In this document: positions 1 through 64,000 of the stretch, one piece after another
Numbering within the stretch: position 1 is the first letter of the stretch
Layout of the letters: the number at the start of each line of letters is the position of its first letter
Origin: Collinsella sp.
GTDB lineage: Bacteria > Actinomycetota > Coriobacteriia > Coriobacteriales > Coriobacteriaceae
Assembly: GCA_052281595.1 (NCBI GenBank)
Contig: DAWBRY010000004.1
Span: 67,854-131,853 of the forward strand
Length of the DNA: 64,000 nt
Direction: 5' to 3'
Translations under genes and position numbers: made by a program
Notes under the pieces: model-generated
Databases searched by the model: none
The model's input: the letters and a program-made list of their open reading frames with translations, nothing else
What the model was told of the DNA's origin: nothing

Positions 1-11
1 AAGGACACGCC

Positions 12-968
12 ATGCAGCCGCTCGAAATCGACTCCGCCGTATTCTGCGACGGCGCGCACTACACGATCATCTCCCGCGAGAACTCCAGCATCCTAACCTG
101 CCCCGTCACGAGCGGGGCGGGCGGATACACGCTCAACAGGGTCGGGGGAAGCGAAATCGACCGGGAAATCGGCGGCCTGACGGGGCACGCCGCGTGCATC
201 GCCGTCGACGTCCCGACCTGGTGCCGCATCGCCGGCGACCCGCTCGACGCGGTGGCCGACGCGCTCGCCGACCTGCTGGATGAGACGCCGACCCGCTTCG
301 AGCTCGAACAGCTCGCGGCGGCCTCCCCCTCCCTCACGGCCAACACGCCGGGCATCCCCGTGTTCCCAGGAGGCATCGCGCCCGCCGCGAACTCCTACAC
401 GCTCGCCGGGTGCTGCCGCGCCGCGCTCGTGCGCGGGCTGTCGAGCCCGGAGCTGTACGCCACAGCGCTCATGGCCGCCGAGACGGCGATCTCGACGGCC
501 CGGCGGTTCGGCGGAAAGGTCCCGGAAGCGATCGGCACCTCCGAGGGACTGTTCTCCGCCACGATCGGCATCGGCGGGATCGATACAGCCGAGATCGGCG
601 TCAACTGCGTCGACGCGCGCAGTGACGGGGGCGTCCTGATCGAGGGCGCCGCCTATCCCATCGCGGACGGCGGGAAGGAGCGCGCGTTCTTCGGGTTCGT
701 GGACACCGCAGAGGACTCGAGAGACTACATGCGCGAGGTCCCGGACGGCGCCGACGGCTTCAAGCGGCTCGCCGATGCGGCCCTGGCCGCATCATGCGCC
801 ACGCTGTCGCCCAACACGGCCGACCCGTGCCTCGTGGCGCGCCTCGCCGCCGAGTCGCGCGAGCGCTCCCGCTCGCTCACCGACCCGGGCACGCAGGCCC
901 GCGGCGCCAAGAGGGCCGCGGGCTCGAGCGCGCGGGACGGTGCCGCCGGGCGCGGGCCGGCGCTCTAG
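12..968 (+). CDS. hypothetical protein. Its C-terminus (GAKRAAGSSARDGAAGRGPAL) loosely resembles the array tail motif.
   Basis: Intact 318-aa ORF in a high-GC context, followed by a hairpin at 975-995 (cttcccgttcgggaa). No recognisable catalytic motifs. Confidence 0.45.
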   Translation: MQPLEIDSAVFCDGAHYTIISRENSSILTCPVTSGAGGYTLNRVGGSEIDREIGGLTGHAACIAVDVPTWCRIAGDPLDAVADALADLLDETPTRFELEQLAAASPSLTANTPGIPVFPGGIAPAANSYTLAGCCRAALVRGLSSPELYATALMAAETAISTARRFGGKVPEAIGTSEGLFSATIGIGGIDTAEIGVNCVDARSDGGVLIEGAAYPIADGGKERAFFGFVDTAEDSRDYMREVPDGADGFKRLADAALAASCATLSPNTADPCLVARLAAESRERSRSLTDPGTQARGAKRAAGSSARDGAAGRGPAL

Positions 969-974
969 AGCCGG

Positions 975-998
975 CGCTTCCCGTTCGGGAACAAGCGT
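975..998 (+). terminator. Hairpin terminator with the conserved TTCCCGTTCGGGAA loop. The same loop recurs at 6757, 8650, 10873, 13250, 14277 and 18130.
   Basis: Inverted repeat gcgcttcccgttcgggaacaagcg directly after the stop codon. Confidence 0.4.
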
Positions 999-1086
999 TC
1001 ACATGACAGCGGCCCGACCCTATCATCAGGGCAATATCCACTCCGCCGCCGCTTCTCCGCGGCGGCTCCCCTTAAGGAGCTGCGCC

Positions 1087-2031
1087 ATGGAGCACATCGT
1101 CCTCGAATATGACGAGAGCACGCGCACCGCGCTCGTCGTCGCCACGTCCAACAAACGCGAGCCCGTCCTGAGCGGGCACGCCTCGCCCTACATCGTCGCC
1201 GACGGATACGATTTCGAGTCCCGTTCCTGGGGAGCCGGGCACTACTTCACCGATATCGCCGCGGCCAAGATCGACTACGAGCGCTCGTGCCGCCATTCCT
1301 ATCCTCTAGCGGAGGGCAGGCTGCGCGATGACGAGTTCTGCACGATCCGCTGGTGCCGCGAGGATGTCGCCACCGCGCTCTCCGAATACCTCTCCTACCC
1401 CATCCCCGCCACCAAAAAGAATATCGATGACGTGGTCGGTCAGCTCATGGCGCACGGCAGCTTCCAGGACCGCTCCATCGAGGACGGCTGGGAGACCATC
1501 AGCGCCATCATCGACGAGGATGCGCTCGACCTTGGTCTCTCGACAAAACAGGGCGTGGACTTCTACAGGGATGCCTTCGGGCACTGGAACTCCACCGAGG
1601 CCATCGTCTGGCCGAGCAGCGAGGGTGACGCCGCGTTCGTCATGGCGGTACCCGCCGACAGCGAGGACGGCGACCTTGCTGTCTACAAGATCGATGCCTG
1701 CCTCATCGGGGACGACGAGATCACCATCGACGATATCGAGCGACTGGGCGGCAAACGCGAGCTGTGCGTGTACAAGCACGGCTTCGACGGCATCGAGGCC
1801 ATCCGCAACTTCGCCAACCGCGTCGCGGTCGATAGGTTCGATGAGCGTTTCGGGGTCAACAACCTGTACGGCGAGTTGCCCGATCTCGCCCCGACGCTGC
1901 GCAAGGTGACCGAGGGTGCCCGCACGGCCGTGCAGCAGCCCCGCGACCCGCAGGCCATCGCCGCGGCCGCGCTGTCGGCCGCCGAGGGCGGCGCGAAGAC
2001 CGCCGTCGAGCACGTCGGCAACAAGCACTGA
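1087..2031 (+). CDS. Array cargo protein, family A. Has an N-terminal 'HIVLEYDE…PYIVADGYD…W…DI..AKI.YE…EGRL.DDEF…RW.R.D…YPIPATKxNID' domain and the conserved C-terminal tail.
   Basis: RBS AAGGAG 7 nt upstream of ATG 1087. N-terminal domain shared with ORFs 2091, 2717 and 3732. Tail …AAAALSAAEGGAKTAVEHVGNKH. Confidence 0.7.
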   Translation: MEHIVLEYDESTRTALVVATSNKREPVLSGHASPYIVADGYDFESRSWGAGHYFTDIAAAKIDYERSCRHSYPLAEGRLRDDEFCTIRWCREDVATALSEYLSYPIPATKKNIDDVVGQLMAHGSFQDRSIEDGWETISAIIDEDALDLGLSTKQGVDFYRDAFGHWNSTEAIVWPSSEGDAAFVMAVPADSEDGDLAVYKIDACLIGDDEITIDDIERLGGKRELCVYKHGFDGIEAIRNFANRVAVDRFDERFGVNNLYGELPDLAPTLRKVTEGARTAVQQPRDPQAIAAAALSAAEGGAKTAVEHVGNKH

Positions 2032-2090
2032 GTTCACTTTGCCGCGGCGGGCGGTTCCTGCCGCGGCGCTTTTCGTTTGGGAGTTTCAAC

Positions 2091-2675
2091 ATGGATGGAA
2101 CCATCGATTTCATCGTCCTCGAGCACGACGACGTCGCCGGGTGCGCCCTCATCGCCGGTGCCGTCGACGGGGTCGTGCCTGCCATCGACGGGCACAACAC
2201 GCCCTACATCGTCGCCATGGGATACGACCATCCGACCCGCAACTGGGAGGACTGCACGCTGTTCGACGACATCGTGAAGGCGAAACTCGCCTACGAGGGA
2301 TTGCGCGGGCGGGAATACCCGCTTGACGTGGCCATGCGCAGGGACGATTCCGCCACGTTGAATGCCCGCGCGCTCACCGATGCGGAGCTCGCAATCGAAA
2401 TCGAGAAGGCGGGCGCCGCGATGGTCGAGCATGTCGATGCCCATATGGCGCATGTCCACGGCCTCGGCGGCAGCGAGGACGACAGCGCCGCATACTACGC
2501 CGCCCGGAAAAGGCACGCGGACCTGAGGCTCGAGAAGGACCGCAGGCTCCACGCATCGATAGATCTCGGACAGAGGGAAGGTCCACGCGAGCCGCAAGCC
2601 ATGGCCGCAGCAGCCGCCAAGGCCGCGCTGAAACGCGACGGGGTCGAGCTCGGACGAAGCGGCAAGAAACAATAG
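2091..2675 (+). CDS. Array cargo protein, family A. Short form: N-terminal domain plus tail only.
   Basis: MDGTIDFIVLEHDD…PYIVAMGYDHPTRNWEDCTLFDDIVKAKLAYE. The tail is …AAAAAKAALKRDGVELGRSGKKQ. Confidence 0.65.
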   Translation: MDGTIDFIVLEHDDVAGCALIAGAVDGVVPAIDGHNTPYIVAMGYDHPTRNWEDCTLFDDIVKAKLAYEGLRGREYPLDVAMRRDDSATLNARALTDAELAIEIEKAGAAMVEHVDAHMAHVHGLGGSEDDSAAYYAARKRHADLRLEKDRRLHASIDLGQREGPREPQAMAAAAAKAALKRDGVELGRSGKKQ

Positions 2676-2716
2676 GACCGCCACACCGCCCGCGGCAATA
2701 TGATTGGAGTATCGAA

Positions 2717-3682
2717 ATGGAGACCGTCCCGCATGTCGTCCTAGAGTATGGCAAATGGAGCGATTGCGCGCTGGTCGCGCTGACCGACGACGCCCACTCG
2801 GCAGTGCGCGACGGCACCGACATGCCCTATCTCGTTACGAGCGGCTACCACCGCGGATCGCGCACCTGGGCCAGGGCAACACCGTTCGGCGACATCACGC
2901 GCGCCAAGGTCGTCTTCGAGCACCGTGTCGGCCGCGACTACGCCCCCAACGAAGGCAGGCTCCACGACGACGAGGTCATCGCCTGCCGCTGGCGCCGTGG
3001 CGATATCGCCGGGGTCCTGGAGGAGTCGCTTGACTATCCCATCCCCGCGACGAAGGAGAACATCGATACCGCTATCGGGCAGATCGCGCATGTGCAGGAC
3101 CGCCTCATCGAGGATGGATGGAGGGAGATCGTCGATTCCATCCGCGAGGAACGTCTCGACCTCGGTCTCGGCAGCTCCCAGGCGGATAACTTCTACAGGG
3201 GCGTCTACGACGTGACCGCGCACCATAATTCGATGTTCTGGCCGTCGGGCGACGGCAGCGCGGTGCATGTGTCCCATTGCCGCCTGGGAGACGGCCCCTC
3301 GTTCGGGCTCACCGTCCGAACGATCCCGGCCGCGGCCATCGGCAACGAAACCGTCACCTTCGAGAAGATCGACCGATTGGGCGGGAAAATCGAGCTTTGC
3401 GTGGATAGCATCGATCAGGACATCGAGAAGGTCCGCGCCTTCGCCAGCTCATCGCCCGCCGTCCGCGCCTTCGTCGAACCCCTTTGCGCCTATATCCCGG
3501 CACCGAGCGATTCGGTCGGGGAGCAAAAGCGCGACATCTCGCCCTACCTGCGGCAGACCGCGCGGCGCTGCCAGCGCATCTCGCACCCGATCGACCCGCC
3601 AGAGACGGCATCGGCGGCGGCGAGCGCCGCATTCGGCGGCGCGGCGGCCCTGCCGGCACATCGCGGGTATAAGCACCAATAA
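2717..3682 (+). CDS. Array cargo protein, family A.
   Basis: METVPHVVLEYGKW…PYLVTSGYHRGSRTW…YPIPATKENIDTAIGQIAH. The tail is …ASAAASAAFGGAAALPAHRGYKHQ. Confidence 0.7.
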   Translation: METVPHVVLEYGKWSDCALVALTDDAHSAVRDGTDMPYLVTSGYHRGSRTWARATPFGDITRAKVVFEHRVGRDYAPNEGRLHDDEVIACRWRRGDIAGVLEESLDYPIPATKENIDTAIGQIAHVQDRLIEDGWREIVDSIREERLDLGLGSSQADNFYRGVYDVTAHHNSMFWPSGDGSAVHVSHCRLGDGPSFGLTVRTIPAAAIGNETVTFEKIDRLGGKIELCVDSIDQDIEKVRAFASSSPAVRAFVEPLCAYIPAPSDSVGEQKRDISPYLRQTARRCQRISHPIDPPETASAAASAAFGGAAALPAHRGYKHQ

Positions 3683-3731
3683 CCAGCGACGGACACCTGC
3701 TTCCGCCGCCCTATCCGTTAGGAGACCCAAC

Positions 3732-4700
3732 ATGAACGACAAGCTGGACCATTTCGTGCTCGAATACGACGATGCGAGCGGTAACGCGCTGCTCGCGATG
3801 ACCGAGGGCGACGGCAGCCTCATCGCGGACGGCGCGGGCCTTCCGTATGCCTTGGCCCGCGGCTACGACGCGAATGCACGCACCTGGGAGTCGATCGAGC
3901 CCTTCGACGACGTGACGCGCGCCAAACTCCACTACGAGAAGGCCTGCGGACGCGAGTACGTGCCCACCGGCGGCAAGCTCTACGATGACGAGTTCATCAC
4001 GCTCCGGTGGCGGCGTCAGGACATCGCCGACTCGCTCGAGTCCGATTTCGGTCACTTCGGCGTGCCCATCCCCGCGACCGATGAGAATATCGAGCGCGCG
4101 TTGGATCAGCTCGGTAACCACATCGACGATGCGATCTACGAGGCGGGTTGGGACGTTATCCACGACCGCCTCGATGTCCGCTCGTTTGACCTGGGGGTCG
4201 GACACAGCAAACAAGCCAAGGAGTTCTACGAGCAGGTCTTCGAGTGCGACGGCGACTTCTATCCCACCGTCAACGTCTGGCCCGCGGTCGACGGCAGCGG
4301 TGTGCACGTCTCCGTCTGCCCCGTCACTTTCGCAGAGCGCGACCTGGCCGTCTACAAGGTCGACGCCGGCAAGATCGGCGATGGACCCATCACGATCCCC
4401 GACCTCGATGACATCGGTACGCGCGAGGTCCATGTCGACGATTTCACCGAGAAGCCCGAGGAGGTGCGCCTCTTCCTGCGTACGGACGGCGACGTGTACC
4501 TGTTCGGGTCCAGCCTGGGCAAGTCGCTCGCCGTCGAGGATGCGGACGAGGAGGATATCGCCTACGCCCTGCGCGAGGTGCGCACCTACTGCAAGGACGC
4601 TACCGAGAAGCGCGACCCGCAGCTCATCTGCGCCAAGGCCCAAGCCGCCGCGGCCAAATCGGCCACGGCCGAGGGCGATGCCGGCGGCAAGAAGCTCTAG
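3732..4700 (+). CDS. Array cargo protein, family A.
   Basis: MNDKLDHFVLEYDD…PYALARGYDANARTW…VPIPATDENIERALDQLGNH. The tail is …AKAQAAAAKSATAEGDAGGKKL. Confidence 0.7.
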   Translation: MNDKLDHFVLEYDDASGNALLAMTEGDGSLIADGAGLPYALARGYDANARTWESIEPFDDVTRAKLHYEKACGREYVPTGGKLYDDEFITLRWRRQDIADSLESDFGHFGVPIPATDENIERALDQLGNHIDDAIYEAGWDVIHDRLDVRSFDLGVGHSKQAKEFYEQVFECDGDFYPTVNVWPAVDGSGVHVSVCPVTFAERDLAVYKVDAGKIGDGPITIPDLDDIGTREVHVDDFTEKPEEVRLFLRTDGDVYLFGSSLGKSLAVEDADEEDIAYALREVRTYCKDATEKRDPQLICAKAQAAAAKSATAEGDAGGKKL

Positions 4701-4706
4701 CGCGCC

Positions 4707-6323
4707 ATGGCCACCCCGACCGTCCGAACGGTAAACGCGCAAAACCAAAACCATCTGGTCCATGCCGCCTCGAACGAGGCGGGATGGCGACGCTATCTCG
4801 AGACGCTTTCCAGGCACACGGGATGCGCCAACGCCTTCTACAACCTGTCCGCGATGAACTGTGCGGGGCTCGCCGCATCCGATTGGCACGAATCCCGCGA
4901 GATCCTGCCCATCGCCACATGGAAGTCCCTCTTCCCCGGCGCGGACATCAAGCCCGCCGACGGGTGCACGGGCGTCTACTGCGTCAAGTCCAGGCCGCGC
5001 GGCTCGGGCGGCGGGCTGTTCTATGTCGACGAGCTGTTCCCGCCCGCGCTTCTCGTGGGACTGCCTCCCACGATGCTCAGGGGCGCGGCCCGCGTTCTCG
5101 ACCTCTCGGTCGATATCGCGGCGGCGTCATGGAGCGATGCCGAGGCCGGGCTGTACCGTATAGTCAACGTCGCCGATATGGACAGCGACACCGACGCGGC
5201 CCCGGAGGCTGAGCGCGTGCCGGTCGCATGGGTCGACCTCGATCAGAACACCCGCTTCGTCATCGAGGCGCACTTCCGCGCCCAGGGTCCCGGGTGCGCC
5301 AGCCCCGTGCTTCCGCCCGACGACGTGAAGGGCAAGGCCTCCTCGCTCAAGATGTACGTCAACGAGATCGTGAAGACCGCGGCGCCCCTCATCAAGCAGA
5401 TGCGCAACGGCTACCGCGCGGCCTTCGAGAGGCACCGCCGCGACGTCATCCCCGAAAGCGGCCCAGATAGGGATAACGGCCCCGATGCCGCCGTCGGCGG
5501 CGCCGGGGCGAAGGCGGGGGACGTGCAGGAACCCCACCCCGACGAAGGCGGCGGCCGGCCCGCACCGGTGGAAGCCAAGGAAGACCGCGGCGGCCCGGGC
5601 GTCTATGTGGGCAACCTCGCGCGGGAGCCCATCGAGAGGGCCATGAGGGCGATCGGCAGACACTCCAGGGCGGATGGCGATCGGGTGGATATGGAGACCG
5701 CGGCCTCCCCCTCTTCGGAAACCGCCGGGGATGCCGGCGCTATCGGCCGACACTTCGCGCGGAAGGGCGAAACCGTTGACTCCCCCGTGGCCGGCGACCA
5801 GGTCGGGAGCCGTAAGGGGACGGATGTCGAGACGGTTTCCCGCCCGGAGGCCCCTCCCGTGCCGTTGCGGGCCGCAGGGACCGACGATGGAGGCCCCGAC
5901 GTGAAATCAGGTCGGGAAACAGTCGGAGATACAGGCGGGGCCGTACCGGCCAGAGAGGTCGGGCGGCCCGCAGAGTCGCGCACAGAGGCCCGTGAGCGCC
6001 GACGGGAGCGCCTGGGGCGACACGGACGGCCGTCCGAGCGCGGTGCGGACGATGGCGGAGAGGTCGATACCATGCGCCCGCATGGGCGGCGCTACCGCCG
6101 CATGGATGGCGAGGACGCGGACGGCAACGGTCCCGAGCTCCATGCGATGCGCCGGCGGCGCGCCGGCGAGGCCAAGCCCGCGCCCGAGGCGCCGCCCGAG
6201 AAGTACTATCCGCACGGCCGCCCGCCGCGGGAGACCGCGGGGCACGCGAAGAGCGCCGCGGCCCGGACCGCGAAGGACCGCGGAAAGAAGAAGAAACCGC
6301 CGACGGGCAAGGGCTCGTCGTAA
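4707..6323 (+). CDS. Hypothetical protein with a long disordered Arg/Gly/Asp-rich C-terminal half ending in KKKKPPTGKGSS.
   Basis: 538-aa ORF. The N-terminal ~250 aa look globular. The C-terminal half is low-complexity and basic. Confidence 0.45.
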   Translation: MATPTVRTVNAQNQNHLVHAASNEAGWRRYLETLSRHTGCANAFYNLSAMNCAGLAASDWHESREILPIATWKSLFPGADIKPADGCTGVYCVKSRPRGSGGGLFYVDELFPPALLVGLPPTMLRGAARVLDLSVDIAAASWSDAEAGLYRIVNVADMDSDTDAAPEAERVPVAWVDLDQNTRFVIEAHFRAQGPGCASPVLPPDDVKGKASSLKMYVNEIVKTAAPLIKQMRNGYRAAFERHRRDVIPESGPDRDNGPDAAVGGAGAKAGDVQEPHPDEGGGRPAPVEAKEDRGGPGVYVGNLAREPIERAMRAIGRHSRADGDRVDMETAASPSSETAGDAGAIGRHFARKGETVDSPVAGDQVGSRKGTDVETVSRPEAPPVPLRAAGTDDGGPDVKSGRETVGDTGGAVPAREVGRPAESRTEARERRRERLGRHGRPSERGADDGGEVDTMRPHGRRYRRMDGEDADGNGPELHAMRRRRAGEAKPAPEAPPEKYYPHGRPPRETAGHAKSAAARTAKDRGKKKKPPTGKGSS

Positions 6324-6337
6324 GGAGATTGGTCTAT

Positions 6338-6751
6338 ATGGTTGAAAGACTCGAGGCGGCGGCCGAGGCCGGCGCCGAATACTACATGGTGACGGTCTCC
6401 GAGTCCGTCACCTTCAGCTATCCCGCGCTCGCCACGGACGCCGAGGCCGCCCGCGAGAAGGTCGCCGCGCTCATCGAGGCGGGACGCGTCCGCGCTCCGC
6501 TCGACCTGGTCGGGGCGCCGTGCCGCCGCGAGGGAATCGAGGTCGTGGATGCCGTGGAGTCCGAGGACCTGAGCTGTAGGCAGGTCTGCGCCCAGACGCT
6601 CATGCCGGGCGAGGCCGAACGGCTCGTCGACGACGTCGAGGCCGGAAAGCTCTACGAGAAGACGCCTCCGCAGATGGCGCATGCCGCCAAGTCGATCCTC
6701 AAGAAGACCGGCTCGGGCAAGCTGACGCCGACCAAGCGGCAGAGGAAGTAA
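6338..6751 (+). CDS. Small hypothetical protein with a tail variant (…AAKSILKKTGSGKLTPTKRQRK).
   Basis: RBS TAAGGAGA upstream of ATG 6338. Followed by hairpin ggggttcccgttcgggaacc at ~6755. Confidence 0.5.
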   Translation: MVERLEAAAEAGAEYYMVTVSESVTFSYPALATDAEAAREKVAALIEAGRVRAPLDLVGAPCRREGIEVVDAVESEDLSCRQVCAQTLMPGEAERLVDDVEAGKLYEKTPPQMAHAAKSILKKTGSGKLTPTKRQRK

Positions 6752-6859
6752 GGGGTTCCCGTTCGGGAACCTTACGGGCCGCCGGACCGCATCGCGGGAC
6801 GGCGGCCCTACCATTTCGGGTATAAGAGTGCCGGCTTTCACGAATTGGAGCGCATCGAT

Positions 6860-8562
6860 ATGGATGAGCACGAAGAGAATTTCAAGGATATTTTCAGATA
6901 TACCGATGTGGAGTACACGCCCGACGGCTATACGGACGTGTACCGCTGGGACGATTTCCTCGTGATCGCGGGCGACCACGTCTACAGCGCCATGGATACC
7001 ATCGATTCGGTTTCCCCCGGCGGCGAGTACGAGGGTTCGACCCGCAATATGCCTACACCTGCGAGATCGTCGGGTGCGGCGATCTGTTCGACGGCTGCGC
7101 GCTGTTCCGTCCGGTGTCCCACGACGGGGAGGACTATACCCAAATCGCCTTCCTGCGCAGCGACATCGACGATTCCACCGGGGAGTATACCGAACGTTTC
7201 GAGGCCGGGTCGTTCGATATGCCCGCTGCCGATGCCTTGCGTTTCGACCTCGCCGTCGATCTTATGGATTATTTCAGCGGCAGGACGTTCGAGGGCGAGC
7301 CCGGCGTGAGCCGCGGTCTCGAACCGCGCGAGGCCGTCGCCGCCGTGGAGGGAGCCACCGGCTGCGACCTCAATTTCTTCGAAGACTTTTGGCTCGGCTC
7401 TCCCGGCGAGATAGTGGAGAGCGTCCACGTCGGTCCCTATACGAAGCAAAGCCTTCTCGACTTCTCGTATTATGCCAAGGAGCTGTCGCGCAGATACGGG
7501 TTCGCCGATAGCGATATCCTCGAAATCGCCCGCCACCTGCCTGAGGAATGCCCCGACCGCTTCGCGGCGGTAAAGGCCTACCTCGATTGCGAGTACGTGC
7601 CGGACGGCGATGCGCCCGACGAGAAGACCTACCGCTGGGGCGACTTCCTCGAGATTGCCGGCGGGGACGCCCGCTACGCGGCCATGCTCGTCGACAGGAC
7701 CGCGGCGGGCGAGTCCGAAGAGGGCCTTCACCCCGAGACGCTTGTCGACCAGGACATCCGCGACGGCGAGGCCTTCATGCTCGCCGGGCGGCCCATCGCC
7801 CCGGAGGACGCCTACGACCTGCCCGGAACCGTCCACGGACTCTATAAGGAGCTCGCGGACAACGTCGACCGCTCCGGCATGCTCTTCCGCGACTGGCGCG
7901 GCTTTGCCGCCGGCACCGATGCGGACGATGTGCTGCGCGCGATCGAGGCCGCGTTCGGCGAGACCGAGTACAGCCGCGCGGGCACCGTGCTCGGCGCCTA
8001 TGCCGACGACACGTTCATGTCGCCTCTTCATGTTGCGCAGGATGCCCCGCGCGACGTCACGCCGCTCACGCCCTGGGAAGACGAGGACGGGGTGGCGTTC
8101 CTGTCGCGCACCCTTGATGCCGATGCGGGCGCGCCCGTCCCCTGCCTGTGGTACTGCATGCGCGACGGGGAGCAGGGCTTCGAGGTCGGCGGCGTCAAGC
8201 TCGACTGCTCGAAAATCGGCTTCGACGAGGTCTCCGCGGCGGCGGCCTCCAACGGCATCGACAGCGTCCTCGCCTATCTCGGGGAATCCCCCCGCGGCCT
8301 TGAACCGCTGTGCGATATCGCCGTGCGCCGTGTCGATGCCGGGATGCCCGATACGGTCAGACACTTCGGCAGCCAGGACGAGGCCATGGCGATGCTCGGC
8401 GCGATAACGGGATGCAGGGTCCAGGCCTACGGCATCGACACGCTCACCTACCGCGCCTCGCTCGGCAACGCCGCGGCGGCGAAGCTCGCCGCGGGGGCGC
8501 TCGCGATGAACGATCGCCTCAGCGGGCGCGGTGACGCGGTCGAGGCCGGGCGCCGTCTCTAG
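6860..8562 (+). pseudogene. Frameshifted cargo gene. An N-terminal segment (6860-~7035, frame 2) continues in frame 1 to 8562, and there is an internal domain duplication.
   Basis: Frame 2 reads …DIFRYTDVEYTPDGYTDVYRWDDFLVIAGDHVYSAMDTIDSVSPGGEYEG. Frame 1 then reads FDPQYAYTCEIVGCGDLFDG… continuously to 8562. The segment KAYLDCEYVPDGDAPDEKTYRWGDFLEIAGGDARYAAMLVDRT in the downstream part repeats the N-terminal motif. There is a single ±1 shift near 7031-7040. Confidence 0.45.
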
Positions 8563-8772
8563 CGAATTGGCTTGCGTCGGCGTGATATTTGGCCCGGGGC
8601 CCTTTTCGGGTCCGGGGCCTTTTGCGTTCAAGGCCTCGACAGGCCTGTCGATTTCCCGTTCGGGAAAGAGGGTGCGTGGCCATGACTGTTGGCGATTTGG
8701 TCGGGTACTATCGGTCTATAGCGGTGACCGGACCAGTCCCGTGCCTTCGTTTCCAACCGAAAGGACTTCGCC

Positions 8773-9708
8773 ATGGATCTCTTCATGCCCGCGGAACGCG
8801 TCCTCTACGACCGGGCCTACTACCTCTCCGATGAGGCGGAGAGAGACTACGCCTTCGAGGTCGCCGAGGAGCACGGGATCGACGTGGGCGAAGTGCTGTA
8901 CTCCGACGAGCTCATGAAGGAGGTCCGCGATGCGCTCGACAGGGACATCGACCTCTATCTCGACGACGAGATCGCCAACTTCGATTCCATGCTCCGCGAG
9001 CTGAAGCGCGGCGAGAACCCGGAGCACCCGGCTGAGATCTCCGTGGTCGCCATGGGGTCGGTCGGGCGCTGGGACGGTCCCTCCCGCGGCCTCGTCGCGG
9101 CCAACTCGCTGCGCGACCTCATCGACGGGAAGGGCAGCGCGGACGCCCTCGTGGATTGCCGGATCGACCGACTCGTCGACACGAACGGCACGTTCAGCAT
9201 CGAGGCGTCCCACCATGACGGCACCGCCTACCTGGACGTGCGGCTCATCTCCGGGGTATCGTTCGATGGCAAGGGGTTCAGACTCGGAGGCGAGCTCTAT
9301 GCTCCCGGCAAGATGGACCTAGATGATTTCCATATCCTCCTCGGCAACCTCTACGATGCGCCCGGTGTCGGGCCGTGCTCGCTGCCGCATTTCGCGGAGC
9401 GCGCCTACGGCGCGGCGCAGCAGTCGTACCGCTTCGGGGAGACTGTGTTCGATATCTACTGTGAAACCGGCGGCACAGACAGGCCCTATAAGGTCATGGT
9501 CTCGGCGGGAGAGACTGTCGGCAAGGATGCGGGAACCCGTTTCGCCTCCGTCGAAGAGGCGAAAGCGTGGTGCTATCGGTACTCCATGCGCGAGCTCGCC
9601 GACAAGGAGAAGAAGCCCGTCCCGGGCGAGGCCGCCTCGGCCGCGAAGAAGGCCGCCGGGTGTTCCGGCGGGGACGGCGCCGGGGATGCCGGCGCGATCA
9701 AGCTGTAA
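8773..9708 (+). CDS. Array cargo protein with the conserved C-terminal tail.
   Basis: 311-aa ORF. The tail is …ASAAKKAAGCSGGDGAGDAGAIKL. Confidence 0.65.
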   Translation: MDLFMPAERVLYDRAYYLSDEAERDYAFEVAEEHGIDVGEVLYSDELMKEVRDALDRDIDLYLDDEIANFDSMLRELKRGENPEHPAEISVVAMGSVGRWDGPSRGLVAANSLRDLIDGKGSADALVDCRIDRLVDTNGTFSIEASHHDGTAYLDVRLISGVSFDGKGFRLGGELYAPGKMDLDDFHILLGNLYDAPGVGPCSLPHFAERAYGAAQQSYRFGETVFDIYCETGGTDRPYKVMVSAGETVGKDAGTRFASVEEAKAWCYRYSMRELADKEKKPVPGEAASAAKKAAGCSGGDGAGDAGAIKL

Positions 9709-9731
9709 GGCGCGTTTGAAAGGATACGGAC

Positions 9732-10850
9732 ATGGCCGAGAAATACGAGCTCGACAGGTGGGCGGCGGTCGTCTGCAACGGCTTCACCGCCGTCAACGTG
9801 ATGTCTTCCGGCAACGTCGAGGAGTTGGGCTGGGACTATACCGAAATGGAGCTCGACCCCACCGGGACCTGCGGGCTCTTCGACGGCATGCTGCTCGACT
9901 GGGACGACGACACGCCCGCGGAGCGCCGCGACCATGAGGCGTACTTCCCCGACGCGTTCACGGTGGGAGCGCGCATCCTGGCCGACGACTGGGACCACGA
10001 GCTCGGCAACGACGAGGTGCGTTCGCGCTGTTTTGCCATCATCGAGGACGCTGATCAGTTCACCGACCACGACACCGCCCGCGACTGGCTCTGCGAGAGC
10101 ACGATGGCGGACTTTTCCGAGGTCGAGGCGAGGACGTTCTTCCAGAACCTTACGCTCATGGACTCCGAGGAGATCGCGAAGCTGGACGGGCGTCCGATCA
10201 TCCCGTCCGCAGGAGCCGATGAGTGCCGCGCGGCGGTGCTCGCCTTCAACGAGAGGATGGTCCCGCGCCGCCGCGAACTCGGGCTCGGCGACACGGCCGT
10301 GGTCGGCAAGACAAAGAAGTCGGAGGCAACGTCGAAGGTCGTCCCTATGAAAAAAGAGCAGACGGTCCACGGGCTCGGTAGGGTCGATTTCTCCGGCCTC
10401 GGCTACGGTTGGGGGACGAATTATCCCGACTCGCTTTCCGTCGATGCGATCGGCATCAACCCCCCGTCGGGCGAGCGGTACGTCATCCTGAACTTCTCCC
10501 CCATCACGCATGCCCCCGATGTGGACGGCAGGAAGCTCTTCTGCCATGAGACGACCATCGGGTATGACCTCAACGCCGATTCCTGGTCCGGCGCCACCAT
10601 CGGACCGGACTTCTGGGCCCTCGACGGCAAGGAGGCCCGTGAGTTCGCGGAGAAGATCGGGCTCGACCGCCTGGCGGCGCGCGCGTGCGTCAGGCTCGGC
10701 ATCGAAGCGCCGGGGCTCACGGGCCGCGAAGCGCTCCCGATCCCCAAGGGCGTGAATGTCGCACCCCAACCCAGCGCGCAGGCCGAGGCCGCGAAGGCCG
10801 CGGCGACCAAGATGGTGTCCGGCGAGACCGGCGGCGGGAAGCATATCTAG
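9732..10850 (+). CDS. Array cargo protein with the conserved C-terminal tail.
   Basis: 372 aa. RBS GGATACGGAC…ATG. The tail is …AEAAKAAATKMVSGETGGGKHI. Confidence 0.65.
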   Translation: MAEKYELDRWAAVVCNGFTAVNVMSSGNVEELGWDYTEMELDPTGTCGLFDGMLLDWDDDTPAERRDHEAYFPDAFTVGARILADDWDHELGNDEVRSRCFAIIEDADQFTDHDTARDWLCESTMADFSEVEARTFFQNLTLMDSEEIAKLDGRPIIPSAGADECRAAVLAFNERMVPRRRELGLGDTAVVGKTKKSEATSKVVPMKKEQTVHGLGRVDFSGLGYGWGTNYPDSLSVDAIGINPPSGERYVILNFSPITHAPDVDGRKLFCHETTIGYDLNADSWSGATIGPDFWALDGKEAREFAEKIGLDRLAARACVRLGIEAPGLTGREALPIPKGVNVAPQPSAQAEAAKAAATKMVSGETGGGKHI

Positions 10851-10966
10851 GGTTTACTTTACCGGTTGCAGCCCTTCCCATTCGGGAAGGGCTGTTTTCG
10901 TGCCGGGGTGTTGTGGGTAGCATCTTCTCTGATTCTGACCGGCTTTCGTTTTGGAGCTGATGATCT

Positions 10967-11788
10967 GTGGACGATGAGAAGTTCGACCTCAACTCGAGGA
11001 TCTGGGTTTGGTTCAATAGCGTGCTCTCCTATGACAACATCATCGCGCACGATTTCCTCAATGAGATCGACGGCTGCGCCACGTTCGCAGACGTCATCAT
11101 CGGCCTCGCCGATCGGTGCTCCCTTTCCGATTTCCTCGGCGACACGCTCATCGGTTCCAGCTCGCTCCTCTCCAAGATCGCCGACCTGTGCGATGTCGAC
11201 CTGGATACCGCGCTCGGCCTCTGGGAATATGCGAGCGGCGAGGATATCGACCAGTTTGACAAGGAAGGCATCCTGCATATGATTGACGCCGCGAAGAAGG
11301 CCGAAGGGATTGAACCGTATGTATCCCAGGCCGGGCCAAATGGCGGTGTGGACGATGGCGAGGACCTGCGTGCAGGCGGACCGGTTTCCGAGGGCGACCC
11401 GTGGCGCGACGGCATGGTCGCACAGGTCGCTGGGCTCATGGAGCAGGTCGTTGACCTGGACGCCAAGGCAGCCGCCGGCGCCGATACCGTGCTTGCCGAG
11501 TTGTTCGAGCCCCTGGCGAACAATTCCACCGATGCCGCAATCGAACTCTTCGGGGTCTATTCGAGGTCTGACGCAAGCGGACGCTCGGCTATCGCCGAGG
11601 TTTTCCACGCCCTGACCGGCGAGACCTTCGATTCGTTCCTCATGGAGGCCTCGCGGACGTGCGAGGAGACGCTTGAGGCTTATCGGGGCAACAGCTTGCC
11701 CGGCCCTGATGCAATGGCCGCGGCGGCTAAGAAGGCGGCCGGGGCTAAGGTTTCGGCTGGTGTGGATGGCGGCGGGAAGCATATCTAG
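10967..11788 (+). CDS. Array cargo protein (GTG start) with the conserved C-terminal tail.
   Basis: Preceded by the intergenic cassette (hairpin, gggtagcatc, ttggagctg). The tail is …AAAAKKAAGAKVSAGVDGGGKHI. Its 3' ~48 nt are identical to the 3' end of ORF 11819. Confidence 0.6.
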   Translation: MDDEKFDLNSRIWVWFNSVLSYDNIIAHDFLNEIDGCATFADVIIGLADRCSLSDFLGDTLIGSSSLLSKIADLCDVDLDTALGLWEYASGEDIDQFDKEGILHMIDAAKKAEGIEPYVSQAGPNGGVDDGEDLRAGGPVSEGDPWRDGMVAQVAGLMEQVVDLDAKAAAGADTVLAELFEPLANNSTDAAIELFGVYSRSDASGRSAIAEVFHALTGETFDSFLMEASRTCEETLEAYRGNSLPGPDAMAAAAKKAAGAKVSAGVDGGGKHI

Positions 11789-11818
11789 AGCGGTTTGCCT
11801 TATCTGCTTTTAATTTAA

Positions 11819-13222
11819 TTGATTGGATGGTTCATCATGGACAGCCTCGTTGACGACAACTTCTCCGAGATCAGAAAAACCTTCACCGATCCCCTGTATA
11901 ACGCCATGGGTCTCCATGTGGACATGGGGGCTTCTTTTCACGATTACGGCACCCGCGACGATTACGGTATCGGTTGCTGTGCGACGCTTGACGGCGTGAC
12001 GCATTACGCGAAGGCCTGGCCCATCGAGGACCATGATAGCCGGTGGGGTGCCTGCATGGGCTCCTTTACGTTCGATGAGAGCCTTGCGGGAAACGGCGTC
12101 GACTACGTCAGCCCCGACTCACTCGCCAAGATCATGGGCGATTACGGTTACCACGACTCGCGATCTTTCCTGGACTGCAATCTCGACGTTTGGAGCGACG
12201 AGCTTGTCGGTATTCTCGGGTACGAGGCGTTCGGAAGCAGCCAATCCGAAGCCCTCGTGCTGTCCCCACTTGCCGATAAGGAATCCGTGTTGCAACTCTT
12301 CTATACCTTCTCGGAGAAGGCCGACGGCCTGATCAGTGACGAACTGTTCAACACCCTATATTGGGAAATGGAAGCCGAGGAACGCTTTGCCCATGCAAGG
12401 CCCATCGAGGCAGTCGATATCGATTTCGATAGGGCCCGCGACATCGCATCGAGTTGCCTGCATCGTCAAATCGAGCTTAAAGACGATATATCCTTCCGCC
12501 TTGCCCTGGATATCCTTCCCAAACTCAACTGGGATGGACCTTCCATCGCCATCGATGCGCTTAACTATCTCGCAGATACGCAGGAATTCGGTATCGAAGC
12601 CCTGAGAAGCCATGCAACCGAGCTCTTCGGCTCCTGTCAGGCCTCTGTCGCCTTGGACCAGGCGGGCTACATCATCTATTCCTACAGCGAGCCCGATGCC
12701 GTCACCAAGATGGATGATATCTTCTATCCATCAATCTATTCGTTGCCAGACAGCGGTGATTTGATCGGCTCTTGCATCGACGCCCTGTACGACCCTTATA
12801 TTCCCGAGGTCGAGGAGGCTATGAAAGATGTGCGTGAACGCAGGAAGAACCCCATGGCGCGCTATGGCTCTACGCCACTCGACGCGGTCAATGTCACGGT
12901 AACCCCCGCTTTGATTTTCTTCAAGAACGATCCGTCTGTTTCCCAGCGCGTGTATTTCTGCGATAAGTGCTCATCAGACCTCAATATCGGCGAAAAGATC
13001 TTCTCCTGCGGATATACCGCCGATGAGTTGCGCGGGATGATCGGAAAGAAGACCGACGAGAACTTCGTCGTCGTAGCCGTCGATGATCCATTTAAGGTGA
13101 GGGCCACCTATCTGAACCTCACCCAGAAGATACCCAGTCCAGCAGAGATTGCCGCGTCGGCAAAGAAAGCTGCCGGGGCTAAGGTTTCGGCTGGTGTGGA
13201 TGGCGGCGGGAAGCGTATCTAG
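11819..13222 (+). CDS. Array cargo protein, mosaic. It shares the 'VDIDF…SIAIDA.N.L…LEA.RSHATELF..CQ' domain with ORF 13349, and carries the conserved tail.
   Basis: 467-aa ORF. The tail is …AASAKKAAGAKVSAGVDGGGKRI. Confidence 0.6.
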   Translation: MIGWFIMDSLVDDNFSEIRKTFTDPLYNAMGLHVDMGASFHDYGTRDDYGIGCCATLDGVTHYAKAWPIEDHDSRWGACMGSFTFDESLAGNGVDYVSPDSLAKIMGDYGYHDSRSFLDCNLDVWSDELVGILGYEAFGSSQSEALVLSPLADKESVLQLFYTFSEKADGLISDELFNTLYWEMEAEERFAHARPIEAVDIDFDRARDIASSCLHRQIELKDDISFRLALDILPKLNWDGPSIAIDALNYLADTQEFGIEALRSHATELFGSCQASVALDQAGYIIYSYSEPDAVTKMDDIFYPSIYSLPDSGDLIGSCIDALYDPYIPEVEEAMKDVRERRKNPMARYGSTPLDAVNVTVTPALIFFKNDPSVSQRVYFCDKCSSDLNIGEKIFSCGYTADELRGMIGKKTDENFVVVAVDDPFKVRATYLNLTQKIPSPAEIAASAKKAAGAKVSAGVDGGGKRI

Positions 13223-13348
13223 AGCTGTTTGTTCTCAATGTCGATTGATGGCAGCCCTTTCCTTTTGGGAAGGGCCGTTTTCGTTGCCGGGCAGGGCGGG
13301 TAGCATCTTCTGTGTATCTGGCTGACTTGTTTTTGGAGCTGATGGTTT

Positions 13349-14242
13349 ATGGCGGCGAAACAATACGAACTCGGTTCGAATGTCCTCGATTGGTATAGGG
13401 ATTTCTGCCCGGGGAACAGCTTCCAGGTGGTGATTCGTCCCGATATCACGTTCGCAGACGTCGTCGTGGGCATGGCGAACGGTGTCGATTTGAACAACCT
13501 TATCGGTTCCGATAGCGAGATCTTCGGCAACATCGTGGTCGCGAAATTGGCCGAGATCACCGGAGAGAGCTACGAGACCGTTTCAAATGTCTGGCATGAG
13601 GCGCCGATGAATAGCGATTACATCGGCGAGGACGAGCGGCGCCTCATTGAGGCCGCCAAGCTCGTGATCGAACCCAGATCTAGGCGAATTACCACTGTCG
13701 ATATCGATTTCGGCAAGGCCTTCAGCATCGCAAATCACGCTATGCTGAACGAGATCATGCCATCCTTTGACGACCCTGCTCTCTACGGTATCGCTGAGAG
13801 AGTCCTACCAAATCTCGAGTGGCGCACCGATTCTATTGCTATCGATGCCATCAATGAGCTCTGTTGCGATCGCTACGCCGAGCACTATGACCTCGAGGCC
13901 GTTCGGAGCCATGCCACCGAACTGTTCGCAGCCTGCCAGGTCCAGTTGGCGTTCATACAGGCGGACCTCGTTTTTCAAGCGCTCGACTGGACGATTCCGG
14001 CGACGGATAGGGTTCGTTTCGGATCCGTCTATACCTCGGATCCGTATTCACGTCGTTACATCTCGACTTGTTGCCTTGGTGCATTTAGCCACCCTCGTTT
14101 TACCGTCGCCAGAGAGGCCGTTGCCGATATCGAGAAGCGAAGCAATGCCAAGAACAGCCCAACTAACATAGTTGCGGCGGCCAAGAAGGCGGCCGGCGCC
14201 GACGTGTCGGCCGATGGGGCCGGCAGCGGCAAGCATATCTAG
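13349..14242 (+). CDS. Array cargo protein, mosaic. Its N-terminus resembles ORFs 10967 and 14370, and its middle resembles ORF 11819. It carries the conserved tail.
   Basis: RBS GGAGCTG 9 nt upstream. The tail is …AAAKKAAGADVSADGAGSGKHI, with diverged nucleotides but conserved amino acids. Confidence 0.65.
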   Translation: MAAKQYELGSNVLDWYRDFCPGNSFQVVIRPDITFADVVVGMANGVDLNNLIGSDSEIFGNIVVAKLAEITGESYETVSNVWHEAPMNSDYIGEDERRLIEAAKLVIEPRSRRITTVDIDFGKAFSIANHAMLNEIMPSFDDPALYGIAERVLPNLEWRTDSIAIDAINELCCDRYAEHYDLEAVRSHATELFAACQVQLAFIQADLVFQALDWTIPATDRVRFGSVYTSDPYSRRYISTCCLGAFSHPRFTVAREAVADIEKRSNAKNSPTNIVAAAKKAAGADVSADGAGSGKHI

Positions 14243-14369
14243 CGCCTTCTTAGTTTTGCCGCGGTCAGATGGCGGCCCTTCCCGTTCGGGAAGGGCCGTT
14301 CTCGTTAATGGGCGATGCGGGTAGCATCTTCGATGTATCTGGCCGACCCTCTTTATTGGAGCTGGCGAA

Positions 14370-15590
14370 ATGAGCAAGAAGCATTTCAATTTCAAGTCTA
14401 GTATCCGCGATTGGTATATCCGGGCCTTTCCATCCGATGAGCTCGGTTACAGGATCAACCCGCTCGCCACCTTTGCCGGCGCCGTGAAATGCATGGCGGA
14501 CGGAGGCGACATCTATAAGTATCTCGGCGTCGGGGACTCCCTGGTGCGCGAGAACGTATTCTCCAAGATCGCCGCCATCACGGGCGTGGATTACGATGCC
14601 GTATACGGCCTTTGGCTTCATCATGACGAAGACGAGTGCAGCAGACTGGTCTTCCTCGGCGACCATCCGGACTGCGCCGTAGATCGCGACTGGCGGGAGC
14701 AGTTCGATGAGGTGGTCTCCCCTTCCGAGCAAGTGCGCTATGACGAGATGCTTGCAGCCGAAGAGCAGCGCAAGGCCGAGACGTTCGATTCGTTCATGGA
14801 GGTCAACGAGACTCCCATGGACGAGGTGCGAAGCGCCGGGATCGCGATGGTTCTCATGCAGGGCATCGTTTTCGCGGAGATCGCCAAGAAGATCGATGGG
14901 CCAAGCGAGGAGCTGAACGAACGCATCGCGACCTTCAACCACGACCTCAAGCGCCTCTACAACGAACCGCTCCACAAGAAGGTGGAACAAATCGAGAACC
15001 AGGTCGGAAAGCTGGAGGAGAAGGCGGCCATATACGACGAGATGCGCTATACCGCCGAGCATACCGATCCGGCGGATATCCGAATCGCAGAGGGCAGCAC
15101 CAGCATGACCGGCGCATTGATGGCCGCCGCGATGGCGAGCTACGACCTGTCATGCGGTCTTATCGACGATGAGCACATCGGACGATACAGCGACGTCATC
15201 ACCGCCCTCGAGGAGCGCATGGGGGTCGGTGCCGGCGGACTCTCCGTCCAGACCGAGGCGGGCGAGCTCATCGCCAACGCCAAGGAGGACGGCATCAGCG
15301 TCGGCATCAACATCCCCGGCGGCAAATGCGCGGATATCGCCTTCGTCGATGCGGACCCGGGCGCCGACGACCTCTACCCGACACCCGTTCGCGCCTTCAC
15401 CTACAACGGCCGCGACGAGGAGCCCGATCACCGCACCGACGTGCATCTCGACGGGGACATGGTGCTCGATGGACAGATGACTGCCGAGACCCCCGCGCAT
15501 GTACCCGCCGATATCACCGCGGCTGCCAAGGAGGCCGCCGCCAAGAGCGTCAAGCCCGACACCGTCGGAACCGACGGCATCAAGCACTAG
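14370..15590 (+). CDS. Array cargo protein, mosaic. Its C-terminal domain 'AGEL.A…GISV.IN.P.GK…DDYPTPV..FTY.G.D.EP.HRTDVHLDGD' is shared with the N-terminus of ORF 17313. It carries the conserved tail.
   Basis: 406 aa. The tail is …TAAAKEAAAKSVKPDTVGTDGIKH. Confidence 0.65.
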   Translation: MSKKHFNFKSSIRDWYIRAFPSDELGYRINPLATFAGAVKCMADGGDIYKYLGVGDSLVRENVFSKIAAITGVDYDAVYGLWLHHDEDECSRLVFLGDHPDCAVDRDWREQFDEVVSPSEQVRYDEMLAAEEQRKAETFDSFMEVNETPMDEVRSAGIAMVLMQGIVFAEIAKKIDGPSEELNERIATFNHDLKRLYNEPLHKKVEQIENQVGKLEEKAAIYDEMRYTAEHTDPADIRIAEGSTSMTGALMAAAMASYDLSCGLIDDEHIGRYSDVITALEERMGVGAGGLSVQTEAGELIANAKEDGISVGINIPGGKCADIAFVDADPGADDLYPTPVRAFTYNGRDEEPDHRTDVHLDGDMVLDGQMTAETPAHVPADITAAAKEAAAKSVKPDTVGTDGIKH

Positions 15591-15605
15591 GCGGGAGGCA
15601 TAGCC

Positions 15606-16556
15606 ATGGAAGAGACCTATCAGCTCATCGAGGGGTCGCCGACGCTGCGCGACCTGGACGCGGAGAACGGCTTCCTCTGGTGCCCGTTCGGGCACTCGGG
15701 GCGCCAGAACGAGCCGGGTATCCTGATCAGCCGCCTCGATGACGGCAGCTACGACGTGAGGCTCGGGACCGGGTTCGACAGCCCCGAGCGCTTCGCGACC
15801 GGGGACCCCGATTGGTCCTGGATGGACTTGTCCGTGGCCTCCACCGTGGAGCTCACCTTCGCGGACGACATGGCGCTCAACGACTGGATCGCGAGCGAGA
15901 CGACCGCCACCGGCGCCGCATGGGCTCGATGCTTCAACCCCTATTGCGGTCCTGACGAGAAGACATTGAACACCTCTGAAATCATCGATACGCTTAGGCG
16001 CTTCGAGAGCCCTTCGTATATCGTGCGCGGGCCCATCGAGGATATCGAGAGCCTACCGGTCGGGTACTACTGGTGCCCGGATGCACTCGACCCCGACCCG
16101 TCCTATAACGGCTACCTGCTGAACGTGTTCGCCGGCTTTGACGGCCGTGGGCTCCCTGGCAAGTTCTTCGAGCTCTTCGGCGGGGTCACGCTGAACGACG
16201 TGCCCTCCTTCGGGTTCGACGACGGCTGGGACGGCTCGTGCCTCAACCGCCTCGACTGGTTCGAGGACGCTGCGGGCATGGACGCCGACGGGCTCTCCGC
16301 CGGGCTCGTGGCGAACGACGCCGAATCCATCAAGGCCCTCATCGGGAACTGCCCCGCCTGGATCGAGTGCTTCCCCTCGTACAGCGAGAAGGCCGCCAAG
16401 GGCGTCGACGATGCGGTCCAGGCCGTGAAGGCGTATCGATTGGAAGGCAAAAGGGTACACAGGGAGGTAATCCCCGGGTATCTCTATGAGACTGCGAAGG
16501 CCGCCGCGGCCAAGACCGCCGGCGGGGCCGATGGCGGCACCGGGCCCCATATCTAG
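15606..16556 (+). CDS. Array cargo protein with the conserved C-terminal tail.
   Basis: 316 aa. The tail is …AKAAAAKTAGGADGGTGPHI. Confidence 0.6.
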   Translation: MEETYQLIEGSPTLRDLDAENGFLWCPFGHSGRQNEPGILISRLDDGSYDVRLGTGFDSPERFATGDPDWSWMDLSVASTVELTFADDMALNDWIASETTATGAAWARCFNPYCGPDEKTLNTSEIIDTLRRFESPSYIVRGPIEDIESLPVGYYWCPDALDPDPSYNGYLLNVFAGFDGRGLPGKFFELFGGVTLNDVPSFGFDDGWDGSCLNRLDWFEDAAGMDADGLSAGLVANDAESIKALIGNCPAWIECFPSYSEKAAKGVDDAVQAVKAYRLEGKRVHREVIPGYLYETAKAAAAKTAGGADGGTGPHI

Positions 16557-16569
16557 GAAGGCGATCTGC

Positions 16570-17313
16570 ATGGACTACTTCTCCCGTAAACCTGACTTCC
16601 CCACCTTCGAGGATATCTATATCGCCCGCGCGCAGGGAGCCATCGAGCTCGAGCGGCGCGGCGACGAGGTCGCCTGCCGCTTCGGCCCGGACGGCCCCGC
16701 CTTCATGCTCCCCCAGGGCGCAACCCGGGGCGATATCATCCGGGGCTGCCTCGCCTGCGACGGCATCGTCGAGGTGTTGAAGGGCGATCCGGGGATCCGT
16801 GTCGCGTGTGCCGGGTGGCTGGACTCGTACTTCACCGAGGTCGCCGATCGGGCCCCCGTCGGGGAGACCTGCGGCGCCGACTGCCTTTTCGCATGCCATG
16901 TCGATATCGACGGCATCTACGCGGAGCGCACCGGGGACCCAGACGGGCTTCGCGCCTACTGCGACCCGATGGGGGTCGGCTGGAACTACGGCCCGATCTA
17001 CTACTTCCCGCGCGAGTCCATCGAGCAGGTGGTCGGGCAGCTGTGCGAGGACGGGGACGATTTCCCCGTCCTGTTTGACGGGGAGCGCGTGATCGAGGCT
17101 TTCGACGGCACGCCCGTTCACATGTCGGTGCCCGTCGAGGTCGACGGCGAGAAGGTGTGGACCTGCGGCTACGACTTCTGCTGGTGCGAGACCGTCGCGC
17201 CCGATTTCAGCCGCGCGCGGGGGCACTTCCCCGACGCGACCGTGGCCGCCTGGGCTGCCGCGCGGAACGTGAATCAATCTGATGGCGATTTGGGCCTCAA
17301 GGAGCGTATGTGA
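16570..17313 (+). CDS. Array member lacking the tail. It is Cys-rich (CxxC pairs).
   Basis: RBS GGAAGG before ATG 16570. Translationally coupled to the next gene (…ATGTGATG). It ends …DLGLKERM with no tail. Confidence 0.5.
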   Translation: MDYFSRKPDFPTFEDIYIARAQGAIELERRGDEVACRFGPDGPAFMLPQGATRGDIIRGCLACDGIVEVLKGDPGIRVACAGWLDSYFTEVADRAPVGETCGADCLFACHVDIDGIYAERTGDPDGLRAYCDPMGVGWNYGPIYYFPRESIEQVVGQLCEDGDDFPVLFDGERVIEAFDGTPVHMSVPVEVDGEKVWTCGYDFCWCETVAPDFSRARGHFPDATVAAWAAARNVNQSDGDLGLKERM

Positions 17314-18116
17314 TGAACGAGTCCATTTCCGTAATGACCGATGCCGGCGAGCTTGTCGCCACGCCGTTCGCAGGCGGCATCAGCGTCGATATCAACCTGC
17401 CCGACGGCAAGGGCAGCGGCCAGCTTGCGTTCATCGAAGCCGCACCGGAAGGGCTTCGCGATGACTACCCGACGCCTGTCCACGTGTTCACGTATGACGG
17501 GCTAGATTCGGAGCCGGTCCATCGCACGGACGTGCATCTCGACGGGGATGCCATGACGCTCGATCCCGTGAAGGGCGCGGCGGCACGCAATGGCGCCGAT
17601 ACGGGATATAGGCAGCTGGATTCCGATTTTGTCAACGCTTCCAACAGTTGGGATGAGGTATACGGGTTCATCAAACGTTCCGACCCCAATTCCACGGGTA
17701 TGCCCGCGAGTTTCGACTATGCCCTGCTCGCACTCGATTCCAACGGATGGCATTTCGGTGAATCGAATGCGAGCGCCTTTGATATCCCCGCCAAGGACCT
17801 CGATTTCTTCCTGGGTATCTTCTACTGCTCAAGCATTTCGGAATTTGCTGCGTATGCTTCTGAGTGCAACGAGCCCGATTTCCAGGAATGGCTCTGCTCG
17901 ATGTATCTCCGCGACCAGGTGGAAGACCGTCTCCGCCACGAAATATCTTGCAATTGCATACAATCGACCGTTGACGCCTTCAAACTGCTTTCCGATAAGA
18001 TCGGTTTCGAGTTCGAGCCTGAAAACAATCCCGCAAATGTCGCCAAGGCCGCCAGTGCGGCGGCAGTGCGTTCGGTCGGTTTCGGCTTGAGCGAGGCCGA
18101 GGGCATCAAACACTAG
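17313..18116 (+). CDS. Array cargo protein. Its N-terminal domain is shared with the C-terminus of ORF 14370. It carries the conserved tail.
   Basis: RBS AAGGAGCG 8 nt upstream. The tail is …AKAASAAAVRSVGFGLSEAEGIKH. Confidence 0.6.
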   Translation: MNESISVMTDAGELVATPFAGGISVDINLPDGKGSGQLAFIEAAPEGLRDDYPTPVHVFTYDGLDSEPVHRTDVHLDGDAMTLDPVKGAAARNGADTGYRQLDSDFVNASNSWDEVYGFIKRSDPNSTGMPASFDYALLALDSNGWHFGESNASAFDIPAKDLDFFLGIFYCSSISEFAAYASECNEPDFQEWLCSMYLRDQVEDRLRHEISCNCIQSTVDAFKLLSDKIGFEFEPENNPANVAKAASAAAVRSVGFGLSEAEGIKH

Positions 18117-18220
18117 GGTCTGGCATATGACGCCCCTTCCCGTTCGGGAAGGGGCGTTCTCGTGTGGGTCACCGGCGGGTAGCATCGATGGGGACAACCG
18201 TTTCCCTGGAGGTGCCGAAT

Positions 18221-19546
18221 ATGGCCGATATGAATGCAAGCGACAGCGCAATCTCTACCGATGACCTCGAGATCGACAGCTATGACGACGTCGTGAAGCT
18301 GCTCGGCGCCGACGATGCCGCCTCGATGCTCGCCGATGTCGCGGGCAACCGGTTCAACCGGGAGGATATCATGAGGGCCATCCTGAATGGCGAGGATATC
18401 CATCTCGATTACTGGCCCGATTACGAGGAGCTTGAGTGGGCGACTCGCGTCTGCGGCGAACTGCTCGCCGACACCTCGCTCGAATGGGCCGATGGTTTCA
18501 TCGACGCGGAGAAAATCGAGACGCACGAGGGGCTGACTGTCAGCGACCTTTCCCATGCCGTGGAATGCGTGCTGACGGATAAGTTCAACGACGGGCTCTA
18601 CGAGGCGAGCCTTGTGGACCGTACCGAAATCGCCGATACGCTCGCTCAGGAGATCAAATCGCGACTCGACGGCGGTAAGCTCGGCCATGGGCCCTATGTC
18701 GACAGCGAATCGCTGCGCGACGACCTGACCGAGCGGTTCGGGTTCTTCTACGATATCGATTTTAGCGGGCTCACCTTCAAGACCTCGCTCATACTGTCCG
18801 TCAAGAGCCTGTATTTCGAGGGTGACGTCGTCGATTCCGCGCTCGACTGGCAGGCGGATTACCTCCCGTGCGTCTGCCACAGGGGCGGCCAGGGTGAGAA
18901 CGATAGGTGGGAGTATGAGCCCACCGACGACTACAGGCCGTTCACGCGTCCCGCGGACATCCCCGAGAGCATCTTCGACAAGCTGTGCGCCTCGCAGGGC
19001 ACGACCATCGAGAAGGTCGTCAACGACCCCGTTACCAAGTTCGAGCGCAGCTTCCGCGAGGATATCTTCAACTCGCAGCAGAACTCGCTCGTCGGTCTCA
19101 CCGTCCTGGCAACCCTGCCTCTCGATGCGTTCCTGGACGCCAGCCTCTCGATGATCTGCCGCGGCGACCGCGAGAAGGCGGGAACGTTCACGGTCAAGCC
19201 CGGCACATACGAACCAATCATGGGCATCTACGACCCCATCAACGGGTGCGGCGGCACCGCGGGCATCGAACTCGACACGGACTTCGATATCGACCCGCGT
19301 GACATCAAGTACACGATGATGGAACCCAGGGGCGGGAAGTGGGAATCCGACCGCATCGATCTCTATACCCCGCAGGATTGCTTCGGGTTCTCCGAGCCCT
19401 TTGCCGGGCGTATCGAGTATTCCGAGAAGAAGCCCAAGATCGCCGCGAAGGCGAAGCCCGATCCCGCCGACCTCGGACGCCGCGCGAGTGTCGCGGCCGG
19501 TGCTACCATCCGCGACGGTGTCGATGGCGGCGGGATCAAACTGTAA
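18221..19546 (+). CDS. Array cargo protein with the conserved C-terminal tail.
   Basis: RBS GGAGGTG upstream of ATG 18221. Preceded by the intergenic cassette. The tail is …AAGATIRDGVDGGGIKL. Confidence 0.6.
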   Translation: MADMNASDSAISTDDLEIDSYDDVVKLLGADDAASMLADVAGNRFNREDIMRAILNGEDIHLDYWPDYEELEWATRVCGELLADTSLEWADGFIDAEKIETHEGLTVSDLSHAVECVLTDKFNDGLYEASLVDRTEIADTLAQEIKSRLDGGKLGHGPYVDSESLRDDLTERFGFFYDIDFSGLTFKTSLILSVKSLYFEGDVVDSALDWQADYLPCVCHRGGQGENDRWEYEPTDDYRPFTRPADIPESIFDKLCASQGTTIEKVVNDPVTKFERSFREDIFNSQQNSLVGLTVLATLPLDAFLDASLSMICRGDREKAGTFTVKPGTYEPIMGIYDPINGCGGTAGIELDTDFDIDPRDIKYTMMEPRGGKWESDRIDLYTPQDCFGFSEPFAGRIEYSEKKPKIAAKAKPDPADLGRRASVAAGATIRDGVDGGGIKL

Positions 19547-19556
19547 GGGGAACACC

Positions 19557-20258
19557 ATGGCCGACCGAGATGCCAAACGCAAGAGGCCCATCACTTGCCT
19601 GGAAACCGGGGTAACCTTTGAGTCCGCCTATCGGGCGGCCAAGGAGCTCGGCTTCGCCGACTCGCGCAACATCTTCCGCTCCATCCAGCGCGGCACCTGC
19701 ACCCAGGGGCTGCATTTCTACTACGCCGATGCGCCGAAACCGTCGCCGGGGTTCTTCCTGCCTCCCAACAGGCCACCGCGTCCGGTGGTATGCCTCGACA
19801 CCGGCGAGACGTTCGAGTCGGCATTCCAGGCGGGCCGCGCGTTCGGCATCGCCGCCGGGGCCGTGCGCACATCGGCCAGCACGGGCGTCGAACGCAACGG
19901 GCTCCACTTCTATTACGGCGACGAGCCGAAACCGGGCCCGGAGTTCTTCAGGGAACGACATTCGAAGACCAGGCCCATCGTCTGCCTGGAAACCGGCGAG
20001 ACCTTCGACGGCAACCCGGCCGCCGCGCGCCCCCTGCACGTATCGCCCGCGACCATCAGCCAGGCCGTTCGCTACGGAACGCCCGTCGCCGGGCTCCATT
20101 TCTACCATGGAGACGAACCGAAGCCGGCTCCGGAGTTCTTCAAGCCGATCAAGCCCGAACGCGGTAAGAGCCCTATGCAGATGGCTGCCGCGGCTAGGGC
20201 CGCCGCGGGGAACCCGGGTCGCCCGGACGGTGGCCAGCGGCCCCGACGCGCGGTATAA
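19557..20258 (+). CDS. Protein with three tandem ~55-aa repeats of a small DNA-binding-type module, resembling the C-terminal DNA-binding repeats of phage homing endonucleases.
   Basis: Three repeats: PITCLETGVTFESAYRAAKELG…GLHFYYADAPKP, PVVCLDTGETFESAFQAGRAFG…GLHFYYGDEPKP and PIVCLETGETFDGNPAAARPL…GLHFYHGDEPKP. RBS AAGGGGA. The tail is a variant: …AAAARAAAGNPGRPDGGQRPRRAV. Confidence 0.55.
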   Translation: MADRDAKRKRPITCLETGVTFESAYRAAKELGFADSRNIFRSIQRGTCTQGLHFYYADAPKPSPGFFLPPNRPPRPVVCLDTGETFESAFQAGRAFGIAAGAVRTSASTGVERNGLHFYYGDEPKPGPEFFRERHSKTRPIVCLETGETFDGNPAAARPLHVSPATISQAVRYGTPVAGLHFYHGDEPKPAPEFFKPIKPERGKSPMQMAAAARAAAGNPGRPDGGQRPRRAV

Positions 20259-20272
20259 TCGATGCGGTCGGT

Positions 20273-20367
20273 AAGGCGCCCTCGGTTTCCGAGGGCGCCT
20301 TCTTGCGTCTTTTGGGAACGGTTTCAGTTTTCATGCGTAGGGCCCGCCGGTTTCCGGCGGGGCCTGC
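20273..20367 (+). terminator. Two consecutive GC hairpins with TTTCC loops that end the array transcript.
   Basis: ggcgccctcggtttccgagggcgcc and gggcccgccggtttccggcggggcc. Confidence 0.5.
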
Positions 20368-20439
20368 TTTCCCATGGGTTTCTCTGATGGCGGACGCCTT
20401 TTTGGGTTCCAGGGAGACTTTGGGGGGATCTGGTTGATT

Positions 20440-20505
20440 AGCCAGTGTTCCCAGAGTAAGTGGTTTAAACATAGACCATATTGGTATAATTGATGGGAGG
20501 AAGAT
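20440..20505 (+). promoter_or_regulatory. AT-rich sigma70-like promoter with an extended -10 (TGGTATAAT) for the abiE operon.
   Basis: …ttgattagcc…gtggtttaaacatagaccatattggtataattgatgggaggaag. An isolated AT-rich patch in a 65% GC context. RBS GGGAGGAAG before GTG 20518. Confidence 0.5.
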
Positions 20506-20517
20506 TGGAGGATTTCC

Positions 20518-21057
20518 GTGAAAAGCGTCGAGGCGATCAAGATCCTACATAGCTGCGACCTGGAGGGGCGGATTCTTTTCCGCAGCCGCGAGCTGGGAAC
20601 CCTTTTCGGTGAGTCCGGCGATACGCTCCGCTCGACCATCAAGAGGCTCGCCGCAGACGGGATCCTCGAGCGTGTCGCCCATGACGCATACCTCTACCTT
20701 CTGTTCCATCCCAACGGCTGCGATGTGCTCGGCCATATCGCGACGTTCCTGCGCCCCGGCGAGGTCACCTACGAAAGCCTCGAGTCCGCGGCATCGCAGT
20801 GGGGCTTCATCTCGCAAATCCCGCTCGGGCGCATCTCCTGCGTGACCACGGGCGCAGAAGGCCTCGTCGATACCCGATTCGGTGCCATCGAGTTTATCCA
20901 CACGGACGATGACTCGAACGACGTCAAACGGGGAATACTCGACCGTATGCCGAGGAATCGGCTGCCGATCGCGACCGAGGAGCGCTGCCTGCACGACCTC
21001 GTCTCGAGGAAACGCAGCCTGGAGCTTATCGATTGGGATGAAGTGGATGTTGATTGA
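20518..21057 (+). CDS. abiEi: AbiEi-family antitoxin / transcriptional regulator (type IV TA, abortive infection).
   Basis: N-terminal wHTH-like segment LRSTIKRLAADGILERVAHDAYLY. Overlaps and precedes an AbiEii NTase gene. Confidence 0.65.
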   Translation: MKSVEAIKILHSCDLEGRILFRSRELGTLFGESGDTLRSTIKRLAADGILERVAHDAYLYLLFHPNGCDVLGHIATFLRPGEVTYESLESAASQWGFISQIPLGRISCVTTGAEGLVDTRFGAIEFIHTDDDSNDVKRGILDRMPRNRLPIATEERCLHDLVSRKRSLELIDWDEVDVD

Positions 21058-22033
21058 CCTTGAGGAGCTTGCGGGTAATATCGCCAGCAAAGTCAATGGC
21101 GCCCGGCTTACGCCCGTCATCGAAAAGGAAATCGTCCATTACGAAATTATCCGGTCTCTTGGGAGGAACGACCTGCTTCGAGACATCACCTTTCAAGGCG
21201 GAACTTCCCTCCGCCTCTGCTACGGATCGCTTCGATATAGCGAAGACCTCGATTTCGTCGCCGGCGACAAGTTCGATTCGCTTCCCCTGGATGATTTCTC
21301 CAAGACCCTGCGCTCCGATCTGCTCAAGTCCTACGATACCGAGGTGAGCGTCAGGGAGCCCAAGGTCGTCAATGATTTCGATGGCGTCGGGATGCGGAGA
21401 TGGACGGTGTCCGTTAATACCAACATCGCGCGCCCCGATTTGCCGAAACAGCGGATCAAGCTGGAGATCGCGTCCGTTCCGGCGCATACGTCCACGATTC
21501 GCCGGGTCGCGGTCAACTATCCCGAACTTGATGGAATGTATGACAACCTCACGATCCGGTGCCAGACGCTCGAGGAGATTCTGGCCGACAAGCTCATCTC
21601 ATTCTCCGCCACCGATACGCATATCAGGCATCGCGACCTCTGGGATATCCCCTGGATCGTCCGTGCGCAGGAGATCGACTTCTCTGCCGTAGCCGCGCTT
21701 GTAGCGGCGAAGCACGCCGACTACCGCTGCCCCGCCTCCCTTGCCAGCATGATCGCCGTCGGCATGCAACGCGCTCACGTCTGCTATGCCGACGGGTCAT
21801 TTACCGGACAGATGCAGCGTTTCCTATCCCCTGCCGTCTTGAACCGCACGCACGATTTCGATAATCACTGCGATGCCCTCAATACAATCGTTGAGAAGTG
21901 CTTCGGCCGCGTCGTAACCTCCCTCGGTATCTCAAATGATGTCGAGCGTGCCAGACGCAGGCTCGCGACCGAGATATCGTTGGGTTCTATTTCGGCTGCC
22001 GTGCTACCGAAAAGGACCTTGGGGCTTTCTTAA
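21038..22033 (+). CDS. abiEii: Nucleotidyltransferase AbiEii/AbiGii-family toxin.
   Basis: Family hallmark FQGGTSLRLCYGSLRYSEDLDF. Overlaps abiEi by ~20 nt (alternative start at 21047). Confidence 0.75.
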   Translation: MKWMLIDLEELAGNIASKVNGARLTPVIEKEIVHYEIIRSLGRNDLLRDITFQGGTSLRLCYGSLRYSEDLDFVAGDKFDSLPLDDFSKTLRSDLLKSYDTEVSVREPKVVNDFDGVGMRRWTVSVNTNIARPDLPKQRIKLEIASVPAHTSTIRRVAVNYPELDGMYDNLTIRCQTLEEILADKLISFSATDTHIRHRDLWDIPWIVRAQEIDFSAVAALVAAKHADYRCPASLASMIAVGMQRAHVCYADGSFTGQMQRFLSPAVLNRTHDFDNHCDALNTIVEKCFGRVVTSLGISNDVERARRRLATEISLGSISAAVLPKRTLGLS

Positions 22034-22129
22034 GGTAACAAATTAGGGGTATGTAAAATATGCGGTTGGAAGTTGGTAAATAACTGGTTGGTCAATCGTG
22101 ATTCAGGCCATCAATGTCCAATCACGTAT

Positions 22130-22290
22130 TTTACATACCCACTTCTTCTTGGCCATCCTGAAAGCCCCTCCCCGAGAGCGTTGCGCGCAGGAAGACATCC
22201 ACCCTTGTATCTTCGCCACATATGGAGTATCTTCGCCATATCATTTATATTTGGCGAAGATACAAGGAATGTGGCGAAGATACCCCATGG
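22130..22290 (+). promoter_or_regulatory. AT-rich operator/promoter with nested inverted repeats upstream of fic.
   Basis: tgtatcttcgccacatatggagtatcttcgccatatcatttatatttggcgaagatacaaggaatgtggcgaagatacc. This contains the arms TATCTTCGCCA/TGGCGAAGATA and ATCTTCGCCACAT/ATGTGGCGAAGAT. Confidence 0.5.
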
Positions 22291-23330
22291 CTCAATTCGA
22301 CTATTCAAGGAAGCTCAGCACCCTTATGTCGCCCGAAATCATGTCGTCTATCGGCGATATGAGGGAGCACCGCGGAAGACAAGCGCTTTACGAGGCGACG
22401 AGGCCGGACGTGCTGGAAAGCCTCGTCGAGGTCGCGAAAATACAGAGCACGAGCGCGTCAAACAAAATCGAGAATATCGCGACCTCGGACAAAAGGCTTC
22501 GCGACCTGATGGCCGAGAAGGCCGAGCCGAAGAACCGAGACGAGCGCGAGATAGCCGGATACAGGTTCGTGCTCGACACGATCCACGAAAGGCACGATGC
22601 CGTACCCGTGACACCCGGCGTGATCCTGCAGCTCCATCGCGACCTGTACAGGTTCACTGGCGACTCGTTCGCAGGAAGGTGGAAGGATTCCGACAACGTG
22701 ATCGCCGAGAGGTCGGCCAGCGGGGAGATGGTCGCAAGGTTCAGGCCCACGAGCGCCGCCGCGACTCCGGCGGCGGTAGACGCCATCTGCAGGGAATACC
22801 GAGCGCAAATCGAAGCCGGAACGTACGATCCCGTCCTCGTGTCGCTGGTGTTCGTGTTCGATTTCGTGAGCATCCACCCGTTCAACGACGGGAACGGGCG
22901 CATGAGCAGGCTGCTCACCCTGCTCCTCCTATACCGATGCGGATACACGGTCGGAAAATACGTATCGATCGAAAAGGAAATCGAAAGATCGAAGGAAACG
23001 TACTATGAGGCGCTCGGCGCAAGCTCCGCCGGGTGGCAGGACGGCGAGAACGACTACACCCCGTTCGTGACCTACATGCTCGGCGTGATGACGGCCTGCT
23101 ACAAGGAGCTTGACAGGAGATTCGCCATTGCAGCGGGCCCCAAAGGCGGCGAAGGCATGCTGCGCGCATATTTCGAGCAGCTCGTCGGCGCAGCGACGAA
23201 GCGGGACATCATGGATGCGAACCCGTCCATAAGCAAGCGAACGGTCGAGCGCGTCCTCAAGAAGCTCCAAGATGACGGGACCATCGAGAAGACGGGCTCG
23301 GCGAGGTCTACCGCATATCGCAAACGCTAG
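22287..23330 (+). CDS. fic: Fic/DOC-family protein (AMPylase-type).
   Basis: Canonical Fic motif HPFNDGNGRMSRLL. The ATG at 22287 follows the operator. The upstream 189 nt of the ORF are AT-rich repeats, not coding. Confidence 0.8.
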   Translation: MAQFDYSRKLSTLMSPEIMSSIGDMREHRGRQALYEATRPDVLESLVEVAKIQSTSASNKIENIATSDKRLRDLMAEKAEPKNRDEREIAGYRFVLDTIHERHDAVPVTPGVILQLHRDLYRFTGDSFAGRWKDSDNVIAERSASGEMVARFRPTSAAATPAAVDAICREYRAQIEAGTYDPVLVSLVFVFDFVSIHPFNDGNGRMSRLLTLLLLYRCGYTVGKYVSIEKEIERSKETYYEALGASSAGWQDGENDYTPFVTYMLGVMTACYKELDRRFAIAAGPKGGEGMLRAYFEQLVGAATKRDIMDANPSISKRTVERVLKKLQDDGTIEKTGSARSTAYRKR

Positions 23331-23444
23331 GAACGGCGCCGTCAGGCTCGCTGAACGCGTCCTCGAAGGCCATCTCGCGGCGGATCTCGCCGTCCCTCGT
23401 CCTTCGAAAGCCGTCGGCCGATCTTGCTCGACGCGCCCCGCGCA

Positions 23445-23900
23445 TTAAACGTCGAGGTCGCGGAGCTCGTCGACGTACCTGCGGTCCATGAAGTGCGTGC
23501 CGCAGCGGGCGCAGAAGTCCCAGTGCTCGTCGACGAGGCACCCGCAGTAGCCGCACTCGGCGACGAGCCCGCCCGCATGGAGGCAGATGAACGCGATGTC
23601 GGGGGACAGCAGCGCGCTTTCACGATCGGACAGCTTGCCCGACCGCGCGATGCGCTCGGCCTCCTCCAGGTGCACGTAGCTCGCGGCGAGCCTCTTGTCG
23701 CCGTCTTCCAGCGCCTTGCCCTTCAGGTAGCCCATCACGCTCGACACGCTGTACTTCGGCGGTATCGCCAGCAGCATGTGCACATGGTCGGGCATGAGGT
23801 GCCCCTCGATTATCTCGACGCCCTTGTGCTCGCAGAGCCTCCTCAGGATCTCCCCTATGTCGGACCTGATTTGGCCGTAGATGGCCTTTCGCCTATACTT
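23445..23900 (-). pseudogene. IS200/IS605-family TnpA (HUH Y1 transposase) remnant. It is N-terminally truncated and C-terminally divergent.
   Basis: VVFTPKYRRKAIYGQ…IIEGHLMPDHVHMLLAIPPKYSVSSVMGYLKGK matches the IS200 TnpA core. It lacks the N-terminal Y/H strand and the C-terminal catalytic Tyr helix, so the tail is unrelated. There is no ATG start. Confidence 0.45.
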
Positions 23901-23977
23901 CGGCGTAAACACGACTGTACAAGGCAAAGGGCGGCAAGCTGGTGCGTACCGACGCGCCTGAGTAGCGAGAGGACGGC

Positions 23978-26479
23978 ATGGCCATGGATGAGGAGCGCGG
24001 GCTGGCCGTGCGCGAGGCGGGGTCCGACCTCGTCGCGAAGACCGAGAGGCAAGAGCCCTTGCTGTACTACGGCGGGAGCGGCAGCAACGGGGACAAGACC
24101 GCCATCGAGTACATCTCGGATATGCATCTGCTCCATCACGTGAGGTATTACGGCGGCGACATCCGCAAGACCGTCGACGAAGCGGCGAGGAACATCCGAG
24201 CATCCCACGCCGACCCGTTTTACACGAACTGGAAGACGGGCTGGATTGCGCCGAAGTCGATTTTCCTCGGCGACGTCGCGTCCGACAGGGACGTGACCGT
24301 CGAGTTCTACAGACGTTATTGGCTGAAAGTGGCATACCGCCAGTACAAGGAGTACAAGGCGCGGCTGATGGAGTCGCGGCCCAGCCCGGAGTCGGCGCGC
24401 AGGCAAGCGAACATCAAGCGCAGCGTCAAAAGCATCGACAAGTGCATCAGCGCCCAGAAGGACGAGTTCAAGCGGCTGAAGGCCAAAGTTGATAAGCATC
24501 TGAGTTACAGTCGCATCATCGCGCCGAAGGGCGGCATCAATGGTATCAAGGCATATCTCGCGAGCAGCTATTACAAGAAGCGCAATCTTCCGCGCTCCGC
24601 GAGGAAGAAGATTCTGGACGCCGCTGCCGCGAACGAGGAGCTGTGCCGGCTGGAGGGCATCAAGGCCAACCTCAAAGACAAGCTCGCGCTCGAGGAGCCG
24701 ATCGATCTGCGCGACTTCAGGTTCGACCTGCATCGATACAGCCCCTCGTTCGACTATCTCGGCATCGTGATCCTCGGCAACCACGAGTACGTCGGCTTTC
24801 CCGACGTCGACGCCGCCGTCGCGTTCTACAAGGAGAGCCTCGAGCCCCTGGGATATGCCGTCTTGCAGAACGAGTGCATCGAGGATGACAGGTGCGTCAT
24901 CTACGGCGGCACGGGCTTCGCGGCGCACAACGAGCGCTACAACGCGACGAACCTCGTGTGCTGCGACGCGATGACGGTCGACCGCGGGCTCTTCGCGATG
25001 GCCGCGCAGGGCCTCCCCGGCGCTGAGGCCGAGCTCAAGGAGGCTAAGGCCCGCGCGAGGGCGTACGAGGTCGAGCAGACTAGGCTGTTCGTGGAGGGCT
25101 ACGAGGCCGCACGCGAACGCGCCCGAAAGGCGGGCAAATGCTTCATCTGCGCCTCCCACTACCCGGCGGAGGACTGCCTCGGGCGCATCGACAGGGACGC
25201 AGTCTACTTCTCGGGACACACGCACCAAAACAGGTATCTCAGGTCGGAGAACGCGGTCATCTACGCCGACAACCAGGTCGGCTACCATAAGAGGGGCGGC
25301 TTCGACCCGAGGTGGGACATGCGATTCAAGAGGGCTACGACCGGATGCGCGAGGAATCCCTACGCCGACCTCGCCGACGGCTGCTACCCAACGACGGCCG
25401 ACGAGTACCTCAGCTTCTACCGGTTCATCGGCGAGTACGCTGGCACGGGCAAGATGATTCGCCAACGCTGCGAGAAGAACGACATGCACGTCATCAAGTC
25501 CAACGGCTATTACGGGTTCTTCCTCGTGGGCGAGAACGGGACGTCCATCGTCAACGGCGGCAAGACGAAGAGGGTCAGCACGCACCGCGACATCAAGTGG
25601 GCGCACGACAACTTCGACACCGTCGTGTCCAAGTACCTCGCCGCGCTCGCGCCGCTGCGCGAGAGGCAGGAGCAGGTCTCTGGCGAGCTGAAGCGACTCG
25701 GTTTCTCGGGGAACATCCACGGCCTCATCGTGGACGTGAACTTCTCCCATCACATCATGGTGAACCCTGCCGACGGCTCGCTAGTGTTCTATTATTCGCC
25801 TGAGTACGGATGGGTTGGCACGTTCGATTCGTTCCCGAAGCTGCTCGAGCACGTGAAGGATTCCGAGCAGCTGCACATCGACATGAACCCACTGTACGCG
25901 TTGCAGGCGGGAGACACGCCAACAAGGTGCGATGTCGCACTCGAGAGGTACGACGCCGGCGTGCTCGCGCCATCCCCGTCGATGGCGCTGGCCCCGGCGA
26001 GCATCGAGGGCGTTGAGGTCCTCGAGAAATCCGAGGGGCGCGACCTCGACCGGCTGGTGAACGTCGACCTCGAGCACGGGGCCTATAAGCTGTCCCGCGA
26101 CGTAGCGCCCCTGCAGCGGCTGTTCTCGAAGCACGTGCTGCGCAACTTCGATGCGAGATTGGCCGAGCTCGACGACGGCAGCGCCGCGCGCAGGACGAAG
26201 TCGATGGCCGGGCGCGTGTTCAAGGACGAGTTCGGCATGATGTGGCTCATCGTGGGCGACGACCTCGGCGAGTTCGTCGACGCGCTCGACCAGGACGGCA
26301 AGGAGCGGCGCGTCACCGTGCTCGCGCTCAGGAAGCTGGTCGCCACACAGGGCGACGGGCGCTGGTTGACGAAGAGCCTCGATGAGACGGAGTCGGCCTT
26401 CAAGGGCAGGTACCAGCCGAAGGCGTGGCGCGGCGCCTTGCCGTCGCTGCGTCTAAGAGACCTCAGCGCAGGCGAATGA
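23978..26479 (+). CDS. Large (833-aa) calcineurin-like metallophosphoesterase-domain protein with long insertions.
   Basis: MPP motifs in order: ISDMHL (D-x-H), FLGDVASDRD (GD…D), LGNHEY (GNH[DE]) and SGHTHQN (GH-x-H). It sits next to abiE and fic. Confidence 0.6.
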   Translation: MAMDEERGLAVREAGSDLVAKTERQEPLLYYGGSGSNGDKTAIEYISDMHLLHHVRYYGGDIRKTVDEAARNIRASHADPFYTNWKTGWIAPKSIFLGDVASDRDVTVEFYRRYWLKVAYRQYKEYKARLMESRPSPESARRQANIKRSVKSIDKCISAQKDEFKRLKAKVDKHLSYSRIIAPKGGINGIKAYLASSYYKKRNLPRSARKKILDAAAANEELCRLEGIKANLKDKLALEEPIDLRDFRFDLHRYSPSFDYLGIVILGNHEYVGFPDVDAAVAFYKESLEPLGYAVLQNECIEDDRCVIYGGTGFAAHNERYNATNLVCCDAMTVDRGLFAMAAQGLPGAEAELKEAKARARAYEVEQTRLFVEGYEAARERARKAGKCFICASHYPAEDCLGRIDRDAVYFSGHTHQNRYLRSENAVIYADNQVGYHKRGGFDPRWDMRFKRATTGCARNPYADLADGCYPTTADEYLSFYRFIGEYAGTGKMIRQRCEKNDMHVIKSNGYYGFFLVGENGTSIVNGGKTKRVSTHRDIKWAHDNFDTVVSKYLAALAPLRERQEQVSGELKRLGFSGNIHGLIVDVNFSHHIMVNPADGSLVFYYSPEYGWVGTFDSFPKLLEHVKDSEQLHIDMNPLYALQAGDTPTRCDVALERYDAGVLAPSPSMALAPASIEGVEVLEKSEGRDLDRLVNVDLEHGAYKLSRDVAPLQRLFSKHVLRNFDARLAELDDGSAARRTKSMAGRVFKDEFGMMWLIVGDDLGEFVDALDQDGKERRVTVLALRKLVATQGDGRWLTKSLDETESAFKGRYQPKAWRGALPSLRLRDLSAGE

Positions 26480-26501
26480 CCCGAATCTACCGGCGCCCAT
26501 T

Positions 26502-26545
26502 GGGGCCCGCCTTCCCCACCGAGGGAGGACGGGCCCTTTTTTGTG
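26502..26545. terminator. Bidirectional hairpin between the convergent MPP and HNH genes.
   Basis: ggggcccgccttccccaccgagggaggacgggcccttttttg. Confidence 0.45.
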
Positions 26546-26569
26546 CCTGTATCAGCATGATTCAACCTG

Positions 26570-26953
26570 TTATTCCAGGTAGCGGTTTCCCTTGCCGCAG
26601 TTGCAGTCCTCGCATAGGGTCTGGAGGTTGGACATCACCGTCTTGCCGCCGCGCGATACGGGGACGATATGGTCGACGTGGAGCTTCACGCCGTCCTCGC
26701 GGCCGCGCCCGCAGCGGACGCAGTGAAAATCATCGCGACGGAGCACGTCGTAGCGCATCGCGCGAGTCACCTTGGCATGCTCCGCATCGTTGGCCATGCG
26801 GCGGTCCTGATATTCCAAGCGGCGCTTCTCACGTGCCTGCTTTCGTTTCGCCTTCTTGTGATCCCTGATAAGCATCGTGACGATAGCCTCAATGCCCCAA
26901 AGAACAGCAGCGAACATTACGAAAGGCATGAGGGCTTCTACCATTGCGTCCAT
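26570..26953 (-). CDS. HNH endonuclease with an N-terminal transmembrane helix.
   Basis: HVDHIVPVSRGGKTVMSNLQTLCEDCNCGKGN (H-N-H with Zn Cys). The N-terminus MDAMVEALMPFVMFAAVLWGIEAIVTMLI is hydrophobic. Confidence 0.65.
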   Translation of the reverse strand: MDAMVEALMPFVMFAAVLWGIEAIVTMLIRDHKKAKRKQAREKRRLEYQDRRMANDAEHAKVTRAMRYDVLRRDDFHCVRCGRGREDGVKLHVDHIVPVSRGGKTVMSNLQTLCEDCNCGKGNRYLE

Positions 26954-27141
26954 TTGGGTTTCCTCTTTCTGTTAAGTGGTTGATGTAGCAAACTGCCCGA
27001 CTTGTACCCGGATGGGAGGAAATCTATTTGCTGAGCTGGGGGGTCTATCGAATGAAAAGGCACCCGGTGTCCGGGCGCCAGCTTGGGTTCGTTGTTGGGC
27101 CCGCCGGTTTCCGGCGGGGGCTGGGATGTTGGCGAATCGCG

Positions 27142-28074
27142 TCAGCCGTTCTTTGTTTGGCGGTATACGCGGAGCTCCCACTGCTTGCGCTCGACTTTCG
27201 CCACGGCGTCCAGGATGAAACCCGTGGCGAGCGAGAGCGCAGCCATGAACATGAGCGCTACGGCGAGGATCGCGGTCGGGAACCGGGGCACGAGGCCGGT
27301 GGCGAGGTATTCGGTCACGACCGGGATGCCGGCACACAGGCCGCCGATGCAGAACAGCAGGGCGACCAGCGAGAAAAACTTCAACGGACGGTAGTCCTTG
27401 AACAGGGTGCCGATCATGGCGATTACCTTCAGCCCGTCTCTCACTGTGTTCAATTTCGAGACCGAGCCCTCGGGGCGGTTTCGGTATTCCACGGGGACAT
27501 CGGCGATCCGCCAGCGGCGATCGACGGCATGGATCGATAGCTCAGTCTCGATCTGGAAGCCCTCGGACAGGACCGGAAAGGTCTTAACGAACGGCCTGGA
27601 CATGGCACGGTAGCCGGTCATGACGTCCTCGAAGCCGTAGCCGTATATCCATCTGATCATGGCGCGCACGAGGTCGTTGCCGAAGCCGTGAAAGGCGCGG
27701 GCGTTCTGCTGCGCATAGGTACCGTTGGATAGACGGTCCCCGACGACCATATCGGCCTCGCCCGCGAGGATGGGAGCGCAGAGCGATCGCGCCGATTCCG
27801 CCGGGTAGGTGTCGTCGCCGTCGACCATGAGGTAGCAGTCGGCATCGATGTCGCGGAACATCTGCCGACAGACATTGCCCTTGCCCTGGCGAGGCTCATA
27901 CTTGACGATAGCGCCTCGCGTGCGGGCGATCTCGGCGGTGCCGTCGGTCGAGTTGTTGTCGTAGACGTAGACGGTCGCCTCGGGAAGCTCGCTGCGGAAG
28001 TCATCGATGACCTTGCCGATAGTCAAGGCCTCGTTATAGCAGGGAATGATGACCGCAATACCGTCTCGAACCAC
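27142..28074 (-). CDS. Family-2 glycosyltransferase (GtrB/DPM1-like polyprenyl-phosphate sugar transferase) with two C-terminal TM helices.
   Basis: VIIPCYNE…YDNNSTDGT…VDGDDTY (the DxD region) plus a C-terminal hydrophobic pair. This is the typical GtrB layout. Confidence 0.75.
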   Translation of the reverse strand: MVRDGIAVIIPCYNEALTIGKVIDDFRSELPEATVYVYDNNSTDGTAEIARTRGAIVKYEPRQGKGNVCRQMFRDIDADCYLMVDGDDTYPAESARSLCAPILAGEADMVVGDRLSNGTYAQQNARAFHGFGNDLVRAMIRWIYGYGFEDVMTGYRAMSRPFVKTFPVLSEGFQIETELSIHAVDRRWRIADVPVEYRNRPEGSVSKLNTVRDGLKVIAMIGTLFKDYRPLKFFSLVALLFCIGGLCAGIPVVTEYLATGLVPRFPTAILAVALMFMAALSLATGFILDAVAKVERKQWELRVYRQTKNG

Positions 28075-28086
28075 TGTCTGCGCTCC

Positions 28087-28317
28087 CTATTTGATATCCA
28101 GATAGACACACGGCGTGTTGCAGGACGTGTTCGCGGGCCCCGCAACGGCGATAAAACCGTGACCGGCATCCATAACCTCAGCATTTGCAATATCGGGAGG
28201 CAGGCGGAACAGGTCCTCATAGTCGATAAATGCTGCGCATGTCCTATACCCGCCGCTGCGGATAATCACAAGCTCGTTTACCTCGGTCTTCGTTCGGCAA
28301 TACTCAATAACGGTCAT
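28087..28317 (-). CDS. Small hypothetical protein co-transcribed upstream of the GT2 gene.
   Basis: 76-aa ORF, 12 nt upstream of the GT2 start. Preceded by a duplicated promoter module. Confidence 0.35.
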   Translation of the reverse strand: MTVIEYCRTKTEVNELVIIRSGGYRTCAAFIDYEDLFRLPPDIANAEVMDAGHGFIAVAGPANTSCNTPCVYLDIK

Positions 28318-28615
28318 AAGAGTGCTCCTTCTCGGCTCTGCTTTCCAGTATCGTGAGACTTTTACCCTTGGTGAAAAAATCTATTCGCTGAACGGGGCAT
28401 ATATTGAAAAAGGCACCCGTTGTCCGGGTGCCTTCACATGGGCGTTGCGAGCCCCGCCGGTGTCCGGCGGGGCTTTGGTTTTCACTGAGTGGGCTACAGG
28501 TCGTCTTCCAGGATGGGATAGTGGGCGGTGAGGCTGCGGAACTTGCGGTAGTAATCGCTCAGGCGGTCGGTCACGCGGTGGCGCTTGTCGTCGCGGGTAT
28601 CCTTTCGCTTACTTT

Positions 28616-29629
28616 CTAGAAGAGGTCGGCGAACATCGAATCGTCCTCCCCGTAGTCGTCATCGTCGTCAGGATCATCATCGCTGCCGATTTCATTGGGG
28701 TCCTCGTCGGGATCTTCGGCCGGGTCCGAACCGTCATCAGCCACAGTATCGCTACCGGCGGACTCGATTTCCAAGCCGCCGGGTTCGGGGCCGGCATCGG
28801 TCTCCGTGCTGTCTCCCGCAGTATCCGTGGAGGGCTCGGGTGAATCCTTATCGGGGCCGTCTTCCATCGAGACTTGATTTTCGTCGCCGTCTCCGGCGTC
28901 GATTGTCGGCGCGTCACCGTCTGCCGCGTCATGGGACGGCTGCGGTTCACTTTCGGTCGCCTCGACGTCGGTGGGCGAATCGTCGGAGACGGTGCCACCG
29001 CCGCTCACCATGCCCTCGGCGGTCTTCATGGCGACGAGCTGCCCGCCGAAGGTCATGAGCTCCATGTGCGCGTACTGCTCGGGATCGACCACGACCGTGG
29101 GCTCGGGACGGAGCTCCATGAGGTTCCGGTCGCCGCGCGTCCAGGCTCCGCGGGTCCATGTGATGCCCGAGTCGAGGTCGCTCCAATCAATCAGGTCGTC
29201 GGCCATGAGCATGCCGTCGCCGAACGAGAGAACGGTCGGCACGATCGTCTCGTAGCTGCCGGACTCATAGTAGATGCAGAGGCCCTGGCCGTGGTCTCCC
29301 ATGAAGTTGCCGCTGTCGTCGAACAGCACCTCGAACACCGACGCAGCCAAACGCGAGCCGTCCTCGGTCCTCACGAGAATCGGCTTGCCGTCCGCATAGA
29401 CACCTTCGACGGCTTCCAGCTCGTCCGGCTCGATGATCGTCACGGCGCGCTTGAGGAGCTGCATGTCGTCGCTCGTGGTGATGAACACGCTGCGCTCAAG
29501 TAGCACGCCCTGGTTAAGGTAATCGGAAATGTCGAGGAAGTCGTCCTCGAGCATGATGCCGCTGTGCAGGTCCATTCGCGTCGTCTCGATCACGCGGACC
29601 CTGTCGTGCATCTTCACGATGATGTTCAC
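28616..29629 (-). CDS. Hypothetical protein with an extremely acidic disordered C-terminal third, ending …DDDDDYGEDDSMFADLF.
   Basis: 337-aa ORF immediately downstream of the relaxase (3-nt gap). The last ~110 aa are about 45% Asp/Glu. Confidence 0.55.
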   Translation of the reverse strand: MNIIVKMHDRVRVIETTRMDLHSGIMLEDDFLDISDYLNQGVLLERSVFITTSDDMQLLKRAVTIIEPDELEAVEGVYADGKPILVRTEDGSRLAASVFEVLFDDSGNFMGDHGQGLCIYYESGSYETIVPTVLSFGDGMLMADDLIDWSDLDSGITWTRGAWTRGDRNLMELRPEPTVVVDPEQYAHMELMTFGGQLVAMKTAEGMVSGGGTVSDDSPTDVEATESEPQPSHDAADGDAPTIDAGDGDENQVSMEDGPDKDSPEPSTDTAGDSTETDAGPEPGGLEIESAGSDTVADDGSDPAEDPDEDPNEIGSDDDPDDDDDYGEDDSMFADLF

Positions 29630-29632
29630 CGT

Positions 29633-31693
29633 CTATCTCCTCCTCGTATGGTTTGTCGGTGTGTAGCCGTCGTCCCCGCTATCGTCGCGGGACGGTGCGT
29701 ATGCCCGCGCGTCCCTCGCGTTGCCCTTGTCCCTCTTCTCGAGCTCGAGCTCCTTGGCCTTCGGGTGCGAGTTCAGCAGCGCGTTGACGTCAGCGATTGT
29801 CGGTTCGCCGCCGAGGCTGTCGACGTCGGCCTGCGCGACGACGCCGGACTCCACGAGGTCTTCAAGGTATTTCATCTGCCTCTCGGTCGCCGGTCGCTGT
29901 AGATACGGCTCCCATCCGGGTTTCGCCTTCGTGACGTCCCCGTCTGGCACTGCAACAGTCACGGGGGCGTCCTGCGCCCATTCGCTTCCGGCCATGCCGT
30001 ACGCCGAGCGGGCGGCGCGCAAGTCCTCCTCGCGCTGCTCGCTTACGATCTTCGCCTTGGCGCGCTCGTGGTCGCGCTCGATCTGCTTGATCCTGTCCGG
30101 CGTCAGCGCGCCGGCAGCGATCGCCTGCGAATAGGCCTCCCTGTAGCGGACGTATTCGCGCGTCAGCTCGGCGCTCTGGTCGGCGGTGATGACCTTAGCG
30201 CCGCGCACGTTGCGCCCGGCGCCCTTCTGCCTCTCGCCGCGCCCGCGGACATCGGTGGGGCCGATCGGCATCTGCGAGGAAGCCAGGACATCGACCGCGG
30301 CGGAAAGGCGGCGCGAGCGGTTGCGGATGTCGCCCGCAGTGGAAGCGAGGTTAGCGGCGTCGGCCTTGACGCCCTCGCGGCGCGCGAGGAGGTCGGTATA
30401 GGTCGTATCGGTGAGCCCGATGCCGCGCTCGGCCATCCACTTGCGGATCGCCTCCATCTCGCGGAGCTCCACGGCGTTGTCCTCGCGCCATGCCGCCAGG
30501 ACGCCCGGGTCGGTCGGGCGGGCGGTCAGCTGCGCGGCGCAGGCCGTGTAGACCTCGACTTGGCGGATCGCCTCGGCGGTCTGCTCGGCCTCCAGCTTGA
30601 GCGCGTCAGCCCTCGCGTCGAGCGCGTCGACCTCGGCGGCAAGGCGCTTCGCGTCCGCCGCCATGTCCGCGTAGCATCGGTAGCCGCGCTCACGGATGAT
30701 GTTCACCGCGTCGGCGGCGGCAGCGAGGCGCGCGGCGGAGCGCTCGATCCTCTTCGACCGCTCGAGGTTGTTTGACGCCACCGCCTCGAACGTCATGGGC
30801 GGCAGGACGACGTCGGGGACTAGGTCCTCGGCGCACATCCTGACGTTCGGGCGCCGTCCTTCCAGTCGCACGGCAAGGCGCTCGCGCAACCCTTCGACCG
30901 TATAGGAGTCGTCCAGCTTGTATCCCTTTACGGGACGCCCTTTGCCCTCGGGCGGGTAGAACGTCAGCACGCCGCGGCGGTTGATGTTGATTCGGTATCC
31001 CTTTTCCGTCAGGCGCCTCTCGAGCGCGGGCCATGTCCGGCAGCCCTGAAGGGCAGCCTCGATATCGTCGTGCATCGCGTCGGTCCAGAGTCTCCTGCCG
31101 CTGTACCGGGCGCGGCGCTGGGCGTCCGTCTGATGCCTGCGCGGCGGTCGCGCCTCCTGCAATACGACCTCGCGCCGACGGTCGGGGCGCGGCGTTCTCG
31201 CGTACCAGGAACCGTCCTCGTCCCTCGAGAACTTGAAATTGTCGAAGGCGGCGTAGCCGTAGTCGCGGCAGATGCGCTGGAGCTCCATCGCGTCGGCCTG
31301 CACGTCATCGTCGTCGAGGTGGATCTTCCTGCCGTCGACGGGGTTGACGGAGTTGACGACGACGTGGGCATGCGGGATGCCGTTGTCGACGTGCGTCTCG
31401 ATCACCCACTGGTAGCCGCCGTAGCGCTCCCTCACCCAATCGTATGCCAATGTGTCGACCGCCTTGGCATCCAATCCGTCCTCGGGGTCGGGTGAGATCA
31501 CGAAATGGTAGTACTTGCGGCCCGTGTCCTTCTCGAACATCTGGCGCGTCGCGTCCATCTGCTCGTCCCAATCGGCGCTATCGAGATCGATCGAGCTCGA
31601 GCGGAACGTCATGGCACGGCCGTTGCGCGCAAGGTAGTCCTTGATCTGCCTACAGCCGCCGAACTTCCGGGCGAGCGTCTTGAGCATCGCCAT
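29633..31693 (-). CDS. MOB-family relaxase (MobA/VirD2-like nickase N-domain) with a long C-terminal extension.
   Basis: KYYHFVISPDPED… and GIPHAHVVVNSVNPVDGRKIH (relaxase histidine triad region). 686 aa. Start overlaps the mobC stop. Confidence 0.8.
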   Translation of the reverse strand: MAMLKTLARKFGGCRQIKDYLARNGRAMTFRSSSIDLDSADWDEQMDATRQMFEKDTGRKYYHFVISPDPEDGLDAKAVDTLAYDWVRERYGGYQWVIETHVDNGIPHAHVVVNSVNPVDGRKIHLDDDDVQADAMELQRICRDYGYAAFDNFKFSRDEDGSWYARTPRPDRRREVVLQEARPPRRHQTDAQRRARYSGRRLWTDAMHDDIEAALQGCRTWPALERRLTEKGYRININRRGVLTFYPPEGKGRPVKGYKLDDSYTVEGLRERLAVRLEGRRPNVRMCAEDLVPDVVLPPMTFEAVASNNLERSKRIERSAARLAAAADAVNIIRERGYRCYADMAADAKRLAAEVDALDARADALKLEAEQTAEAIRQVEVYTACAAQLTARPTDPGVLAAWREDNAVELREMEAIRKWMAERGIGLTDTTYTDLLARREGVKADAANLASTAGDIRNRSRRLSAAVDVLASSQMPIGPTDVRGRGERQKGAGRNVRGAKVITADQSAELTREYVRYREAYSQAIAAGALTPDRIKQIERDHERAKAKIVSEQREEDLRAARSAYGMAGSEWAQDAPVTVAVPDGDVTKAKPGWEPYLQRPATERQMKYLEDLVESGVVAQADVDSLGGEPTIADVNALLNSHPKAKELELEKRDKGNARDARAYAPSRDDSGDDGYTPTNHTRRR

Positions 31694-31694
31694 G

Positions 31695-32276
31695 CTAGCG
31701 CTCGACCTCCGATTGCTTCCTGAGCTGCACCATGAGGCCGCGCGTCTCCGCGAGCGCCTTGCAGTACGGGTCCTTCAGCGTCGCGACGAAGTTCTCGATC
31801 TGCTCAACGAGTTCGCGGCGGCGCTCGTGGCTCACGTCCGGCATGTCCTGTAAGAGCAGCAGCGTGTTCGCCGCGGCGGCGAGCTGGTTCAGGTTCACGC
31901 CCTGCTTGTTGAGTTCGTAGAAATACTTCTGGAAGAAATCGGGGTCGCCGATGTAGTACATGGGCGTGTGGAGTATTCGGTCGACCATGAAGCGCGACTG
32001 CGTCATGCCGGCTTTCCGCGCGCCCGTGCGTATAAAGGTGTCCTCGTAGGGCGTCACGTTGAAATGCTTCTGCACCGTGCGGTGCTCGGTATCGAGCAGC
32101 CCCTCCAGTGCCTCCTTCACGTCCACGCGCTCGCCGCCGGGCAGCTTCGCCAGCGTGAATTCATGCTTGCCGTAGACCGCCGTCTCGCGGATGAAGTTTG
32201 TCACGGTCGTGCCCGCAAGACGTGCCTTCGCCTTGAGCGCGCCGATCTCCTCCTCGGTCAACCTGATGCTGACCAT
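31695..32276 (-). CDS. mobC: MobC-like ribbon-helix-helix relaxosome accessory protein.
   Basis: MVSIRLTEEEIGALKAKARLAGTTVTNFIRETAV. The RHH fold sits immediately upstream of the relaxase. The longer ORF to 32453 is a GC-rich extension. Confidence 0.6.
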   Translation of the reverse strand: MVSIRLTEEEIGALKAKARLAGTTVTNFIRETAVYGKHEFTLAKLPGGERVDVKEALEGLLDTEHRTVQKHFNVTPYEDTFIRTGARKAGMTQSRFMVDRILHTPMYYIGDPDFFQKYFYELNKQGVNLNQLAAAANTLLLLQDMPDVSHERRRELVEQIENFVATLKDPYCKALAETRGLMVQLRKQSEVER

Positions 32277-32436
32277 CCTCGTCTGTGAGGTGGCTTCCTT
32301 TGCCACGCTTCCTCCAATTCCTCGCGCACCCGTGCGCGACCCCGGTCCAAGGGCGGAGCCCTGGCAAGCGCCGAAGGCGGGCGGGTTTCCGTCGGCGGGC
32401 CGTGCCCGGTGGCGGAAATCTGACCGACTCCGGCGG

Positions 32437-32475
32437 CATAGTTGTACATACATCTACGATGGAGGTACAACTATG
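32437..32475. other. Candidate oriT: 11-bp perfect inverted repeat in an AT-rich patch upstream of mobC.
   Basis: CATAGTTGTAC-atacatctacgatggag-GTACAACTATG, about 160 nt 5' of mobC in a locally low-GC region. Confidence 0.4.
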
Positions 32476-32688
32476 CGTCTCTTGCGAAGTTTTCAGTATC
32501 CTACCCCTATTTGCCTGGGTTTAAACCGCTTTACACCGGTCGTTATGTGCCGAAATGTTGCCGGCGTTTATGCCGTCGGTTGTCGCGTTTGAGTTGGAAG
32601 TGATGCCGTTCAGCAGTTGCATGCCCGATCGGACTTGGATACCGTCACGTCTGTATAGGTTGCTTTCTGCGATGAGAAGGAGGGTCAT

Positions 32689-32856
32689 ATGGATGCCGAC
32701 GATTGCGCCCGTATCGTCGAGGGGGTGGCCGCCGTGCTCGACCTGCTCGCGGCCGGAGGCGATGCCGTGGACGACCCGGCGCCGATCTACGAGCTGCTTG
32801 CGGAGCGATGCCGCCATGTCCGGGTGGCGCTCGAGGTCATGACGGGCTGCGAGTAG
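32689..32856 (+). CDS. Small (55-aa) hypothetical protein with a strong RBS. Not in the ORF track because it is shorter than 60 aa.
   Basis: gagaaggagggtcat-ATG…MDADDCARIVEGVAAVLDLLAAGGDAVDDPAPIYELLAERCRHVRVALEVMTGCE*. Confidence 0.4.
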   Translation: MDADDCARIVEGVAAVLDLLAAGGDAVDDPAPIYELLAERCRHVRVALEVMTGCE

Positions 32857-33085
32857 CGGGTGCGTGTGTTTTGGGTTCGCGGCGCGGCGACGAGTGCCGT
32901 GGGGCTGACCAATCCGGGCATCGGGTCGCGGCGGGCAACCGTTTGGCCGTGTCCGGCGCGAGCGTTTCCGCTCGCCTCACACCGTGCCGCCGCGGCGGTT
33001 CCGATATATGCGGGCGTGACATGAAAATGGCCGCCACCGTGTTCCGGTGGCGGCCATCCTGGCGCGTCTTCGCGTGTTGTCGGCT

Positions 33086-33451
33086 TTACGCCTTCTTGTC
33101 CGCAAGGCGTTCGTAGTCGTCGCTCGAGAGCACGACGGCATACACGGCGCCGTCCTTCATCAGGTACGCCATGCCGTTGCGCTCGATGCGGCTCTCGATC
33201 TCGGCCTGTGGGTCGCTGACGCTGCCGAGGTCGACGCTGGACTCCATCAGGCGTCGGATATCGTCCATCGTCAAGTTCTGCATCTGCTCGGTGAACGCTT
33301 GGCGCTTCTGGCGGGCGCGGCGCTTCTCGCGCTTCTCGGCCTCGGCCGTCTTCTTGGCGGCATCGGCTGCGCTGTCCGCAGACGATGCCTTCGGCGACTC
33401 GGTCTCGGTCGGCTCGGTGTCGCGCAGGGTGTCGCTGTCGGTGTCGAACAT
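33086..33451 (-). CDS. Hypothetical protein. Disordered acidic/basic N-terminus plus a small C-terminal domain (…DGAVYAVVLSSDDYERLADKKA).
   Basis: RBS GGGGAGGAG before ATG 33451. The long ORF 33086..34558 is a GC artefact upstream of this start. Confidence 0.5.
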   Translation of the reverse strand: MFDTDSDTLRDTEPTETESPKASSADSAADAAKKTAEAEKREKRRARQKRQAFTEQMQNLTMDDIRRLMESSVDLGSVSDPQAEIESRIERNGMAYLMKDGAVYAVVLSSDDYERLADKKA

Positions 33452-33633
33452 GTTCTCCTCCCCTCTTATCACGTTTCCGGCATTACCTTTCGATGCTACC
33501 CAAAAACGACCGGGCTCATACGCCGCCCGCCGTCTCCGGCGGTACGCAAACTTGCGAGGCGTTTGTGCCGCCGGTCTCGCCATGTGAGCGGAAAAGGATC
33601 CCCGCCATCGGTTTCCGATGGCGGGGATCTCGG

Positions 33634-35454
33634 CTACTTGAAGCCGCGGCGTTGCGAGCCGGCGGTCTTCATGTGGCATCCGGCATGCCCTATGACTATC
33701 AGCTCGTTTTCCCGATCGATGTAGAAGTGAAGGCGGAAGGTATTCTTCTGGCTCCTCCCCTTGATGTGGGCGGAGATGTCGACGGTTCGGCCGCCGTAGT
33801 TCCTCTCGCGCATCTTCATCAGATCGGCGCGCGCCCTGGTGGCGCTGCTCTCGCTGAAGGTGAGCTCGTAACCCGTACGGCGCTGGAACTCGTCTGCGAC
33901 CCGGCCCTCGCAATCGTCGTCCTCGAACAGGAGTCCGTAGAGCGCCGTCGCTGCCCCGCGGACGATATCCCACTCCTCGGCGAGGTTGCCGTCGTATGAT
34001 TTGGCCGAGTCCATCGCCTCGGGAAGGACGACGATGCGGTCGGGCCAGATGGAGCGCGCGAGCTTCAGGAGGTCCGCCAGGTCGCGCGGGATCGCCTGGA
34101 GGCATTCGGCCACCCTCGCGGCCCCGTCGTCGTGCGACGGCGCCGCGCACTGCGCCGCCTTGCGCTCGAGCGCGCGCTTCTCGCCTTCGAGGCGCTGGAC
34201 GGTCCTCGTGAGCTCGTCCACCTTTGCCGTGGCGTCGGAATAGCTCCGCTCCTGGTCCGTCGCGATCTCCTCCCATGCCTCGGCGTCGGATCGCAGGCGC
34301 GCGATCTCCGCGCGCAGGCCGTCGATGTCGGCTACCGGCTCGGCGAGCGCCTTCGTCCGCGCACGCAGGCGCTCGATTCGCTCGCCCTGTCGCTCGCTCT
34401 CCGCGCGGCTGCGCAGCCACAGCACGTCGCCAATCCCGGCGACGTCGCCCGGTCGGCTGTCGATGCCGCGACCGAGGCCCTGCATGAGGACGTTGATGAA
34501 ACCGTCGCGGCCGCCGGCGGCATAGCGCTCGACCCTGTGGCGCGTGAAGAGCGTGCACGCGGACAGCGAGTCCTCGGTCGACAGGTCAATTCCCGGGCGG
34601 TACACCATCACGGCGCTGCGCCCGATCCTGTAGCGCCCGGCCGGTGTCCGGTCGGGCAGCAGGTCGCGGAACGCCTGCACCAATGCGCCGTCGCGCATGT
34701 CGATGACGTATACCGTAGCCATGCCGACGAGCTTCGATGCGAGCTCGGTGGCGTCCCACACAGGTGTCTTACCGTCGTCGTCGGTCGTCATAAGGACGAT
34801 CGGCAGGCAGCGCGCGCGATCGGTCAGGCTCGGCATGAAATCGCGCTTTAGCGTGTCCGCGTCAAGGTATATCTCCTCGACGCTCACGCGCGACGCGCCG
34901 ATCCTCACGTCTAGCTTTCCGCTCGCGAGGATATCGCGCACGACGCGCGGCACGGACGGCAGCGGGTTGCGCTGGTATCCGAAAAAGCCGTTCACGGCGT
35001 AATGCGATACCTGCACGTTGAGGATGCACCCGCCGTCTCCGGCGGGTGCGAGGCCGATCCTCGTGTGCCAGCGGCGGCGCGAGAACTCGCCGTCGAGCTC
35101 ATCGGCCTCGACCGCCCATGCCGCGCCTTGCGCGCCGGATAGGCCGAGAAAGCGGACGGCCTTGGCGGCGTCGGGCTCGTCGGCGGCCGTCCAGCCCGCG
35201 GGCACCGCGATGTCCGCGGCGCCCTCCGGTACGTCCAGGCCCTTGGCGTGCAGCCAGCCCATGACGATCTCCTTCACGGCCTCGGCCGCGTCCGCGCCGT
35301 CGGCCGCTGCGACCTCGAAGCGCGCGCGGTAGTGCGGTGTCTCTCCCGATATGGTCCTCAGTACGGGAGCCAGGGCGGGAGACGCGGGGCGCTGGACTGG
35401 GACGGCGGCAGGTTCGGGCAGCTGTGCGGCCTGCACTCCCCGGCCCCTCAGCAC
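33634..35454 (-). CDS. Large hypothetical protein (~600 aa) with a central coiled coil. Its C-terminus has a RelE/ParE-like signature.
   Basis: The C-terminus …KNTFRLHFYIDRENELIVIGHAGCHMKT fits the RelE/ParE pattern (yRl.Y.id.e…i.Il.igHR). The exact start is uncertain. Confidence 0.45.
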   Translation of the reverse strand: MLRGRGVQAAQLPEPAAVPVQRPASPALAPVLRTISGETPHYRARFEVAAADGADAAEAVKEIVMGWLHAKGLDVPEGAADIAVPAGWTAADEPDAAKAVRFLGLSGAQGAAWAVEADELDGEFSRRRWHTRIGLAPAGDGGCILNVQVSHYAVNGFFGYQRNPLPSVPRVVRDILASGKLDVRIGASRVSVEEIYLDADTLKRDFMPSLTDRARCLPIVLMTTDDDGKTPVWDATELASKLVGMATVYVIDMRDGALVQAFRDLLPDRTPAGRYRIGRSAVMVYRPGIDLSTEDSLSACTLFTRHRVERYAAGGRDGFINVLMQGLGRGIDSRPGDVAGIGDVLWLRSRAESERQGERIERLRARTKALAEPVADIDGLRAEIARLRSDAEAWEEIATDQERSYSDATAKVDELTRTVQRLEGEKRALERKAAQCAAPSHDDGAARVAECLQAIPRDLADLLKLARSIWPDRIVVLPEAMDSAKSYDGNLAEEWDIVRGAATALYGLLFEDDDCEGRVADEFQRRTGYELTFSESSATRARADLMKMRERNYGGRTVDISAHIKGRSQKNTFRLHFYIDRENELIVIGHAGCHMKTAGSQRRGFK

Positions 35455-35457
35455 CCT

Positions 35458-36087
35458 TCAAATGGCCTCCTTGAACGGGGCCTCCATAACGTCGTAGACG
35501 GTATCGGGCGACGTCACCTTCGCGACCTGCTCCAGGGCGCGCATCATGTCGTTCGCGTCGCCCTCGTTGCGGAATACCATCACCGGGACCGTCCCCAGAT
35601 CGCCCGTGCACATGAGCGTGTAGCACTTGGCCGGCTCCGTCTCCGGAGCCTTTGTCCCCGCGGCCGCCGTCTTCTGCCCGTCCGTTTTCGATACCTTCTG
35701 CATTTCTGTCTCTTCCTTCCCCGTATCCTGTGACTGTCGCGCGGCATCGGCCTCCGATGCCGCCTTTCGCGCCTGGCGCCTCTTCGCCTTCCTGTCGCGG
35801 CGTTCCATCGCACGGCGCTCCTCGCGGTTTAACGGGCGCCTCGCAGTCCCCATACCGTCATCGATGCTGCCCTCGCAGGCTTCCCTGGCCCCATCCTCAG
35901 CGAGGTCGAGGCCTTCCGCCTCCACCCACGAATCGAACTTCGCGACCGCCTCGCCTTGCGTACAGCGGTACGTTCTGATCATGAACTTGGCGTTGGGCAT
36001 ACGGACATGCCCCTCATAGCAGCTGTCCTCCAGCTTCCACAGCCCGGCGCGGTAGCGGTCGCCCTTTATCAGCTTACGAGTCGACAT
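35458..36087 (-). CDS. Hypothetical protein.
   Basis: 209-aa ORF with a basic middle and a globular C-terminus. Confidence 0.45.
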   Translation of the reverse strand: MSTRKLIKGDRYRAGLWKLEDSCYEGHVRMPNAKFMIRTYRCTQGEAVAKFDSWVEAEGLDLAEDGAREACEGSIDDGMGTARRPLNREERRAMERRDRKAKRRQARKAASEADAARQSQDTGKEETEMQKVSKTDGQKTAAAGTKAPETEPAKCYTLMCTGDLGTVPVMVFRNEGDANDMMRALEQVAKVTSPDTVYDVMEAPFKEAI

Positions 36088-36640
36088 GGATCGCCCCTTT
36101 CATCACCGGAGCGCCATGTCCTGCGGCGACCATGGGGGCGCCGCAGGACGGGCAACGCGTGCACACCGATACGGTCACGCGTGCGCCGCATCGCCCGCAG
36201 GTGTAGGAATACAGGGCGCGGTCTCCGCGCTCCGTGCGCTCCGGGGACGCCATCAGCGAGACCGGGGCAATCAGGTCGGCCAGGCGCATCGCCGCGATTT
36301 GGTAGGAAGATCGATCCGACCACCCCTTGATATCCAGGGCAGCGAGGATGCGGGCGGTGAAGCTGTCGGCATCCAGCGTGTCGGTGGCGCGCGCCTGGCG
36401 GCGGAGGCCGGCGAGACAGCCTAGCTCGCCGCACGTCATCCCGTCGGCGTCCGGCATCGCCTCGCGGGCCGCCGCGAGCCTCACAACCGCGTGCAAGCAG
36501 CCCAGATAGCCCAGACGCCCGGCGACGTCCACGGCATCGCACACCTCCTCGGCGAAACCCGCACAGTCCATGTGGTGGACGCGGGCCGCGACGGCCTGGA
36601 GTCGCAGGGCGGTGCGGACGCGCCCGGCATCGGCATCCAT
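36074..36640 (-). CDS. Hypothetical protein with a C-terminal zinc ribbon.
   Basis: …YTCGRCGARVTVSVCTRCPSCGAPMV (CxxC…CxxC). Confidence 0.45.
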   Translation of the reverse strand: MDADAGRVRTALRLQAVAARVHHMDCAGFAEEVCDAVDVAGRLGYLGCLHAVVRLAAAREAMPDADGMTCGELGCLAGLRRQARATDTLDADSFTARILAALDIKGWSDRSSYQIAAMRLADLIAPVSLMASPERTERGDRALYSYTCGRCGARVTVSVCTRCPSCGAPMVAAGHGAPVMKGAIHVDS

Positions 36641-36756
36641 CTAGGCCTCCTTCTTGCCGAGATCCGCGATATAGGGCGCGACGCGGTAGCCCTGGGCGCT
36701 GTACTCGAATGCTGTCATTTCCGTTTTCCCTTCTATTCGATGGTGTTCCGACCGGC

Positions 36757-37056
36757 CTAGCGGTCCTTGCGCAGATGCTCCTCGAGCAGCGAGCGCATGA
36801 GGTCGCTCGCACTGCGGTAGCCCTCGCGGCGGTGCTCCACCAGGTACTCCTTGAGCTGCCAGTAGAGGTCGTCGGGGACGATCACGCTCAGGCGGTGCGT
36901 CGGACCCTCAGAGGCCGCCGCCTTTTTCTCAGCTGCCGGCTCGGGGTCGGGGTTCACGACCTTCTCGACGATCGTCTCCTGGCGCTCGACCATCTCCTTG
37001 GAGGTGTCCGTGAAAAAGCTGTTGATGGCGGAGTCCGCCTTCTTAGTCCTCGCCAT
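36757..37056 (-). CDS. ParG/CopG-like ribbon-helix-helix partition adaptor.
   Basis: 99 aa. The C-terminus THRLSVIVPDDLYWQLKEYLVEHRREGYRSASDLMRSLLEEHL is an RHH. Its start overlaps the parA stop (TAATG). Confidence 0.55.
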   Translation of the reverse strand: MARTKKADSAINSFFTDTSKEMVERQETIVEKVVNPDPEPAAEKKAAASEGPTHRLSVIVPDDLYWQLKEYLVEHRREGYRSASDLMRSLLEEHLRKDR

Positions 37057-37604
37057 TACAGCATCGCCTCCACCTTGTCCAGAATCCCCTCGATCGCGTC
37101 CGCCGCGCGGCCGCCCGGCTGCACCTCGGACACCGGTCGGTTGAACGACGCGCCGCGCTTGAACGCCTCGGCGGTCGGCACGCAGCCCAGGATGGGCAGG
37201 TCGTCGGCGGTGAGGAAGTCGGTAAAGCTGCGGTCGATGATTCGCTTGTCGGAATAGCGGTTCACGATCAGGCCGATCTCGAGCTCGGGGTTGACGCCTG
37301 TGATGAGCTGGATCGTGCGCTTCATCGCGCGAAGGCCGCGCTGGCTGGGCTCGACGGGGACGATCGCGATGTCGGCGACCTCCACGCAGCCGCCGAGCTT
37401 GTCGTTCAGATAGCCCGGGGTGTCGACGACGGTGACGGCCTTCTCGCCCTCGACGGTCTTCTGCTCGTGACTCGCGCCGCCCTGCGGGTCGAGGTTGATG
37501 AAGCCGACCTCGCGCCCGCGGCGCTCGAGGCCCCAGGCGATCTCGTCGGCGAACGTCGTCTTGCCGACGCCGCCCTTTTGGTTGACCAAAACGATTGTCT
37601 TCAT
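37056..37604 (-). CDS. parA: ParA-type partition ATPase (small Walker-type).
   Basis: Deviant Walker A LVNQKGGVGKTT. 182 aa. Confidence 0.8.
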   Translation of the reverse strand: MKTIVLVNQKGGVGKTTFADEIAWGLERRGREVGFINLDPQGGASHEQKTVEGEKAVTVVDTPGYLNDKLGGCVEVADIAIVPVEPSQRGLRAMKRTIQLITGVNPELEIGLIVNRYSDKRIIDRSFTDFLTADDLPILGCVPTAEAFKRGASFNRPVSEVQPGGRAADAIEGILDKVEAML

Positions 37605-37734
37605 GTGTTTCCCTTCTACGGGTGCCGCCCGATTTCCGGGCGGCCCTCTCGGATATCTGCCGCCTGCCGGCGGCGGGCACGGGGCCGGCGAGTCGCTACC
37701 GGTCCCGCATCCGCCGACGGCAGGGCGCTAGGGC

Positions 37735-37825
37735 CCTGCCGCTGCCATATATGTACCCAGTTATGCGGATGCGTAAACGCACATCTGCATACCTGTGCGG
37801 ATGCGCGTTTACTTATTCTTGCCCG
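37735..37825. repeat. ATGCG/TGTGCG-rich promoter-proximal repeat, copy 1, 5' of parA.
   Basis: tatgtacccagttatgcggatgcgtaaacgcacatctgcatacctgtgcggatgcgcgtttac. Core IR TGCGT-AA-ACGCA. Confidence 0.6.
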
Positions 37826-37834
37826 CCGGCGCCG

Positions 37835-38107
37835 CTATGCGCCGTATTCCGACGCCCTCGCGGCGCGATACGCGCGGCGCGTTTCGACCTTGCGGCAGCA
37901 CTCCTTCCGTGCCGCCACCGTCCTCTCCGCCACGTCGTAGGCGTACGCGATGAGCGCGCCCGCCACCGGGAACACGGCGCAGTTGATGTAGACATAGCTG
38001 TATGCGAGCATGAACCACATCCCGACGAGCCCCGCGACCAGCGCGGCGGCGGCGGCGACCTTCTCCCTTCCGCTCGGCTCCATTACTTCCCTCTTGCAAC
38101 CGGCCAT
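37835..38107 (-). CDS. Small membrane protein.
   Basis: RBS GGAAGGAGG before ATG 38107. Hydrophobic AAAALVAGLVGMWFMLAYSYVYINCAVFPVAGALIAYAY. The upstream part of ORF 37835..38341 is repeat sequence. Confidence 0.4.
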   Translation of the reverse strand: MAGCKREVMEPSGREKVAAAAALVAGLVGMWFMLAYSYVYINCAVFPVAGALIAYAYDVAERTVAARKECCRKVETRRAYRAARASEYGA

Positions 38108-38159
38108 GACGGCCTCCTTCCGATATTCGGCGATCCCGCGCCGACGCGGTCGCGGCCTC

Positions 38160-38370
38160 CCTTGCCGCTGGTATGTATGTACCCAGCTGCGCACATGCGT
38201 AAACGCACAAGCACGTAAATGCGCACGTATGCGTCTGCGTAATTCGATAATTTGCCCAGCGGGCCGCCCGGACACCGGTCGGCAGGCCCCTGGCCTGCGA
38301 TTTCCATGGCCGGATGACCGGCGGGACCCCATCCGTCCCATAGGCAGCCGGGTGTGGGAAACGTGTGGAG
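38160..38370. repeat. Composite repeat, copy 2: the ATGCG-rich repeat (38160-38262) plus a conserved ~70-nt block (38293-38365), then a terminator hairpin.
   Basis: The 70-nt block (ttccatggccggatgaccggcgggaccccatccgtcccataggcagccgggtgtgggaaacgtgtgg) is ~92% identical to 39010-39075. It is followed by ccccgccgtctccggtggggc. Confidence 0.6.
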
Positions 38371-38443
38371 ACGGGCTACGGCATGAAAAAGCCCCGCCGT
38401 CTCCGGTGGGGCGATCACTTGAGTATGGGGTTGTACGGGTCGG

Positions 38444-38869
38444 CTAGAACGGGATGTCCTCGTCCGCAACCTCGACGGCGGGAGCCTCGGGGACCGCATA
38501 CTGCTGTCCACCATCAACCGCGGCAGCAGGAGACGCGGCAGGGCGGGAGTTCATGAACTCGATCTCGTCGACGATGACCTCGAGCTTGCTGCGCTTCTGG
38601 CCGTCGCGCTCCCAGGAGCTATAGCGCAGCTTGCCCTCGATCGCGACCTTGCTCCCCTTGGAGATATAGCGGCCGACAGCCTCGGCGCGGGTGCCGAACA
38701 TGGTACAGTCGATGTAATTGGGATAGTCCTCCCACTCGCCGGTCTGCGGGTTCTTTCGGCGATCGTTGACGGCGATGCCGAACGAGAGCACCTGGGTGCC
38801 GGCCGCGGTGACGCGGAGCTCGGGATCGCGGGTGAGGTTTCCGGTGATGTTGACTCGGTTGATGCTCAT
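38444..38869 (-). CDS. ssb: Single-stranded DNA-binding protein.
   Basis: MSINRVNITGNLTRDPELR…OB fold, Gly/Pro/Ala linker and C-terminal acidic tip …DEDIPF. Confidence 0.9.
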   Translation of the reverse strand: MSINRVNITGNLTRDPELRVTAAGTQVLSFGIAVNDRRKNPQTGEWEDYPNYIDCTMFGTRAEAVGRYISKGSKVAIEGKLRYSSWERDGQKRSKLEVIVDEIEFMNSRPAASPAAAVDGGQQYAVPEAPAVEVADEDIPF

Positions 38870-38911
38870 TGGCTTCTATCCTTTCGGTTCCGACGGGGGC
38901 CGATCCCCCGC

Positions 38912-39080
38912 CTTCGTCGCCATGTATGTACCCAGATGCTCAGATGCGTAAGCGCATAGATGTGCGTTTGTGCGGCTATGTATTGGGCTGGCACCGGAGT
39001 CCGGCGTTTTCCATGGCCGGATGACCGGAGGGACCCCATACGTCCCGTAGGCAGCCGGTTGTGGGAAACGCGTAGCGATT
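38912..39080. repeat. Composite repeat, copy 3 (ATGCG-rich repeat plus the conserved ~70-nt block), 5' of ssb.
   Basis: catgtatgtacccagatgctcagatgcgtaagcgcatagatgtgcg… then ttccatggccggatgaccggagggaccccatacgtcccgtaggcagccggttgtgggaaacgcgtagcg. Confidence 0.6.
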
Positions 39081-39121
39081 CCTCCGGTTCGGTTCTCGCC
39101 CAGTTTGAATCACGGGGCGGT

Positions 39122-39553
39122 TCAGAAGGCGTGCGTTCGGCGCCGGTTAGGGTCCGGGGCCGGCTCTACACGTGGGACGCATATGGCGCCGCTGAAGGAT
39201 GCCACGTCGTAGGCGTCGCGCAGTGCGGCGACCAGGCATTCGCGTGTAACGTAGAAGTCCGGCTCCCATTTCTCGCCGTCGCCGCCCGTCACCCGATACC
39301 ATCCCTCTCCCTGCCAGACCTTCTCGACCGCCTGATCGATCACAGAGATTTCGGCGTAGGGCAGGTGGATCTCGCCGGCATCCCCGTAGGCACCGCGAAG
39401 GTCGTCGGCAAGGTCCGCTTCGGTTCCATACCATGTGGCCGGATACGATCCCATCCCATCGGTGAAGCAGATTCGGTACCAGCCCTCGCCCTGCCAGCAT
39501 TCCTCCAGATCGGCAGCGACGGCGCGCCCGATCTCGTCATCGTCCGTATACAT
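39122..39553 (-). CDS. Hypothetical protein with an internal duplication (…CWQGEGWYRICF… / …VWQGEGWYRVTG…).
   Basis: RBS AAGGAG 5 nt before ATG 39553. 143 aa. Confidence 0.5.
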   Translation of the reverse strand: MYTDDDEIGRAVAADLEECWQGEGWYRICFTDGMGSYPATWYGTEADLADDLRGAYGDAGEIHLPYAEISVIDQAVEKVWQGEGWYRVTGGDGEKWEPDFYVTRECLVAALRDAYDVASFSGAICVPRVEPAPDPNRRRTHAF

Positions 39554-39764
39554 GGCTGCTCCTTGCCCAAGTCGTTCATTCGGTATTACCAGTTGATACC
39601 CCGTTCGGGCGCATCGGAAACAGCCGATTCCGATGCGGACGGGAAGATACGGACAGGCGGCCTTCCGCCCCGATCTCAATTTAGCGGGCATGAGCGGGGG
39701 CGATTCGGGGTAAACGGCTCTCTAGGGAAGCCGTGGGAGCGGGATGGAACGGAAACGGAAGGAT

Positions 39765-40475
39765 ATGGACATGGCTACGGATCACGACACGGTGTCGCCC
39801 ATCGAGCACGATGAGACGGCGAACCTGAGGCTCGCGCTGATGGAACGATGGAGGGAGTCCTGCGGGCGCGTGGCCGAGAGGTTCGGACGCCGCAGCGACA
39901 TCCCCTTCTACTCGAGCGCGCTGTCGGCACTCGCCGGCGAGTGCGCCGACGACATGGGCAAGTCCGGCAGGGTTGCCGAGGCGGCCGTCGCCATGCTCGC
40001 CGACGCGCTCATGGAAAAGGACCCGCGGGGATATGCGGACAGCGCCGAAGCTGCCGCCAGGGAGCTCGAACGCCTCGTCTCGTCGATCGCATACGCGGAC
40101 GCACTCGGACGCCTGCGCGCGGCAAACTCGACGTTCGAGACGCGCATCCTTGGGGAGATCGACGGAACCGACCCGGATGCACTGCCGGCGGTGCCGGATG
40201 GCCTCGTCGGACCGTCGGATACGGCCACCTGCACGATCGATATCCTCGGCGGGTCGCAGGAGGACAACCGCGAGGTGCTGGACACATGCGGCGCCATGAT
40301 GATGAACGAGGATCCCGATATCGGAGACTTCTGCTTCATCACGTTCATGCTGCGCGACGGCTCGCCCAAGACGGGTATCTTCTGCAAGATATGCGACTCC
40401 CGCCGCGTGCAGGACGCTTGGGAGCGGGCCTATTCCGACTACACGAACGGCAACCGCATCGGGTCGGCCGAATAG
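39765..40475 (+). CDS. Hypothetical protein.
   Basis: RBS GGAAGGAT before ATG 39765 (ORF opens at 39744). 236 aa with an acidic, Cys-containing C-terminus. Confidence 0.45.
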   Translation: MDMATDHDTVSPIEHDETANLRLALMERWRESCGRVAERFGRRSDIPFYSSALSALAGECADDMGKSGRVAEAAVAMLADALMEKDPRGYADSAEAAARELERLVSSIAYADALGRLRAANSTFETRILGEIDGTDPDALPAVPDGLVGPSDTATCTIDILGGSQEDNREVLDTCGAMMMNEDPDIGDFCFITFMLRDGSPKTGIFCKICDSRRVQDAWERAYSDYTNGNRIGSAE

Positions 40476-40635
40476 GCATGGCCATAGGCCGCCTGCTGCG
40501 CGGTGAGACCGCAGCGCGGGCGGTACCGCCCCGGATGCCCTCCCCGTTGGGATCGCAGGGCGGTATCCAGGGTGGGAGACGGCGGGGGTATCGCGCACGT
40601 GGCGCGCGATACCGAGCGGGAGGGAGGTCCGGCAC

Positions 40636-40905
40636 GTGGGCGGATGCAGCAGGTTCGACGCCAAGGTCGTCCCCATAGCGGTCGAGACCGACCGAAAGTG
40701 CGGGCTCAACACCCCGAGGGCAATCGTGTGCGACGGGCGGCGCTTCGAGATCGCCAGGGTCGGCGCGACGCTGCCCTGCCCCAGCATGTTCGGCAAGGCG
40801 GACGCCACCGTGACCGGCGTCCTAGTGGACGTCGGCGGTCGATGTGTCGCGCGCGGGCTGATCTGCGACGACGGTCTGTGGTTCTCCGTGAAGCCGGACG
40901 GGTAG
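40636..40905 (+). CDS. Small hypothetical protein (GTG start).
   Basis: RBS GGGAGGGAGG 8 nt upstream of GTG 40636. 89 aa. Confidence 0.35.
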   Translation: MGGCSRFDAKVVPIAVETDRKCGLNTPRAIVCDGRRFEIARVGATLPCPSMFGKADATVTGVLVDVGGRCVARGLICDDGLWFSVKPDG

Positions 40906-40986
40906 AGGTCCGTCCAGGTTCGTCTCCGTAGACGGCCGCGCCACAGATAACATTGTCGGCAAGGATTGAGAAAGAGAGATGCCGCA

Positions 40987-41739
40987 ATGCGGAAAGACAC
41001 CTACAGGATTGGCGACGGGACGTTCGCGTTCTCCCCCGCCGTGTTCGATTCGTTGCTAGGACACGGCGCCAAAGGCGCCGCCAGGATGCGGGAGCTCGCG
41101 GGCGCGATGCACGTCTCGATCTCATCGATTAAGGACTGGCGGCGCGGGACGCACGCTCCGAGCGGCTTCGAGAAGGTCGAGGATATCGCCTGCTGGGCGC
41201 ACATCGACGTCGCCGACCTCCTCATAGAATCAGGAGATAGGACCATGGACGAAAAACTCACCGAAAACCAGCTGGATGTGCTCTGCGTGCTATGGAACCA
41301 GGCCTACGACTTCCTCGACCTGTGCGAGGAGACCGATCATTTCGTCTGGCCGACTACAGACCTGCGCTGCGTGCCGGACTCGATTCTGCACGACATCAAG
41401 GTGAACCCGGAAGACGATAAGTCCCGTCCTTCCTGGGAGATCGGCACCGAGGACCTGTTCCTCCAGACGCTCGACGTGTACCTCCGCGCGTGCCGACGCG
41501 CGGCCCCATATGTCGGGGAGAGCGATATCTTCGTCAGGCTCCTGGGCCTCTGCGACATCATGACCGAGACCGCCTTCGGCGAGAACGACGGCAAATGGCT
41601 GCCAGACCCGGATATGATTTTCGACCCGCATGAGGATGGATACGTCAGCCCGATGGAGGCCGCGGAGCTCAAGTGCAGGAAGCTGCTCGATGAGATCAGG
41701 AATGACCTGTTGGCGCTACGCCCGACGGCGGGTAAATAA
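40987..41739 (+). CDS. XRE-type HTH transcriptional regulator with a C-terminal domain of unknown function.
   Basis: The N-terminus …MRELAGAMHVSISSIKDWRRGTHAPSGFEKVEDIACWAHIDVADLL is an HTH_XRE-like pattern. Confidence 0.5.
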   Translation: MRKDTYRIGDGTFAFSPAVFDSLLGHGAKGAARMRELAGAMHVSISSIKDWRRGTHAPSGFEKVEDIACWAHIDVADLLIESGDRTMDEKLTENQLDVLCVLWNQAYDFLDLCEETDHFVWPTTDLRCVPDSILHDIKVNPEDDKSRPSWEIGTEDLFLQTLDVYLRACRRAAPYVGESDIFVRLLGLCDIMTETAFGENDGKWLPDPDMIFDPHEDGYVSPMEAAELKCRKLLDEIRNDLLALRPTAGK

Positions 41740-42010
41740 GGCTAGTTCCGCCAGATAGCACGACGGCCCCGCCCTCGGAGGGACTGCGCAGCGATGATCG
41801 ATTCCGAGTTCGCATATAAGCGTTCGACATGGCGATGATTGATTGATTCCATATCCAGATTTCAAGACAGGGGCCGTTTTCGGCCCCGTCCTTTTCCCGA
41901 ACCCGGTCCGGCGATTTTTCCGCGGCGTGCGTTTACGTTTCCCCTCAGGGGGTACAAGAGAGGTAGAGCAGGCGGTATGGGGCCGCCCGGTGCGCATATG
42001 GGAGGACTAT

Positions 42011-42637
42011 ATGGAAACGATCTTCGTGACGGAATCGCGCGAGATGCTGTTCACGGGAACCGAGGATATCGACGTGCGGCCGCTCCATTCGTCGGAGCTG
42101 CATTACGAGGGAGACAGCCGGGAGGAGGCACTGCGTGCGGCGCATAAGGTCTCGGCGGCCTCCAGGGTCGGGGTCTGCCAGCGCGGTTTCGCCCGGTTCG
42201 TCGCCACAGTGAGCGAAATCACGCGCGACGGCGAGGGGTTCACGGAACACATGGATACGGTCCACACCGTCGACCCGCTCGACCGCATGCCCGAGCTGCG
42301 CACGCTCGCGCGCGAGGCGGCCGCGAACCGTGCGGACGGGAAGATCATCCGCCATATCGCCGGCCACACGGAGGCGATCGACGCTGCGAAGCGTGCCGGG
42401 GACTACTACAGCCTGTACCGCGTGGAGGGATCGGCCTTCGGGGACTTCTCTTGCTACCGGGTCGGACATGCGCCCTACAACGGGACGCTCTACCTTCCCG
42501 CGGGGTTCCACGATTACGGCATTGCCACCGTCGACGAGCTTTTCGTCGCACTCGTGGTCGGACGCTGCGAATTCCTGTGCGAATACCAGGACGAGATCGA
42601 TGAGGTCTATCACGGGCTCTTCGAGAAGAGAATCTAG
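42011..42637 (+). CDS. Hypothetical protein.
   Basis: RBS GGGAGGA before ATG 42011. The 5' extension of the ORF is untranslated and terminator-containing. Confidence 0.5.
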   Translation: METIFVTESREMLFTGTEDIDVRPLHSSELHYEGDSREEALRAAHKVSAASRVGVCQRGFARFVATVSEITRDGEGFTEHMDTVHTVDPLDRMPELRTLAREAAANRADGKIIRHIAGHTEAIDAAKRAGDYYSLYRVEGSAFGDFSCYRVGHAPYNGTLYLPAGFHDYGIATVDELFVALVVGRCEFLCEYQDEIDEVYHGLFEKRI

Positions 42638-43081
42638 ATGAAAGGAACGGATATGCAGACCATCCACACCAAGGCGGGCTTCAAGGTGCTGCGCGAGAGC
42701 CTGGGGCTCTACCAGTCCGACGTCGCGGAGGCAGCGGGCGTCGACGTGAAGACCGTCAAGAACTGGGAAAGCCCGCGCCTGCCGCGAGCCCGCGCCACTG
42801 CCGTGGCATGGAAGTACCTCGAGAATCTGGCGGAAATCCAAGAGCGCGAGGTCGGGTGCCTGGTGGAGAAGATTGTCGATGAGACGGACGGCAACCCCTA
42901 CCCGCTCCCCTACTTCCGCGAGCAGGACTTAGCCGCGGAGGATGCGCGCGCGGCGCGGATCTCGAACGCCATGACCAGAAAGGTGGCCTTTGAGCTCACC
43001 AGGTTGGCCATCCCCTACGAGTTCCGCTTCGAGGAGGAGGCCGCGGACGATGAGCGGCTGAGCGAGATCTGGGATATGTAG
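42638..43081 (+). CDS. XRE-type HTH regulator.
   Basis: LRESLGLYQSDVAEAAGVDVKTVKNWES. Start abuts the previous stop. Confidence 0.55.
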   Translation: MKGTDMQTIHTKAGFKVLRESLGLYQSDVAEAAGVDVKTVKNWESPRLPRARATAVAWKYLENLAEIQEREVGCLVEKIVDETDGNPYPLPYFREQDLAAEDARAARISNAMTRKVAFELTRLAIPYEFRFEEEAADDERLSEIWDM

Positions 43082-43158
43082 GCAGTCGTTATTGGGCCGG
43101 TACCGTGGAGGTGCCGGCTCATATTAGAAAAGAGCTCCGGTTGCCCGAAGCCCCTGTC

Positions 43159-43641
43159 TCAATGATGTCGATGAGTACGTCTGGCAGGCACAGGCAACTC
43201 TCTGTCGCCACTTTGCCGCTCGGCCCGGTGAAAAGCATGGAAGACGGGGTTTCCACCGTTTGCGTCGAACGCGCGGCCATCGGCGAGCGCGACGGAAAGC
43301 TCCTCGAGCCCGTCGATGAGATGATCGGCGTTCGCAACGCCGCATATGTCGTAGGATGCGAGGTCGTTCCATATCTCGAAGCGCCTATACCACGACATCG
43401 ACGCGATTTGACCATCGACGAGACTTGCAGCCTCCGATGCGACCTGCTCGCCGAAATCTTCGGTGACGCAGGCAAGAAACGCGCTTCGCGTATCCGATAC
43501 GAAATCCTCGGCCGTGTAGGCCGACGTCACGGTAAAGCTGGACTCCACGGTGGCGGTCTCGCTATCCTTCGTCTCGGTAAGGATGCCAAAATCAAGCGCC
43601 GGGGCGGTTACGCAACGAAGGCCATGACGGCGACCGCCCAT
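43159..43641 (-). CDS. Hypothetical protein. Strand is uncertain; the overlapping +strand ORF 43105..43716 is the alternative.
   Basis: The minus-frame translation is acidic and globular-looking (…SWYRRFEIWNDLASYDICGVANADHLIDGLEEL…). Confidence 0.3.
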   Translation of the reverse strand: MGGRRHGLRCVTAPALDFGILTETKDSETATVESSFTVTSAYTAEDFVSDTRSAFLACVTEDFGEQVASEAASLVDGQIASMSWYRRFEIWNDLASYDICGVANADHLIDGLEELSVALADGRAFDANGGNPVFHAFHRAERQSGDRELPVPARRTHRHH

Positions 43642-43851
43642 GACTTCCTGCCGTCAGATACTCTCAGCCAGGCGCAGGTATCCGCGAAGCTCTCGCCTCG
43701 CGAAGTTCAGGCTTGAACGAAAATCACCGTTTACAAAAGGCCCGCCAATCTCACGCTCGCCGACAAATACCGTCGCCATATAGCTTTGCATACCCATATC
43801 GAGTCCCTTCTGAATATCTGCTTGTCCCTATTGATTGGATGCCAGGGCAAA

Positions 43852-44283
43852 TCACGCGGTCGGGGTGCCTAGGTCGGTTTCGGCCAGGACGTCGCGGATA
43901 TCCGCCACATCCCTCACTGCCATGACGATGCACCTGATCGATACCGCCGCCGCGACCACGGATGTCAGGAGGACTGCCGCGCCGACGTCGTGGGCCCAGA
44001 TGACAATCCCCACAGCCATAGTGATGGCGAGGCCAACGATCCAGCAGATGAGCGCGTTGCGCGACTCGTCGAGATACGATCGCGCATAGACCTCCAAAAT
44101 CTCGCGGTCGATGCCCATCTTGCCGAACCTGTCGATGTATCTGGACATCCTCGACGACATGCCGTGCTCGGTCCATGCAACCATTTTCAGAAAACCCATG
44201 GTCGCAATCGCCGCGTTGAATGCCATGGCCATGCAAGGAACCAGGTCGATATTTTCACTGATGAACGGCGCCATGCGGACCAT
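43852..44283 (-). CDS. Small membrane protein with two TM helices.
   Basis: RBS GGGAGGGG before ATG 44283. Hydrophobic ICWIVGLAITMAVGIVIW and AAVLLTSVVAAAVSIRCIVMAV. Confidence 0.5.
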   Translation of the reverse strand: MVRMAPFISENIDLVPCMAMAFNAAIATMGFLKMVAWTEHGMSSRMSRYIDRFGKMGIDREILEVYARSYLDESRNALICWIVGLAITMAVGIVIWAHDVGAAVLLTSVVAAAVSIRCIVMAVRDVADIRDVLAETDLGTPTA

Positions 44284-44294
44284 CCCCTCCCGTT

Positions 44295-44385
44295 TCGTCT
44301 CTACTCGATGTGAGTCTACCCATATGCGCATGTACGTAAACGCATAGACGCGCATGTACATATATGTGTGGACGTGCGAGCGGGG
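44295..44385. repeat. ATGCG-rich promoter-proximal repeat, copy 4.
   Basis: catatgcgcatgtacgtaaacgcatagacgcgcatgtacatatatgtgtggacgtgcg. Confidence 0.55.
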
Positions 44386-44389
44386 CGGC

Positions 44390-44923
44390 CTATTGCAGGC
44401 CCGGGTTCACGATGCAGTAGCATCGCTCCGACCTCGGCTCCTTCTCGCCGGGCGCCATCACCTTGACCGTGACCGGAACCGTCTCAGAATCGGGGGCGAA
44501 CGCCGTGAACGACTTCAATTTCCCGCCCGGCTCGATCTGCTTCTGCGCCCGCTGGTCCTGCACCTTGTAGGACCTGTCGAGCTTGATCCCGTCCTGGTAT
44601 GCGTTGATGTCGGTATAGGGTGCGACAGCGTCCGAGTCCGTGACGTTCTCGAAGGTATAGGCAACCCGGATGTAGCGGAACGGCTTGCCGTCCGGCCCCG
44701 TGCCTTCCTCGATCGTCACGCGGTCGATCGAGATGCCGTCCACGGACGCCTGGGCGGACTGCTGCGGCGCGAACGGCGACGAGGTGCCGGCATCGCCCGA
44801 CTTCCCGGCGCCGCCGTCGGAGGAGCCGGCGTCCGGCGCCCCGTTCCTCACGCAGCCCGCGAGTCCGGCCTGCGCCGCCATGACCGCGAGGCCCACGAAC
44901 GCTCGCCTCGTCATCGCCGTCAT
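44390..44923 (-). CDS. Lipoprotein with a Tat/Sec signal and lipobox.
   Basis: MTAMTRRAFVGLAVMAAQAGLAGC (RR motif, LAGC lipobox), then a Gly/Ser linker and a β-rich domain. Confidence 0.55.
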   Translation of the reverse strand: MTAMTRRAFVGLAVMAAQAGLAGCVRNGAPDAGSSDGGAGKSGDAGTSSPFAPQQSAQASVDGISIDRVTIEEGTGPDGKPFRYIRVAYTFENVTDSDAVAPYTDINAYQDGIKLDRSYKVQDQRAQKQIEPGGKLKSFTAFAPDSETVPVTVKVMAPGEKEPRSERCYCIVNPGLQ

Positions 44924-44943
44924 CGTATAGACATTCTTCCCCG

Positions 44944-45768
44944 TCACCTGTGAATCTCCTTTATGCTCTTCAAAATGGGGGCGGTGCAGACGCGGTGCCG
45001 AGTCTCACGTATCGCAGCGCGCCTGGCCTCGTCCTGCATGAGCTTCGGTCTCCCCTCGCGAAAGGCCGCGGCCCTTCTCGCCGCCGCTGCGAATTTCCGC
45101 TCGGCCTCGTCGAAGTCGATATCGCGCCACGCGCGATCCCCGCCCGTGCCGGATATGAAAACCGACGGCACCACATGGCTGCTGTCCGCATAGTCCGCCG
45201 GGACGGACATCTCCGCATAGCCCGACGGCTCGCTGCCGTCCGGCAGCCGGTACACGACGAGCTCCTGCTTCCTGCGTTTGCTCACGCGGCGCTCGCACAG
45301 CTCGAGATGGAACGCCTCGTACGCCATGGCGCTATATGGGGAGCAGGAGAAGCGGTACTCGAATAGGCATTCCGCTTCCCTCCGATGCCGTTCCGCCTCC
45401 TGCACCCGGGCCGCAGCCTGCGCCCGGATCCGGTCGCGCTCGGCCGCCTCCTCGGGCCCGAGCTCGCGGAACGCCCCGACCACGGCGGCCTCGTCCAGGG
45501 CGAAGAACTCCGTCTCGCGGGCGTAGGCGCCGGTGTGGTGCCAGGACGAGTAGGCGATGAACCGGTCGAAGAGCGCGGCCCTGGTCTCGGACTCGACCGC
45601 GGGGTCGTAGAGCAGGTCCATCTCATCGCAGTAGCCCCTCAAGGCGCCGAGGATCGCCGCCTTGGTCCATTTCGAGCGGGGCATCTCCCCCGCCTCGTAG
45701 GCCGCCCGCGCGTTCGCGCTCATGGAGGCGCCGATGTATCCCTTTTGCCCGTAAGCCACCCTAGACAT
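44944..45768 (-). CDS. Hypothetical protein.
   Basis: 274-aa ORF, partly helical and Arg/Glu-rich. Confidence 0.45.
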   Translation of the reverse strand: MSRVAYGQKGYIGASMSANARAAYEAGEMPRSKWTKAAILGALRGYCDEMDLLYDPAVESETRAALFDRFIAYSSWHHTGAYARETEFFALDEAAVVGAFRELGPEEAAERDRIRAQAAARVQEAERHRREAECLFEYRFSCSPYSAMAYEAFHLELCERRVSKRRKQELVVYRLPDGSEPSGYAEMSVPADYADSSHVVPSVFISGTGGDRAWRDIDFDEAERKFAAAARRAAAFREGRPKLMQDEARRAAIRETRHRVCTAPILKSIKEIHR

Positions 45769-45954
45769 GTCAAACCCTTCGCGCGGATGCGTTCCGTCCC
45801 AGCTTTTTCTACCCCGTGCGCGGGAAGTCTTTCACTCGATTCGAGCCGGTGCAGGGGCATTTTTATCCGTCGAGTTTCGGTAGGGGCGTGTAAAGCGCGG
45901 CGGGGGCGGGTATCAAAGCTGCTGTGTATGCCAATTCCAATAAAGAGGTGGTCC

Positions 45955-47157
45955 ATGTCCGACCCGATCGCCGCGGCCGAAGCCGCCGGCAAAGCCCGCG
46001 ATATCGCCAACCGCTTCGAGACCGCCGTATTCCTCATCGCATACGGCATCGCCGAGAAGGACGGCCTCTACGAGGCCGACCCGCATAGGTATCCCTACAG
46101 CCAGGCATTCAGACACGGCATGAATATCCTCGCCGCGCTGTGCGCTGAGTGTTCCGACGATGCGGAAGAGCTGCTGCCGACGTTCAATGAGTCCGATTTC
46201 ATCAGGAACAGCGCAGCGTCAGACGTGCGCGAGTGGACGGCCCGGTGGCGCGACGAGTGCAGGGAAGCCGTCGAAGGGTGCCGGTCCATCGAGATCGGGC
46301 CCCTGGCGTCAGTAGACGGCGACTACTTCGCCGCGACGTCGGAATGCTACGAGGTGCTGCGCTTTGCGGAAAACGACCTCTTGGGCGGCCATCAGGAACG
46401 CAGGGTGTATGAATTCCTCCGAGCCGGCACCCAGGAGCAATACGTGTACGGACGCAGGATGCTCATCCGCCACCCGCTGCTCACCTGGAACGAATACGTC
46501 AGGATCAAGACGGGGCTCGCCCTGGGCGACCCCGACCCCCTCGACCAGGGCGAAGCCGACACCATCGACCCGGTGTGGTTGCAGGAATTCGTCTCCATGG
46601 CCTACGAACCCGTCCCGGGCGCCGCAAAAGTATGCCCGAATTGCGGCTGGACGATGACCATGCGAGGCAAGCAGCCCCACTGCTCATCGGCGACGTGCGC
46701 CAAGGCCGTCACAGGCGATTTCGACAAGCTGGACAGCGTCGCGCACGACGCCTTCCGCCTATCCCGCGGCGTCATGCACTACATCTCTTCCCCCGGAAAG
46801 CTCGAGCTGGCGATCGCCGAGGCCGCAGCGGGCCTCGGTCTGAAATACGAAATGTGGCCCCTCAAGGACACCTGCGACATCCTGATCCATCTGCCGGACG
46901 GCCGGCAGCTTGCCGTCGACGCCAAGGCATACGGCCGCGCCGAGCGGCTTGCCCGCGAGATAGAGGACGACACCGGCATCGCCCAGATGTGCGCGGACGA
47001 GGTGGCCTATGTCGTGCCGGACCAAGTCGAACGGGACCATCCCGGATATCGCGCGCTATGCAATGCCGTCCTGCGCGGCAAGACCGGCTATTCATGCGAA
47101 ACGCTGCGCAACTTCTCGAAACGACTCGATGCCGCCGCGAAGGGAGGCACGCGATGA
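45955..47157 (+). CDS. PD-(D/E)xK restriction-endonuclease-fold protein with an internal Zn ribbon. First gene of the candidate defence operon.
   Basis: RBS AAAGAGGTGG before ATG 45955. CPNCGWTMTMRGKQPHCSSATC (Zn ribbon). C-terminal …DILIHLPDGRQLAVDAKAY fits PD…D-x-K. Confidence 0.55.
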   Translation: MSDPIAAAEAAGKARDIANRFETAVFLIAYGIAEKDGLYEADPHRYPYSQAFRHGMNILAALCAECSDDAEELLPTFNESDFIRNSAASDVREWTARWRDECREAVEGCRSIEIGPLASVDGDYFAATSECYEVLRFAENDLLGGHQERRVYEFLRAGTQEQYVYGRRMLIRHPLLTWNEYVRIKTGLALGDPDPLDQGEADTIDPVWLQEFVSMAYEPVPGAAKVCPNCGWTMTMRGKQPHCSSATCAKAVTGDFDKLDSVAHDAFRLSRGVMHYISSPGKLELAIAEAAAGLGLKYEMWPLKDTCDILIHLPDGRQLAVDAKAYGRAERLAREIEDDTGIAQMCADEVAYVVPDQVERDHPGYRALCNAVLRGKTGYSCETLRNFSKRLDAAAKGGTR

Positions 47158-50100
47158 GCGAGCCGAATGATACAGCCCAGGAAGGCTTCGACCAGCTGAA
47201 GCGCAATCTCGAGGTGCGCTATCCCGAGGACAGCGACCTATCCCTCGACGAGTTCCTGAACGTGGAGTCGCTGCTCGCGCTCGCGGTACGCGTATGCGGT
47301 CCCGGCGCCGATCCCCGAAAGGCCGACAGGCTCCTATCGAACTACCAGCTCATCAGGCCCGAGACCATCGGCGCGGACGGCCACCTCATGCAGATGGCGC
47401 GCCGACACCTGTTCTCGCTGGCTTCATCTACGGCCTGGCGGCGACTGCTGGGCCTCTACGAGCGCGCGGAATATGAGCGGTACCGGTTCTTCGATATCGC
47501 CAACGGCGGAATGGCCCTGCGCGAGCACCCCTTTACCGGGATCGACCGCATGCCGATCTATATAGACCGCCTCCTCGGCGATGTCAAACCCTCCCATAAA
47601 AACGTGGTCGCGAGACCCAAAGGACGGTATTCCTACACATGCAAGCCCGAGGCGACCGGCGATACCACGGTAACCGGATCGATCCGTTGGGTGACCATAC
47701 CCGATGCCGTGCCGCCCCAAACGGGCAAGATTGACGATATCCCCCGCAAGAGCAGGCGCCCGCCCATCGATATCACCCTCGACGAGCTCATCTCGACCGC
47801 GGACGAAGTCGGGGAGAAGACCGGGAAGACCCACTACGCCGCCGTGCTCAGAAGGGTCAAGGACCAGGGGCTCCTCAAGCGGGCCCGCGGCGGCAGCACA
47901 TCCGTCGCTGACGGCCTGCGCCTCGATGAGGTCGTGAGCCTCGTCGGCCTCGTCGGCGCCGGCAAGTCCGTCCTCGCCAACATGCTCATCGTCTGCCTCG
48001 CGAAGCGCGGCCTGCGCGCGGCATCCCTGCTCAACTCGGTATCGGACGTGATGGAAAGCGTCGTCCTGCTTCGCGAGGCGGGAATCAGCGCCTCGCCCCT
48101 GGTGTCGCGCGGCAGGCGCATCGAACGGCTCGACGAGTTCTTCGACCACGATGACTCCATGCTCCTCGACCATTCCGCATCCAAATACCTGGAGACCGCC
48201 TGCATCATGGACGGGCTCTCCTCTTCCGATCCCGAGGCCTGCGGATACGGCAGCACGCCATGCCGCGGCCTCCGGTCCAAGAAGGGCGGCGCGAACTCAT
48301 GCCCGTACTGGAACGTGTGCCCATCGCAGGCCATGGCCCGCGAGTCCCTGACATCCGACGTCGTGGTCACGACTCCCACCGGCTTCGCCACCATGATCGT
48401 CGGAAGGGAGCGCAAGGCATTCTTCGAGGAGGCTCTTCAGCAGTTCGACGTCGTCCTGTTCGATGAGGCGGACCGCGTGCAGGCGCAGCTCGACGGCTGC
48501 TTCGCCCCGAGCATGAGCTTCCAGGAGCTCATCCGCAACGCCGCCGACCCGACAGCCGTAGCCATGAAGCGGCGCCCGGACGACAAGATGAGGGACTTCA
48601 ACGAGGAGCTTTTCTATGACCTGCGCCAGAAATCCGAGCCCGTCGCGAAGGCGCTGCTCAAATCCGTCAGGGACGACCGCGTGGCGAAATGGCGCATCGT
48701 CAAGGACGAGGCGTTCACGTCGCTCTCGCTTCTGAACGACCTCCTGGAGCAGGGCCTTCCCAAACAGGTTTACGAGGATGCCGACAAACTCATCAACCCC
48801 TATAGATTCGAGATTGCCAAGAAGAGCCTCGATGGCGGCGACGCGGCCCTCAACAAGCCCTCGCAGGCGGTCGCGACCTCCTGCGAGGGCATCGACGACG
48901 ACACCCACAGCTACTCGTTGAACGAATACCTCGCTGCATGCGGATGCTCGGAGCTTCCCGACGAGCTGCGGACCAGGTTCTCCTTCGCCCTCAAGGTCAT
49001 CCGGTTCGACTCGTACCTGCGCGAACTCGCCTCCGCGCAGGACCTCCTCAGCTTCAAGGACGATTCCGTCGACGAGCTGTACAACTTCCTCAAGTTCAGC
49101 TACACGCGCCAGCAGCACTATCTCCCCAACTCGCTGATCGGCAACATCTTCGGGATGAAGCTCGACGGCAACGACCTCAGGCTTTTCCGGCAGTTCGCCT
49201 TCGGGCGGGCCTTCATGTGCTCGCTGCCCTGGCTCGATACCGACCCCGCCGGGGCGGCGCTGGGGCCGCACGTGCTCCTGCTCTCCGGTTCGAGCTGGGA
49301 GCCCGGCTGCCTGCAATACCACGTGAACAGGCCGGTCGACTACCTCCTCGAGGCGGAGCCGTGGAAGGCGGCCAAGCTCTCCACCTCGACCGTGAGGGAC
49401 CTCGGCATCGAGCAGAACGTGTCCGGCAGCGCCGCCGAGATGCGTTCCGGCAACCTCGGCATCGTCCTATCGCAGACCATGGCCACGCTGAGGGACGAAC
49501 TCGACGCGGATGGCGCGGGAAAGGCCCTGGTCATCGTGAACAGCTACCGGGAGGCCGAGGACGCACGCGACCGCATCGAGCAAGAGCTCCGACGCAAGGG
49601 CCAGGCAATCAAGGTCGCGGCCCTGGTGCGCAACAACCACGACCACAGGGAGCACTTCGTGCCCCGGAGCGAAGTCTACAAGTTCTGCGACCATCCGGCC
49701 AAAGTGCTCGTGGCGCCGGCCATGGCCATCGAGCGCGGCTTCAATATCGTCGACCGCGGCGGCCATGCCGTGTTCACGAGCCTCATCTTCTCGGTGCGGC
49801 CGATGGGCACACCGCACGACCTCGGCGGGCGATACCGCAAGCTCAACGGCCTCATCGAAAGGGAGGTCGGCGACTACCCGGCCAATCCCGGGGAGTTCGC
49901 GACCGAGGTCAGGGCCTCCGCCTGGCGCACATGGAAGACCATGGAGCGGGACGAGAACCTTCCCATGGGCGCATGGAGGACCATGGGCAGGCAATTCCTC
50001 GTAGACGACGCGATCTCCACGCTCATGGTCACGATCATCCAGATATTCGGACGCCTGGCGAGGCTTGCCGATAAGGAGAGGCCCGCGCCGCATGTCTATT

Positions 50101-50276
50101 TCGCCGATGCGGCCTTCCGCGGCGGCGACGGGAAGCTCTCGTTCAGGACCCTGGAAGAGCTCGGCGCCTACATGGAACGCCTCATGCACGATAGCGACCA
50201 GCCGGAGGTCGCCAAAGCCCTCTACGGGCCGTTCTACGAGTCGTTCAGGAAAGGAATCGGAAATGTCGGACTCTAA
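47154..50276 (+). CDS. DinG/XPD-family Fe-S SF2 DNA helicase.
   Basis: Walker A GLVGAGKSV. Four-Cys Fe-S insert EACGYGSTPCRG…NSCPYWNVCPSQ. DEAD/H box VLFDEADRV. ATGA overlap with the upstream gene. Confidence 0.7.
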   Translation: MSEPNDTAQEGFDQLKRNLEVRYPEDSDLSLDEFLNVESLLALAVRVCGPGADPRKADRLLSNYQLIRPETIGADGHLMQMARRHLFSLASSTAWRRLLGLYERAEYERYRFFDIANGGMALREHPFTGIDRMPIYIDRLLGDVKPSHKNVVARPKGRYSYTCKPEATGDTTVTGSIRWVTIPDAVPPQTGKIDDIPRKSRRPPIDITLDELISTADEVGEKTGKTHYAAVLRRVKDQGLLKRARGGSTSVADGLRLDEVVSLVGLVGAGKSVLANMLIVCLAKRGLRAASLLNSVSDVMESVVLLREAGISASPLVSRGRRIERLDEFFDHDDSMLLDHSASKYLETACIMDGLSSSDPEACGYGSTPCRGLRSKKGGANSCPYWNVCPSQAMARESLTSDVVVTTPTGFATMIVGRERKAFFEEALQQFDVVLFDEADRVQAQLDGCFAPSMSFQELIRNAADPTAVAMKRRPDDKMRDFNEELFYDLRQKSEPVAKALLKSVRDDRVAKWRIVKDEAFTSLSLLNDLLEQGLPKQVYEDADKLINPYRFEIAKKSLDGGDAALNKPSQAVATSCEGIDDDTHSYSLNEYLAACGCSELPDELRTRFSFALKVIRFDSYLRELASAQDLLSFKDDSVDELYNFLKFSYTRQQHYLPNSLIGNIFGMKLDGNDLRLFRQFAFGRAFMCSLPWLDTDPAGAALGPHVLLLSGSSWEPGCLQYHVNRPVDYLLEAEPWKAAKLSTSTVRDLGIEQNVSGSAAEMRSGNLGIVLSQTMATLRDELDADGAGKALVIVNSYREAEDARDRIEQELRRKGQAIKVAALVRNNHDHREHFVPRSEVYKFCDHPAKVLVAPAMAIERGFNIVDRGGHAVFTSLIFSVRPMGTPHDLGGRYRKLNGLIEREVGDYPANPGEFATEVRASAWRTWKTMERDENLPMGAWRTMGRQFLVDDAISTLMVTIIQIFGRLARLADKERPAPHVYFADAAFRGGDGKLSFRTLEELGAYMERLMHDSDQPEVAKALYGPFYESFRKGIGNVGL

Positions 50277-52788
50277 GCTGCACCTCATGTCATTCGCACC
50301 CGTCCCCGACACCAAGACGACCGTGCACGTCGTCGGCTTGCCCGACAGCCTGCGCGACGCCCTCTTCACGCTCATGCCCCCGAGGAAAGAGGGCGGCTAC
50401 CTCAACACCAAAGTCCTCAAGGACGACCTGCGCTGCTGGCTCGACCGGGCCGTCGAGCTGAATCCCGTACGCCCCAACGTGCATACCGACAGCTGGCTTA
50501 TCGCCCTCGCCCCCATTGATCTCGCGAAGCTATGCAACGTCATCGCGGTCTGGATCTCCTCCCGCAAGGACATCGATACCCAATCCCCCGCCTACCGCAA
50601 GGTGATGGGGATGCTGCACCCCGAGACGTTCGAAGAGGCCGTGCGTGGCGAAGAGATCCGCCTGTTCAGCGGCGACGGCCGTCCCACGGGCAGGCTCACC
50701 TTCCCCGCATTCTCCGCGCAAGTCGCCGACGCCATCGCCGACATCCCCCTCGAACTCGCCAACGGCATGGTCGAGAACTTCAGCAGAGTCTCACGCGGAA
50801 ACGGAAACGTCTACGAGCTGATTTCCGATATCCACTGGCACAAGGAGGACCCGTGGGCGTTCGCCCTCAGATTCCACGTCGAGTCGCTGCCGGTCGGCCG
50901 CAAGGCAAGGCTCAACATGGATGTCGCCGTCCGCCGCTTCATCGGCAAGCCATGGCAGGACGACCCGTTCCTCAAACACGATGTCAACGCCTACGTCCGC
51001 ACGGAAGGCGGCACGCTCCGCGTCGTCCCCTACGGCTACGACAAACAGAAGCGCGACTTGGCCTGGGACCCCGCGGCCCTGGCGAACTACGAGTTCGCCA
51101 GCGGGACCGGATTGCCCGCAGTCCGCGAGTATCTTGAGGACATGGGCAGGTACGCCCGCGACGGCTCGCAGCCGCAGATCCTATCCCCCTACGCGATGAC
51201 CGCCTCCTGGGCATCGAAGCCTTCGGTCGCAAGCGGGGCATCCGTCATCGACAAGGCCATGTTCTTCGAGGCCGTCGCGGCTCGGCTCAAAGATATCGCG
51301 GAGCCCGTCGGTGCGCTCGACTCGCTTCAACTGACCCATCTCAAGGCGTCCATAGAGGAACCCAGGCAGGCGGATTGGGACAAGGACCCCGTCAGCGCAC
51401 GGGCGAGACAGGAGACCTGGGGCCGGGCCAACCGCGCCAGACTCGCCCGCTGCACCGGCAGGGACAGGGCCGTATTCCAGCTGATCGGCAACCAGGACGA
51501 TGCCCGACTCCTCGATATGGCAAGGGCCGAGATCTCCCGCTTTCTCGGTGGGGAGGGGGCCGTCGACGGCTTCGAGGTCGAGATCGATAACATCCCGGCG
51601 AACGACCTCCTGAACCGCATGGAGAATACCGGCGACAGCCAGGCGAAGATCCGCTGGCGCAAAGTCGCCGCCGCGCTTCCCGAGGCGACCGACCCGACCG
51701 CGTGCATAGTGGTCCTGCCGGGCGCCGAGAGCTACAAGCCCAAGGGCAAAGACGACGGCGGAGACCCCAAGCGCGCCCTGCGCATCGCGTTCGCGAAAAC
51801 CGGGCGCCTGACCCAATTCATCGAACCCGAGGACTCGAAGGACAGTCCCGAGATCCGCGCGCGCGTCGCCGTCCGCGACCTCATGCGCCAGCTCGGTTTC
51901 GTACCCGAACCGGCACGCAATTCGCGCGGCATCGATACCTCGATCCCGGCGATAGGGTTGAAGGTCTACAACTCCGGCAACGGCAAAGCGCGGGCGAGCT
52001 TCCCCTATTGCGTCCGACAGGACATGAGAAGCGGTGCCGTCACCGTGCACTGCCCCCTCCTACCTGACGGAAGCCTACCGTACTGGCGCGCCCTCATCGA
52101 GTTCGCCCGGCTGAGCGGTTCCGAGGGCTTTCCGGACTCCTGCAAGCGGGCGAACGGAATGGCCCTGAAGAGGATGCTCCACGGCATAGTCCGCGCCACC
52201 GGCGACAGGCCGGAACTCCTCCTCGTCAACTCCTACGGCCGCATCCGCCAGAGAGACTGGTGGCCCGGCATCAGCGACTCCGGCCTCGAGTCGGGACCTT
52301 TGAGCTACGGACCGAACGGTTATGAGGAGCCGCTTGGCCTCGCGGGCAGCAAGCTGCGCATCCTGCGTATACGCTCCGGTCTCAACGGCGAGGTCCCCGA
52401 CTGGTTCACGGACGAGGTGGCCGCGGGCGGCGCAGACGACGGCACCGTGCCGAACAGGCGCGACAAGCAGGGACTCTTCAAGATGGACGGCTACTTCCTC
52501 GCGTTGGCCCCGCGACCGGGCGACGCCCAGTACAAATGGTCCGCACGCGGATCGAAGTACGATTCGCCCACCGCGGCGTTCTGCGAGAAGACGATCAACG
52601 AGTACTGCCTTCTGTCGCCCGGTGGTGAGGCCGAGGCGCTTGCCAGCGTCAAATACGCCGAGGCCCTGCGCGGCTGCATGGTGCAGCTCTACAAGAACGA
52701 TATGAGAGTGAACCTTCCCGCCCCGCTCCATCTCGCCGAGCAGGTCGAGGAGTATATCTGGGACTGGGAGCTCACCGGCAGACGGTAG
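50263..52788 (+). CDS. Large (842-aa) uncharacterised protein, third gene of the operon. Candidate pPIWI-RE-like effector (hypothesis).
   Basis: Overlaps the helicase stop. No motif I can assign confidently from sequence alone. Confidence 0.5.
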   Translation: MSDSKLHLMSFAPVPDTKTTVHVVGLPDSLRDALFTLMPPRKEGGYLNTKVLKDDLRCWLDRAVELNPVRPNVHTDSWLIALAPIDLAKLCNVIAVWISSRKDIDTQSPAYRKVMGMLHPETFEEAVRGEEIRLFSGDGRPTGRLTFPAFSAQVADAIADIPLELANGMVENFSRVSRGNGNVYELISDIHWHKEDPWAFALRFHVESLPVGRKARLNMDVAVRRFIGKPWQDDPFLKHDVNAYVRTEGGTLRVVPYGYDKQKRDLAWDPAALANYEFASGTGLPAVREYLEDMGRYARDGSQPQILSPYAMTASWASKPSVASGASVIDKAMFFEAVAARLKDIAEPVGALDSLQLTHLKASIEEPRQADWDKDPVSARARQETWGRANRARLARCTGRDRAVFQLIGNQDDARLLDMARAEISRFLGGEGAVDGFEVEIDNIPANDLLNRMENTGDSQAKIRWRKVAAALPEATDPTACIVVLPGAESYKPKGKDDGGDPKRALRIAFAKTGRLTQFIEPEDSKDSPEIRARVAVRDLMRQLGFVPEPARNSRGIDTSIPAIGLKVYNSGNGKARASFPYCVRQDMRSGAVTVHCPLLPDGSLPYWRALIEFARLSGSEGFPDSCKRANGMALKRMLHGIVRATGDRPELLLVNSYGRIRQRDWWPGISDSGLESGPLSYGPNGYEEPLGLAGSKLRILRIRSGLNGEVPDWFTDEVAAGGADDGTVPNRRDKQGLFKMDGYFLALAPRPGDAQYKWSARGSKYDSPTAAFCEKTINEYCLLSPGGEAEALASVKYAEALRGCMVQLYKNDMRVNLPAPLHLAEQVEEYIWDWELTGRR

Positions 52789-52851
52789 CGATCCGCCCGC
52801 GAAAATGAAATGGGGAGGCCGGGAGATTCGGCCTTCCTATTTCCGTTGTCG

Positions 52852-54696
52852 CTACCGCTTATTCGCCTTGCGTGTATTTCGGGTGCGACCGGCGGACTCT
52901 TTCGCCGAGCCCTTCCGCTTCCCAGGACGAGAGTCGGACGGGCTCGGCTGACGACGAGCGGAGCCCAAGTCGAAGCCGGAGTTTTTCGCAATCCTCGCCT
53001 CAATCTCGGAGCGCCGGATGCCGAGCTCCGATGTGCGGACACGATAACCGCCCTCCTTGCGGACGACATAGAGCTCATGTGGGCCGCAGTCCCAATCGAG
53101 TACGTACCCGGCAAGGAGCATCTTGGCATCCAGATGGTCCTTGGACATCGCGCCGGAGAGCGCAGCCTTGAGGGCGAAGGTGGCCCGAGTCACGATATCC
53201 GCCCGGATCTTCTCCTCGAGGGTTCGAGCCGGCCTTTCGGTCCCCGGTTCAGGGGTACCTCCCTTGCTGTTCTCCAGGGCGCCTTCCAGGGCGGGAGGCG
53301 TGGGGGCGTCGGGGTCCCTGCCGTCCATGAGGTCTCGGATGTAGGCGCGAACCTGCGACTCGAAGCGGCGCGGGCACTCGATCTGGACCGGCTCCTCCAT
53401 CCTGCGCTCGAGGGAATCGTAGAACTCCACGACCTCGCGGCTGGCGATCAGGCGGTTCGGCTCGATCTTGGGGAACACGGTGAGGCCGGCGGCGGAGCGC
53501 ACGCGGGACAGGCCGACGTACAGCTGGCCCTCGGCGAAGACCTTCGTGTGGACGCAGCAGGCGTCGAACGTCAGGCCCTGCGACTTGTGGATGGTGATGG
53601 CGTAGGCGAGCTTGAGCGGGATCTGGGTATAGGTTCCCACGACGGCGGTCATGACCCTGTTGACGGGCCTGCCCTCATCGTCCATCTCGACGACGGCCTC
53701 GGACTTGTTGATCTCCCATCTGTGCCGCTCGATGCGGACCTTCTCGTCCGCCCCGTCGAACTTGACCGTCACGGCGTCCGCGGACGCGTCGGTGACGGTG
53801 CCCTGCGTGCCGTTGACGTAACCCTCCTGAGGGCTGTTCACGAGCGACATCACGCGGGCGCCGCGGCACAGGACGATCCTCTCCGGCGCCATCTTGTCGC
53901 CGTTTGACGCCGTGCCGGTCGCGGCGGCCGCGAACTCGACCTTCGGTGCGTCGAGCGCGTCGACGTTCTCGCGGTTGATCGAATCGGCGATGCGGTTGTT
54001 GGCGCACAGCACCAGCGTGTCCTTCGGCAAGTAGGCGCGGGAGCTCTTCGAGTGCGCGTTGAAGTAATCGAGGCACGACGCGTCGCCGACGCGGGCGCGG
54101 TTCAGGTTGTCGATGAAATCGGGGTCGGATTGGCGCACGACCGTCTTGAGGACGTGAGGCTCGAAATCGAAGCCGGTCCAGTACCTCGACTTGAAGCACC
54201 AGCCCTGGAGGTTTCCGGGATAGAACTTCATCAGCAGCGCGGAGTCGCGTTCGGTCACGACCGGCGGCAGCTGGAAGAAATCGCCGACGAGGACCACCTG
54301 CTTCGCGCCGTTGCGCGTCATGGACTGGGAGATCATCCCCATCACGTGGTCGAACAGGTCGATGCGGCACATCGAGATCTCGTCGATGATGATTACCTTC
54401 GCGGCGTCGAGCACCTTGCGGGACCCCTTGGGGCCATCGGGGGCGCAGACCCCCGGCGCGATTTTCAGCGTGCGGTGGATCGTCGAGCCGTCCGTGAGGT
54501 TCAGCGCGGCGATGCCGGTGGGCGCCAGGGCGAGGAAATCGACGTTGCGCGCCTTCAGATCCGATATGAAGGCGTTGAGCACGTAGCTCTTGCCCGTGCC
54601 GGCGTTGCCCGAGAGGGACACGTTCCTCCCGTCCCTCAGCGCGCTCAGCGCCTCGGCCTGTTCCGGTGTAAAGCGGTCACCGTCTGCCATTTCCAT
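52852..54696 (-). CDS. PIF1/RecD-family SF1 DNA helicase with a basic disordered C-terminal tail.
   Basis: SGNAGTGKSYVLNA (Walker A), IIIDEISMC (Walker B) and VLVGDFFQLPPV (motif III). 614 aa. Confidence 0.8.
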   Translation of the reverse strand: MEMADGDRFTPEQAEALSALRDGRNVSLSGNAGTGKSYVLNAFISDLKARNVDFLALAPTGIAALNLTDGSTIHRTLKIAPGVCAPDGPKGSRKVLDAAKVIIIDEISMCRIDLFDHVMGMISQSMTRNGAKQVVLVGDFFQLPPVVTERDSALLMKFYPGNLQGWCFKSRYWTGFDFEPHVLKTVVRQSDPDFIDNLNRARVGDASCLDYFNAHSKSSRAYLPKDTLVLCANNRIADSINRENVDALDAPKVEFAAAATGTASNGDKMAPERIVLCRGARVMSLVNSPQEGYVNGTQGTVTDASADAVTVKFDGADEKVRIERHRWEINKSEAVVEMDDEGRPVNRVMTAVVGTYTQIPLKLAYAITIHKSQGLTFDACCVHTKVFAEGQLYVGLSRVRSAAGLTVFPKIEPNRLIASREVVEFYDSLERRMEEPVQIECPRRFESQVRAYIRDLMDGRDPDAPTPPALEGALENSKGGTPEPGTERPARTLEEKIRADIVTRATFALKAALSGAMSKDHLDAKMLLAGYVLDWDCGPHELYVVRKEGGYRVRTSELGIRRSEIEARIAKNSGFDLGSARRQPSPSDSRPGKRKGSAKESAGRTRNTRKANKR

Positions 54697-54994
54697 ATCC
54701 CGTCATCCGTTCGACCAGTAACAGGGAATTGATACCCGCGCAAGCGAAAAAATATACGCTGAACGGGGGTTTTGCAGAAACTATAGGAAGTTTTTGAAGG
54801 CGGGGCGGATATGCTTCCGCGCATTTCCCCGCGCGCCCGTATACCCCGATGCGCAGACGGGTACGATAGCCTCAGAATGATGTGGGTCCCGCGCAGCCGA
54901 ACGGCTTGTCTTTCCCATGCGGGCATCGCGGATTTCTTTCATGGGTGGGACTTCGGTCCGAGAACAGGCCGCGATCTCGTAAGGGGTCGCGGCC

Positions 54995-55135
54995 TGTTCA
55001 TCTGTGCGTCTATGTCTTTATGCGTGCGCGCATATGTGCAATGGTGCTGGTGTGTATATATGCGTGTGCGCGTATGTGCCTCGGCGTATGTATGCCGATG
55101 TGCGGATACGCATCCGGACAGATGTGCCGGTGATC
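54995..55135. repeat. ATGCG/TGTGCG-rich repeat, copy 5, 5' of the helicase.
   Basis: tgtgcgtctatgtctttatgcgtgcgcgcatatgtgcaatggtgctggtgtgtatatatgcgtgtgcgcgtatgtgcc…. Confidence 0.55.
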
Positions 55136-55635
55136 TATACGGGAAAACCGGCGCCGGTCTCGCATGAGCTCTTCCGCCTCAGCATCGCCCATATCAGCTC
55201 GATTGCCGGGGCGACGCGCACCTGCCGGAATTCGGAAGTGTCGTAGCGCTTCCGCAGGGCGCCGCGGGCGTCGGGCGAGTACACGGCCGCCCCCTTGGGC
55301 AGCATACCTTTGGAAGCCAGCGAGTCGGCGAGCTCGAGCGGGCACACCAGCCAGTTCTCATCGCCCTCGAACGTCCTGCCGTGGCCGCTCGTGAAATCGT
55401 CCATACACGACTTGACCTCGACGAACGTGAAGGTGCCGGACTCGAGCTCGGCGGCGGTCGCGTGGTTCGACGATCGGTCACGCGGACGATGCGGCCTGTA
55501 GGCCACGAAATCGACCCGGCGGGCGTCATCGACCCAGACCTCGCTCGCGACCAGGGCGTTCTCGCGGCACAGCCTCGCCCATACCTTCTCGGAAAGCTCG
55601 GCGGTCACCTCGCCGCGGTTTCGTTTCCCCTCCAT
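55135..55635 (-). CDS. PD-(D/E)xK nuclease-fold protein (VRR-NUC/MmcB-like).
   Basis: RBS AAGGGGAG before ATG 55635. …RRVDFVAYRP…TFTFVEVKSCMDDF (D…EVK). Confidence 0.5.
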   Translation of the reverse strand: MEGKRNRGEVTAELSEKVWARLCRENALVASEVWVDDARRVDFVAYRPHRPRDRSSNHATAAELESGTFTFVEVKSCMDDFTSGHGRTFEGDENWLVCPLELADSLASKGMLPKGAAVYSPDARGALRKRYDTSEFRQVRVAPAIELIWAMLRRKSSCETGAGFPV

Positions 55636-55784
55636 GGGGCACACTCCCCTTCGATGTAAAAAGCCGCCCGACGGTCTGCGCGACGTGCGGGCGGCCCGCC
55701 CCGGTACTACTCCTCGGAACCCTCCGGCTTGCGGGGCCGGAGGGGCACCGGCTTGATGGTCGACAGGTCCATATGCCTGCGAGC

Positions 55785-56162
55785 CTAGAAGAATATAAGC
55801 CAGATCGTACCCAAGAGCAGGGAGACATATCCCACAGCGGTCACGAGGAAGTCTATGAAGGCGAGGGCCGCGGCAGTATCGACCCGGATGCCACAGGGGG
55901 CCAAGTTCGATGCGAACCCATGCAGGGGATACATGGCACAGATGAGGCATATCGATTCGAGACCTGCCGCCAACAGGGGATTCACCCCCGCCAGCTCCCT
56001 CGGATAGAACAAGCCCATCAGGACGGAATCCGCCACCAGCGCCGCCCAAATCAGGAACACGCCGACCTTAAATGCCTTGGTGTCCTCGACCAATGCCAGG
56101 GGCATCATGCAGCCGAAGAAATCGAGCAGCAAGGCCGAGGCGATCAGCGGGACGACCATCAC
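55785..56162 (-). CDS. Polytopic small membrane protein downstream of flotillin.
   Basis: 125 aa, ≥3 hydrophobic helices. Start overlaps the flotillin stop. Confidence 0.5.
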   Translation of the reverse strand: MMVVPLIASALLLDFFGCMMPLALVEDTKAFKVGVFLIWAALVADSVLMGLFYPRELAGVNPLLAAGLESICLICAMYPLHGFASNLAPCGIRVDTAAALAFIDFLVTAVGYVSLLLGTIWLIFF

Positions 56163-57565
56163 TCCACCGAGTTCTCGGCGGAGTCGGCATCGATATCGGG
56201 GTTCGAGATCAGACCGTTCAGCAGGGACGGCAGGTCGATTCCCGTGCTGTCCTTCAGGCCGGATGCGACCTGATCGACAATCGATGTGGTCTCCTTTACG
56301 AGTTTTTGCGCGTTGCCCGATCCGTACATCTTGATGGAATCGACGGCAGTGAGGGGCTTCGCAACCTGCTCGGCTACCTTGGGCATGATGTCGATGTAGC
56401 GGTTGGCGAGCAGGTAGGGGTTATCCATGCCGTTGTACGCCTCGGCCTGGGCCTTGATTCCCGCCGCGACGCCCTCGCCGTGGGCCTTCTCGGCCACACC
56501 CTCGGACTCGCCCTTCAGGCGCGTGGCCTCGGCCTCGGCCTTCGCGCGGGCCTGGATGCCCTCGGCGTCCTTCTGGGCGGAATACAGCTCGGCGTCGGAT
56601 TGGTTCTGACGCTCGATGCGGGCGGCCTCGGCCTGCTTCGTGCGCTTGTAGAGGTCGGCTTCGGCCGCCTGCTCTGCGGCGTAGCGGTCGGCCTCGGCCT
56701 GCTTCTTCACGGTCGCGTTCAGCTCGCGCTCCCTCACGTCCGCCTGGCGCTCGGCGAGCTCGACCTTCTTGGTCTCCGCGGCGATCTCGGCCTCCTGCTG
56801 GGCGATGTAGAGCTCGCGCTGCTTCTCGGCCGTCACGGTGGCCTTCACCATATCGGCCTCGGCCTTCGCCTTGTCGGCCTGCTTCTTGAGGTCGGCCTGC
56901 TTCAAGTCGAGCTGGTTCTGGCGGATGGCGACCTCCTCGGCCGCCTTGATCTGCGCCAGCTCGGCTTCCTTTTTAATCTCGGCCGCTTGATCGGCGCCCA
57001 TGGAGCGGATGATGCCCTGGGAGTCGGAGAAGTCCTGCACATTGAAGGTGCGCAGCTCGAGGCCGAGATTGGCGAGGTCATCCTTGGAGCCGCCGAAGAC
57101 CTTCGCGTTGAAGCTCTCACGGTCGCGCATGAGCTCCTTGAGGTCCATCTGGCCGATGACCTCGCGCATCTTGCCCAGCATGACCTCGGTGACCTGGCGG
57201 GTCATCTCCTCTTTGTCCAAATTCAGGTAGTTCTTGGACGCGGTCTCGATCAGCTCGGGGGTCTGGCCGATCTGGAAGTTCGCCACGGCGCAGGCGTGGA
57301 TGAGGATTGCGTCCTGCGTCGGGATATCGTTCTCGGTGGTCAGCTGCACCTGCACGGCACCGAGCGAGAGGGTGTCCACGCGCTGGAGGAGCGGGATCAC
57401 GAAGGTTCCCTTGCCGGAGACGGAGCGCATCTTGCCGGCGCCGGAGACGATCATGAGCTTATCCGGCGGGCATTTGCGCCAGCAGCTCTCGAACACCAGC
57501 ACGACGGCCATGATGCCGACGGCTGCGGGGAGCAGGTTGAAGATCAAAGATTCGAAAAGCATCAT
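56159..57565 (-). CDS. Flotillin / SPFH (band-7) domain protein.
   Basis: N-terminal TM, SPFH core (…VQVQLTTENDIPTQDAILIHACAVANFQI…) and a long EA-rich coiled coil (AEAEATRLKGESEG…). Confidence 0.8.
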   Translation of the reverse strand: MMLFESLIFNLLPAAVGIMAVVLVFESCWRKCPPDKLMIVSGAGKMRSVSGKGTFVIPLLQRVDTLSLGAVQVQLTTENDIPTQDAILIHACAVANFQIGQTPELIETASKNYLNLDKEEMTRQVTEVMLGKMREVIGQMDLKELMRDRESFNAKVFGGSKDDLANLGLELRTFNVQDFSDSQGIIRSMGADQAAEIKKEAELAQIKAAEEVAIRQNQLDLKQADLKKQADKAKAEADMVKATVTAEKQRELYIAQQEAEIAAETKKVELAERQADVRERELNATVKKQAEADRYAAEQAAEADLYKRTKQAEAARIERQNQSDAELYSAQKDAEGIQARAKAEAEATRLKGESEGVAEKAHGEGVAAGIKAQAEAYNGMDNPYLLANRYIDIMPKVAEQVAKPLTAVDSIKMYGSGNAQKLVKETTSIVDQVASGLKDSTGIDLPSLLNGLISNPDIDADSAENSVE

Positions 57566-57682
57566 AGGGTTTCCTTCCCTTCAAGGGCGGCTCGGGCAGA
57601 GCCGCCCGGTTATAGATAACTCCGTCGGGGGCGGACCGGGCTCACGATCGGCACGACACCGGTTCAGTCCAACCGTCGGGAC

Positions 57683-58075
57683 TCAAAGGCGGCGGCGATC
57701 ATGTAGCTCCAGCAATTCGTATAAGAGGAGAGGCAAGGCCATCGCGAAGAGAGACGGCAGTAAGATGTAGTAAAACGCTGATCTTATAATGATGTCGTCG
57801 GCCGTCATCAGGGCCTCGAATGCTTTCAAGGCCTCGTCTGGTTCCGCATCGGAAACCAATTCGCCCTGACTGCTTTTCATATCGGCTTGTTCGGTCGCGT
57901 CGCCGACAGGCGCACTTCCGTTCAGGTCGACGTCGACGACGACATGATCACCGTCGTCGGAGATCACGGCGGCGGTCGCGTTCTCGGCGTAAGCCGCGGG
58001 CGCGATGCAGCCGAACGATGCTGCGGCTATGGCCATGGCGACGAGCGGCCCTGCCGCCCTTGCGGGTATCCTCAT
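57683..58075 (-). CDS. Secreted/anchored small protein (signal peptide plus C-terminal TM).
   Basis: MRIPARAAGPLVAMAIAAASFGCIAPAAYA…C-terminal YYILLPSLFAMALPLLLY. Confidence 0.45.
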   Translation of the reverse strand: MRIPARAAGPLVAMAIAAASFGCIAPAAYAENATAAVISDDGDHVVVDVDLNGSAPVGDATEQADMKSSQGELVSDAEPDEALKAFEALMTADDIIIRSAFYYILLPSLFAMALPLLLYELLELHDRRRL

Positions 58076-58199
58076 TTCCGTTCTCCATTCCTTTTCGGGG
58101 CGCGCCCTCCCTCGGCGCTGTCCGTTTCCCCTCAGGTGGTTATTCCCCGTATCCGGCGGCTTAAACGCCGGATACGGAAAACGGCCGGAAACAAGGCGC

Positions 58200-58335
58200 C
58201 CACCGAGGCTGGAGCCCGATGGGCGCGTGTGCGGCTATGTGCATGTGCGTAGATATGCCGACGTGCATGTGTTCCATTGTGCGAGTGTGCGTATGCGCAA
58301 CTGCGTATGTGTGCGTGTATGCGTATGTGCGATTG
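58200..58335. repeat. ATGCG/TGTGCG-rich repeat, copy 6.
   Basis: gtgcggctatgtgcatgtgcgtagatatgccgacgtgcatgtg…gtgtgcgtatgcgcaactgcgtatgtgtgcgtgtatgcgtatgtgcgattgcgg. Confidence 0.55.
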
Positions 58336-58341
58336 CGGAAC

Positions 58342-58560
58342 CTACAGGAGCGTATCGAAACCGGGCCTGCCCAGATCCTGGCGAATGCTGCCGGTCGTGA
58401 GCTCGACGTGCGGGCGGCCGTCGGCGCCGAAGACGAGGTTCGTGGCGCCTGCCCCGGGGACCACCGTATCCACCTGCCCCGTCGTGAGATCGTACCGCAT
58501 GTTGCCGACCTGCTGCTCGATATGCGCCGTGCCGTCGGGTTTCAGAACGTTCCTGATCAT
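58342..58560 (-). CDS. Small hypothetical protein flanked by repeat copies 6 and 7.
   Basis: RBS AAAGGTGG before ATG 58560. 72 aa. Confidence 0.35.
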   Translation of the reverse strand: MIRNVLKPDGTAHIEQQVGNMRYDLTTGQVDTVVPGAGATNLVFGADGRPHVELTTGSIRQDLGRPGFDTLL

Positions 58561-58564
58561 GGCG

Positions 58565-58645
58565 TGCCACCTTTACGCATATATGCGGATGCGGATGCAT
58601 GGGTATGTGCGGATGCGCGGTTGAGCGTTTGCGTGTGTATGCCAA
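58565..58645. repeat. ATGCG-rich repeat, copy 7.
   Basis: tacgcatatatgcggatgcggatgcatgggtatgtgcggatgcgcggttgagcgtttgcgtgtgtatgcc. Confidence 0.5.
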
Positions 58646-58679
58646 AGCGCCTGCGGGCGCATCCGCACCCCCCATGGTA

Positions 58680-59732
58680 TCAGTGTCGGGGCGCGGAGTC
58701 CTTCGAGACCTCGCGGGCAGCGTCGGCGACCTTGCCGGGCGACGGCTTCTCGGCCGCCGAGGACGCGGCGGCCTTCCGGGCGACGGCGGCGATGGAGGCC
58801 GGGGTCCTCTCCGGCCTCACCCAGCCGTAGGCCTCGGCCATCTCCTCCATGTCGACGATATCCCGATTGAGATATACCGGCGAGATCTCGCCGGTATAGG
58901 CCTGCTCCAAGTCCTCGACGATCGCGTTCTCCGCGAGGAAGTTGTCGCTCGCCAGGCGCCAGTCGCCGTCGGTCTGCTGGAAGAGGACCGGGTCGGCCCC
59001 CTCGTCGGTGTAGTAGACGAGCGTCGACGCTCCTTGCGCCTCGCCGGCCTCGACGGCATACGAGAACGTCTTCGCCTTCAGGTCGGCGATGCGGAAGGCG
59101 GCGTCGCCGACGCCCCAGCCCTCGGCGAGATCGGCGTCGACGGCATATGCATCAGCCTGCGACACGCTATCCAAGCCGCCCATGATGCAGTAGCCGTCCA
59201 CCATGCGGAATACGCCAAGGGTGCGCGTATCGGGACCGTTGCCCCGAGCCCGAACGGAATCCAGGGAGTCCTTCAGGCCGACCGCAGCCGGATAGGTCGA
59301 GCACAGGTAGACCAGGCCGTCCGCCGGGACGTCGCCGTGGACGCCGCGGTCGAAGACGCAATAGCCCTTTCGCCTCGCGCTGTCCAGTGCGGATTCCAGG
59401 GCGCCCAGGGCGGGGGCGGCCTCCTCGACCATGAGCACATCGGCAAGCGCCGAGACGAGTTCCCCGCGATAGGTGTTCTGCGGAACCTTGCCTCCGAGCG
59501 CCTTGCAATCGCTCAGGAACCGCTCCCTTCCGCGACCGTCGTCAAAGCTATCGAAAAGGTCCACGGGGATCGTCTCGATAGCCTCCTTCCACCCGTTCAA
59601 CGTGAAGCCAACGGTTCGGCCCAGTTCGTTCAAAAAGCCGACCTCGACGGTCTCGTGAACCAAATGGCCGACCGAAACGATACCGCGGTCGAAGGCCTCG
59701 TTCAGCATGATCTCGAGCTCTCGCCTGTCCAT
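58680..59732 (-). CDS. Hypothetical protein carrying an array-like tail (…AAVARKAAASSAAEKPSPGKVADAAREVSKDSAPRH) outside the array.
   Basis: 350-aa ORF with an Ala/Lys-rich C-terminal tail resembling the array tails. Confidence 0.5.
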   Translation of the reverse strand: MDRRELEIMLNEAFDRGIVSVGHLVHETVEVGFLNELGRTVGFTLNGWKEAIETIPVDLFDSFDDGRGRERFLSDCKALGGKVPQNTYRGELVSALADVLMVEEAAPALGALESALDSARRKGYCVFDRGVHGDVPADGLVYLCSTYPAAVGLKDSLDSVRARGNGPDTRTLGVFRMVDGYCIMGGLDSVSQADAYAVDADLAEGWGVGDAAFRIADLKAKTFSYAVEAGEAQGASTLVYYTDEGADPVLFQQTDGDWRLASDNFLAENAIVEDLEQAYTGEISPVYLNRDIVDMEEMAEAYGWVRPERTPASIAAVARKAAASSAAEKPSPGKVADAAREVSKDSAPRH

Positions 59733-59802
59733 CTTGAAACTCCATTCCGTTGCCGGGGCGCTTCAGGCCCGTGTGCGTACTCCCACAAGATGCTAACGCG
59801 GC

Positions 59803-60147
59803 CTAATGACGGGGCTGTTTGCGCGAGCCCGCGCTTTCCGAACGGGAAGCGCCGTCGGGCCGCACCGTCCGCAGGCGCCGCGCAAGCGCCCGGATCTCGA
59901 AGCACGCGTCGAAGCGGTGTGGCATCCCCTCGCCCGCCCAGAGCATCCCGGCGCGCCCGGTCGCGATCCGGTCGACGCGGGTGAAGTCCAGCCCCAGCAT
60001 ATCGCAGATGCCCCTCACCTCGTCATGGACCGGCGAGCAGGCGCACCGCATGGCGCCATCGCCCGAGACCTCGCCGTCGAGCCCGAGGCCGTACAGCTCG
60101 TCGCCGTAGAGCGCGGCGATGTGCTCCTCGGCCTCACCGGCGGACAT
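59803..60147 (-). CDS. Hypothetical protein.
   Basis: RBS GGAGAAG before ATG 60147. The upstream ORF extension is repeat sequence. Confidence 0.35.
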   Translation of the reverse strand: MSAGEAEEHIAALYGDELYGLGLDGEVSGDGAMRCACSPVHDEVRGICDMLGLDFTRVDRIATGRAGMLWAGEGMPHRFDACFEIRALARRLRTVRPDGASRSESAGSRKQPRH

Positions 60148-60184
60148 GTCCTCGATCTTCTCCACGGGAAACCCCAATCCCTCA

Positions 60185-60300
60185 GGGAGGGCGCGCGGCC
60201 GTGCGCCCTCGTATGTGCGTATCTGTGCGGGTATGCGCATGCGCAAACGCGCAGATGTGCGGACGCGTATGTGCATACCCATGCGGACATCAGCGAGGAA
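60185..60300. repeat. ATGCG-rich repeat, copy 8.
   Basis: gtatgtgcgtatctgtgcgggtatgcgcatgcgcaaacgcgcagatgtgcggacgcgtatgtgcatacccatgcgg. Confidence 0.55.
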
Positions 60301-60490
60301 GCCCGCGGACGAGCGATGCGAAGTCCGCATCGACGCGCGACCGGTCCAGCTCCCAGAGGTCGGCGATGAAGTCGAGCAGGACCCTCACCGTCCCGGTGCG
60401 CTCGGGTCGCGGGAGGCGCGGCACCAGCAGGACGACGGAGTAGAGGGCCTGCTCATAGCTGCGCCCCTCCTGGGGGGCACGGCGGCTCAT
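60290..60490 (-). CDS. Small (66-aa) ORF translationally coupled to the DnaC-like gene (ATGA overlap).
   Basis: MSRRAPQEGRSYEQALYSVVLLVPRLPRPERTGTVRVLLDFIADLWELDRSRVDADFASLVRGLPR. Confidence 0.3.
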   Translation of the reverse strand: MSRRAPQEGRSYEQALYSVVLLVPRLPRPERTGTVRVLLDFIADLWELDRSRVDADFASLVRGLPR

Positions 60491-61518
60491 CGCCCGGCTC
60501 CCTCGGCATCGCAGGGCGCCATGCGGCGGTCCGGTCCGTCCATCTTGACGCGCTCGGTCATCTCGGCCAGGCGCGAGACGATAGCCAGGGCGTCCTCCTT
60601 GCGGCCGTACTCCGACAGCACCGCGGCGAGGCCCGCCTGGGTGTACTGGCTTGTCACGATCGTGGCGCGCTCGGCCTCGTAGCGGCCGTTGACGATCTGG
60701 AACAGCTTCGCGAGCACCCACTGGGTCGAGGAGTCCTTGCCCAGGTCGTCGATGATCAGGACCGGGACGTTCACGTACCTGCGGATGACGTCGGCCTCGC
60801 TGTCGCCGCCCTTGTCGAAGGTCGAGCGGAGCTCGGTCATGAGGTCCGCCGAGACGACGAACCTGACGCCGTGCTTGGGCCTGCCCTTCGGGACCGGGCG
60901 GTACGCCCAGTTGCCGAAACGGGGGTCGAGGCGCGAGCCGGCGTAGTCGTAGGCGATGCAGCATGCCCGCTCGGTCTTGCCCACCCCGCGCGGCCCGTAG
61001 ATGTACAGCCCGCCGCCGCGCGCGAGGCGCGCGTCGTAGGCATGCTCCGGGGCGGCCTCGCCCTCGGCGATGCGGCGGGCGAAGCGCGGCGGGATGCCGG
61101 TCTTGCGCACGACCGCCTCATGGAACGCGCGGTCGGTCGCGGCGAGGGTGGCCACGTCCGCGACCTCGAGCGGCGGCAGGGCGCCGAGGGCGGGAAGTGT
61201 GGCGGGCGCGGCGGCCGGGGCCTCGGGCACGGGTGCCGGAACCGGAATGGGTGCCGTGGGCGCGGGCGCGGCGGCGCGGGGCTCCGGTTCGAGGTAGTGC
61301 GGCCCCTTCTCGTGCCATGCGTCGGCCTCCGCCTTCCAGTCGAGCACCGGCGTGCCGTCCGCCCGACGCCAGACACGGGCGTCGTGGTAGGCGTAGAAGA
61401 AGTTTCCGTAGAAGGCGTTGGCGGCGCCGCGGTCGTCGTAGCCCTTCCCGTGGACGTAGGCCTCGACTTCCTCGAGCGTGGGCTTGGGCGGCCTCGCCTG
61501 CGCTTGCGTCTCGTTCAT
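60487..61518 (-). CDS. DnaC/IstB-like AAA+ helicase-loader ATPase with an N-terminal 'phage conserved' domain.
   Basis: Walker A IYGPRGVGKTERA. Walker B VLIIDDLGKD. The N-terminal segment VEAYVHGKGYD…FYAYHDARVWRRADGTPVLDWKAEADAWHEK is homologous to the C-terminus of the upstream initiator. Confidence 0.7.
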   Translation of the reverse strand: MNETQAQARPPKPTLEEVEAYVHGKGYDDRGAANAFYGNFFYAYHDARVWRRADGTPVLDWKAEADAWHEKGPHYLEPEPRAAAPAPTAPIPVPAPVPEAPAAAPATLPALGALPPLEVADVATLAATDRAFHEAVVRKTGIPPRFARRIAEGEAAPEHAYDARLARGGGLYIYGPRGVGKTERACCIAYDYAGSRLDPRFGNWAYRPVPKGRPKHGVRFVVSADLMTELRSTFDKGGDSEADVIRRYVNVPVLIIDDLGKDSSTQWVLAKLFQIVNGRYEAERATIVTSQYTQAGLAAVLSEYGRKEDALAIVSRLAEMTERVKMDGPDRRMAPCDAEGAGR

Positions 61519-61540
61519 CTCGGTTCTCCCTCCGTCTGAG

Positions 61541-62953
61541 CTAATCGTCGTTGAACTCGCTGAAATCGCTGTCGGCGGCCACGCGCTCGGCGACGCTCAT
61601 GGCCCTCTTCGCGCCAGACGGGCCGGACTTACGGGCGGAGCGCGGCGCTGGCTTGCGGCGCCAGGTGTTCACGACGTTCTTCCATCGGACGATCGGCACG
61701 CCGCCCGCGCGGACCCAGCCGGTGGCCTCGTAATAGTCGAAGAACTCGTCGGGGTCGAGGACGCGGTAGGCGGGATTGTCCGGGTCGGGGGCGTCATAGC
61801 CCTTCTCGTGCACGTACTTGCGGACCTGCTCGCGGGTCGGCGCCTTCGACGGCGCGGCCTTCTCCTCCGCCGCGGCCACGGCGCCGGAATCGACGAGATC
61901 GGCCCTCAAGTCGTAGAACCTCAGGCCGTTTCCGGCGGCGAGGAACTTGGGCAGCGACATGATGTAGCGGCCGTCGGTGTGCGATGCCGCGTACTCGCGG
62001 CGGTAGGTGTCGTAGGCGCGGCCGATGCGCGGGAGCGTCCAGCCGTCCGCCAGCGCGCGGGCATAAGCCTCGGCGACGTCGGCGAAGACTTCGGCCTTGC
62101 CGATGGACATGCGCATGAGGGCAAGCACCTCGGCGTTGGAGACCGGGACCTCCGTCTCGAGCCCAAGGCCCTCCTCCGATGCGACCTTCACGACCGTGAC
62201 CGAGTCGCCCGCGCAGCCCGACATCACCGAGTTTTCGACAGATGGCAGCGCGTCCGCGCGCCCTCTCCCACTAACATCAATAACAACATCCTTGTTAGTG
62301 TCGCAAAAATTGGTACACGGTGAAAACGTTTCCCCAGTTGGGCCCGTGTACCAATTTTTGGTACACGGTGAATCTAGTTGCAAACTAACGTTAGTTTGGT
62401 CGCCCGTGTACCAATTTTTGGTACACGGAGAATCCTGCGGGTTGTTGATAACCTCGTTTTCGACCCCCTCCCCCGGCAAGTTTTCAACAGCGCCCGCCCC
62501 AGTCGATTTCGAGTTATCGACAGGCACGAAACGGCGCTCCTCGGGGATCTCGGCATTGACCACGTAGCGGTTCGAGAGATAGCGCCCTTGGCCCTGCGCG
62601 CGACCCTGGTGCACGCTGATGTAGCCGCACTCGACCAGGGTTCGGCGGTGGCGGTAGTAGGTGTTGCGCGACATCGCGAGGTGGGTGCAGATCGTGTCCA
62701 CGGACGGGAACAGCGAATGGGTGCCCGCGCCGGCATGGGCGCAGAAGTAGGCGTAGACGCCCTTGGCCGACGACGACAGGCGGGTGTCCTCGGTCGCCTT
62801 GGCCGAGACGATGCCGAAGCCGCGCTCCATGAGGTCGCCGCCGAAGACGACGACCGCGCCGTCGCGGTCCAGGATCTCGAACGTCTCGTCGAGCTCGTCG
62901 CGGGTGCGGCCGGCGGGCTGCGCCGCCATGCCGCGCTCCTTTGCGCTACTCAC
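61541..62953 (-). CDS. Phage-type replication initiator / replisome organizer (N-terminal HTH) with the origin iterons embedded in its linker.
   Basis: N-terminal …GVYAYFCAHAGAGTHSLFPSVDTICTHLAMSRNTYYRHRRTLVECGYISVHQ (wHTH). The linker encodes SPCTKNWYTG ×3 from the palindromic DNA repeats. The C-terminal domain is shared with the loader's N-terminus. Confidence 0.6.
   Translation of the reverse strand: MSSAKERGMAAQPAGRTRDELDETFEILDRDGAVVVFGGDLMERGFGIVSAKATEDTRLSSSAKGVYAYFCAHAGAGTHSLFPSVDTICTHLAMSRNTYYRHRRTLVECGYISVHQGRAQGQGRYLSNRYVVNAEIPEERRFVPVDNSKSTGAGAVENLPGEGVENEVINNPQDSPCTKNWYTGDQTNVSLQLDSPCTKNWYTGPTGETFSPCTNFCDTNKDVVIDVSGRGRADALPSVENSVMSGCAGDSVTVVKVASEEGLGLETEVPVSNAEVLALMRMSIGKAEVFADVAEAYARALADGWTLPRIGRAYDTYRREYAASHTDGRYIMSLPKFLAAGNGLRFYDLRADLVDSGAVAAAEEKAAPSKAPTREQVRKYVHEKGYDAPDPDNPAYRVLDPDEFFDYYEATGWVRAGGVPIVRWKNVVNTWRRKPAPRSARKSGPSGAKRAMSVAERVAADSDFSEFNDD
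62295..62430. repeat. Iteron cluster / candidate oriV. Three copies of the palindrome CCGTGTACCAATTTTTGGTACACGG (one is a half-site) plus the palindrome CAAACTAACGTTAGTTTG, in a ~45% GC island.
   Basis: Copies at 62299-62321, 62342-62367 and 62402-62427. Second palindrome at 62379-62396. All lie inside the initiator gene. Confidence 0.6.
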
Positions 62954-63335
62954 GGCGCTGCACCCCCTCCCGCACGACCTCGGCGGGGATCGGGACCATG
63001 CAGAGCTCCCCGTCCCGGTCCTCGCCGTAGGGCGTCACGATGTCGACGATGTAGCCGCCGCGCTCGAGCGCGGCCAGCGCCTCGTCGTAGTCGCGGCGCG
63101 GCAGGCCGGCCTCGGCCGCCGCGATGTCGCGCGCCGGGCACTCGATCGCCACCGACATGGGATCGCGCGCCACGATGCAGCAGAAGACCGACTTCTGCTC
63201 GAGCGTGAGGTCGCCGTCGTCGAAGATCGGGCGGATACGCCGCGCCCAGAACCTATCGCCGACCGTCATCCTCGCCGTGCCGGCCTGCCTCCCGGCTGAC
63301 TCTTTCCTTCCCATATGCCATCCCTCCATGGTCAT
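62946..63335 (-). CDS. Hypothetical protein, first gene of the replication operon.
   Basis: 129-aa ORF immediately 3' of repeat copy 9. Confidence 0.4.
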   Translation of the reverse strand: MTMEGWHMGRKESAGRQAGTARMTVGDRFWARRIRPIFDDGDLTLEQKSVFCCIVARDPMSVAIECPARDIAAAEAGLPRRDYDEALAALERGGYIVDIVTPYGEDRDGELCMVPIPAEVVREGVQRRE

Positions 63336-63349
63336 CCATCGCGGGCCCG

Positions 63350-63485
63350 CGCCCGCATCCTGTGTCTGTATCTACCCAAATGTGCAGATGCGTAATCGCA
63401 CAAATGCGCAAAAACGAAAATGTGCGGTTGCGTATATGCGCATATGCGTACATGCGTATGTATGCTGATGTGTGGGATGAAAAAG
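63350..63485. repeat. ATGCG-rich repeat, copy 9, 5' of the replication operon.
   Basis: tgtatctacccaaatgtgcagatgcgtaatcgcacaaatgcgcaaaaacgaaaatgtgcggttgcgtatatgcgcatatgcgtacatgcgtatgtatgc. Confidence 0.55.
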
Positions 63486-63513
63486 GCACAGGCCGTTTGG
63501 ACCCGTGCCTGAA

Positions 63514-63876
63514 TCAACGCGCGTCGACCTTGAGGAAAGTCGATACCTTGATCTCGCTCTGCCCGCCGGCCTCGGCCCTCCTCGGACGGCCGTCGAGAAA
63601 CGATGCCGCCCTCGCCTCGGCCAGCTCCCCCTCGAGCACCACGGCGACGCCGGGGGCGAGGGAGGCCGCCACGGCCATCGCCACCGGGCCGAACGCGACG
63701 CAGTGGAACCTATGCTCCACGCGGCGCGAGCCCGCCGCCTTCTCCTGGGACAGGCAGAAGCGCGCGTGCGCGGGCCCCCTGTCCGGCTCCGTGAACTCCA
63801 CGGGCCCGAACACGAGCCCCGACACCACGATCCTGTTGACCGTTTCCAAACCCCGGCTCCTTCCTTCCCAAGCCAT
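63514..63876 (-). CDS. OB-fold SSB-like protein, tentative.
   Basis: …VNRIVVSGLVFGPVEFTEPDRGPAHARFCLSQ…RRVEHRFHCVAFGPVAMAVAASLAPGVAVVLEGEL…IKVSTF resembles SSB/PriB β-strand spacing. There is no acidic tail. Confidence 0.35.
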   Translation of the reverse strand: MAWEGRSRGLETVNRIVVSGLVFGPVEFTEPDRGPAHARFCLSQEKAAGSRRVEHRFHCVAFGPVAMAVAASLAPGVAVVLEGELAEARAASFLDGRPRRAEAGGQSEIKVSTFLKVDAR

Positions 63877-64000
63877 CCGTCTCGGAGGTTAAGCCGCCGA
63901 CTGCGGCGGCCTGGGGCTCTTTATGCCCACTGAGGGGGAGTTTCAAGGTAGCGCGCAGAGATGTGGTGTAAGAGGCGGGGCATGCCCCGCCTCTTCCCTT

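Follow-up and report, generated by a model that had tools for sequence, protein, structure and literature searches.

The large AT-rich imperfect palindrome upstream of the mob genes is, with a probability of roughly 0.8, the large recognition hairpin of an R64-type (IncI1, NikA/NikB) oriT used by the neighbouring NikA-like accessory protein and relaxase (Table 1; the window is the whole 64,000-nt stretch of DNA analysed). The gut Coriobacteriia mobile element that carries this oriT is of an ordinary kind, belongs to an undescribed lineage of that kind, and, we propose, circulates among Collinsella, Eggerthella, and Gordonibacter. The original prediction, in which a nic site adjoins a recognition hairpin for the relaxase, is supported by covariation within the repeat, by replacement of the hairpin in other lineages, by a conserved box that abuts it, and by a layout like that of R64. 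The site also stands where an oriT was expected, upstream of a NikA-like gene that is followed by a relaxase gene.

Table 1. Features of the proposed oriT region and its surroundings (positions in the window).
Feature	Coordinates	Strand	Basis or remark
Relaxase, 686 aa, MobA/VirD2-type HUH nuclease domain	29633-31693	-	PF03432, 83.8 bits (threshold 24.6)
Relaxosome accessory protein, 193 aa, N-terminal RHH-like segment and NikA-like domain	31695-32276	-	PF21983, 77 bits
8-bp perfect palindrome TCGCGCAC-cc-GTGCGCGA	32322-32339		~45 nt upstream of accessory gene
Box 2 CCCCGGTCCAAGGGCGGAGCCCTGGCAAG, small GC hairpin GGGCGGAGCCCTG	32340-32368	+	Kept in 11 lineages
GC-rich spacer, imperfect palindrome (32-nt arms, 75% complementary)	32369-32435		Close family only
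Proposed oriT recognition hairpin, large AT-rich imperfect palindrome	32436-32476	+	Pairing, fold, covariation
Conserved nick box GTCTCTTGCG	32477-32486	+	Conservation in 14 lineages
Flank 3' of nick box, with TATCCTACCCC (32497-32507)	32487-32545	+	Near-invariant in close family
Divergent 55-aa ORF, strong ribosome-binding site	32689-32856	+	First gene on predicted leading side
Predicted leading region, including ParA (37056-37604) and SSB (38444-38869)	33086-38869	-	Gene orientation

An inverted repeat with 11-bp arms and a 17-nt spacer had been predicted at 32437-32475, and direct reading confirms that CATAGTTGTAC (32437-32447) and GTACAACTATG (32465-32475) are perfect complements at that spacing. 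The predicted size holds for these perfect arms and falls short of the full extent: the outermost 12 bp pair perfectly (GCATAGTTGTAC and GTACAACTATGC, 32436-47 and 32465-76), and with two mismatches allowed the arms lengthen to 19 nt (17 of 19 positions paired), giving a distal arm at 32436-32454, a 3-nt loop at 32455-32457, and a proximal arm at 32458-32476. A perfect repeat with arms of at least 11 bp and a spacer of at most 30 nt arises in 0.2% of dinucleotide shuffles of the 412-bp intergenic region (P ~0.002), while dinucleotide shuffles of the whole window yield 1.36 +/- 1.5 such repeats. The other repeats of this kind in the window are mostly GC-rich, with short loops, and resemble terminators. 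As single-stranded DNA, the + strand of the palindrome is predicted to fold at -15.0 kcal/mol (z = -3.4), a stability that none of 200 shuffles equals. The AT-rich patch described originally is evident in the GC content, which is 38.5% in the repeat and 49% across 32437-32688, against 71% in 32277-32436 and ~64% in the window.

We place the start of the accessory gene at the ATG of MVSIRL... at 32276 (the gene caller starts 30 nt further upstream), which is 160 nt from 32436 and agrees with the predicted distance of about 160 bp 5' of mobC. A 252-aa ORF that would begin at an ATG in the repeat loop (32453) was considered as coding sequence and rejected, because a 1-nt indel is present in three loci (L002, L003, and L005), which diverge immediately 5' of MVSIRL, and because gene callers place the start of the accessory gene later than this ATG.

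Comparison of more than 60 related loci reveals a repeat that changes in sequence and keeps its pairing. In the close family, more than 55 loci from three genera yield 22 distinct variants, and 98.1% of the cells in the repeat are paired, against only 23-45% in slid controls. Three pairs change on both sides within this family (G:C to C:G, with 13 versus 9 variants; A:T to T:A; and T:A to C:G), and the covariation score of the repeat is reached by none of 500 shuffles. Beyond the close family, 13 other relaxase lineages, ~30-57% identical to the window protein, possess unrelated hairpins of similar shape at the equivalent place upstream of a NikA-like gene and a relaxase. The predicted ssDNA fold recovers the hairpin in 11 of these 13, with z-scores from +0.2 to -7.4 (-2.6 or lower in 9 of the 11); the hairpins of L038 and L015 are no more stable than shuffles, and that of L101 is indistinct. 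A hairpin adjoins NikA-like and relaxase genes in 14 lineages and in unrelated genomic contexts, and the combination of a conserved nic region with a repeat that diverges yet stays paired is the generic behaviour of HUH-relaxase oriTs. Relaxases that are 87-100% identical occur together with an identical oriT core in Collinsella, Eggerthella, and Gordonibacter genomes, indicating recent horizontal spread.

In all lineages ...(A/G)T(G/A)C closes the hairpin, and G(T/C)C(T/A)CTTGCG follows directly, on the strand opposite to that of the mob genes. This nick box is conserved down to ~30% relaxase identity; seven of its ten positions are invariant across 14 lineages (G1, C3, C5, T6, T7, G8, and C9), and the other three (T2, T4, and G10) are kept in 12 of the 14. 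About one chance match to the 13-mer, at one mismatch or fewer, is expected in the 1.75 Mb searched. Dozens of loci were observed, all in one orientation and all but one at the position adjoining the repeat. The window contains just one copy of the 13-mer, and in the absence of a second copy of the box, the idea that the conserved oriT lies elsewhere in the window is not borne out. The 13-mer is absent from Firmicutes and Megasphaera-type relatives. In the Megasphaera group a hairpin bears GCAAGTTC and GGAACTTGC on both flanks and is possibly a distant cousin.

The direct contact between the repeat and a strand-specific 10-mer is compatible with the nic spacing of R388, RSF1010, and RP4, whose nic sites are each 8 nt 3' of the proximal arm (PMC4814116). 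We predict from this geometry a + strand nick at GTCTCTTG/CG (the slash denotes the cut), between G32484 and C32485 and 8 nt from the proximal arm. The sequence GTCTCTTG/C is a partial match to the MOBP core ATCCTG/Y (T.TC.TG/C), and the MOBQ nic consensus TAAGTGCGCCCT (PMC3832669, PMC10333310) has no match within three mismatches in 32277-32688, with window-wide matches below chance. Downstream of the box, ATCCTA at 32498-32503 was tried as an RP4-like nic and rejected, as it lies 27 nt from the hairpin and is lost in distant lineages, and as near-matches to the short nic consensus are frequent in the window (180); a C-tract in the same flank is semi-conserved (~10 of 14 lineages). A literature search with GCGTCTCTTGCG, a 12-nt core of the box, and with its complement returned unrelated primers only.

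The genes beside the site match the mobC-relaxase operon of the original prediction, with a PF21983 NikA-like gene that also has a weak MobC match preceding a PF03432 relaxase. The accessory protein well exceeds the PF21983 cutoff of 27 bits and has weak RHH matches in Pfam as well; its residues 65-116 align with residues 14-65 of R64 NikA at 27% identity (BLASTP, E = 3e-5). Among 69 relaxase sequences, Y20 and the motif H101-x-D103...H108-A-H110 are invariant. Alignment of the relaxase profile with R64 NikB (hhalign) gives a probability of 89.5% and E = 2e-6, with 23% identity over 95 aligned columns, and these sequence comparisons suggest that the two proteins are remote homologues of NikA and NikB. 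The window relaxase falls far under the cutoffs of curated NCBIfam relaxase subfamilies (TraI_MobP, 48 versus 250 bits; MobP1, 19.5 versus 200; Bacteroides MobB, 22.5 versus 400; SAG1250, 31.7 versus 575). When the PDB was searched by sequence, the single-protein search was empty and the profile search returned coiled-coil noise; only a fold search was informative, in which a model of residues 1-300 (mean pLDDT 81) found MobA of R1162 (2NS6, E = 5e-5) and NES (4HT4) as the best matches. MobA and NES themselves bind a substrate made of a hairpin and a single strand. Both are placed in MOBQ, and HUH relaxases generally bind this type of substrate (PMC4814116).

A second conserved element, box 2, lies between the large repeat and the mob genes. 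Its stem pairs 32347-32354 with 32358-32364, and its outer pairs covary among the 11 lineages that keep it (GCA/TGC, CCA/TGG, CAA/TTG, and CTA/TAG). We propose that box 2 is the counterpart of the 8-bp inverted repeat in the R64 oriT. The small hairpin GGGCGAAGCCCTG is exactly identical in L013, L037, and R64. When a box 2 HMM was run against R64 and ~290 kb (293 kb) of unrelated DNA, R64 ranked second with E = 2.5, which is not significant without a positional prior, and the weight of this short match therefore rests on position and context. TTGGCA occurs within box 2, but no -10 element follows it. The distance between the two hairpins ranges from ~25 to 115 nt in other lineages. The imperfect palindrome in this spacer was rejected as a conserved hairpin, since its A2 substitutions are not compensatory and it is absent or variable in other lineages. 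The perfect palindrome at 32322-32339, whose arms are invariant and whose spacer base is variable across 12 loci, is a candidate operator for the RHH protein. Rfam returned no family at gathering threshold in the whole window.

The deep conservation of box 2, equal to that of the nick box, raises the question of whether the region is an oriT that is nicked there, at GAGCCCTG/GCAAG, with the large repeat acting as a site for the accessory protein. The putative cut context in most lineages, CCTG/CCA, resembles the RP4 nic CCTG/CCC, the - strand of the 5' part of box 2 (GTCTTGGC, or CTCTCTTGCA in L042 and L096) looks like an inverted copy of the nick box, and box 2 also resembles the T-DNA border TGGCAGG. 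However, such a cut would fall inside the stem of the small hairpin and at a variable 25-115 nt from the large repeat, as opposed to the 8 nt of R388, RSF1010, and RP4. The counterpart small hairpin of R64 reads GAAGCCCTG/AC, yet the mapped nick of R64 is on the opposite side, behind the 17-bp repeat. Although CCTG/C is the nic core of RP4 (sequence in PMC4814116), the short consensus YATCCTGY has 180 one-mismatch matches in the window, so nic-like resemblances carry little weight, and we regard a nick in box 2 as unlikely.

More doubtful still is a reading of the repeat as a dyad-symmetric operator only, perhaps overlapping a promoter, through which the RHH protein or another repressor would regulate both the mob operon and the gene divergent from it, without any role in transfer. 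The repeat does lie between divergent genes, its TTGTAC-N18-TACAAC is loosely like -35/-10 elements on both strands, and a dyad-symmetric protein-binding site would equally give the paired changes. Autoregulation is common among RHH accessory proteins, RA3 MobC being an example (PMC4175270). On the other hand, a strict sigma-70 promoter and terminator scan of 32100-33100 found nothing, and the RHH beta-strand VSIRLT is invariant across the repeat variants, with no co-variation beyond a partial G12/S12 association, an invariance that also counts against the oriT reading. An operator would also leave unexplained both the R64 oriT-like layout and a one-sided, strand-specific 10-nt box that is invariant while the palindrome is replaced at 30-45% protein identity. 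The two roles are, moreover, compatible, as RA3 has its oriT and mobC operator in one region. We give very little credence to the further idea that the hairpin is an sso/ssi single-strand origin or priming signal, or another replication element, that stands beside the mob genes by chance. It is a long hairpin in ssDNA, and the window does hold a replication module (an HTH_36 initiator-like gene, an IstB-like gene, and two SSB genes), but the linkage to NikA-like and relaxase genes is constant in unrelated genomic contexts, DNA-level searches of the INPHARED phage and PLSDB plasmid collections gave no relative of it, a separate iteron-like candidate origin is located at 62.3 kb, and the layout equals that of the R64 oriT.

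The R64-type oriT that we favor sits in a window with no T4SS genes, as originally noted: none of the 48 ORFs scanned against Pfam contains a T4SS or coupling-protein domain, which makes mobilization in trans plausible. Neither a VirB4-type ATPase nor a coupling protein, as a self-transmissible element would encode, was found in these ORFs, and the element may extend beyond the window. In a block at 0.8-19.5 kb without annotatable genes, no Walker A motif occurs and a single transmembrane segment is predicted, in a 194-aa ORF. To the right of the site, the start region of the divergent 55-aa ORF is kept in most loci, and the ORF has no Pfam match. Leading regions are enriched in SSB and follow a gene-orientation rule (PMC11541004), and by analogy the genes right of the site, including SSB, appear to be oriented as in such regions; the predicted T strand would be the template for all genes of the predicted leading region, which lie on the - strand. 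DNA similarity searches of the mob region and both window halves against PLSDB plasmids and INPHARED phages gave a short ParA match only, to Collinsella plasmids. No relaxase relative is present in IMG/VR, making a phage origin unlikely.

Starting from the observed sequence features with their conservation and covariation, together with the families of the proteins and an R64-like layout, we infer how nicking, its strand and position, the polarity of transfer, and dependence on a helper could fit together. Read along the + strand, the oriT would consist of the small GC hairpin, a spacer, the large AT-rich hairpin, and GTCTCTTG/CG. The NikA-like RHH protein would bind double-stranded oriT DNA and aid its melting, and the relaxase would grip the base of the proximal arm (...ATGC) together with the single-stranded box, cut the + strand ~8 nt from the arm (predicted 32484/32485), and stay on the 5' end via a tyrosine, for which Y20 is the candidate. 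The + strand would then exit 5'-to-3', rightward, with the small ORF, other genes, ParA, and SSB entering first and the mob genes last, and the complete hairpins would re-form in the transferred strand to guide rejoining, as in R64 and R1162. As the window shows no recognisable gene for a mating pore or a coupling protein, transfer probably proceeds via a T4SS encoded elsewhere. We also put forward, as a speculation that is possible rather than probable, that the hairpin, the GYCWCTTGCG box, and the GGGCGRAGCCCTG mini-hairpin define an undescribed, Coriobacteriia-wide oriT/relaxase lineage. Such a lineage would branch deeply as a sister of IncI1 NikAB with changed nick specificity, carried here on a >60-kb island without a T4SS that would spread between gut genera on the borrowed pores of co-resident conjugative elements. 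On this reading, a widespread Eggerthella lenta plasmid reported in 2026 is a candidate helper, and use of an unrecognised apparatus within the island's ~20 kb of unannotatable genes is less likely.

Eggerthella, Gordonibacter, and Collinsella, which are common in the gut and metabolise drugs and polyphenols, are genetically hard to manipulate, and the proposed ~150-bp oriT (32340-32486), together with its two mob genes, could allow shuttle vectors to be mobilised into or between these genera. The element carries the defence genes AbiE, Fic, and pPIWI-RE, and an oriT core unchanged in three genera and two families suggests that it is now moving these genes through the gut community. The conserved boxes could serve as a search signature for orphan oriTs in Coriobacteriia genomes.

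A comparison with the oriTs of related MOB families, proposed alongside the original prediction, finds the layout of the R64 oriT-nikAB region and no MOBQ consensus. The MOBQ relaxases MobA (RSF1010/R1162) and NES (pLW1043/pSK41) have the nearest solved folds and use a substrate of a hairpin and ~8 nt of single strand followed by nic, as predicted for the window, but TAAGTGCGCCCT is absent from the window intergenic region and there is no sequence-level match to the MobA or NES proteins. RP4/RK2 (TraJ/TraI) and the Ti T-DNA borders (VirD2) share the HxDx4HxH-type motif of a PF03432 nuclease domain and an oriT between divergent operons, and they have a repeat 5' of nic at 8-nt spacing, a cut after TG/C, and relaxase genes that are last to transfer, all three of which are predicted for the window. 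They differ in the ATCCTG core, which is not kept in the window (5 of the 7 last positions match), and in their accessory proteins, and the window relaxase stays below the TraI_MobP cutoff, as given above. The mobC-nic/oriT regions of IncU RA3 and PromA likewise have a bicistronic operon of RHH accessory protein and relaxase with the oriT in its own upstream region. In RA3 the accessory protein MobC is also an autorepressor (PMC4175270), and RA3, unlike the window, encodes its own T4SS.

In the R64 record (NC_005014) the order is nikB, nikA, GTCGGGGCGAAGCCCTGAC, the 17-bp repeat GCAATTGTAATA...TATTACAATTGC, ACATCCTG/T, and a divergent gene, and the window runs from the mob genes through a small GC hairpin, a large AT-rich repeat, and 8 nt to the predicted nick and a divergent gene. 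Order and strands are therefore equal to those of R64/ColIb-P9 (IncI1, MOBP) from the relaxase gene through the divergent gene. In both, the large AT-rich repeat begins GCA... and ends ...TGC, and the small hairpin GGGCG(A/G)AGCCCTG is common. Two repeat sets (32347-32364 and 32436-32476 in the window) precede the nick, predicted in the case of the window, upstream of nikA-nikB-like genes, and a NikA-type RHH domain accompanies a remote NikB homologue. Termination in R64 and R1162 requires the whole repeat (PMC5863519), and by analogy the inner arm may serve initiation in the window, and the full repeats termination. The differences are also clear. The window host is a Gram-positive member of the Coriobacteriia (~64% GC), in another phylum, and its box reads GTCTCTTG/C where R64 has ACATCCTG/T; in place of the R64 nick region CATCCTG/T stands TCTCTTG/C, with 4 of the 8 nt before the cut identical. 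The gap between hairpins is ~70 nt instead of 8 nt, the small hairpin is ~65 nt instead of ~17 nt away from the start of the accessory gene, an extra N-terminal RHH-like segment lengthens the accessory protein, and no I-type T4SS is found near the window site. That a two-hairpin layout and one hairpin sequence are nevertheless common to a Gram-negative IncI1 plasmid and to high-GC Gram-positive elements suggests that, compared with the nick sequence, this way of building an oriT is far more ancient and under tighter constraint.

An AT-rich inverted repeat had been placed at 32437-32475 as a candidate relaxase recognition hairpin beside the mob genes (a relaxase gene and a NikA-like accessory gene), and the sequence there agrees with that description. 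With a repeat finder the arms lengthen to 19 nt (32436-32454 and 32458-32476), complementary at 17 of 19 positions around a 3-nt loop and perfect over the outer 12 bp; the GC content of the repeat is 38.5% against ~64% for the window. Dinucleotide shuffles of the whole window hold 1.36 +/- 1.5 perfect inverted-repeat matches of at least 11 bp, and when the 412-bp intergenic region is shuffled, such a match turns up in only 0.2% of cases. As ssDNA, the + strand folds as the repeat hairpin at -15.0 kcal/mol (z = -3.4), a stability equalled by 0 of 200 shuffles.

Features of the proposed oriT region, with cargo and SSB genes of the window
Feature	Coordinates	Strand	Remarks
AbiEii toxin	20882-22033		defence-type cargo
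Fic protein	22098-23330		defence-type cargo
Relaxase	29633-31693	-	686 aa; PF03432, 84 bits
NikA-like accessory protein	31695-32276	-	193 aa; PF21983, 77 bits; weak RHH and MobC matches
Box 2	32340-32368	+	CCCCGGTCCAAGGGCGGAGCCCTGGCAAG; small GC hairpin, conserved motif
Nick box	32477-32486	+	conserved 10-nt box
Divergent ORF	32689-32856	+	55 aa; right of the repeat
pPIWI_RE_Z protein	46575-50276		1233 aa; defence-type cargo
Second SSB gene	63514-63876		

Relatives of the relaxase in metagenomes run to hundreds, one of them a named Eggerthellaceae. Among one-genome-per-species contigs, matches of 87-100% identity come from Collinsella aerofaciens, other Collinsella, Eggerthella sp. AM16-19, Gordonibacter sp. 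28C and G. pamelaeae. Because the carrier contigs reach 372 kb, the element is most likely chromosomal. No DNA-level relative resembling it was found among curated plasmids and phages, and no relaxase relative was found in IMG/VR. Across 12 aligned upstream regions the repeat shows a compensatory swap (CATAGTTGTAC...GTACAACTATG versus CATACTTGTAC...GTACAAGTATG), and the block to its right is invariant. Metagenome loci brought the close family to 22 distinct variants, on which a 17-pair hairpin was counted: 98.1% of cells are paired, compared with only 23-45% in a control with the partners slid, and three pairs have both sides changed (G:C to C:G, 13 versus 9 variants; A:T to T:A; T:A to C:G). 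The covariation score was reached by 0 of 500 shuffles, a count that overstates significance because the variant sequences are related. The compensatory swaps themselves are unambiguous.

A distant set comprised relaxase relatives ~30-57% identical over the N-terminal domain, taken with their flanks. Run on these loci, the close-family core profile recovered one short stretch, a 13-mer reading CGCAAGAGACGCA in mob orientation and TGCGTCTCTTGCG on the window + strand. At no more than one mismatch, the 1.75 Mb searched would be expected to contain ~1 occurrence by chance; the 13-mer was found in every lineage with intact upstream DNA, always on the same strand and in all but one case upstream of the NikA-like gene, and each lineage joins it to a long palindrome of its own. 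The folded hairpin has a 3' end reading ...(A/G)T(G/A)C, with G(T/C)C(T/A)CTTGCG immediately after it, in 12 of 14 lineages, the window included, and the z-scores of these lineage folds are mostly -2.6 to -7.4. Positions G1, C3, C5, T6, T7, G8 and C9 of the nick box are invariant across the 14 lineages, conservation ends after position 10, and the box is unique within the window. A repeat that varies yet always stays paired, set against an invariant one-sided box, is what characterises a relaxase recognition hairpin and the nic region beside it.

Locus L087 (2190-2262) is listed at 57% relaxase identity, yet is a close relative; its single-base insertions in box and repeat (ttcgcaaAgagacgc...) are probably long-read assembly errors. 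Megasphaera-type relatives, with relaxase N-termini ~30% identical (L025, ~5570-5660; L107-L122, ~2570-2660), have a hairpin ~385 nt upstream of the relaxase start, with GCAAGTTC / GGAACTTGC on both flanks and then a C-tract; their CTTGC core recalls the nick box and thus suggests a wider oriT superfamily. Within the window, a GC-rich hairpin at 20273-20316 (AAGGCGCCCTCGG-ttt-CCGAGGGCGCCTT) is followed by CTTGCGTCTTTTGGG, the nick-box 13-mer with two mismatches, also seen in loci L008 and L031; since two-mismatch matches occur at the chance rate, this hairpin is probably a terminator.

The relaxase falls outside the curated NCBIfam relaxase subfamilies TraI_MobP (48 bits against a cutoff of 250), SAG1250, Bacteroides MobB and MobP1, and sequence searches of the PDB found no match for it. 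The modelled N-terminal part (residues 1-300, mean pLDDT 81) has as closest folds the MobA R1162 relaxase domain (2NS6; E = 5e-5; TM 0.56 on target) and NES (4HT4); the invariant Y20 fits the catalytic tyrosine, and the invariant H101, D103, H108 and H110 fit the metal site. In R388, RSF1010 and RP4, 8 nt separate the proximal arm from nic on its 3' side, with cuts at TATTGTCT/AT, TAAGTGCG/CC and CTATCCTG/CC (PMC4814116). The same offset predicts a nick at GTCTCTTG/CG, between 32484 and 32485 on the + strand, in a region that has T.TC.TG/C in common with RP4. Such a nick would send the DNA right of the site ahead into the recipient, with the mob genes transferred last, as in R64 and RP4. Genes from 33086 to 38869, ParA and SSB among them, are without exception on the minus strand, which would make the transferred strand their template. 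This orientation and content have been reported for leading regions (PMC11541004), and are consistent with a leading region and rightward polarity, albeit circumstantially. The minus-strand run reaches and includes an SSB gene (38444-38869), and three sizeable ORFs without family (33634-35454, 35458-36087 and 36074-36640) are anti-defence candidates.

Pfam scans of 48 window ORFs found AbiEii, Fic, GT2, ParA, two SSBs, pPIWI_RE_Z, PIF1 helicase, IstB-like and HTH_36 initiator-like proteins, and the precomputed Pfam table of the matching contig adds an HNH domain. VirB4, VirD4, FtsK and other T4SS domains were absent from these scans, consistent with the original remark that the window holds no T4SS genes. 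The window may not span the whole element. In E. lenta, a 2026 preprint describes a widespread putative conjugative plasmid of 44-48 kb, which could be a candidate pore supplier; it carries a 2211-aa helicase as cargo (PMC13060105), of which giant SNF2/ResIII helicase genes (1898 and 2253 aa) near distant relaxase relatives (L040, 9383-9701; L041, 7807-8401) are reminiscent. AbiEii and Fic recur beside distant relaxase relatives. On the + strand, 775-19546 holds ~15 co-oriented ORFs of 140-540 aa with high GC3. They lack a Walker A motif, and a single transmembrane segment is predicted among them. They look soluble, with N-termini acidic by reading rather than computation, several of which look paralogous (e.g., YELDRW..., YELGSNVLDWYRDF..., FKSSIRDWYIRAF...); Pfam returned nothing for them, nor did PHROGs for ten or NCBIfam for four. 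Elsewhere, two copies of a 25-bp palindrome, CCGTGTACCAATTTTTGGTACACGG, are spaced 60 bp apart at 62344-62368 and 62404-62428, and a half-site is at 62310-62320; the three fall inside a minus-strand ORF (61541-62953) with an N-terminal HTH_36, beside an IstB-like gene (60487-61518). The region 62294-62434 is a candidate for an iteron-type origin of replication lying within its initiator gene, an arrangement with a precedent in lambda O.

Between repeat and mob operon, every lineage carries a second motif (box 2 in the window), CTTG(G/C)CAGGGCTCCGCCC(A/T)TG(C/G)ACCGGGG in mob orientation, and the outer pairs of its hairpin covary (GCA/TGC, CCA/TGG, CAA/TTG, CTA/TAG). A perfect 8-bp palindrome (TCGCGCAC-cc-GTGCGCGA, 32322-32339) sits nearby in non-coding DNA of 71% GC, ~45 nt before the accessory gene. 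Its arms are invariant in 12 loci, and it may be an operator. Because the accessory protein is NikA-like, the oriT of the IncI1 plasmid R64, read from the R64 record itself, was taken for comparison. R64 runs nikB, nikA, GTCGGGGCGAAGCCCTGAC, a 17-bp repeat (GCAATTGTAATA...TATTACAATTGC), ACATCCTG, TCCCG and a divergent gene. Feature order and strands are identical in the window: mob genes on the left on the opposite strand, a small GC hairpin (GGGCGAAGCCCTG in R64; GGGCGGAGCCCTG, 32351-32363, in the window), a large AT-rich repeat (window GCATAGTTGTAC...GTACAACTATGC), the 8 nt 3' of it (R64 ACATCCTG; window GTCTCTTG) and a divergent next gene, whereas the gap between the hairpins is 8 nt in R64 and ~70 nt in the window. 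R64 is reportedly nicked after CATCCTG, 8 nt from its repeat, in work of Furuya and Komano. Two lineages (L013 and L037) carry R64's GGGCGAAGCCCTG exactly, and in a third (L038) 19 of 23 positions agree with R64 by a hand count. Against 293 kb of unrelated DNA, a box 2 HMM ranks the R64 site second with E = 2.5, so this similarity counts only together with position. The accessory protein matches R64 NikA at 27% identity over 52 residues (E = 3e-5) and the relaxase matches NikB with an hhalign probability of 89.5% (E = 2e-6), spanning the HxDxxxHxH motif; both mob proteins are remote homologues of the R64 pair.

A chance origin of the repeat was excluded. That it acts purely as an operator or promoter is improbable, since this would leave the one-sided invariant box and the R64 match unexplained, and no sigma-70 site was found; the operator role can nevertheless coexist with that of an oriT, as reported for one region of RA3 (PMC4175270). 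A replication hairpin is unlikely given the constant linkage of the repeat to the mob genes. Geometry speaks against nicking at box 2, which its CCTG/C core makes possible, and so does R64, where the corresponding hairpin is not the nick site. The comparative evidence is strong in its support for the repeat as part of an oriT, which would be of practical value for genetics in Coriobacteriia. The element is very probably an oriT of the ordinary R64/RP4 style, from a Coriobacteriia lineage that is uncharacterised and has a nick box of its own.

Follow-up and report, generated by a model that had tools for sequence, protein, structure and literature searches.

The question raised by this locus is why nine arrays of a low-complexity repeat, 80–150 bp each, lie among the maintenance and replication genes of a mobile element from gut Coriobacteriia (Table 1). 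The initial annotation had described nine copies, each just upstream of a minus-strand gene or operon, and had proposed that they were either the promoter/operator family of one master regulator or single-strand promoters of the Frpo/ssi kind. All nine were found in the window (the whole stretch of DNA analysed, 64,000 nucleotides), each 5' of a minus-strand gene. A motif-free scan for purine/pyrimidine alternation in phase (48-bp windows) picked out exactly these nine in the 64 kb, with 41–46 alternating positions out of 48, and two further borderline peaks at 38–39/48; the maximum in 30 Markov simulations was 37–40/48. Unrelated viral contigs (906 kb) had no tract that reached at least 41/48, and in 819 kb of metagenome contigs alternating tracts were confined to relatives of the element or to plain microsatellites. 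Clusters of the 8-bp unit described below (at least 4 matches) were restricted to the nine array sites, in a check that is partly circular, as the arrays themselves trained the matrix. No copy was found in positions 1–37700, nor within any gene of the window. The arrays appear to form an element-specific family at operon junctions, as had been proposed. Because they and all adjoining genes lie on one strand, their orientation with respect to transcription is inseparable from that with respect to replication or transfer.

Table 1. Repeat arrays, partition genes and promoter-like boxes in the window
Feature	Position	Strand	Remarks
Array A	37739..37833	-	95 bp, ~7 units; 2 bp past small membrane gene stop; parA ATG (37604) 135 nt downstream
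Array B	38160..38253	-	94 bp; 5' of small membrane-protein gene (ATG 38107)
Array C	38909..38991	-	83 bp; 5' of ssb (ATG 38869)
Array D	44299..44396	-	98 bp; 5' of ~140-aa gene (start near 44274-44283)
Array E	54986..55135	-	150 bp, ~14 units; preceded by terminator-like palindrome with T-run (~55143-55160, by eye), followed by GC-rich hairpin 54961-54998
Array F	58209..58349	-	141 bp, ~13 units; starts at 72-aa gene stop; terminator-like hairpin 58196-58226 forms its end
Array G	58563..58673	-	111 bp; from stop of 58680-59732 gene to RBS/ATG (58560) of 72-aa gene
Array H	60182..60315	-	134 bp; DnaC-like operon end to ~118-aa gene (GTG near 60159)
Array I	63358..63493	-	136 bp, ~12 units; 5' of replication operon (ATG 63335); preceded by terminator 63484-63510
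ParA, small Walker-type, type Ib-like	37056..37604	-	182 aa
ParG-like protein, candidate array binder	36757..37056	-	99 aa
Boxes in A	37753..37778	-	GTTTAC-N14-GGGTAC; published consensus in PMC8346170 and bioRxiv 10.1101/2020.01.15.907535
Boxes in B	38179..38204	-	GTTTAC-N14-GGGTAC
Boxes in C	38928..38953	-	GCTTAC-N14-GGGTAC
Boxes in D	44316..44341	-	GTTTAC-N14-GGGTAG
Boxes in I	63372..63397	-	GATTAC-N14-GGGTAG
Promoter-like boxes, helicase	54727..54752	-	GTATAT-N14-GGGTAT, ~30 nt 5' of ATG (54696); assigned by eye, putative
Promoter-like boxes, gene 57683-58075	58143..58166	-	GTTTAA-N13-GGGAAT
Array-less SigF-type promoter boxes	39597..39621	-	GTTTCC-N14-GGGTAT; 5' of 143-aa gene (ATG 39553)
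Array-less SigF-type promoter boxes	32502..32526	-	GTTTAA-N14-GGGTAG; 5' of NikA/MobC-like + relaxase operon (ATG 32453)
Array-less SigF-type promoter boxes	10894..10919	+	In plus-strand block

The unit is a degenerate tandem octamer with the consensus A-Y-G-C-R-C-A-T on the minus (transcribed-sense) strand, and each array holds 7–14 of them, co-oriented with few exceptions. Autocorrelation within the arrays was 0.45 at lags 8, 16 and 24, 0.31–0.39 at other even lags and 0.12–0.16 at odd lags. Tiling by expectation-maximisation placed 81 units, whose spacings were multiples of 8 in 56 of 72 cases and even in every case. Their co-orientation was apparent from the counts of CACAT versus ATGTG (19 versus 2) and of CCGCA versus TGCGG (14 versus 1).

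In at least 12 relatives, which belong to three genera (Gordonibacter, Eggerthella and Collinsella), the arrays are still at syntenic positions. No other sequence class is as variable: 17% of their sites vary, at a transition/transversion ratio of 3.76, versus 1.41 for coding sequence (Fisher p 3e-8) and 1.18 for the remaining non-coding sequence (p 8e-11); the relatives are all close (Rep 92–98% identical), so that these counts are not independent events. Indels between relatives measured +8, -8 and -24 bp, and array G of one relative lacks 24 bp (3 units). The combination of the highest variability with transition-type change indicates that conservation concerns the pattern of units and not their exact sequence. 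Judged by sequence comparison, this picture is that of degenerate cooperative sites.

The core inverted repeat of the arrays and the box TATGTACCCAG had been taken for operator boxes. At up to 2 mismatches, TGCGTAAACGCA gave 20 matches where 3.4 were expected (0 of 100 shuffles gave as many). It occurs without mismatch at 37770 and 38196, the copies at 38945, 44333 and 63389 differ from it at 1 position, and that at 60240 differs at 2. Exact copies of TATGTACCCAG lie at 37750, 38176 and 38925. This operator-box reading is not supported. A better account of the inverted repeat and the TATGTACCCAG box is that they are the -35 and -10 hexamers of a putative SigB/SigF-type promoter, GTTTAC-N14-GGGTAC; the same promoter type is also present in the element without any array. 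The B. subtilis SigB consensus is GTTTAA-N12-14-GGG(A/T)A(A/T), one S. coelicolor promoter reads GTTTGC-N14-GGGTAC (PMC8346170), and the M. smegmatis SigF consensus is GTTT-N15-17-GGGTA (bioRxiv 10.1101/2020.01.15.907535). The boxes of A, B and D, GTTTAC-N14-GGGTA(C/G), match the consensus of these promoters, which form group 3 in Firmicutes and Actinobacteria, whereas those of C (GCTTAC) and I (GATTAC) deviate at one -35 base, a likeness that is known here from sequence alone. GTTT-N15-17-GGGTA occurred 9 times, versus 0.41 expected, and none of 100 simulations gave more than 3. The matches lie 25–140 nt 5' of gene starts of the same orientation, and relatives have conserved them. The array-less boxes 5' of the 143-aa gene are found again in one relative (L012), and those of the plus-strand block belong to a terminator-promoter-RBS module that is present in two copies (10850-10980 and 13233-13363). 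The boxes are probably true SigB/F-type promoters; the window yielded no sigma factor gene.

Only arrays A, B, C, D and I overlap such boxes. No recognisable promoter was found in arrays E–H, nor any SigF-type boxes within array E. E and F lie behind hairpins, 5' of separate promoter-like boxes, and G and H lie between cistrons. The placement of the arrays just upstream of genes is right for nine of nine as far as position goes, but a hairpin separates E and F from the promoter-like boxes that belong to the genes after them, G adjoins a ribosome-binding site and H comes after a stop codon. With no recognisable promoter in E–H, and with E ~230 bp 5' of the closest promoter-like boxes, a pure operator role cannot explain all copies. 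The master-regulator proposal is supported in part: all nine arrays have the tandem 8-bp architecture of operator/centromere arrays that ribbon-helix-helix (RHH) proteins bind cooperatively.

Could the arrays act without any dedicated binder, as a duplicated promoter module with slippage-prone flanking repeats, whose alternating purines and pyrimidines would tune flexibility, melting or supercoil sensitivity around SigB/F-type promoters, possibly through B-Z transitions? The strict alternation, kept by transition-only drift, speaks for this, as do the whole-unit slippage observed and a 50-nt module common to A, B and C (72–82% identity). However, the arrays were not exceptional Z-formers: in a simple estimate with approximate energies, the superhelical density at onset of the B-Z transition was -0.044 to -0.051, versus -0.055 (median), -0.047 (5th percentile) and -0.042 (minimum) for 120-bp background segments of this GC-rich window. 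The Z-DNA reading is not supported. Moreover, E–H carry no promoter, promoters of the same type occur elsewhere in the element without arrays, and a purely structural role would require neither the additional 8-bp period nor units that are asymmetric between the strands. We consider this explanation quite improbable.

Still further down the scale comes the proposal of Frpo/ssi-like single-strand promoters or priming sites, which would fold in the transferred strand in the recipient and drive early leading-region genes such as ssb. The region does contain ssb, its genes all have one orientation, and it lies beyond the NikA-relaxase module, on the expected oriT side (no oriT was mapped). Some arrays, such as that of the replication operon, are nevertheless far from this presumed side. 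The units are direct, not inverted, repeats, and no long bulged hairpin with -35 and -10 in its stem was found. Predicted folding of single-stranded DNA gave z-scores of +1.2 to -2.6 for the minus strand and of +0.9 to -3.0 for the plus strand, except for array I (-5.7). The plus strand thus folds well in I and moderately in H (-3.0), but |z| was below 2.3 in 7 of 9 arrays on this strand, and the minus strand of three arrays and the plus strand of two had a positive z. With direct repeats and weak folding in most copies, we find this alternative very hard to maintain.

A candidate binder is encoded next to array A, which is followed by a small parA gene and then by an RHH gene, in the order that is canonical for type Ib. 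ParA matched NF041546 (ParA_partition) with an E-value of 1.5e-28 and 99.8 bits, under the model's 180-bit cutoff, and is 58–59% identical to Collinsella plasmid ParA. Its partner shares 36–37% identity with proteins of Collinsella plasmids that bear the annotation 'ribbon-helix-helix, CopG family'; its best sequence match in the PDB was weak (9kkd, an RHH CopG protein, E 0.089). The AF2 model (mean pLDDT 66) has a strand-helix-helix at residues 56–99 (pLDDT 80–88); the top Foldseek match of the model was pCXC100 ParB, at a non-significant E of 4.7. These scores are weak, and the protein is predicted to consist of a disordered N-terminal tail and a C-terminal RHH-like domain. The sister ParA/RHH system of Collinsella plasmids has the beta-strand QLSVYVPES, versus RLSVIVPDD in the RHH protein of the element. 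No 8-bp-unit arrays were found on the plasmids with this system; these carry a different 8-mer, AGTCATAT, found 5 times versus 0.22 expected, in intergenic sequence around parA. One natural chimera, with a Collinsella-type N-terminal tail and a window-type RHH domain, shows a modular tail-plus-DNA-domain build, as in ParG.

Several known systems resemble this arrangement. On pSM19035, arrays of 7–10 heptads over the three promoters of copS, delta/parA and omega are both operators and parS, and omega binds as one RHH dimer per short non-palindromic repeat (PMC9499535). As in this inc18 system, there are multiple arrays here (7–14 units), overlapping putative promoters that include that of parA and its RHH partner. 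The unit, however, is of 8 and not 7 bp and unrelated in sequence (AYGCRCAT versus WATCACW), the units have nearly all one orientation, in contrast to the mixture of direct and inverted heptads bound by omega, the arrays number nine or more, four of them off-promoter, instead of three promoter regions, and the boxes are apparently SigB/F-type. No sequence similarity to omega was detected. The pCXC100 centromere, ~90 bp 5' of the par operon, consists of nine unspaced degenerate non-palindromic 9-bp direct repeats, bound cooperatively by one RHH dimer each (PMC3074162). This type Ib system also shares an actinobacterial host, a small ParA and an RHH partner without detectable sequence motif, but its period is 9 bp, its consensus AGNTGGAAA, and it has a single centromere and no dispersed family. 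In TP228, parH (~100 bp, in which spacers separate degenerate tetramer boxes, 5' of the par operon) is coated cooperatively by ParG, an RHH protein whose flexible N-terminal tail contacts the ParA-type ATPase (PMC3130281). The repeat length of parH/O_F is, by our own reading of the period, likewise 8 bp (4-bp box and 4-bp spacer), but with an ACTC box, AT-rich spacers, mixed orientations, and one centromere and one operator as opposed to nine sites. The 8-bp tandem geometry is identical to that of metboxes. MetJ binds as one RHH dimer per 8-bp box, with cooperative dimer-dimer contacts, on operators of 2–5 tandem boxes; it is, in contrast, a chromosomal metabolic repressor with a palindromic box (AGACGTCT), short arrays and no partition role. 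KorB of IncP-1 plasmid RK2 is both a partition protein and a global repressor, with about a dozen OB sites over the backbone operons. It is an HTH ParB acting on single 13-bp palindromes, not tandem arrays; for its cooperativity with KorA, see PMC2680271.

Another possibility is that a regulator that is not ParG-like binds the arrays, which would then be only operators or silencing sites with no partition role. Candidates are the XRE/Aca2-like protein (42638-43081), the array-adjacent small proteins (129, 72, 118 and 130 aa) and a host nucleoid-associated protein drawn by locally lower G+C. Consistent with this, the arrays have 46–66% G+C versus ~64% for the window on average, several array-adjacent proteins have no detectable family, and the largest arrays are located elsewhere than parA. 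On the other hand, unspaced 8-bp direct repeats typify RHH centromere-binding proteins and not HTH repressors, which have longer, usually palindromic sites, and the ParG-like protein is the sole recognisable RHH partner of a ParA, encoded directly 3' of an array. We regard a different regulator, taken as a whole, as unlikely, though among the element's small proteins the product of the first rep-operon gene (129 aa), the 72-aa protein or the XRE/Aca2-like protein could serve as the binder.

The reading that we favour, with a probability of roughly 0.45, is that of iteron-type arrays bound by the ParG-like protein and acting as combined operator and centromere, like the sites of omega on pSM19035, of ParG at parH and of ParB on pCXC100. 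That they are protein-binding iteron arrays seems rather likely; the ParG-like protein is a tentative choice of binder. The sequences themselves show that the arrays exist, with their anatomy, periodicity, orientation, conservation and mode of evolution, that the boxes match the SigB/SigF consensus and are enriched, and that the partner of ParA is RHH-like; we infer promoter activity, the sigma factor used, protein binding to the units and the ParG-like identity of the binder. Each array would be an 80–150-bp docking platform for a small element-encoded DNA-binding protein, most likely the 99-aa ParG-like RHH protein encoded with ParA, which would occupy one unit per dimer and then spread cooperatively. 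In A, B, C, D and I, where the units span the GTTTAC-N14-GGGTA(C/G) boxes and the sequence upstream, a coated array would occlude RNA polymerase. Joint repression would then cover parA-parG, which would be autoregulated, as well as the small membrane gene, ssb and the D and replication operons. Every array, the promoter-less E–H included, would also be one of a set of dispersed, centromere-like sites at which the ParA/ParG segregation machinery loads. SigB/SigF-type promoters would be used throughout the element, with the arrays as an added layer of control in its maintenance and replication half only. The arrays would thus be a variation on a known plasmid control design, the combined operator and centromere.

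The window is part of a mobile element of Coriobacteriia, whose genes encode a MobA/VirD2-type relaxase and a NikA/MobC-like protein, a small ParA with its 99-aa partner, two SSBs, a PIF1/RecD-like helicase and a flotillin, together with a replication module formed by an HTH_36 protein and a DnaC/IstB-like ATPase. It also contains a pPIWI_RE defence island, whose products are a REase (PF18154), a helicase-like protein that has domain Z (PF18155), and a pPIWI_RE protein with X, MID, and RNaseH domains. Sixteen consecutive plus-strand ORFs (12-20258; 140-538 aa, high GC3) matched no Pfam family at E ≤0.001; this large block of uncharacterised proteins may form machinery for transfer or at the surface that has escaped recognition. 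A search for known RNA families and tRNAs across the window found none.

The initial annotation had described nine copies of a degenerate ATGCG/TGTGCG repeat, each upstream of a minus-strand transcription unit. Sequence inspection confirmed nine arrays at these places, as did a motif-free scan in which 48-bp windows were fitted to strict purine/pyrimidine alternation: the scan picked exactly nine regions, with 41-46 of 48 positions in phase, while the maxima in Markov simulations were 37-40. No array was present in 1-37700, and none lay inside a gene. The same scan yielded no tracts across unrelated viral contigs totalling 906 kb, and in 819 kb of metagenome contigs only tracts that belonged to relatives of the element or were plain microsatellites. 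The arrays were also absent from 108 loci of phage collections, and no paper in the literature collection searched describes these repeats.

Coordinates of the arrays, putative promoter boxes, and other features (window positions unless a locus is named; strand refers to boxes, modules, or genes)
Feature	Position	Strand	Details
Array A	37739-37833	minus	-35 GTTTAC, ACGCATCCGCATAACT region, N14 between hexamers, -10 GGGTAC
Array B	38160-38253	minus	GTTTAC-N14-GGGTAC
Array C	38909-38991	minus	GCTTAC-N14-GGGTAC
Array D	44299-44396	minus	GTTTAC-N14-GGGTAG
Array E	54986-55135		
Array F	58209-58349		
Array G	58563-58673		
Array H	60182-60315		
Array I	63358-63493	minus	GATTAC-N14-GGGTAG
Array-free boxes	32502		mob operon
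Array-free boxes	39597		143-aa gene
Array-free boxes	40880, 41931, 58143		
Array-free boxes	10894, 13277	plus	in two copies of a terminator-promoter-RBS module
Duplicated module	10850-10980 and 13233-13363	plus	83% identical; terminator hairpin, GTTTTC-N15-GGGTAG, RBS
Canonical SSB	38444-38869		
Second, divergent SSB-like protein	63514-63876	minus	
pPIWI_RE defence island	45385-52788	plus	complete, three genes; between arrays D and E
Flotillin/SPFH-domain protein	56159-57565	minus	
AGTCATAT sites, Collinsella plasmid L001	19410-19439, 20662, 21035-21068		
AGTCATAT sites, Collinsella plasmid L002	16590, 16989, 18033		

Self-identity of the arrays was 0.45 for lags of 8, 16, and 24; the remaining even lags gave 0.31-0.39 and the odd ones 0.12-0.16. 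Expectation-maximisation tiling resolved the arrays into 81 tandem 8-bp units with the consensus A-Y-G-C-R-C-A-T in the minus-strand sense, from a matrix trained on the arrays themselves. The best-kept positions were C4 and A7 (0.90 each) and C6 (0.72). At positions 2, 3, 5, and 6, the purine/pyrimidine class was 93-97% fixed and the base within the class nearly free. Spacings between units were even in all 72 cases and equal to 8 or 16 in 56 of them. The units were asymmetric and co-oriented (CACAT:ATGTG, 19:2; CCGCA:TGCGG, 14:1), and the G+C content of the arrays was 46-66%, as compared with a window mean of about 64%.

Relatives of the element, with a Rep protein 92-98% identical, were found in Gordonibacter, Eggerthella, and Collinsella assemblies, and the 90%-identity cluster of Rep comprises 2852 member sequences in public data. 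Carriers include the strains Gordonibacter pamelaeae CCUG 55131 and Eggerthella sp. AM16-19 (loci L010 and L004). Scanning these relatives for copies showed that arrays I, H, G, and F were syntenic where the 51-64 kb half was covered, and E was present in most; those covering the 33-45 kb half kept arrays A, B, and C, and usually D. Two further arrays were located past the window's right edge in the relatives L009 and L006, which brings the full element to at least 11. Array length changed by whole units: I by +8 (L008), F by -8 (L003) or +8 (L006), and G by -24 (L218). Against 14 relatives, all of them close so that the counts do not represent independent events, variable sites amounted to 17% in the arrays, the highest of the three classes, 8% in coding and 13% in other non-coding sequence. 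The transition to transversion ratio was 143:38 (3.76) in the arrays vs 1.41 in coding (Fisher p 3e-8) and 1.18 in other non-coding sequence (p 8e-11). Array changes being mostly transitions, what selection maintains is the 8-bp register and the order of purines and pyrimidines rather than the individual bases. Pure CpG-deamination drift was considered as the source of the transition excess and rejected: in the unit matrix C4 is kept (0.90) and its CpG partner, position 5, varies (A 0.58, G 0.39), which argues for selection over mutation bias alone.

Mosaic breakpoints among the relatives coincided with arrays (E and F in L005; L218; L009 at 19194-19283), and the arrays may be recombination junctions for module exchange. 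Array D was much nearer the replication-side arrays in L218 and L009, indicating that the intervening segment differs, and this suggests that the pPIWI_RE island is variable cargo in these two loci.

The initial annotation had singled out a recurring core, TGCGTAAACGCA, and a shared box, TATGTACCCAG, within a suggested promoter/operator family. Both were indeed present (20 occurrences of the core with up to two mismatches vs 3.4 expected; exact matches to the box at three sites), but they are better read as -35 and -10 elements of predicted SigB/SigF-type promoters, for which our criterion was a -35 GTTT(A/N)(A/N), a hexamer spacer of 12-15 nt, and a -10 GGGTA(T/C/G). The B. subtilis SigB consensus is GTTTAA-N12-14-GGG(A/T)A(A/T), and one S. 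coelicolor example reads GTTTGC-N14-GGGTAC (PMC8346170); M. smegmatis SigF uses GTTT-N15-17-GGGTA (bioRxiv 10.1101/2020.01.15.907535). The strict GTTT-N15-17-GGGTA pattern occurred 9 times in the window vs 0.41 expected (maximum of 3 in 100 simulations), and GNTT-N15-17-GGGTA gave 14 matches (13 distinct sites) vs 1.7 expected. Five arrays contained boxes, three with GTTT and C and I with GCTT and GATT, respectively. Their GGGTA(C/G) boxes map to 37753 (A), 38179 (B), 38928 (C), 44316 (D), and 63372 (I). In these five, namely A (parA-parG), B, C (ssb), D, and I (rep operon), the units extend through the spacer and upstream of the predicted promoter; promoter overlap is missing in the other four. 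A scan for sigma-70 consensus promoters gave no match within any array, and no sigma-70-family domain was found in the scanned window ORFs, although E values as high as 5 were admitted.

Boxes were also present at six or more other intergenic sites, the array-free ones sitting 44-68 nt upstream of co-oriented gene starts. Because boxes also occur array-free, the predicted promoter class belongs to the whole element, and the arrays form an extra layer over part of it. Likewise, the duplicated module indicates that the plus-strand block probably uses the same SigF-type class without arrays. The boxes were conserved in the element's relatives and were not found in the two Collinsella plasmids examined. 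The parA promoter of one Collinsella plasmid resembles, when read by eye, an ordinary extended -10 (TGCTAATAT). An uncharacterised 264-aa ORF carrying a SigF-type promoter-like site at 41931-41954 precedes an HTH protein of 147 aa, whose matches to Aca2/YdiL-like and XRE proteins are weak (41843-43081, plus strand); the two could form an anti-defence (acr-aca-like) pair.

Several gene starts in the window were placed by eye. Starts directly follow arrays A, B, C, D, and I; array A consists of about seven 8-bp units, and the ParA gene (182 aa) begins 135 nt downstream of it. Array G ends 3 nt short of an ATG, and array H overlaps the stop codon of the upstream ORF (60290-60292), with a downstream GTG start about 20 nt past its end. 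Terminator-like hairpins precede arrays E and I, and GC-rich hairpins follow E and F, the one after F being terminator-like. A second repeat family, made of two 78-nt copies (38294-38371 and 39001-39078; 88% identical), adjoins arrays B and C just upstream in the minus-strand sense. Each copy folds as a long imperfect hairpin (RNA z -4.2 for the second copy, plus strand) and may act as a terminator or insulator or, close to ssb, as structured ssDNA or RNA.

The arrays had also been proposed to act as single-strand promoters of the Frpo/ssi type. Such promoters are long imperfect inverted repeats, which fold in ssDNA into a hairpin with the -35 and -10 in its stem. The array repeats are direct, and the predicted hairpin-forming propensity was mostly weak: for the minus strand, z in the nine arrays spanned +1.2 to -2.6, and for the plus strand it spanned +0.9 to -3.0, apart from array I (-5.7). 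We therefore rejected this as a general explanation. Replication iterons were also dismissed: iterons of replication origins are 17-22-bp repeats in one cluster beside the rep gene, and the present units measure 8 bp, at nine sites spread over at least 26 kb. Rho-utilisation sites were dropped by reasoning alone, YC dimers being rare because the alternation nearly always puts a purine before C.

A purely structural role is another alternative. The alternation required for Z-DNA is there (41-46/48), yet the arrays would flip no more easily than other GC-rich segments of the window: a thermodynamic estimate, made with approximate energies, placed the B-Z onset at superhelical densities of -0.044 to -0.051, whereas the background had its median at -0.055, its 5th percentile at -0.047, and its minimum at -0.042.

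The candidate binding protein is the 99-aa ParA partner. It had no Pfam or NCBIfam match, and is 36-37% identical to Collinsella plasmid proteins encoded after ParA and annotated as CopG-family RHH. Its best PDB sequence matches were RHH proteins, with weak scores (E 0.089 and 0.71). In the AF2 model, residues 1-55 were of low confidence and largely disordered, with one predicted helix (17-34), and residues 56-99 formed a strand-helix-helix (pLDDT 80-88); the top Foldseek match, which was not significant, was the RHH ParB of pCXC100. A natural chimera, P0025 (from the short contig L011), joins a Collinsella-type N-terminal tail to a window-type C-terminal RHH domain. At the level of sequence, it is evidence that partition systems have exchanged domains, and it would fit a ParG-like division of labour in which ParA is contacted by the tail and DNA by the RHH domain.

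No alternating arrays were found in the nearest annotated plasmids, from Collinsella, with related ParA and RHH proteins. These plasmids were enriched for a different 8-mer, AGTCATAT, in several intergenic stretches close to parA (5 matches in L001 vs 0.22 expected), which probably represent their own centromere/operator sites. The putative DNA-facing beta-strand residues differ between the two types of protein, and we infer that Arg/Ser in the window type vs Gln/Tyr in the Collinsella type would fit GC-rich vs AT-rich units. Covariation of protein and unit was sought in more distant Rep and RHH relatives, but the search reached no more than two clades of RHH proteins, and no distant Rep context that it reached was informative. 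A different protein, encoded by the element or the host, is an alternative binder of the arrays.

By analogy with omega/parS (pSM19035), ParG/parH (TP228), and ParB (pCXC100), we propose that each RHH dimer would bind one unit and that dimers would coat the arrays cooperatively. Coated arrays would repress the five overlapping predicted promoters and offer ParA multiple partition-complex sites. As in the type Ib centromeres (parH, parS-omega, pCXC100), array A is a repeat array upstream of parA, and as in the omega-type global regulon, the arrays overlap predicted promoters at several operons, the candidate regulator's own among them. A platform of tandem short repeats overlapping promoters and common to several operons is known already. 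What is new is the sequence of the unit and its strict alternation, its evolution through transitions only, how many arrays there are (at least 11), the coexistence of arrays with and without promoter overlap, the predicted SigB/F-type promoter set, and the host group.

In its full form, the proposal is that one small RHH protein coats at least 11 dispersed alternating 8-bp arrays, segregating the element and silencing a SigF-type regulon (partition, ssb, replication) that is jointly released, with the arrays read by alternating-step DNA shape over base identity. We consider this unlikely as a whole, with a probability of about 0.12. Within it, only transitions would be tolerated because recognition would rely mainly on DNA shape.

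If this full form is true, a mobile element widespread in gut Coriobacteriia would be under a master switch that comprises multiple centromeres and is read by shape. The proposed mechanism in general would carry the omega/KorB principle, in which a partition protein is a global regulator acting at dispersed sites, to an actinobacterial element whose arrays are unusually numerous. The arrays also offer a clean natural case of putative binding sites where the pattern of purines and pyrimidines is under selection rather than the sequence itself. The element family is common in public data, spans three genera, and carries defence cargo (the pPIWI_RE island). Gut Coriobacteriia such as Eggerthella, Gordonibacter, and Collinsella metabolise drugs and dietary compounds, and their genetics is poorly developed. 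The GTTTAC-N14-GGGTAC class and the modular operator array would together yield ready-made expression parts, probably repressible, for these bacteria, plus a candidate cassette for stability.

Follow-up and report, generated by a model that had tools for sequence, protein, structure and literature searches.

To our knowledge, the early establishment of conjugative DNA is understood almost only in enterobacterial plasmids (Frpo/ssi) and in a few Firmicutes elements (sso), and we know of nothing comparable described for the Coriobacteriia, which are abundant in the human gut. Compact hairpins of ∼40–70 nt with internal loops, namely the phiX174-type n′ sites, the G4-type sites and RSF1010 ssiA/ssiB, are read on one strand only and are located near plasmid origins or on the lagging or transferred strand. 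Plasmids also reuse one short operator in the promoters of several maintenance operons (pSM19035 omega sites; IncP KorA/KorB; R388 repeats), and for relaxases of the RP4/R64 type an inverted repeat is followed by the nick site, with the consensus YATCCTG/Y (the stroke marks the nick). The relaxase gene usually enters the recipient last, and the genes of the leading region, including those for SSB, are oriented for transcription from the transferred strand; single-strand promoters stand ahead of the SSB genes (PMC11541004). In Gram-positive bacteria, conjugative elements carry orientation-specific and redundant single-strand origins (PMC4595007), and folded single-strand promoters can also be roadblocks to duplex conversion (bioRxiv 10.64898/2026.01.09.698686).

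Here we describe a real, conserved and strand-specific structured element, a 69-nt hairpin, that is coupled to a recurring promoter/operator in what is probably the leading region of a mobile element widespread in gut Coriobacteriia, and whose function is putative. It was analysed in a window of 64,000 nt, by which we mean the whole stretch of DNA studied. No prior description of such a hairpin was found in the literature that we searched.

The locus resembles the Frpo/ssi elements of F and ColIb-P9 in having homologous strand-specific folds repeated on the transferred strand in the leading region (both predicted here), and in their position directly upstream of ssb and neighbouring establishment genes, all of which point towards oriT, here a putative one (PMC11541004). 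However, Frpo is ∼300 nt long and its stem mimics the −35/−10 elements, whereas the hairpin described here has 69 nt and no promoter mimic, is located upstream of a separate, ordinary promoter/operator, and is also present far from the leading region. The sso of rolling-circle plasmids and sso1 of ICEBs1 are likewise orientation-specific folds of the strand that is displaced or transferred, sometimes occur more than once per element, and are known from plasmids and integrative elements of Gram-positive bacteria (PMC4595007). The known sso types span 150–300 nt with several stem-loops and the motifs RS_B and CS-6, whereas we observed a single 69-nt hairpin. The primosome and primase hairpins (phiX174 n′, G4, RSF1010 ssiA/ssiB) share its compactness, its internal loop and the reading of one strand, but they have no sequence relation to it, and no primase gene was recognised near the hairpins. 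The element is best classed among the single-strand signals of other conjugative systems, as a variant of those.

Two modules repeated around ssb

The window covers a portion of an element of gut Coriobacteriia that is mobilisable or conjugative; its relaxase and NikA-like genes (29633–32453) define a transfer module (Table 1). From the open reading frames with GC3 support and the Pfam matches, ssb and all its neighbours are on the minus strand. The nearest DNA matches were ParA/RHH genes carried on Collinsella plasmids and an ssb from an Eggerthella phage, and this similarity places the element in the Coriobacteriia. In Eggerthella phage PMBT5, ssb is inside an operon and no hairpin was found there; the closest relatives of the ssb outside the element are chromosomal rpsF–ssb–rpsR loci (76% identity). 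The ssb terminator is kept in all related elements. The small hydrophobic-protein gene was also called, at 90–91 aa, in related contigs, and its product had no family match in Pfam, NCBIfam or PHROGs. Searches of the same three collections recognised no primase or recombinase among the neighbouring uncharacterised proteins, and no tRNA or tmRNA genes were found. The small RHH-like protein gave a weak PDB match to an RHH (E = 0.19).

A repeat finder returned a 78-nt block in two copies (38294–38371 and 39001–39078; 88% identical), and a 31-nt core of this block occurred exactly twice in the window and not once in 100 shuffles. Both results bear out the first-pass annotation of this DNA, which had described two blocks of ∼70 nt, ∼92% identical, bracketing ssb. 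The structured unit has 69 nt, and its two copies, b1 and b2, are ∼90% identical with ssb between them. The repeat finder also returned a 50-nt 'ATGCG' repeat family with copies at 37734, 38160 and 38909 (72–82% identical), the core of which, ATGTATGTACCCAG, occurs three times against 0.05 expected. Between the 50-nt repeat and the hairpin block lies a spacer of ∼85 nt in copy 1 and ∼42 nt in copy 2 that is not conserved, and the whole two-module units have 212 nt and 170 nt. Because all local genes are on the minus strand, we read what had been taken for a composite direct repeat of ∼180 bp as two separate modules; both of its parts are indeed repeated, but they do not form one conserved unit. 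On the minus strand, each unit runs from the hairpin block through the variable spacer and the AT-richer repeat to a 5′ UTR with a ribosome-binding site and the gene. The terminator hairpin that had been assigned to the first repeat copy turned out to be the terminator of ssb itself, with its T-run on the minus strand.

Table 1. Features of the ssb region and the transfer module (positions in the window; strand of the stable fold for the hairpins)
Feature	Position	Strand	Basis and remarks
Relaxase, MobA/VirD2 nuclease domain	29633–31693	−	Pfam PF03432, E = 2e-23
NikA-like accessory gene	31695–32453	−	Pfam PF21983, E = 6e-22
Putative origin of transfer	32437–32504	+	19-bp inverted repeat (32437–32476, overlapping the nikA start), 20 nt, then TATCCTAC; directly upstream of nikA
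Several uncharacterised genes	between the NikA-like and RHH-like genes	−	GC3-supported ORFs
Small ribbon-helix-helix (RHH)-like gene	36757–37050	−	plasmid homologue annotated as CopG-family RHH
parA	37056–37604	−	Pfam CbiA/AAA_31
Promoter/operator-like module, parA	37734–37810	−	same repeat family; no hairpin at this copy
Small hydrophobic-protein gene	37835–38107	−	90 aa; ORF and GC3; preceded by GGAAGGAGG
Promoter/operator-like module, hydrophobic-protein gene	38160–38235	−	upstream of the gene; same repeat family
Hairpin copy b1	38297–38365	+	between the ssb terminator and the promoter module of the next gene; architecture as b2
ssb intrinsic terminator	38386–38412	−	GC stem (38391–38412), then TTTTT; read from the sequence
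ssb	38444–38869	−	141 aa; Pfam SSB, E = 5e-32
Promoter/operator-like module, ssb	38909–38961	−	near-palindrome TGCGCTTACGCA, (N)CGCA-type short repeats, CTGGGTACATACAT
Hairpin copy b2	39004–39072	+	in gene orientation, upstream of the ssb promoter module
ORF	ends at 39122	−	beyond ssb in the same minus-strand block

The AT-richer module was defined by the alignment of the three upstream regions and of six variant elements. It contains the palindrome TGCGTTTACGCA, which occurs, exactly or with one mismatch, only at the three module sites, together with extra (N)CGCA half-sites and the invariant CTGGGTACATA. The module is kept in related elements and the indels fall in the flanking spacers; a 28-nt insertion between hairpin and module and a 30-nt insertion right after GGGTACATAC separate hairpin, promoter and gene, and the spacing of the three is thus free. 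Module and hairpin also occur apart, as the parA copy has no hairpin and the third hairpin class (see below) has no module. The repeated 50-nt module would be an ordinary duplex promoter with a palindromic operator. One repressor probably co-regulates the ssb, membrane-protein and parA units through this common operator, and the adjacent small RHH protein is a candidate binder of it. This organisation is similar to that of the plasmid operator regulons (pSM19035 omega, KorA/KorB, R388), where one short operator is reused across promoters and a ParA and small RHH gene pair adjoins. Instead of heptad arrays such as theirs, the element has a 5-2-5 palindrome (TGCGT-TT-ACGCA) accompanied by extra half-sites.

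Fold, strand asymmetry and conservation of the hairpin

Both copies form one long imperfect hairpin that consists of a lower stem, a bulged middle stem, an internal loop and an apical stem. The internal loop, GGA/GTA(G), is invariant, and the apical stem of 5 bp carries a 7-nt loop. When folded as RNA in an 86-nt context, b2 reached −46 kcal/mol on the plus strand (z = −4.3) and −31 on the minus strand, and b1 reached −37 and −27 kcal/mol, respectively; for the 70-nt core of b2 the values were −43 and −30 kcal/mol. With DNA parameters, the plus-strand folds had −20.4 (b2), −15.9 (b1) and −19.5 kcal/mol (the third class, C). A covariance model scored b2 at 97 bits on the plus strand versus 35 on the minus strand, and b1 at 92 versus 27. 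Among the non-Watson–Crick cells of the element variants, 135 were G·T and 12 were A·C on the plus strand, and the three main hairpin classes each have 4–5 G·T pairs and no A·C. A diverged copy has six changed stem positions, and all the affected pairs but one survive as G·U on the plus strand; its lower stem is held only through G·U pairs on this strand and is lost under DNA parameters. The stable hairpin fold is on the plus strand, antisense to ssb.

We compared the hairpin with its surroundings in six element variants. Mean pairwise identity was 96% for b2 and 90% for b1, as compared with 71–80% for the flanking spacers (80% being the spacer that adjoins b1), and the ssb codons had 77% at third positions and 92% at first and second positions. 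Since its identity is above that of the flanking spacers and of the ssb third positions, these alignments indicate that the hairpin is under purifying selection. Every hairpin variant folds alike. In 33 distinct element variants, 90% of the cells pair, versus at most 46% when the partners are slid. Pair 19–51 switches between U-A and G-C, and in the element family alone only two pairs change on both sides. When plasmid relatives (see below) were added, RNAalifold predicted 23 pairs, 12 of them with compensatory changes, from a plain MAFFT alignment that was not fitted to the structure, and 95.6% of the cells paired in the alignment including these relatives versus at most 49% when slid; most of the compensatory pairs split the plasmid clade from the element clade, and they are valid only if the plasmid matches of 24–28 bits are truly homologous. 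Selection, and pairing kept by wobble and compensatory changes, uphold the earlier proposal that the ∼70-nt block is a conserved structured element.

The known signals that we looked for in and around this structure gave the following results. By inspection, a −35/−10 mimic (a TTGACA/TATAAT-like pair) or TANNNT is absent from both arms in all classes, a consensus scan detected no sigma-70-like promoter on either strand, and no T-run of an intrinsic terminator follows either copy on the plus strand. A long Frpo-like fold of the whole unit was rejected, as DNA folds of 230–260 nt gave local hairpins only (z of −0.6 and −2.2), and a copy of a Frpo-type promoter is ruled out by the short length, the unconserved flanks and the missing promoter mimic. 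The ssoA motifs RS_B and CS-6 (TAGCGT/A) are not conserved: of the three plasmid relatives, two have TAGCGT and one does not, and the hairpin core of the element has GTAGGC. A TAGCGA lies just 3′ of b2, outside the hairpin, and is not conserved. Rfam had no match in the window at gathering thresholds and, with E up to 10, only chance microRNA-like matches away from the hairpins in 37600–39200. Short open reading frames cross the block on both strands, but GC3 and the context argue against coding.

Distribution of the hairpin and the predicted transferred strand

A 20-mer scan of one genome per species yielded ten genomes of Coriobacteriia, nine with both copies, ∼708 nt apart, and one with a single copy, besides one chance match. 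The carriers are Collinsella spp., Gordonibacter pamelaeae (CCUG 55131 is a carrier strain), Gordonibacter sp. 28C and one uncultured Coriobacteriaceae; the element is nearly identical in the Collinsella and Gordonibacter genomes and is common in gut metagenomes. Through SSB homologues of 79–90% identity we reached variant elements in which the gene order is kept and both hairpins are present. That ssb might lie between the repeats in related elements, a point raised in the first-pass annotation, held in every element seen. One locus with a hairpin spacing of 2.4 kb has an IS3-family insertion in the ssb terminator.

When metagenomes were scanned with the outer stem sequences alone, we observed b1, b2 and a third class, C (counted in 25 loci). 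Its lower stem and apical stem-loop are identical to those of the other two, and its middle helix is different but paired, GGCGGC with GCCGCC. This hairpin follows the terminator of a Tad-like operon (RcpC, ATPase, TadB/C, DUF192) at a distance of ∼30 nt and precedes an XRE-family gene by ∼520 nt, and it is sense to these neighbouring genes. In all three contigs that hold both, class C is 48–56 kb from b1/b2 on the same strand, a distance that would put it ∼13 kb past the left edge of the window; this fits the search with the covariance model (filters off), which found the two copies and no further one in the 64-kb window. In the genome and metagenome scans, true hairpin matches occurred only at three fixed loci, unlike REP/BIME repeats with their tens to hundreds of dispersed copies. 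Other metagenome matches were in unrelated contexts, had no apical and middle parts and folded weakly, and were taken as chance, and a scan of viral contigs with the stem pattern gave no match. As in sso, the structure is orientation-specific: the hairpin is strand-asymmetric and all copies in a contig are on one strand.

Three Collinsella aerofaciens plasmids also gave a match to the covariance model, one hairpin apiece (24–28 bits, E = 4e-5 to 2.5e-3). These hairpins match those of the element in architecture, in the GGA/GTA(G) internal loop and in the motifs ATGAC and GTTGT, and have a similar strand asymmetry (−39.9 versus −27.9 kcal/mol). The hairpin of plasmid 7 is 0.5 kb away from the mob operon and, as in the window, its strand is opposite to that of the relaxase gene; the hairpin is also kept in plasmids without a recognised relaxase. 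From these similarities, the plasmid hairpins are probably distant relatives of the element hairpin.

We then considered the direction of transfer. The TATCCTAC site of the putative origin is the sole match to TATCCTRC in the window, where ∼2 chance matches are expected for an 8-mer, and the strict nick consensus YATCCTGY had seven matches in the window, which is the chance level, none of them near nikA. A comparable repeat in plasmid 7 precedes AAACCTGC on the plus strand of that plasmid. By analogy, the nick would occur at TATCCTAC on the plus strand. The genes at 33–39.7 kb are transcribed towards the putative oriT (32.44–32.50 kb), with ssb ∼6 kb from it, which is how a leading region is arranged, the transferred strand serving there as the template. 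As the relaxase gene and nikA are on the minus strand and the inverted repeat and TATCCTAC on the plus strand, we infer, with two of the rules in PMC11541004, that the plus strand is the predicted transferred strand and the 33–39.7-kb region the predicted leading region. If so, the strand in which the hairpins fold would be the transferred one, with ssb and the unit after it in the direction of transcription lying just downstream.

Possible functions of the hairpin

The reading that we favour, tentatively and with a little less than even confidence, is that the hairpin is a DNA signal active in single strands, from which complementary-strand synthesis or early expression would start; in function it would be comparable to Frpo, ssi and sso, but it is short and has no promoter mimic. 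It would act while the plus strand is single-stranded, be it after transfer, in the recipient, or in the donor while rolling-circle replication proceeds, and would stay folded within the SSB-coated DNA. We infer that a priming or transcribing enzyme may recognise the invariant GGA/GTA(G) internal loop and the stems, and synthesis from the hairpin would proceed in the direction of the origin of transfer. The adjoining promoter and gene would thereby be converted to duplex, or transcribed, before other DNA: ssb from b2, and the membrane protein and parA from b1. The many G·U-type pairs speak against a single-strand DNA signal, as these are better tolerated in RNA than in DNA.

The hairpin could instead work as a plus-strand RNA, bound by a protein or serving to stabilise or process the RNA, which we regard as rather unlikely. 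This would involve an antisense or divergent transcript around ssb and a read-through or leader transcript at the third site. Pairing that is kept through so many G·U pairs would be well accommodated in RNA, the covariation is of the kind seen in structured RNAs, and the AT-rich promoter core GTACATACAT is nearly symmetric, so that divergent transcription towards the hairpin is conceivable. However, only 69 nt are conserved, no promoter or terminator is common to the three contexts, and the third-site hairpin begins shortly past an intrinsic terminator. Its orientation tracks the DNA strand, being antisense around ssb and sense at the third site, and the Rfam and consensus-promoter searches (either strand) were negative. 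The three contexts and the Rfam result also weigh against an independent small-RNA gene, which had been suggested before. The other earlier suggestion, a 5′ leader of ssb and its neighbours, does not agree with a block that, in gene orientation, precedes the promoter-like module by a distance that varies, whose stable fold is antisense to the genes, and that is also found away from any ssb, after the Tad-like operon and beside plasmid mob genes. Since the orientation follows the DNA strand and not the local genes, since nothing beyond the 69 nt is common to the contexts, and since the hairpin is kept in relaxase-less plasmids, a single-strand DNA signal fits better than an RNA gene or leader.

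We give a low probability to a function in duplex DNA, either as a long palindromic site for an element protein (a regulator, nucleoid or partition protein) or as a terminator or insulator without U-tract against antisense transcription. The location between transcription units, upstream of strong common promoters, would suit such a site, and the conserved sequence blocks would suit a sequence-specific protein. But this leaves unexplained both the G·T bias on one strand (135 versus 12) and the compensatory changes that keep the intrastrand pairing; moreover, the distance to the promoter varies, the parA promoter copy has no hairpin, and no T-run follows on the plus strand.

Direct repeats of a strand-specific hairpin that flank one gene with its own promoter and terminator also recall the targets of a single-strand-specific nuclease or recombinase, such as a secondary relaxase site or an attC/REP-like site, with ssb as an excisable or exchangeable cassette. 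The apical ATCCGTCCCATA and the putative nick region ATCCTACCCCTA are alike at 9 of 12 positions (hand count), and ssb is mosaic between elements that are otherwise 99–100% identical, which gives some substance to the cassette boundary proposed in the first-pass annotation. However, the mosaic breakpoints differ from case to case and none is at the hairpins, so the boundary itself is weakly supported; ssb is between the hairpins in every element seen, with neither an empty site nor other cargo; and the nick-like CC is altered in b2 and other variants. Integron attC sites are similarly structure- and strand-specific bulged hairpins in direct orientation on both sides of a gene. In contrast to them, the hairpin here starts with GCGTTTT and ends with GAAACGC, without the core sites RYYYAAC...GTTRRRY; the bracketed unit has its own promoter and terminator, and no exchange was seen at the hairpins. 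No integron integrase or Y1 transposase was detected among the scanned neighbours, and the family is not multicopy as REP is. We consider this reading doubtful, with only a slim chance of being correct.

That the repeats are functionless scars of a duplication that inserted ssb is suggested by direct repeats on both sides of one gene, but is very improbable, as the conservation of the hairpin clearly exceeds that of adjacent non-coding DNA and of synonymous sites, a third locus and probably plasmids retain it with compensatory changes, and the spacer inside the composite cannot be aligned between the two copies.

Going further with the single-strand DNA signal, we propose, as a speculation that is unlikely to hold in all its parts, that this compact hairpin of ∼70 nt is a promoter-independent start signal in Coriobacteriia elements, read by sequence and shape on the transferred strand, so that the adjacent duplex promoter and gene, ssb first, could be expressed within moments of entry. 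Such a signal would correspond to Frpo in actinobacteria but differ from it in principle, possibly with the invariant GGA/GTAG loop being read by a protein of the element or the host that has escaped recognition so far. If the hairpin were an RNA or a nuclease site instead, it would still be an uncatalogued conserved structured element with clear covariation. Searches modelled on the hairpin could help to locate leading regions and to infer the polarity of transfer in actinobacterial elements that lack annotation, and a 69-nt strand-specific signal beside ssb would be a tractable handle on how these elements become established in new hosts.

Sequence variation and insertion at ssb

The ssb segment is mosaic (window 38400-38900; compared loci L016 and L023), and we observed that ssb is only 76-90% identical between elements that are 99-100% identical on either flank. 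This pattern, read from the sequence comparison, implies that the ssb allele was replaced by recombination. Across the element family, the identity of the SSB protein ranges from 79 to 100%. The ORF upstream of ssb has a highly variable called length in related elements (39 to 261 aa), and it contains a direct repeat encoding a duplicated W(Q/R)GEGWYR motif. In one metagenomic copy (L094), the ssb terminator is interrupted, at a point corresponding to about window 38402, by an IS3-family insertion that lengthens the spacing of the two hairpins bracketing ssb to 2.4 kb.

Coordinates of the features described, on the window or on the compared locus
Feature	Location	Strand	Remarks
19-bp inverted repeat	window 32436-32476		overlaps nikA start codon
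Direct repeat in ORF upstream of ssb	window 39294-39317 and 39474-39497
pPIWI_RE defence island, three genes	window 45385-52788	+	Pfam E-values 2e-27 to 5e-65
PIF1-like helicase gene	window 52852-54696	-
HTH_36 protein and IstB/DnaC-like ATPase gene pair	window 60487-62953	-
IS3-family insertion sequence	L094 2273-3930		HTH OrfA and DDE OrfB, by sequence inspection
Large hairpin-rich non-coding region	L142 6406-8064; L141 5650-6493; L143 about 1800-3680		conserved among three Collinsella aerofaciens plasmids
Third hairpin class	L039 8753-8822 and 24 other loci		3' of Tad-like pilus operon terminator

Related repeats and hairpins

The inverted repeat at nikA includes GTACATACAT, the AT-rich core common to all three promoter modules, the promoter/operator-like repeats upstream of ssb, the small hydrophobic-protein gene and parA. 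The third hairpin class, a relative of the pair at ssb, is expected by extrapolation about 13 kb to the left of the window start. Downstream of this hairpin lie genes for an XRE regulator and an mIHF-like H2TH protein, and at one locus (L122) a gene for a 1460-aa methyltransferase/helicase/LuxR fusion is found farther downstream. The hairpin-rich region of the C. aerofaciens plasmids probably holds origins of transfer and/or replication. A relaxase is annotated in plasmid 7 but is missing from the annotation of pCaero1, which nevertheless retains the hairpin.

Gene modules and spread of the element

Of the three genes in the defence island, one encodes an REase, another a helicase-like protein that carries domain Z, and the third a pPIWI_RE Argonaute-like protein containing X, MID and RNaseH domains. 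The PIF1-like helicase gene and the HTH_36/ATPase pair suggest a replication module of the same element. Fifteen successive, well-supported ORFs of high GC3 occupy window 1-21000 on the forward strand; Pfam gave no match for any of them at a threshold of E = 1e-3, and together they may constitute an uncharacterised transfer or surface apparatus.

Gordonibacter and several species of Collinsella carry this same element, with near-identical sequence across the compared stretch 37900-39400 (genome contigs L002 and L004-L011). Since these carriers belong to different families of Coriobacteriia, the near-identity of their sequences points to a recent spread of the element across families. The element is common in human gut metagenomes.
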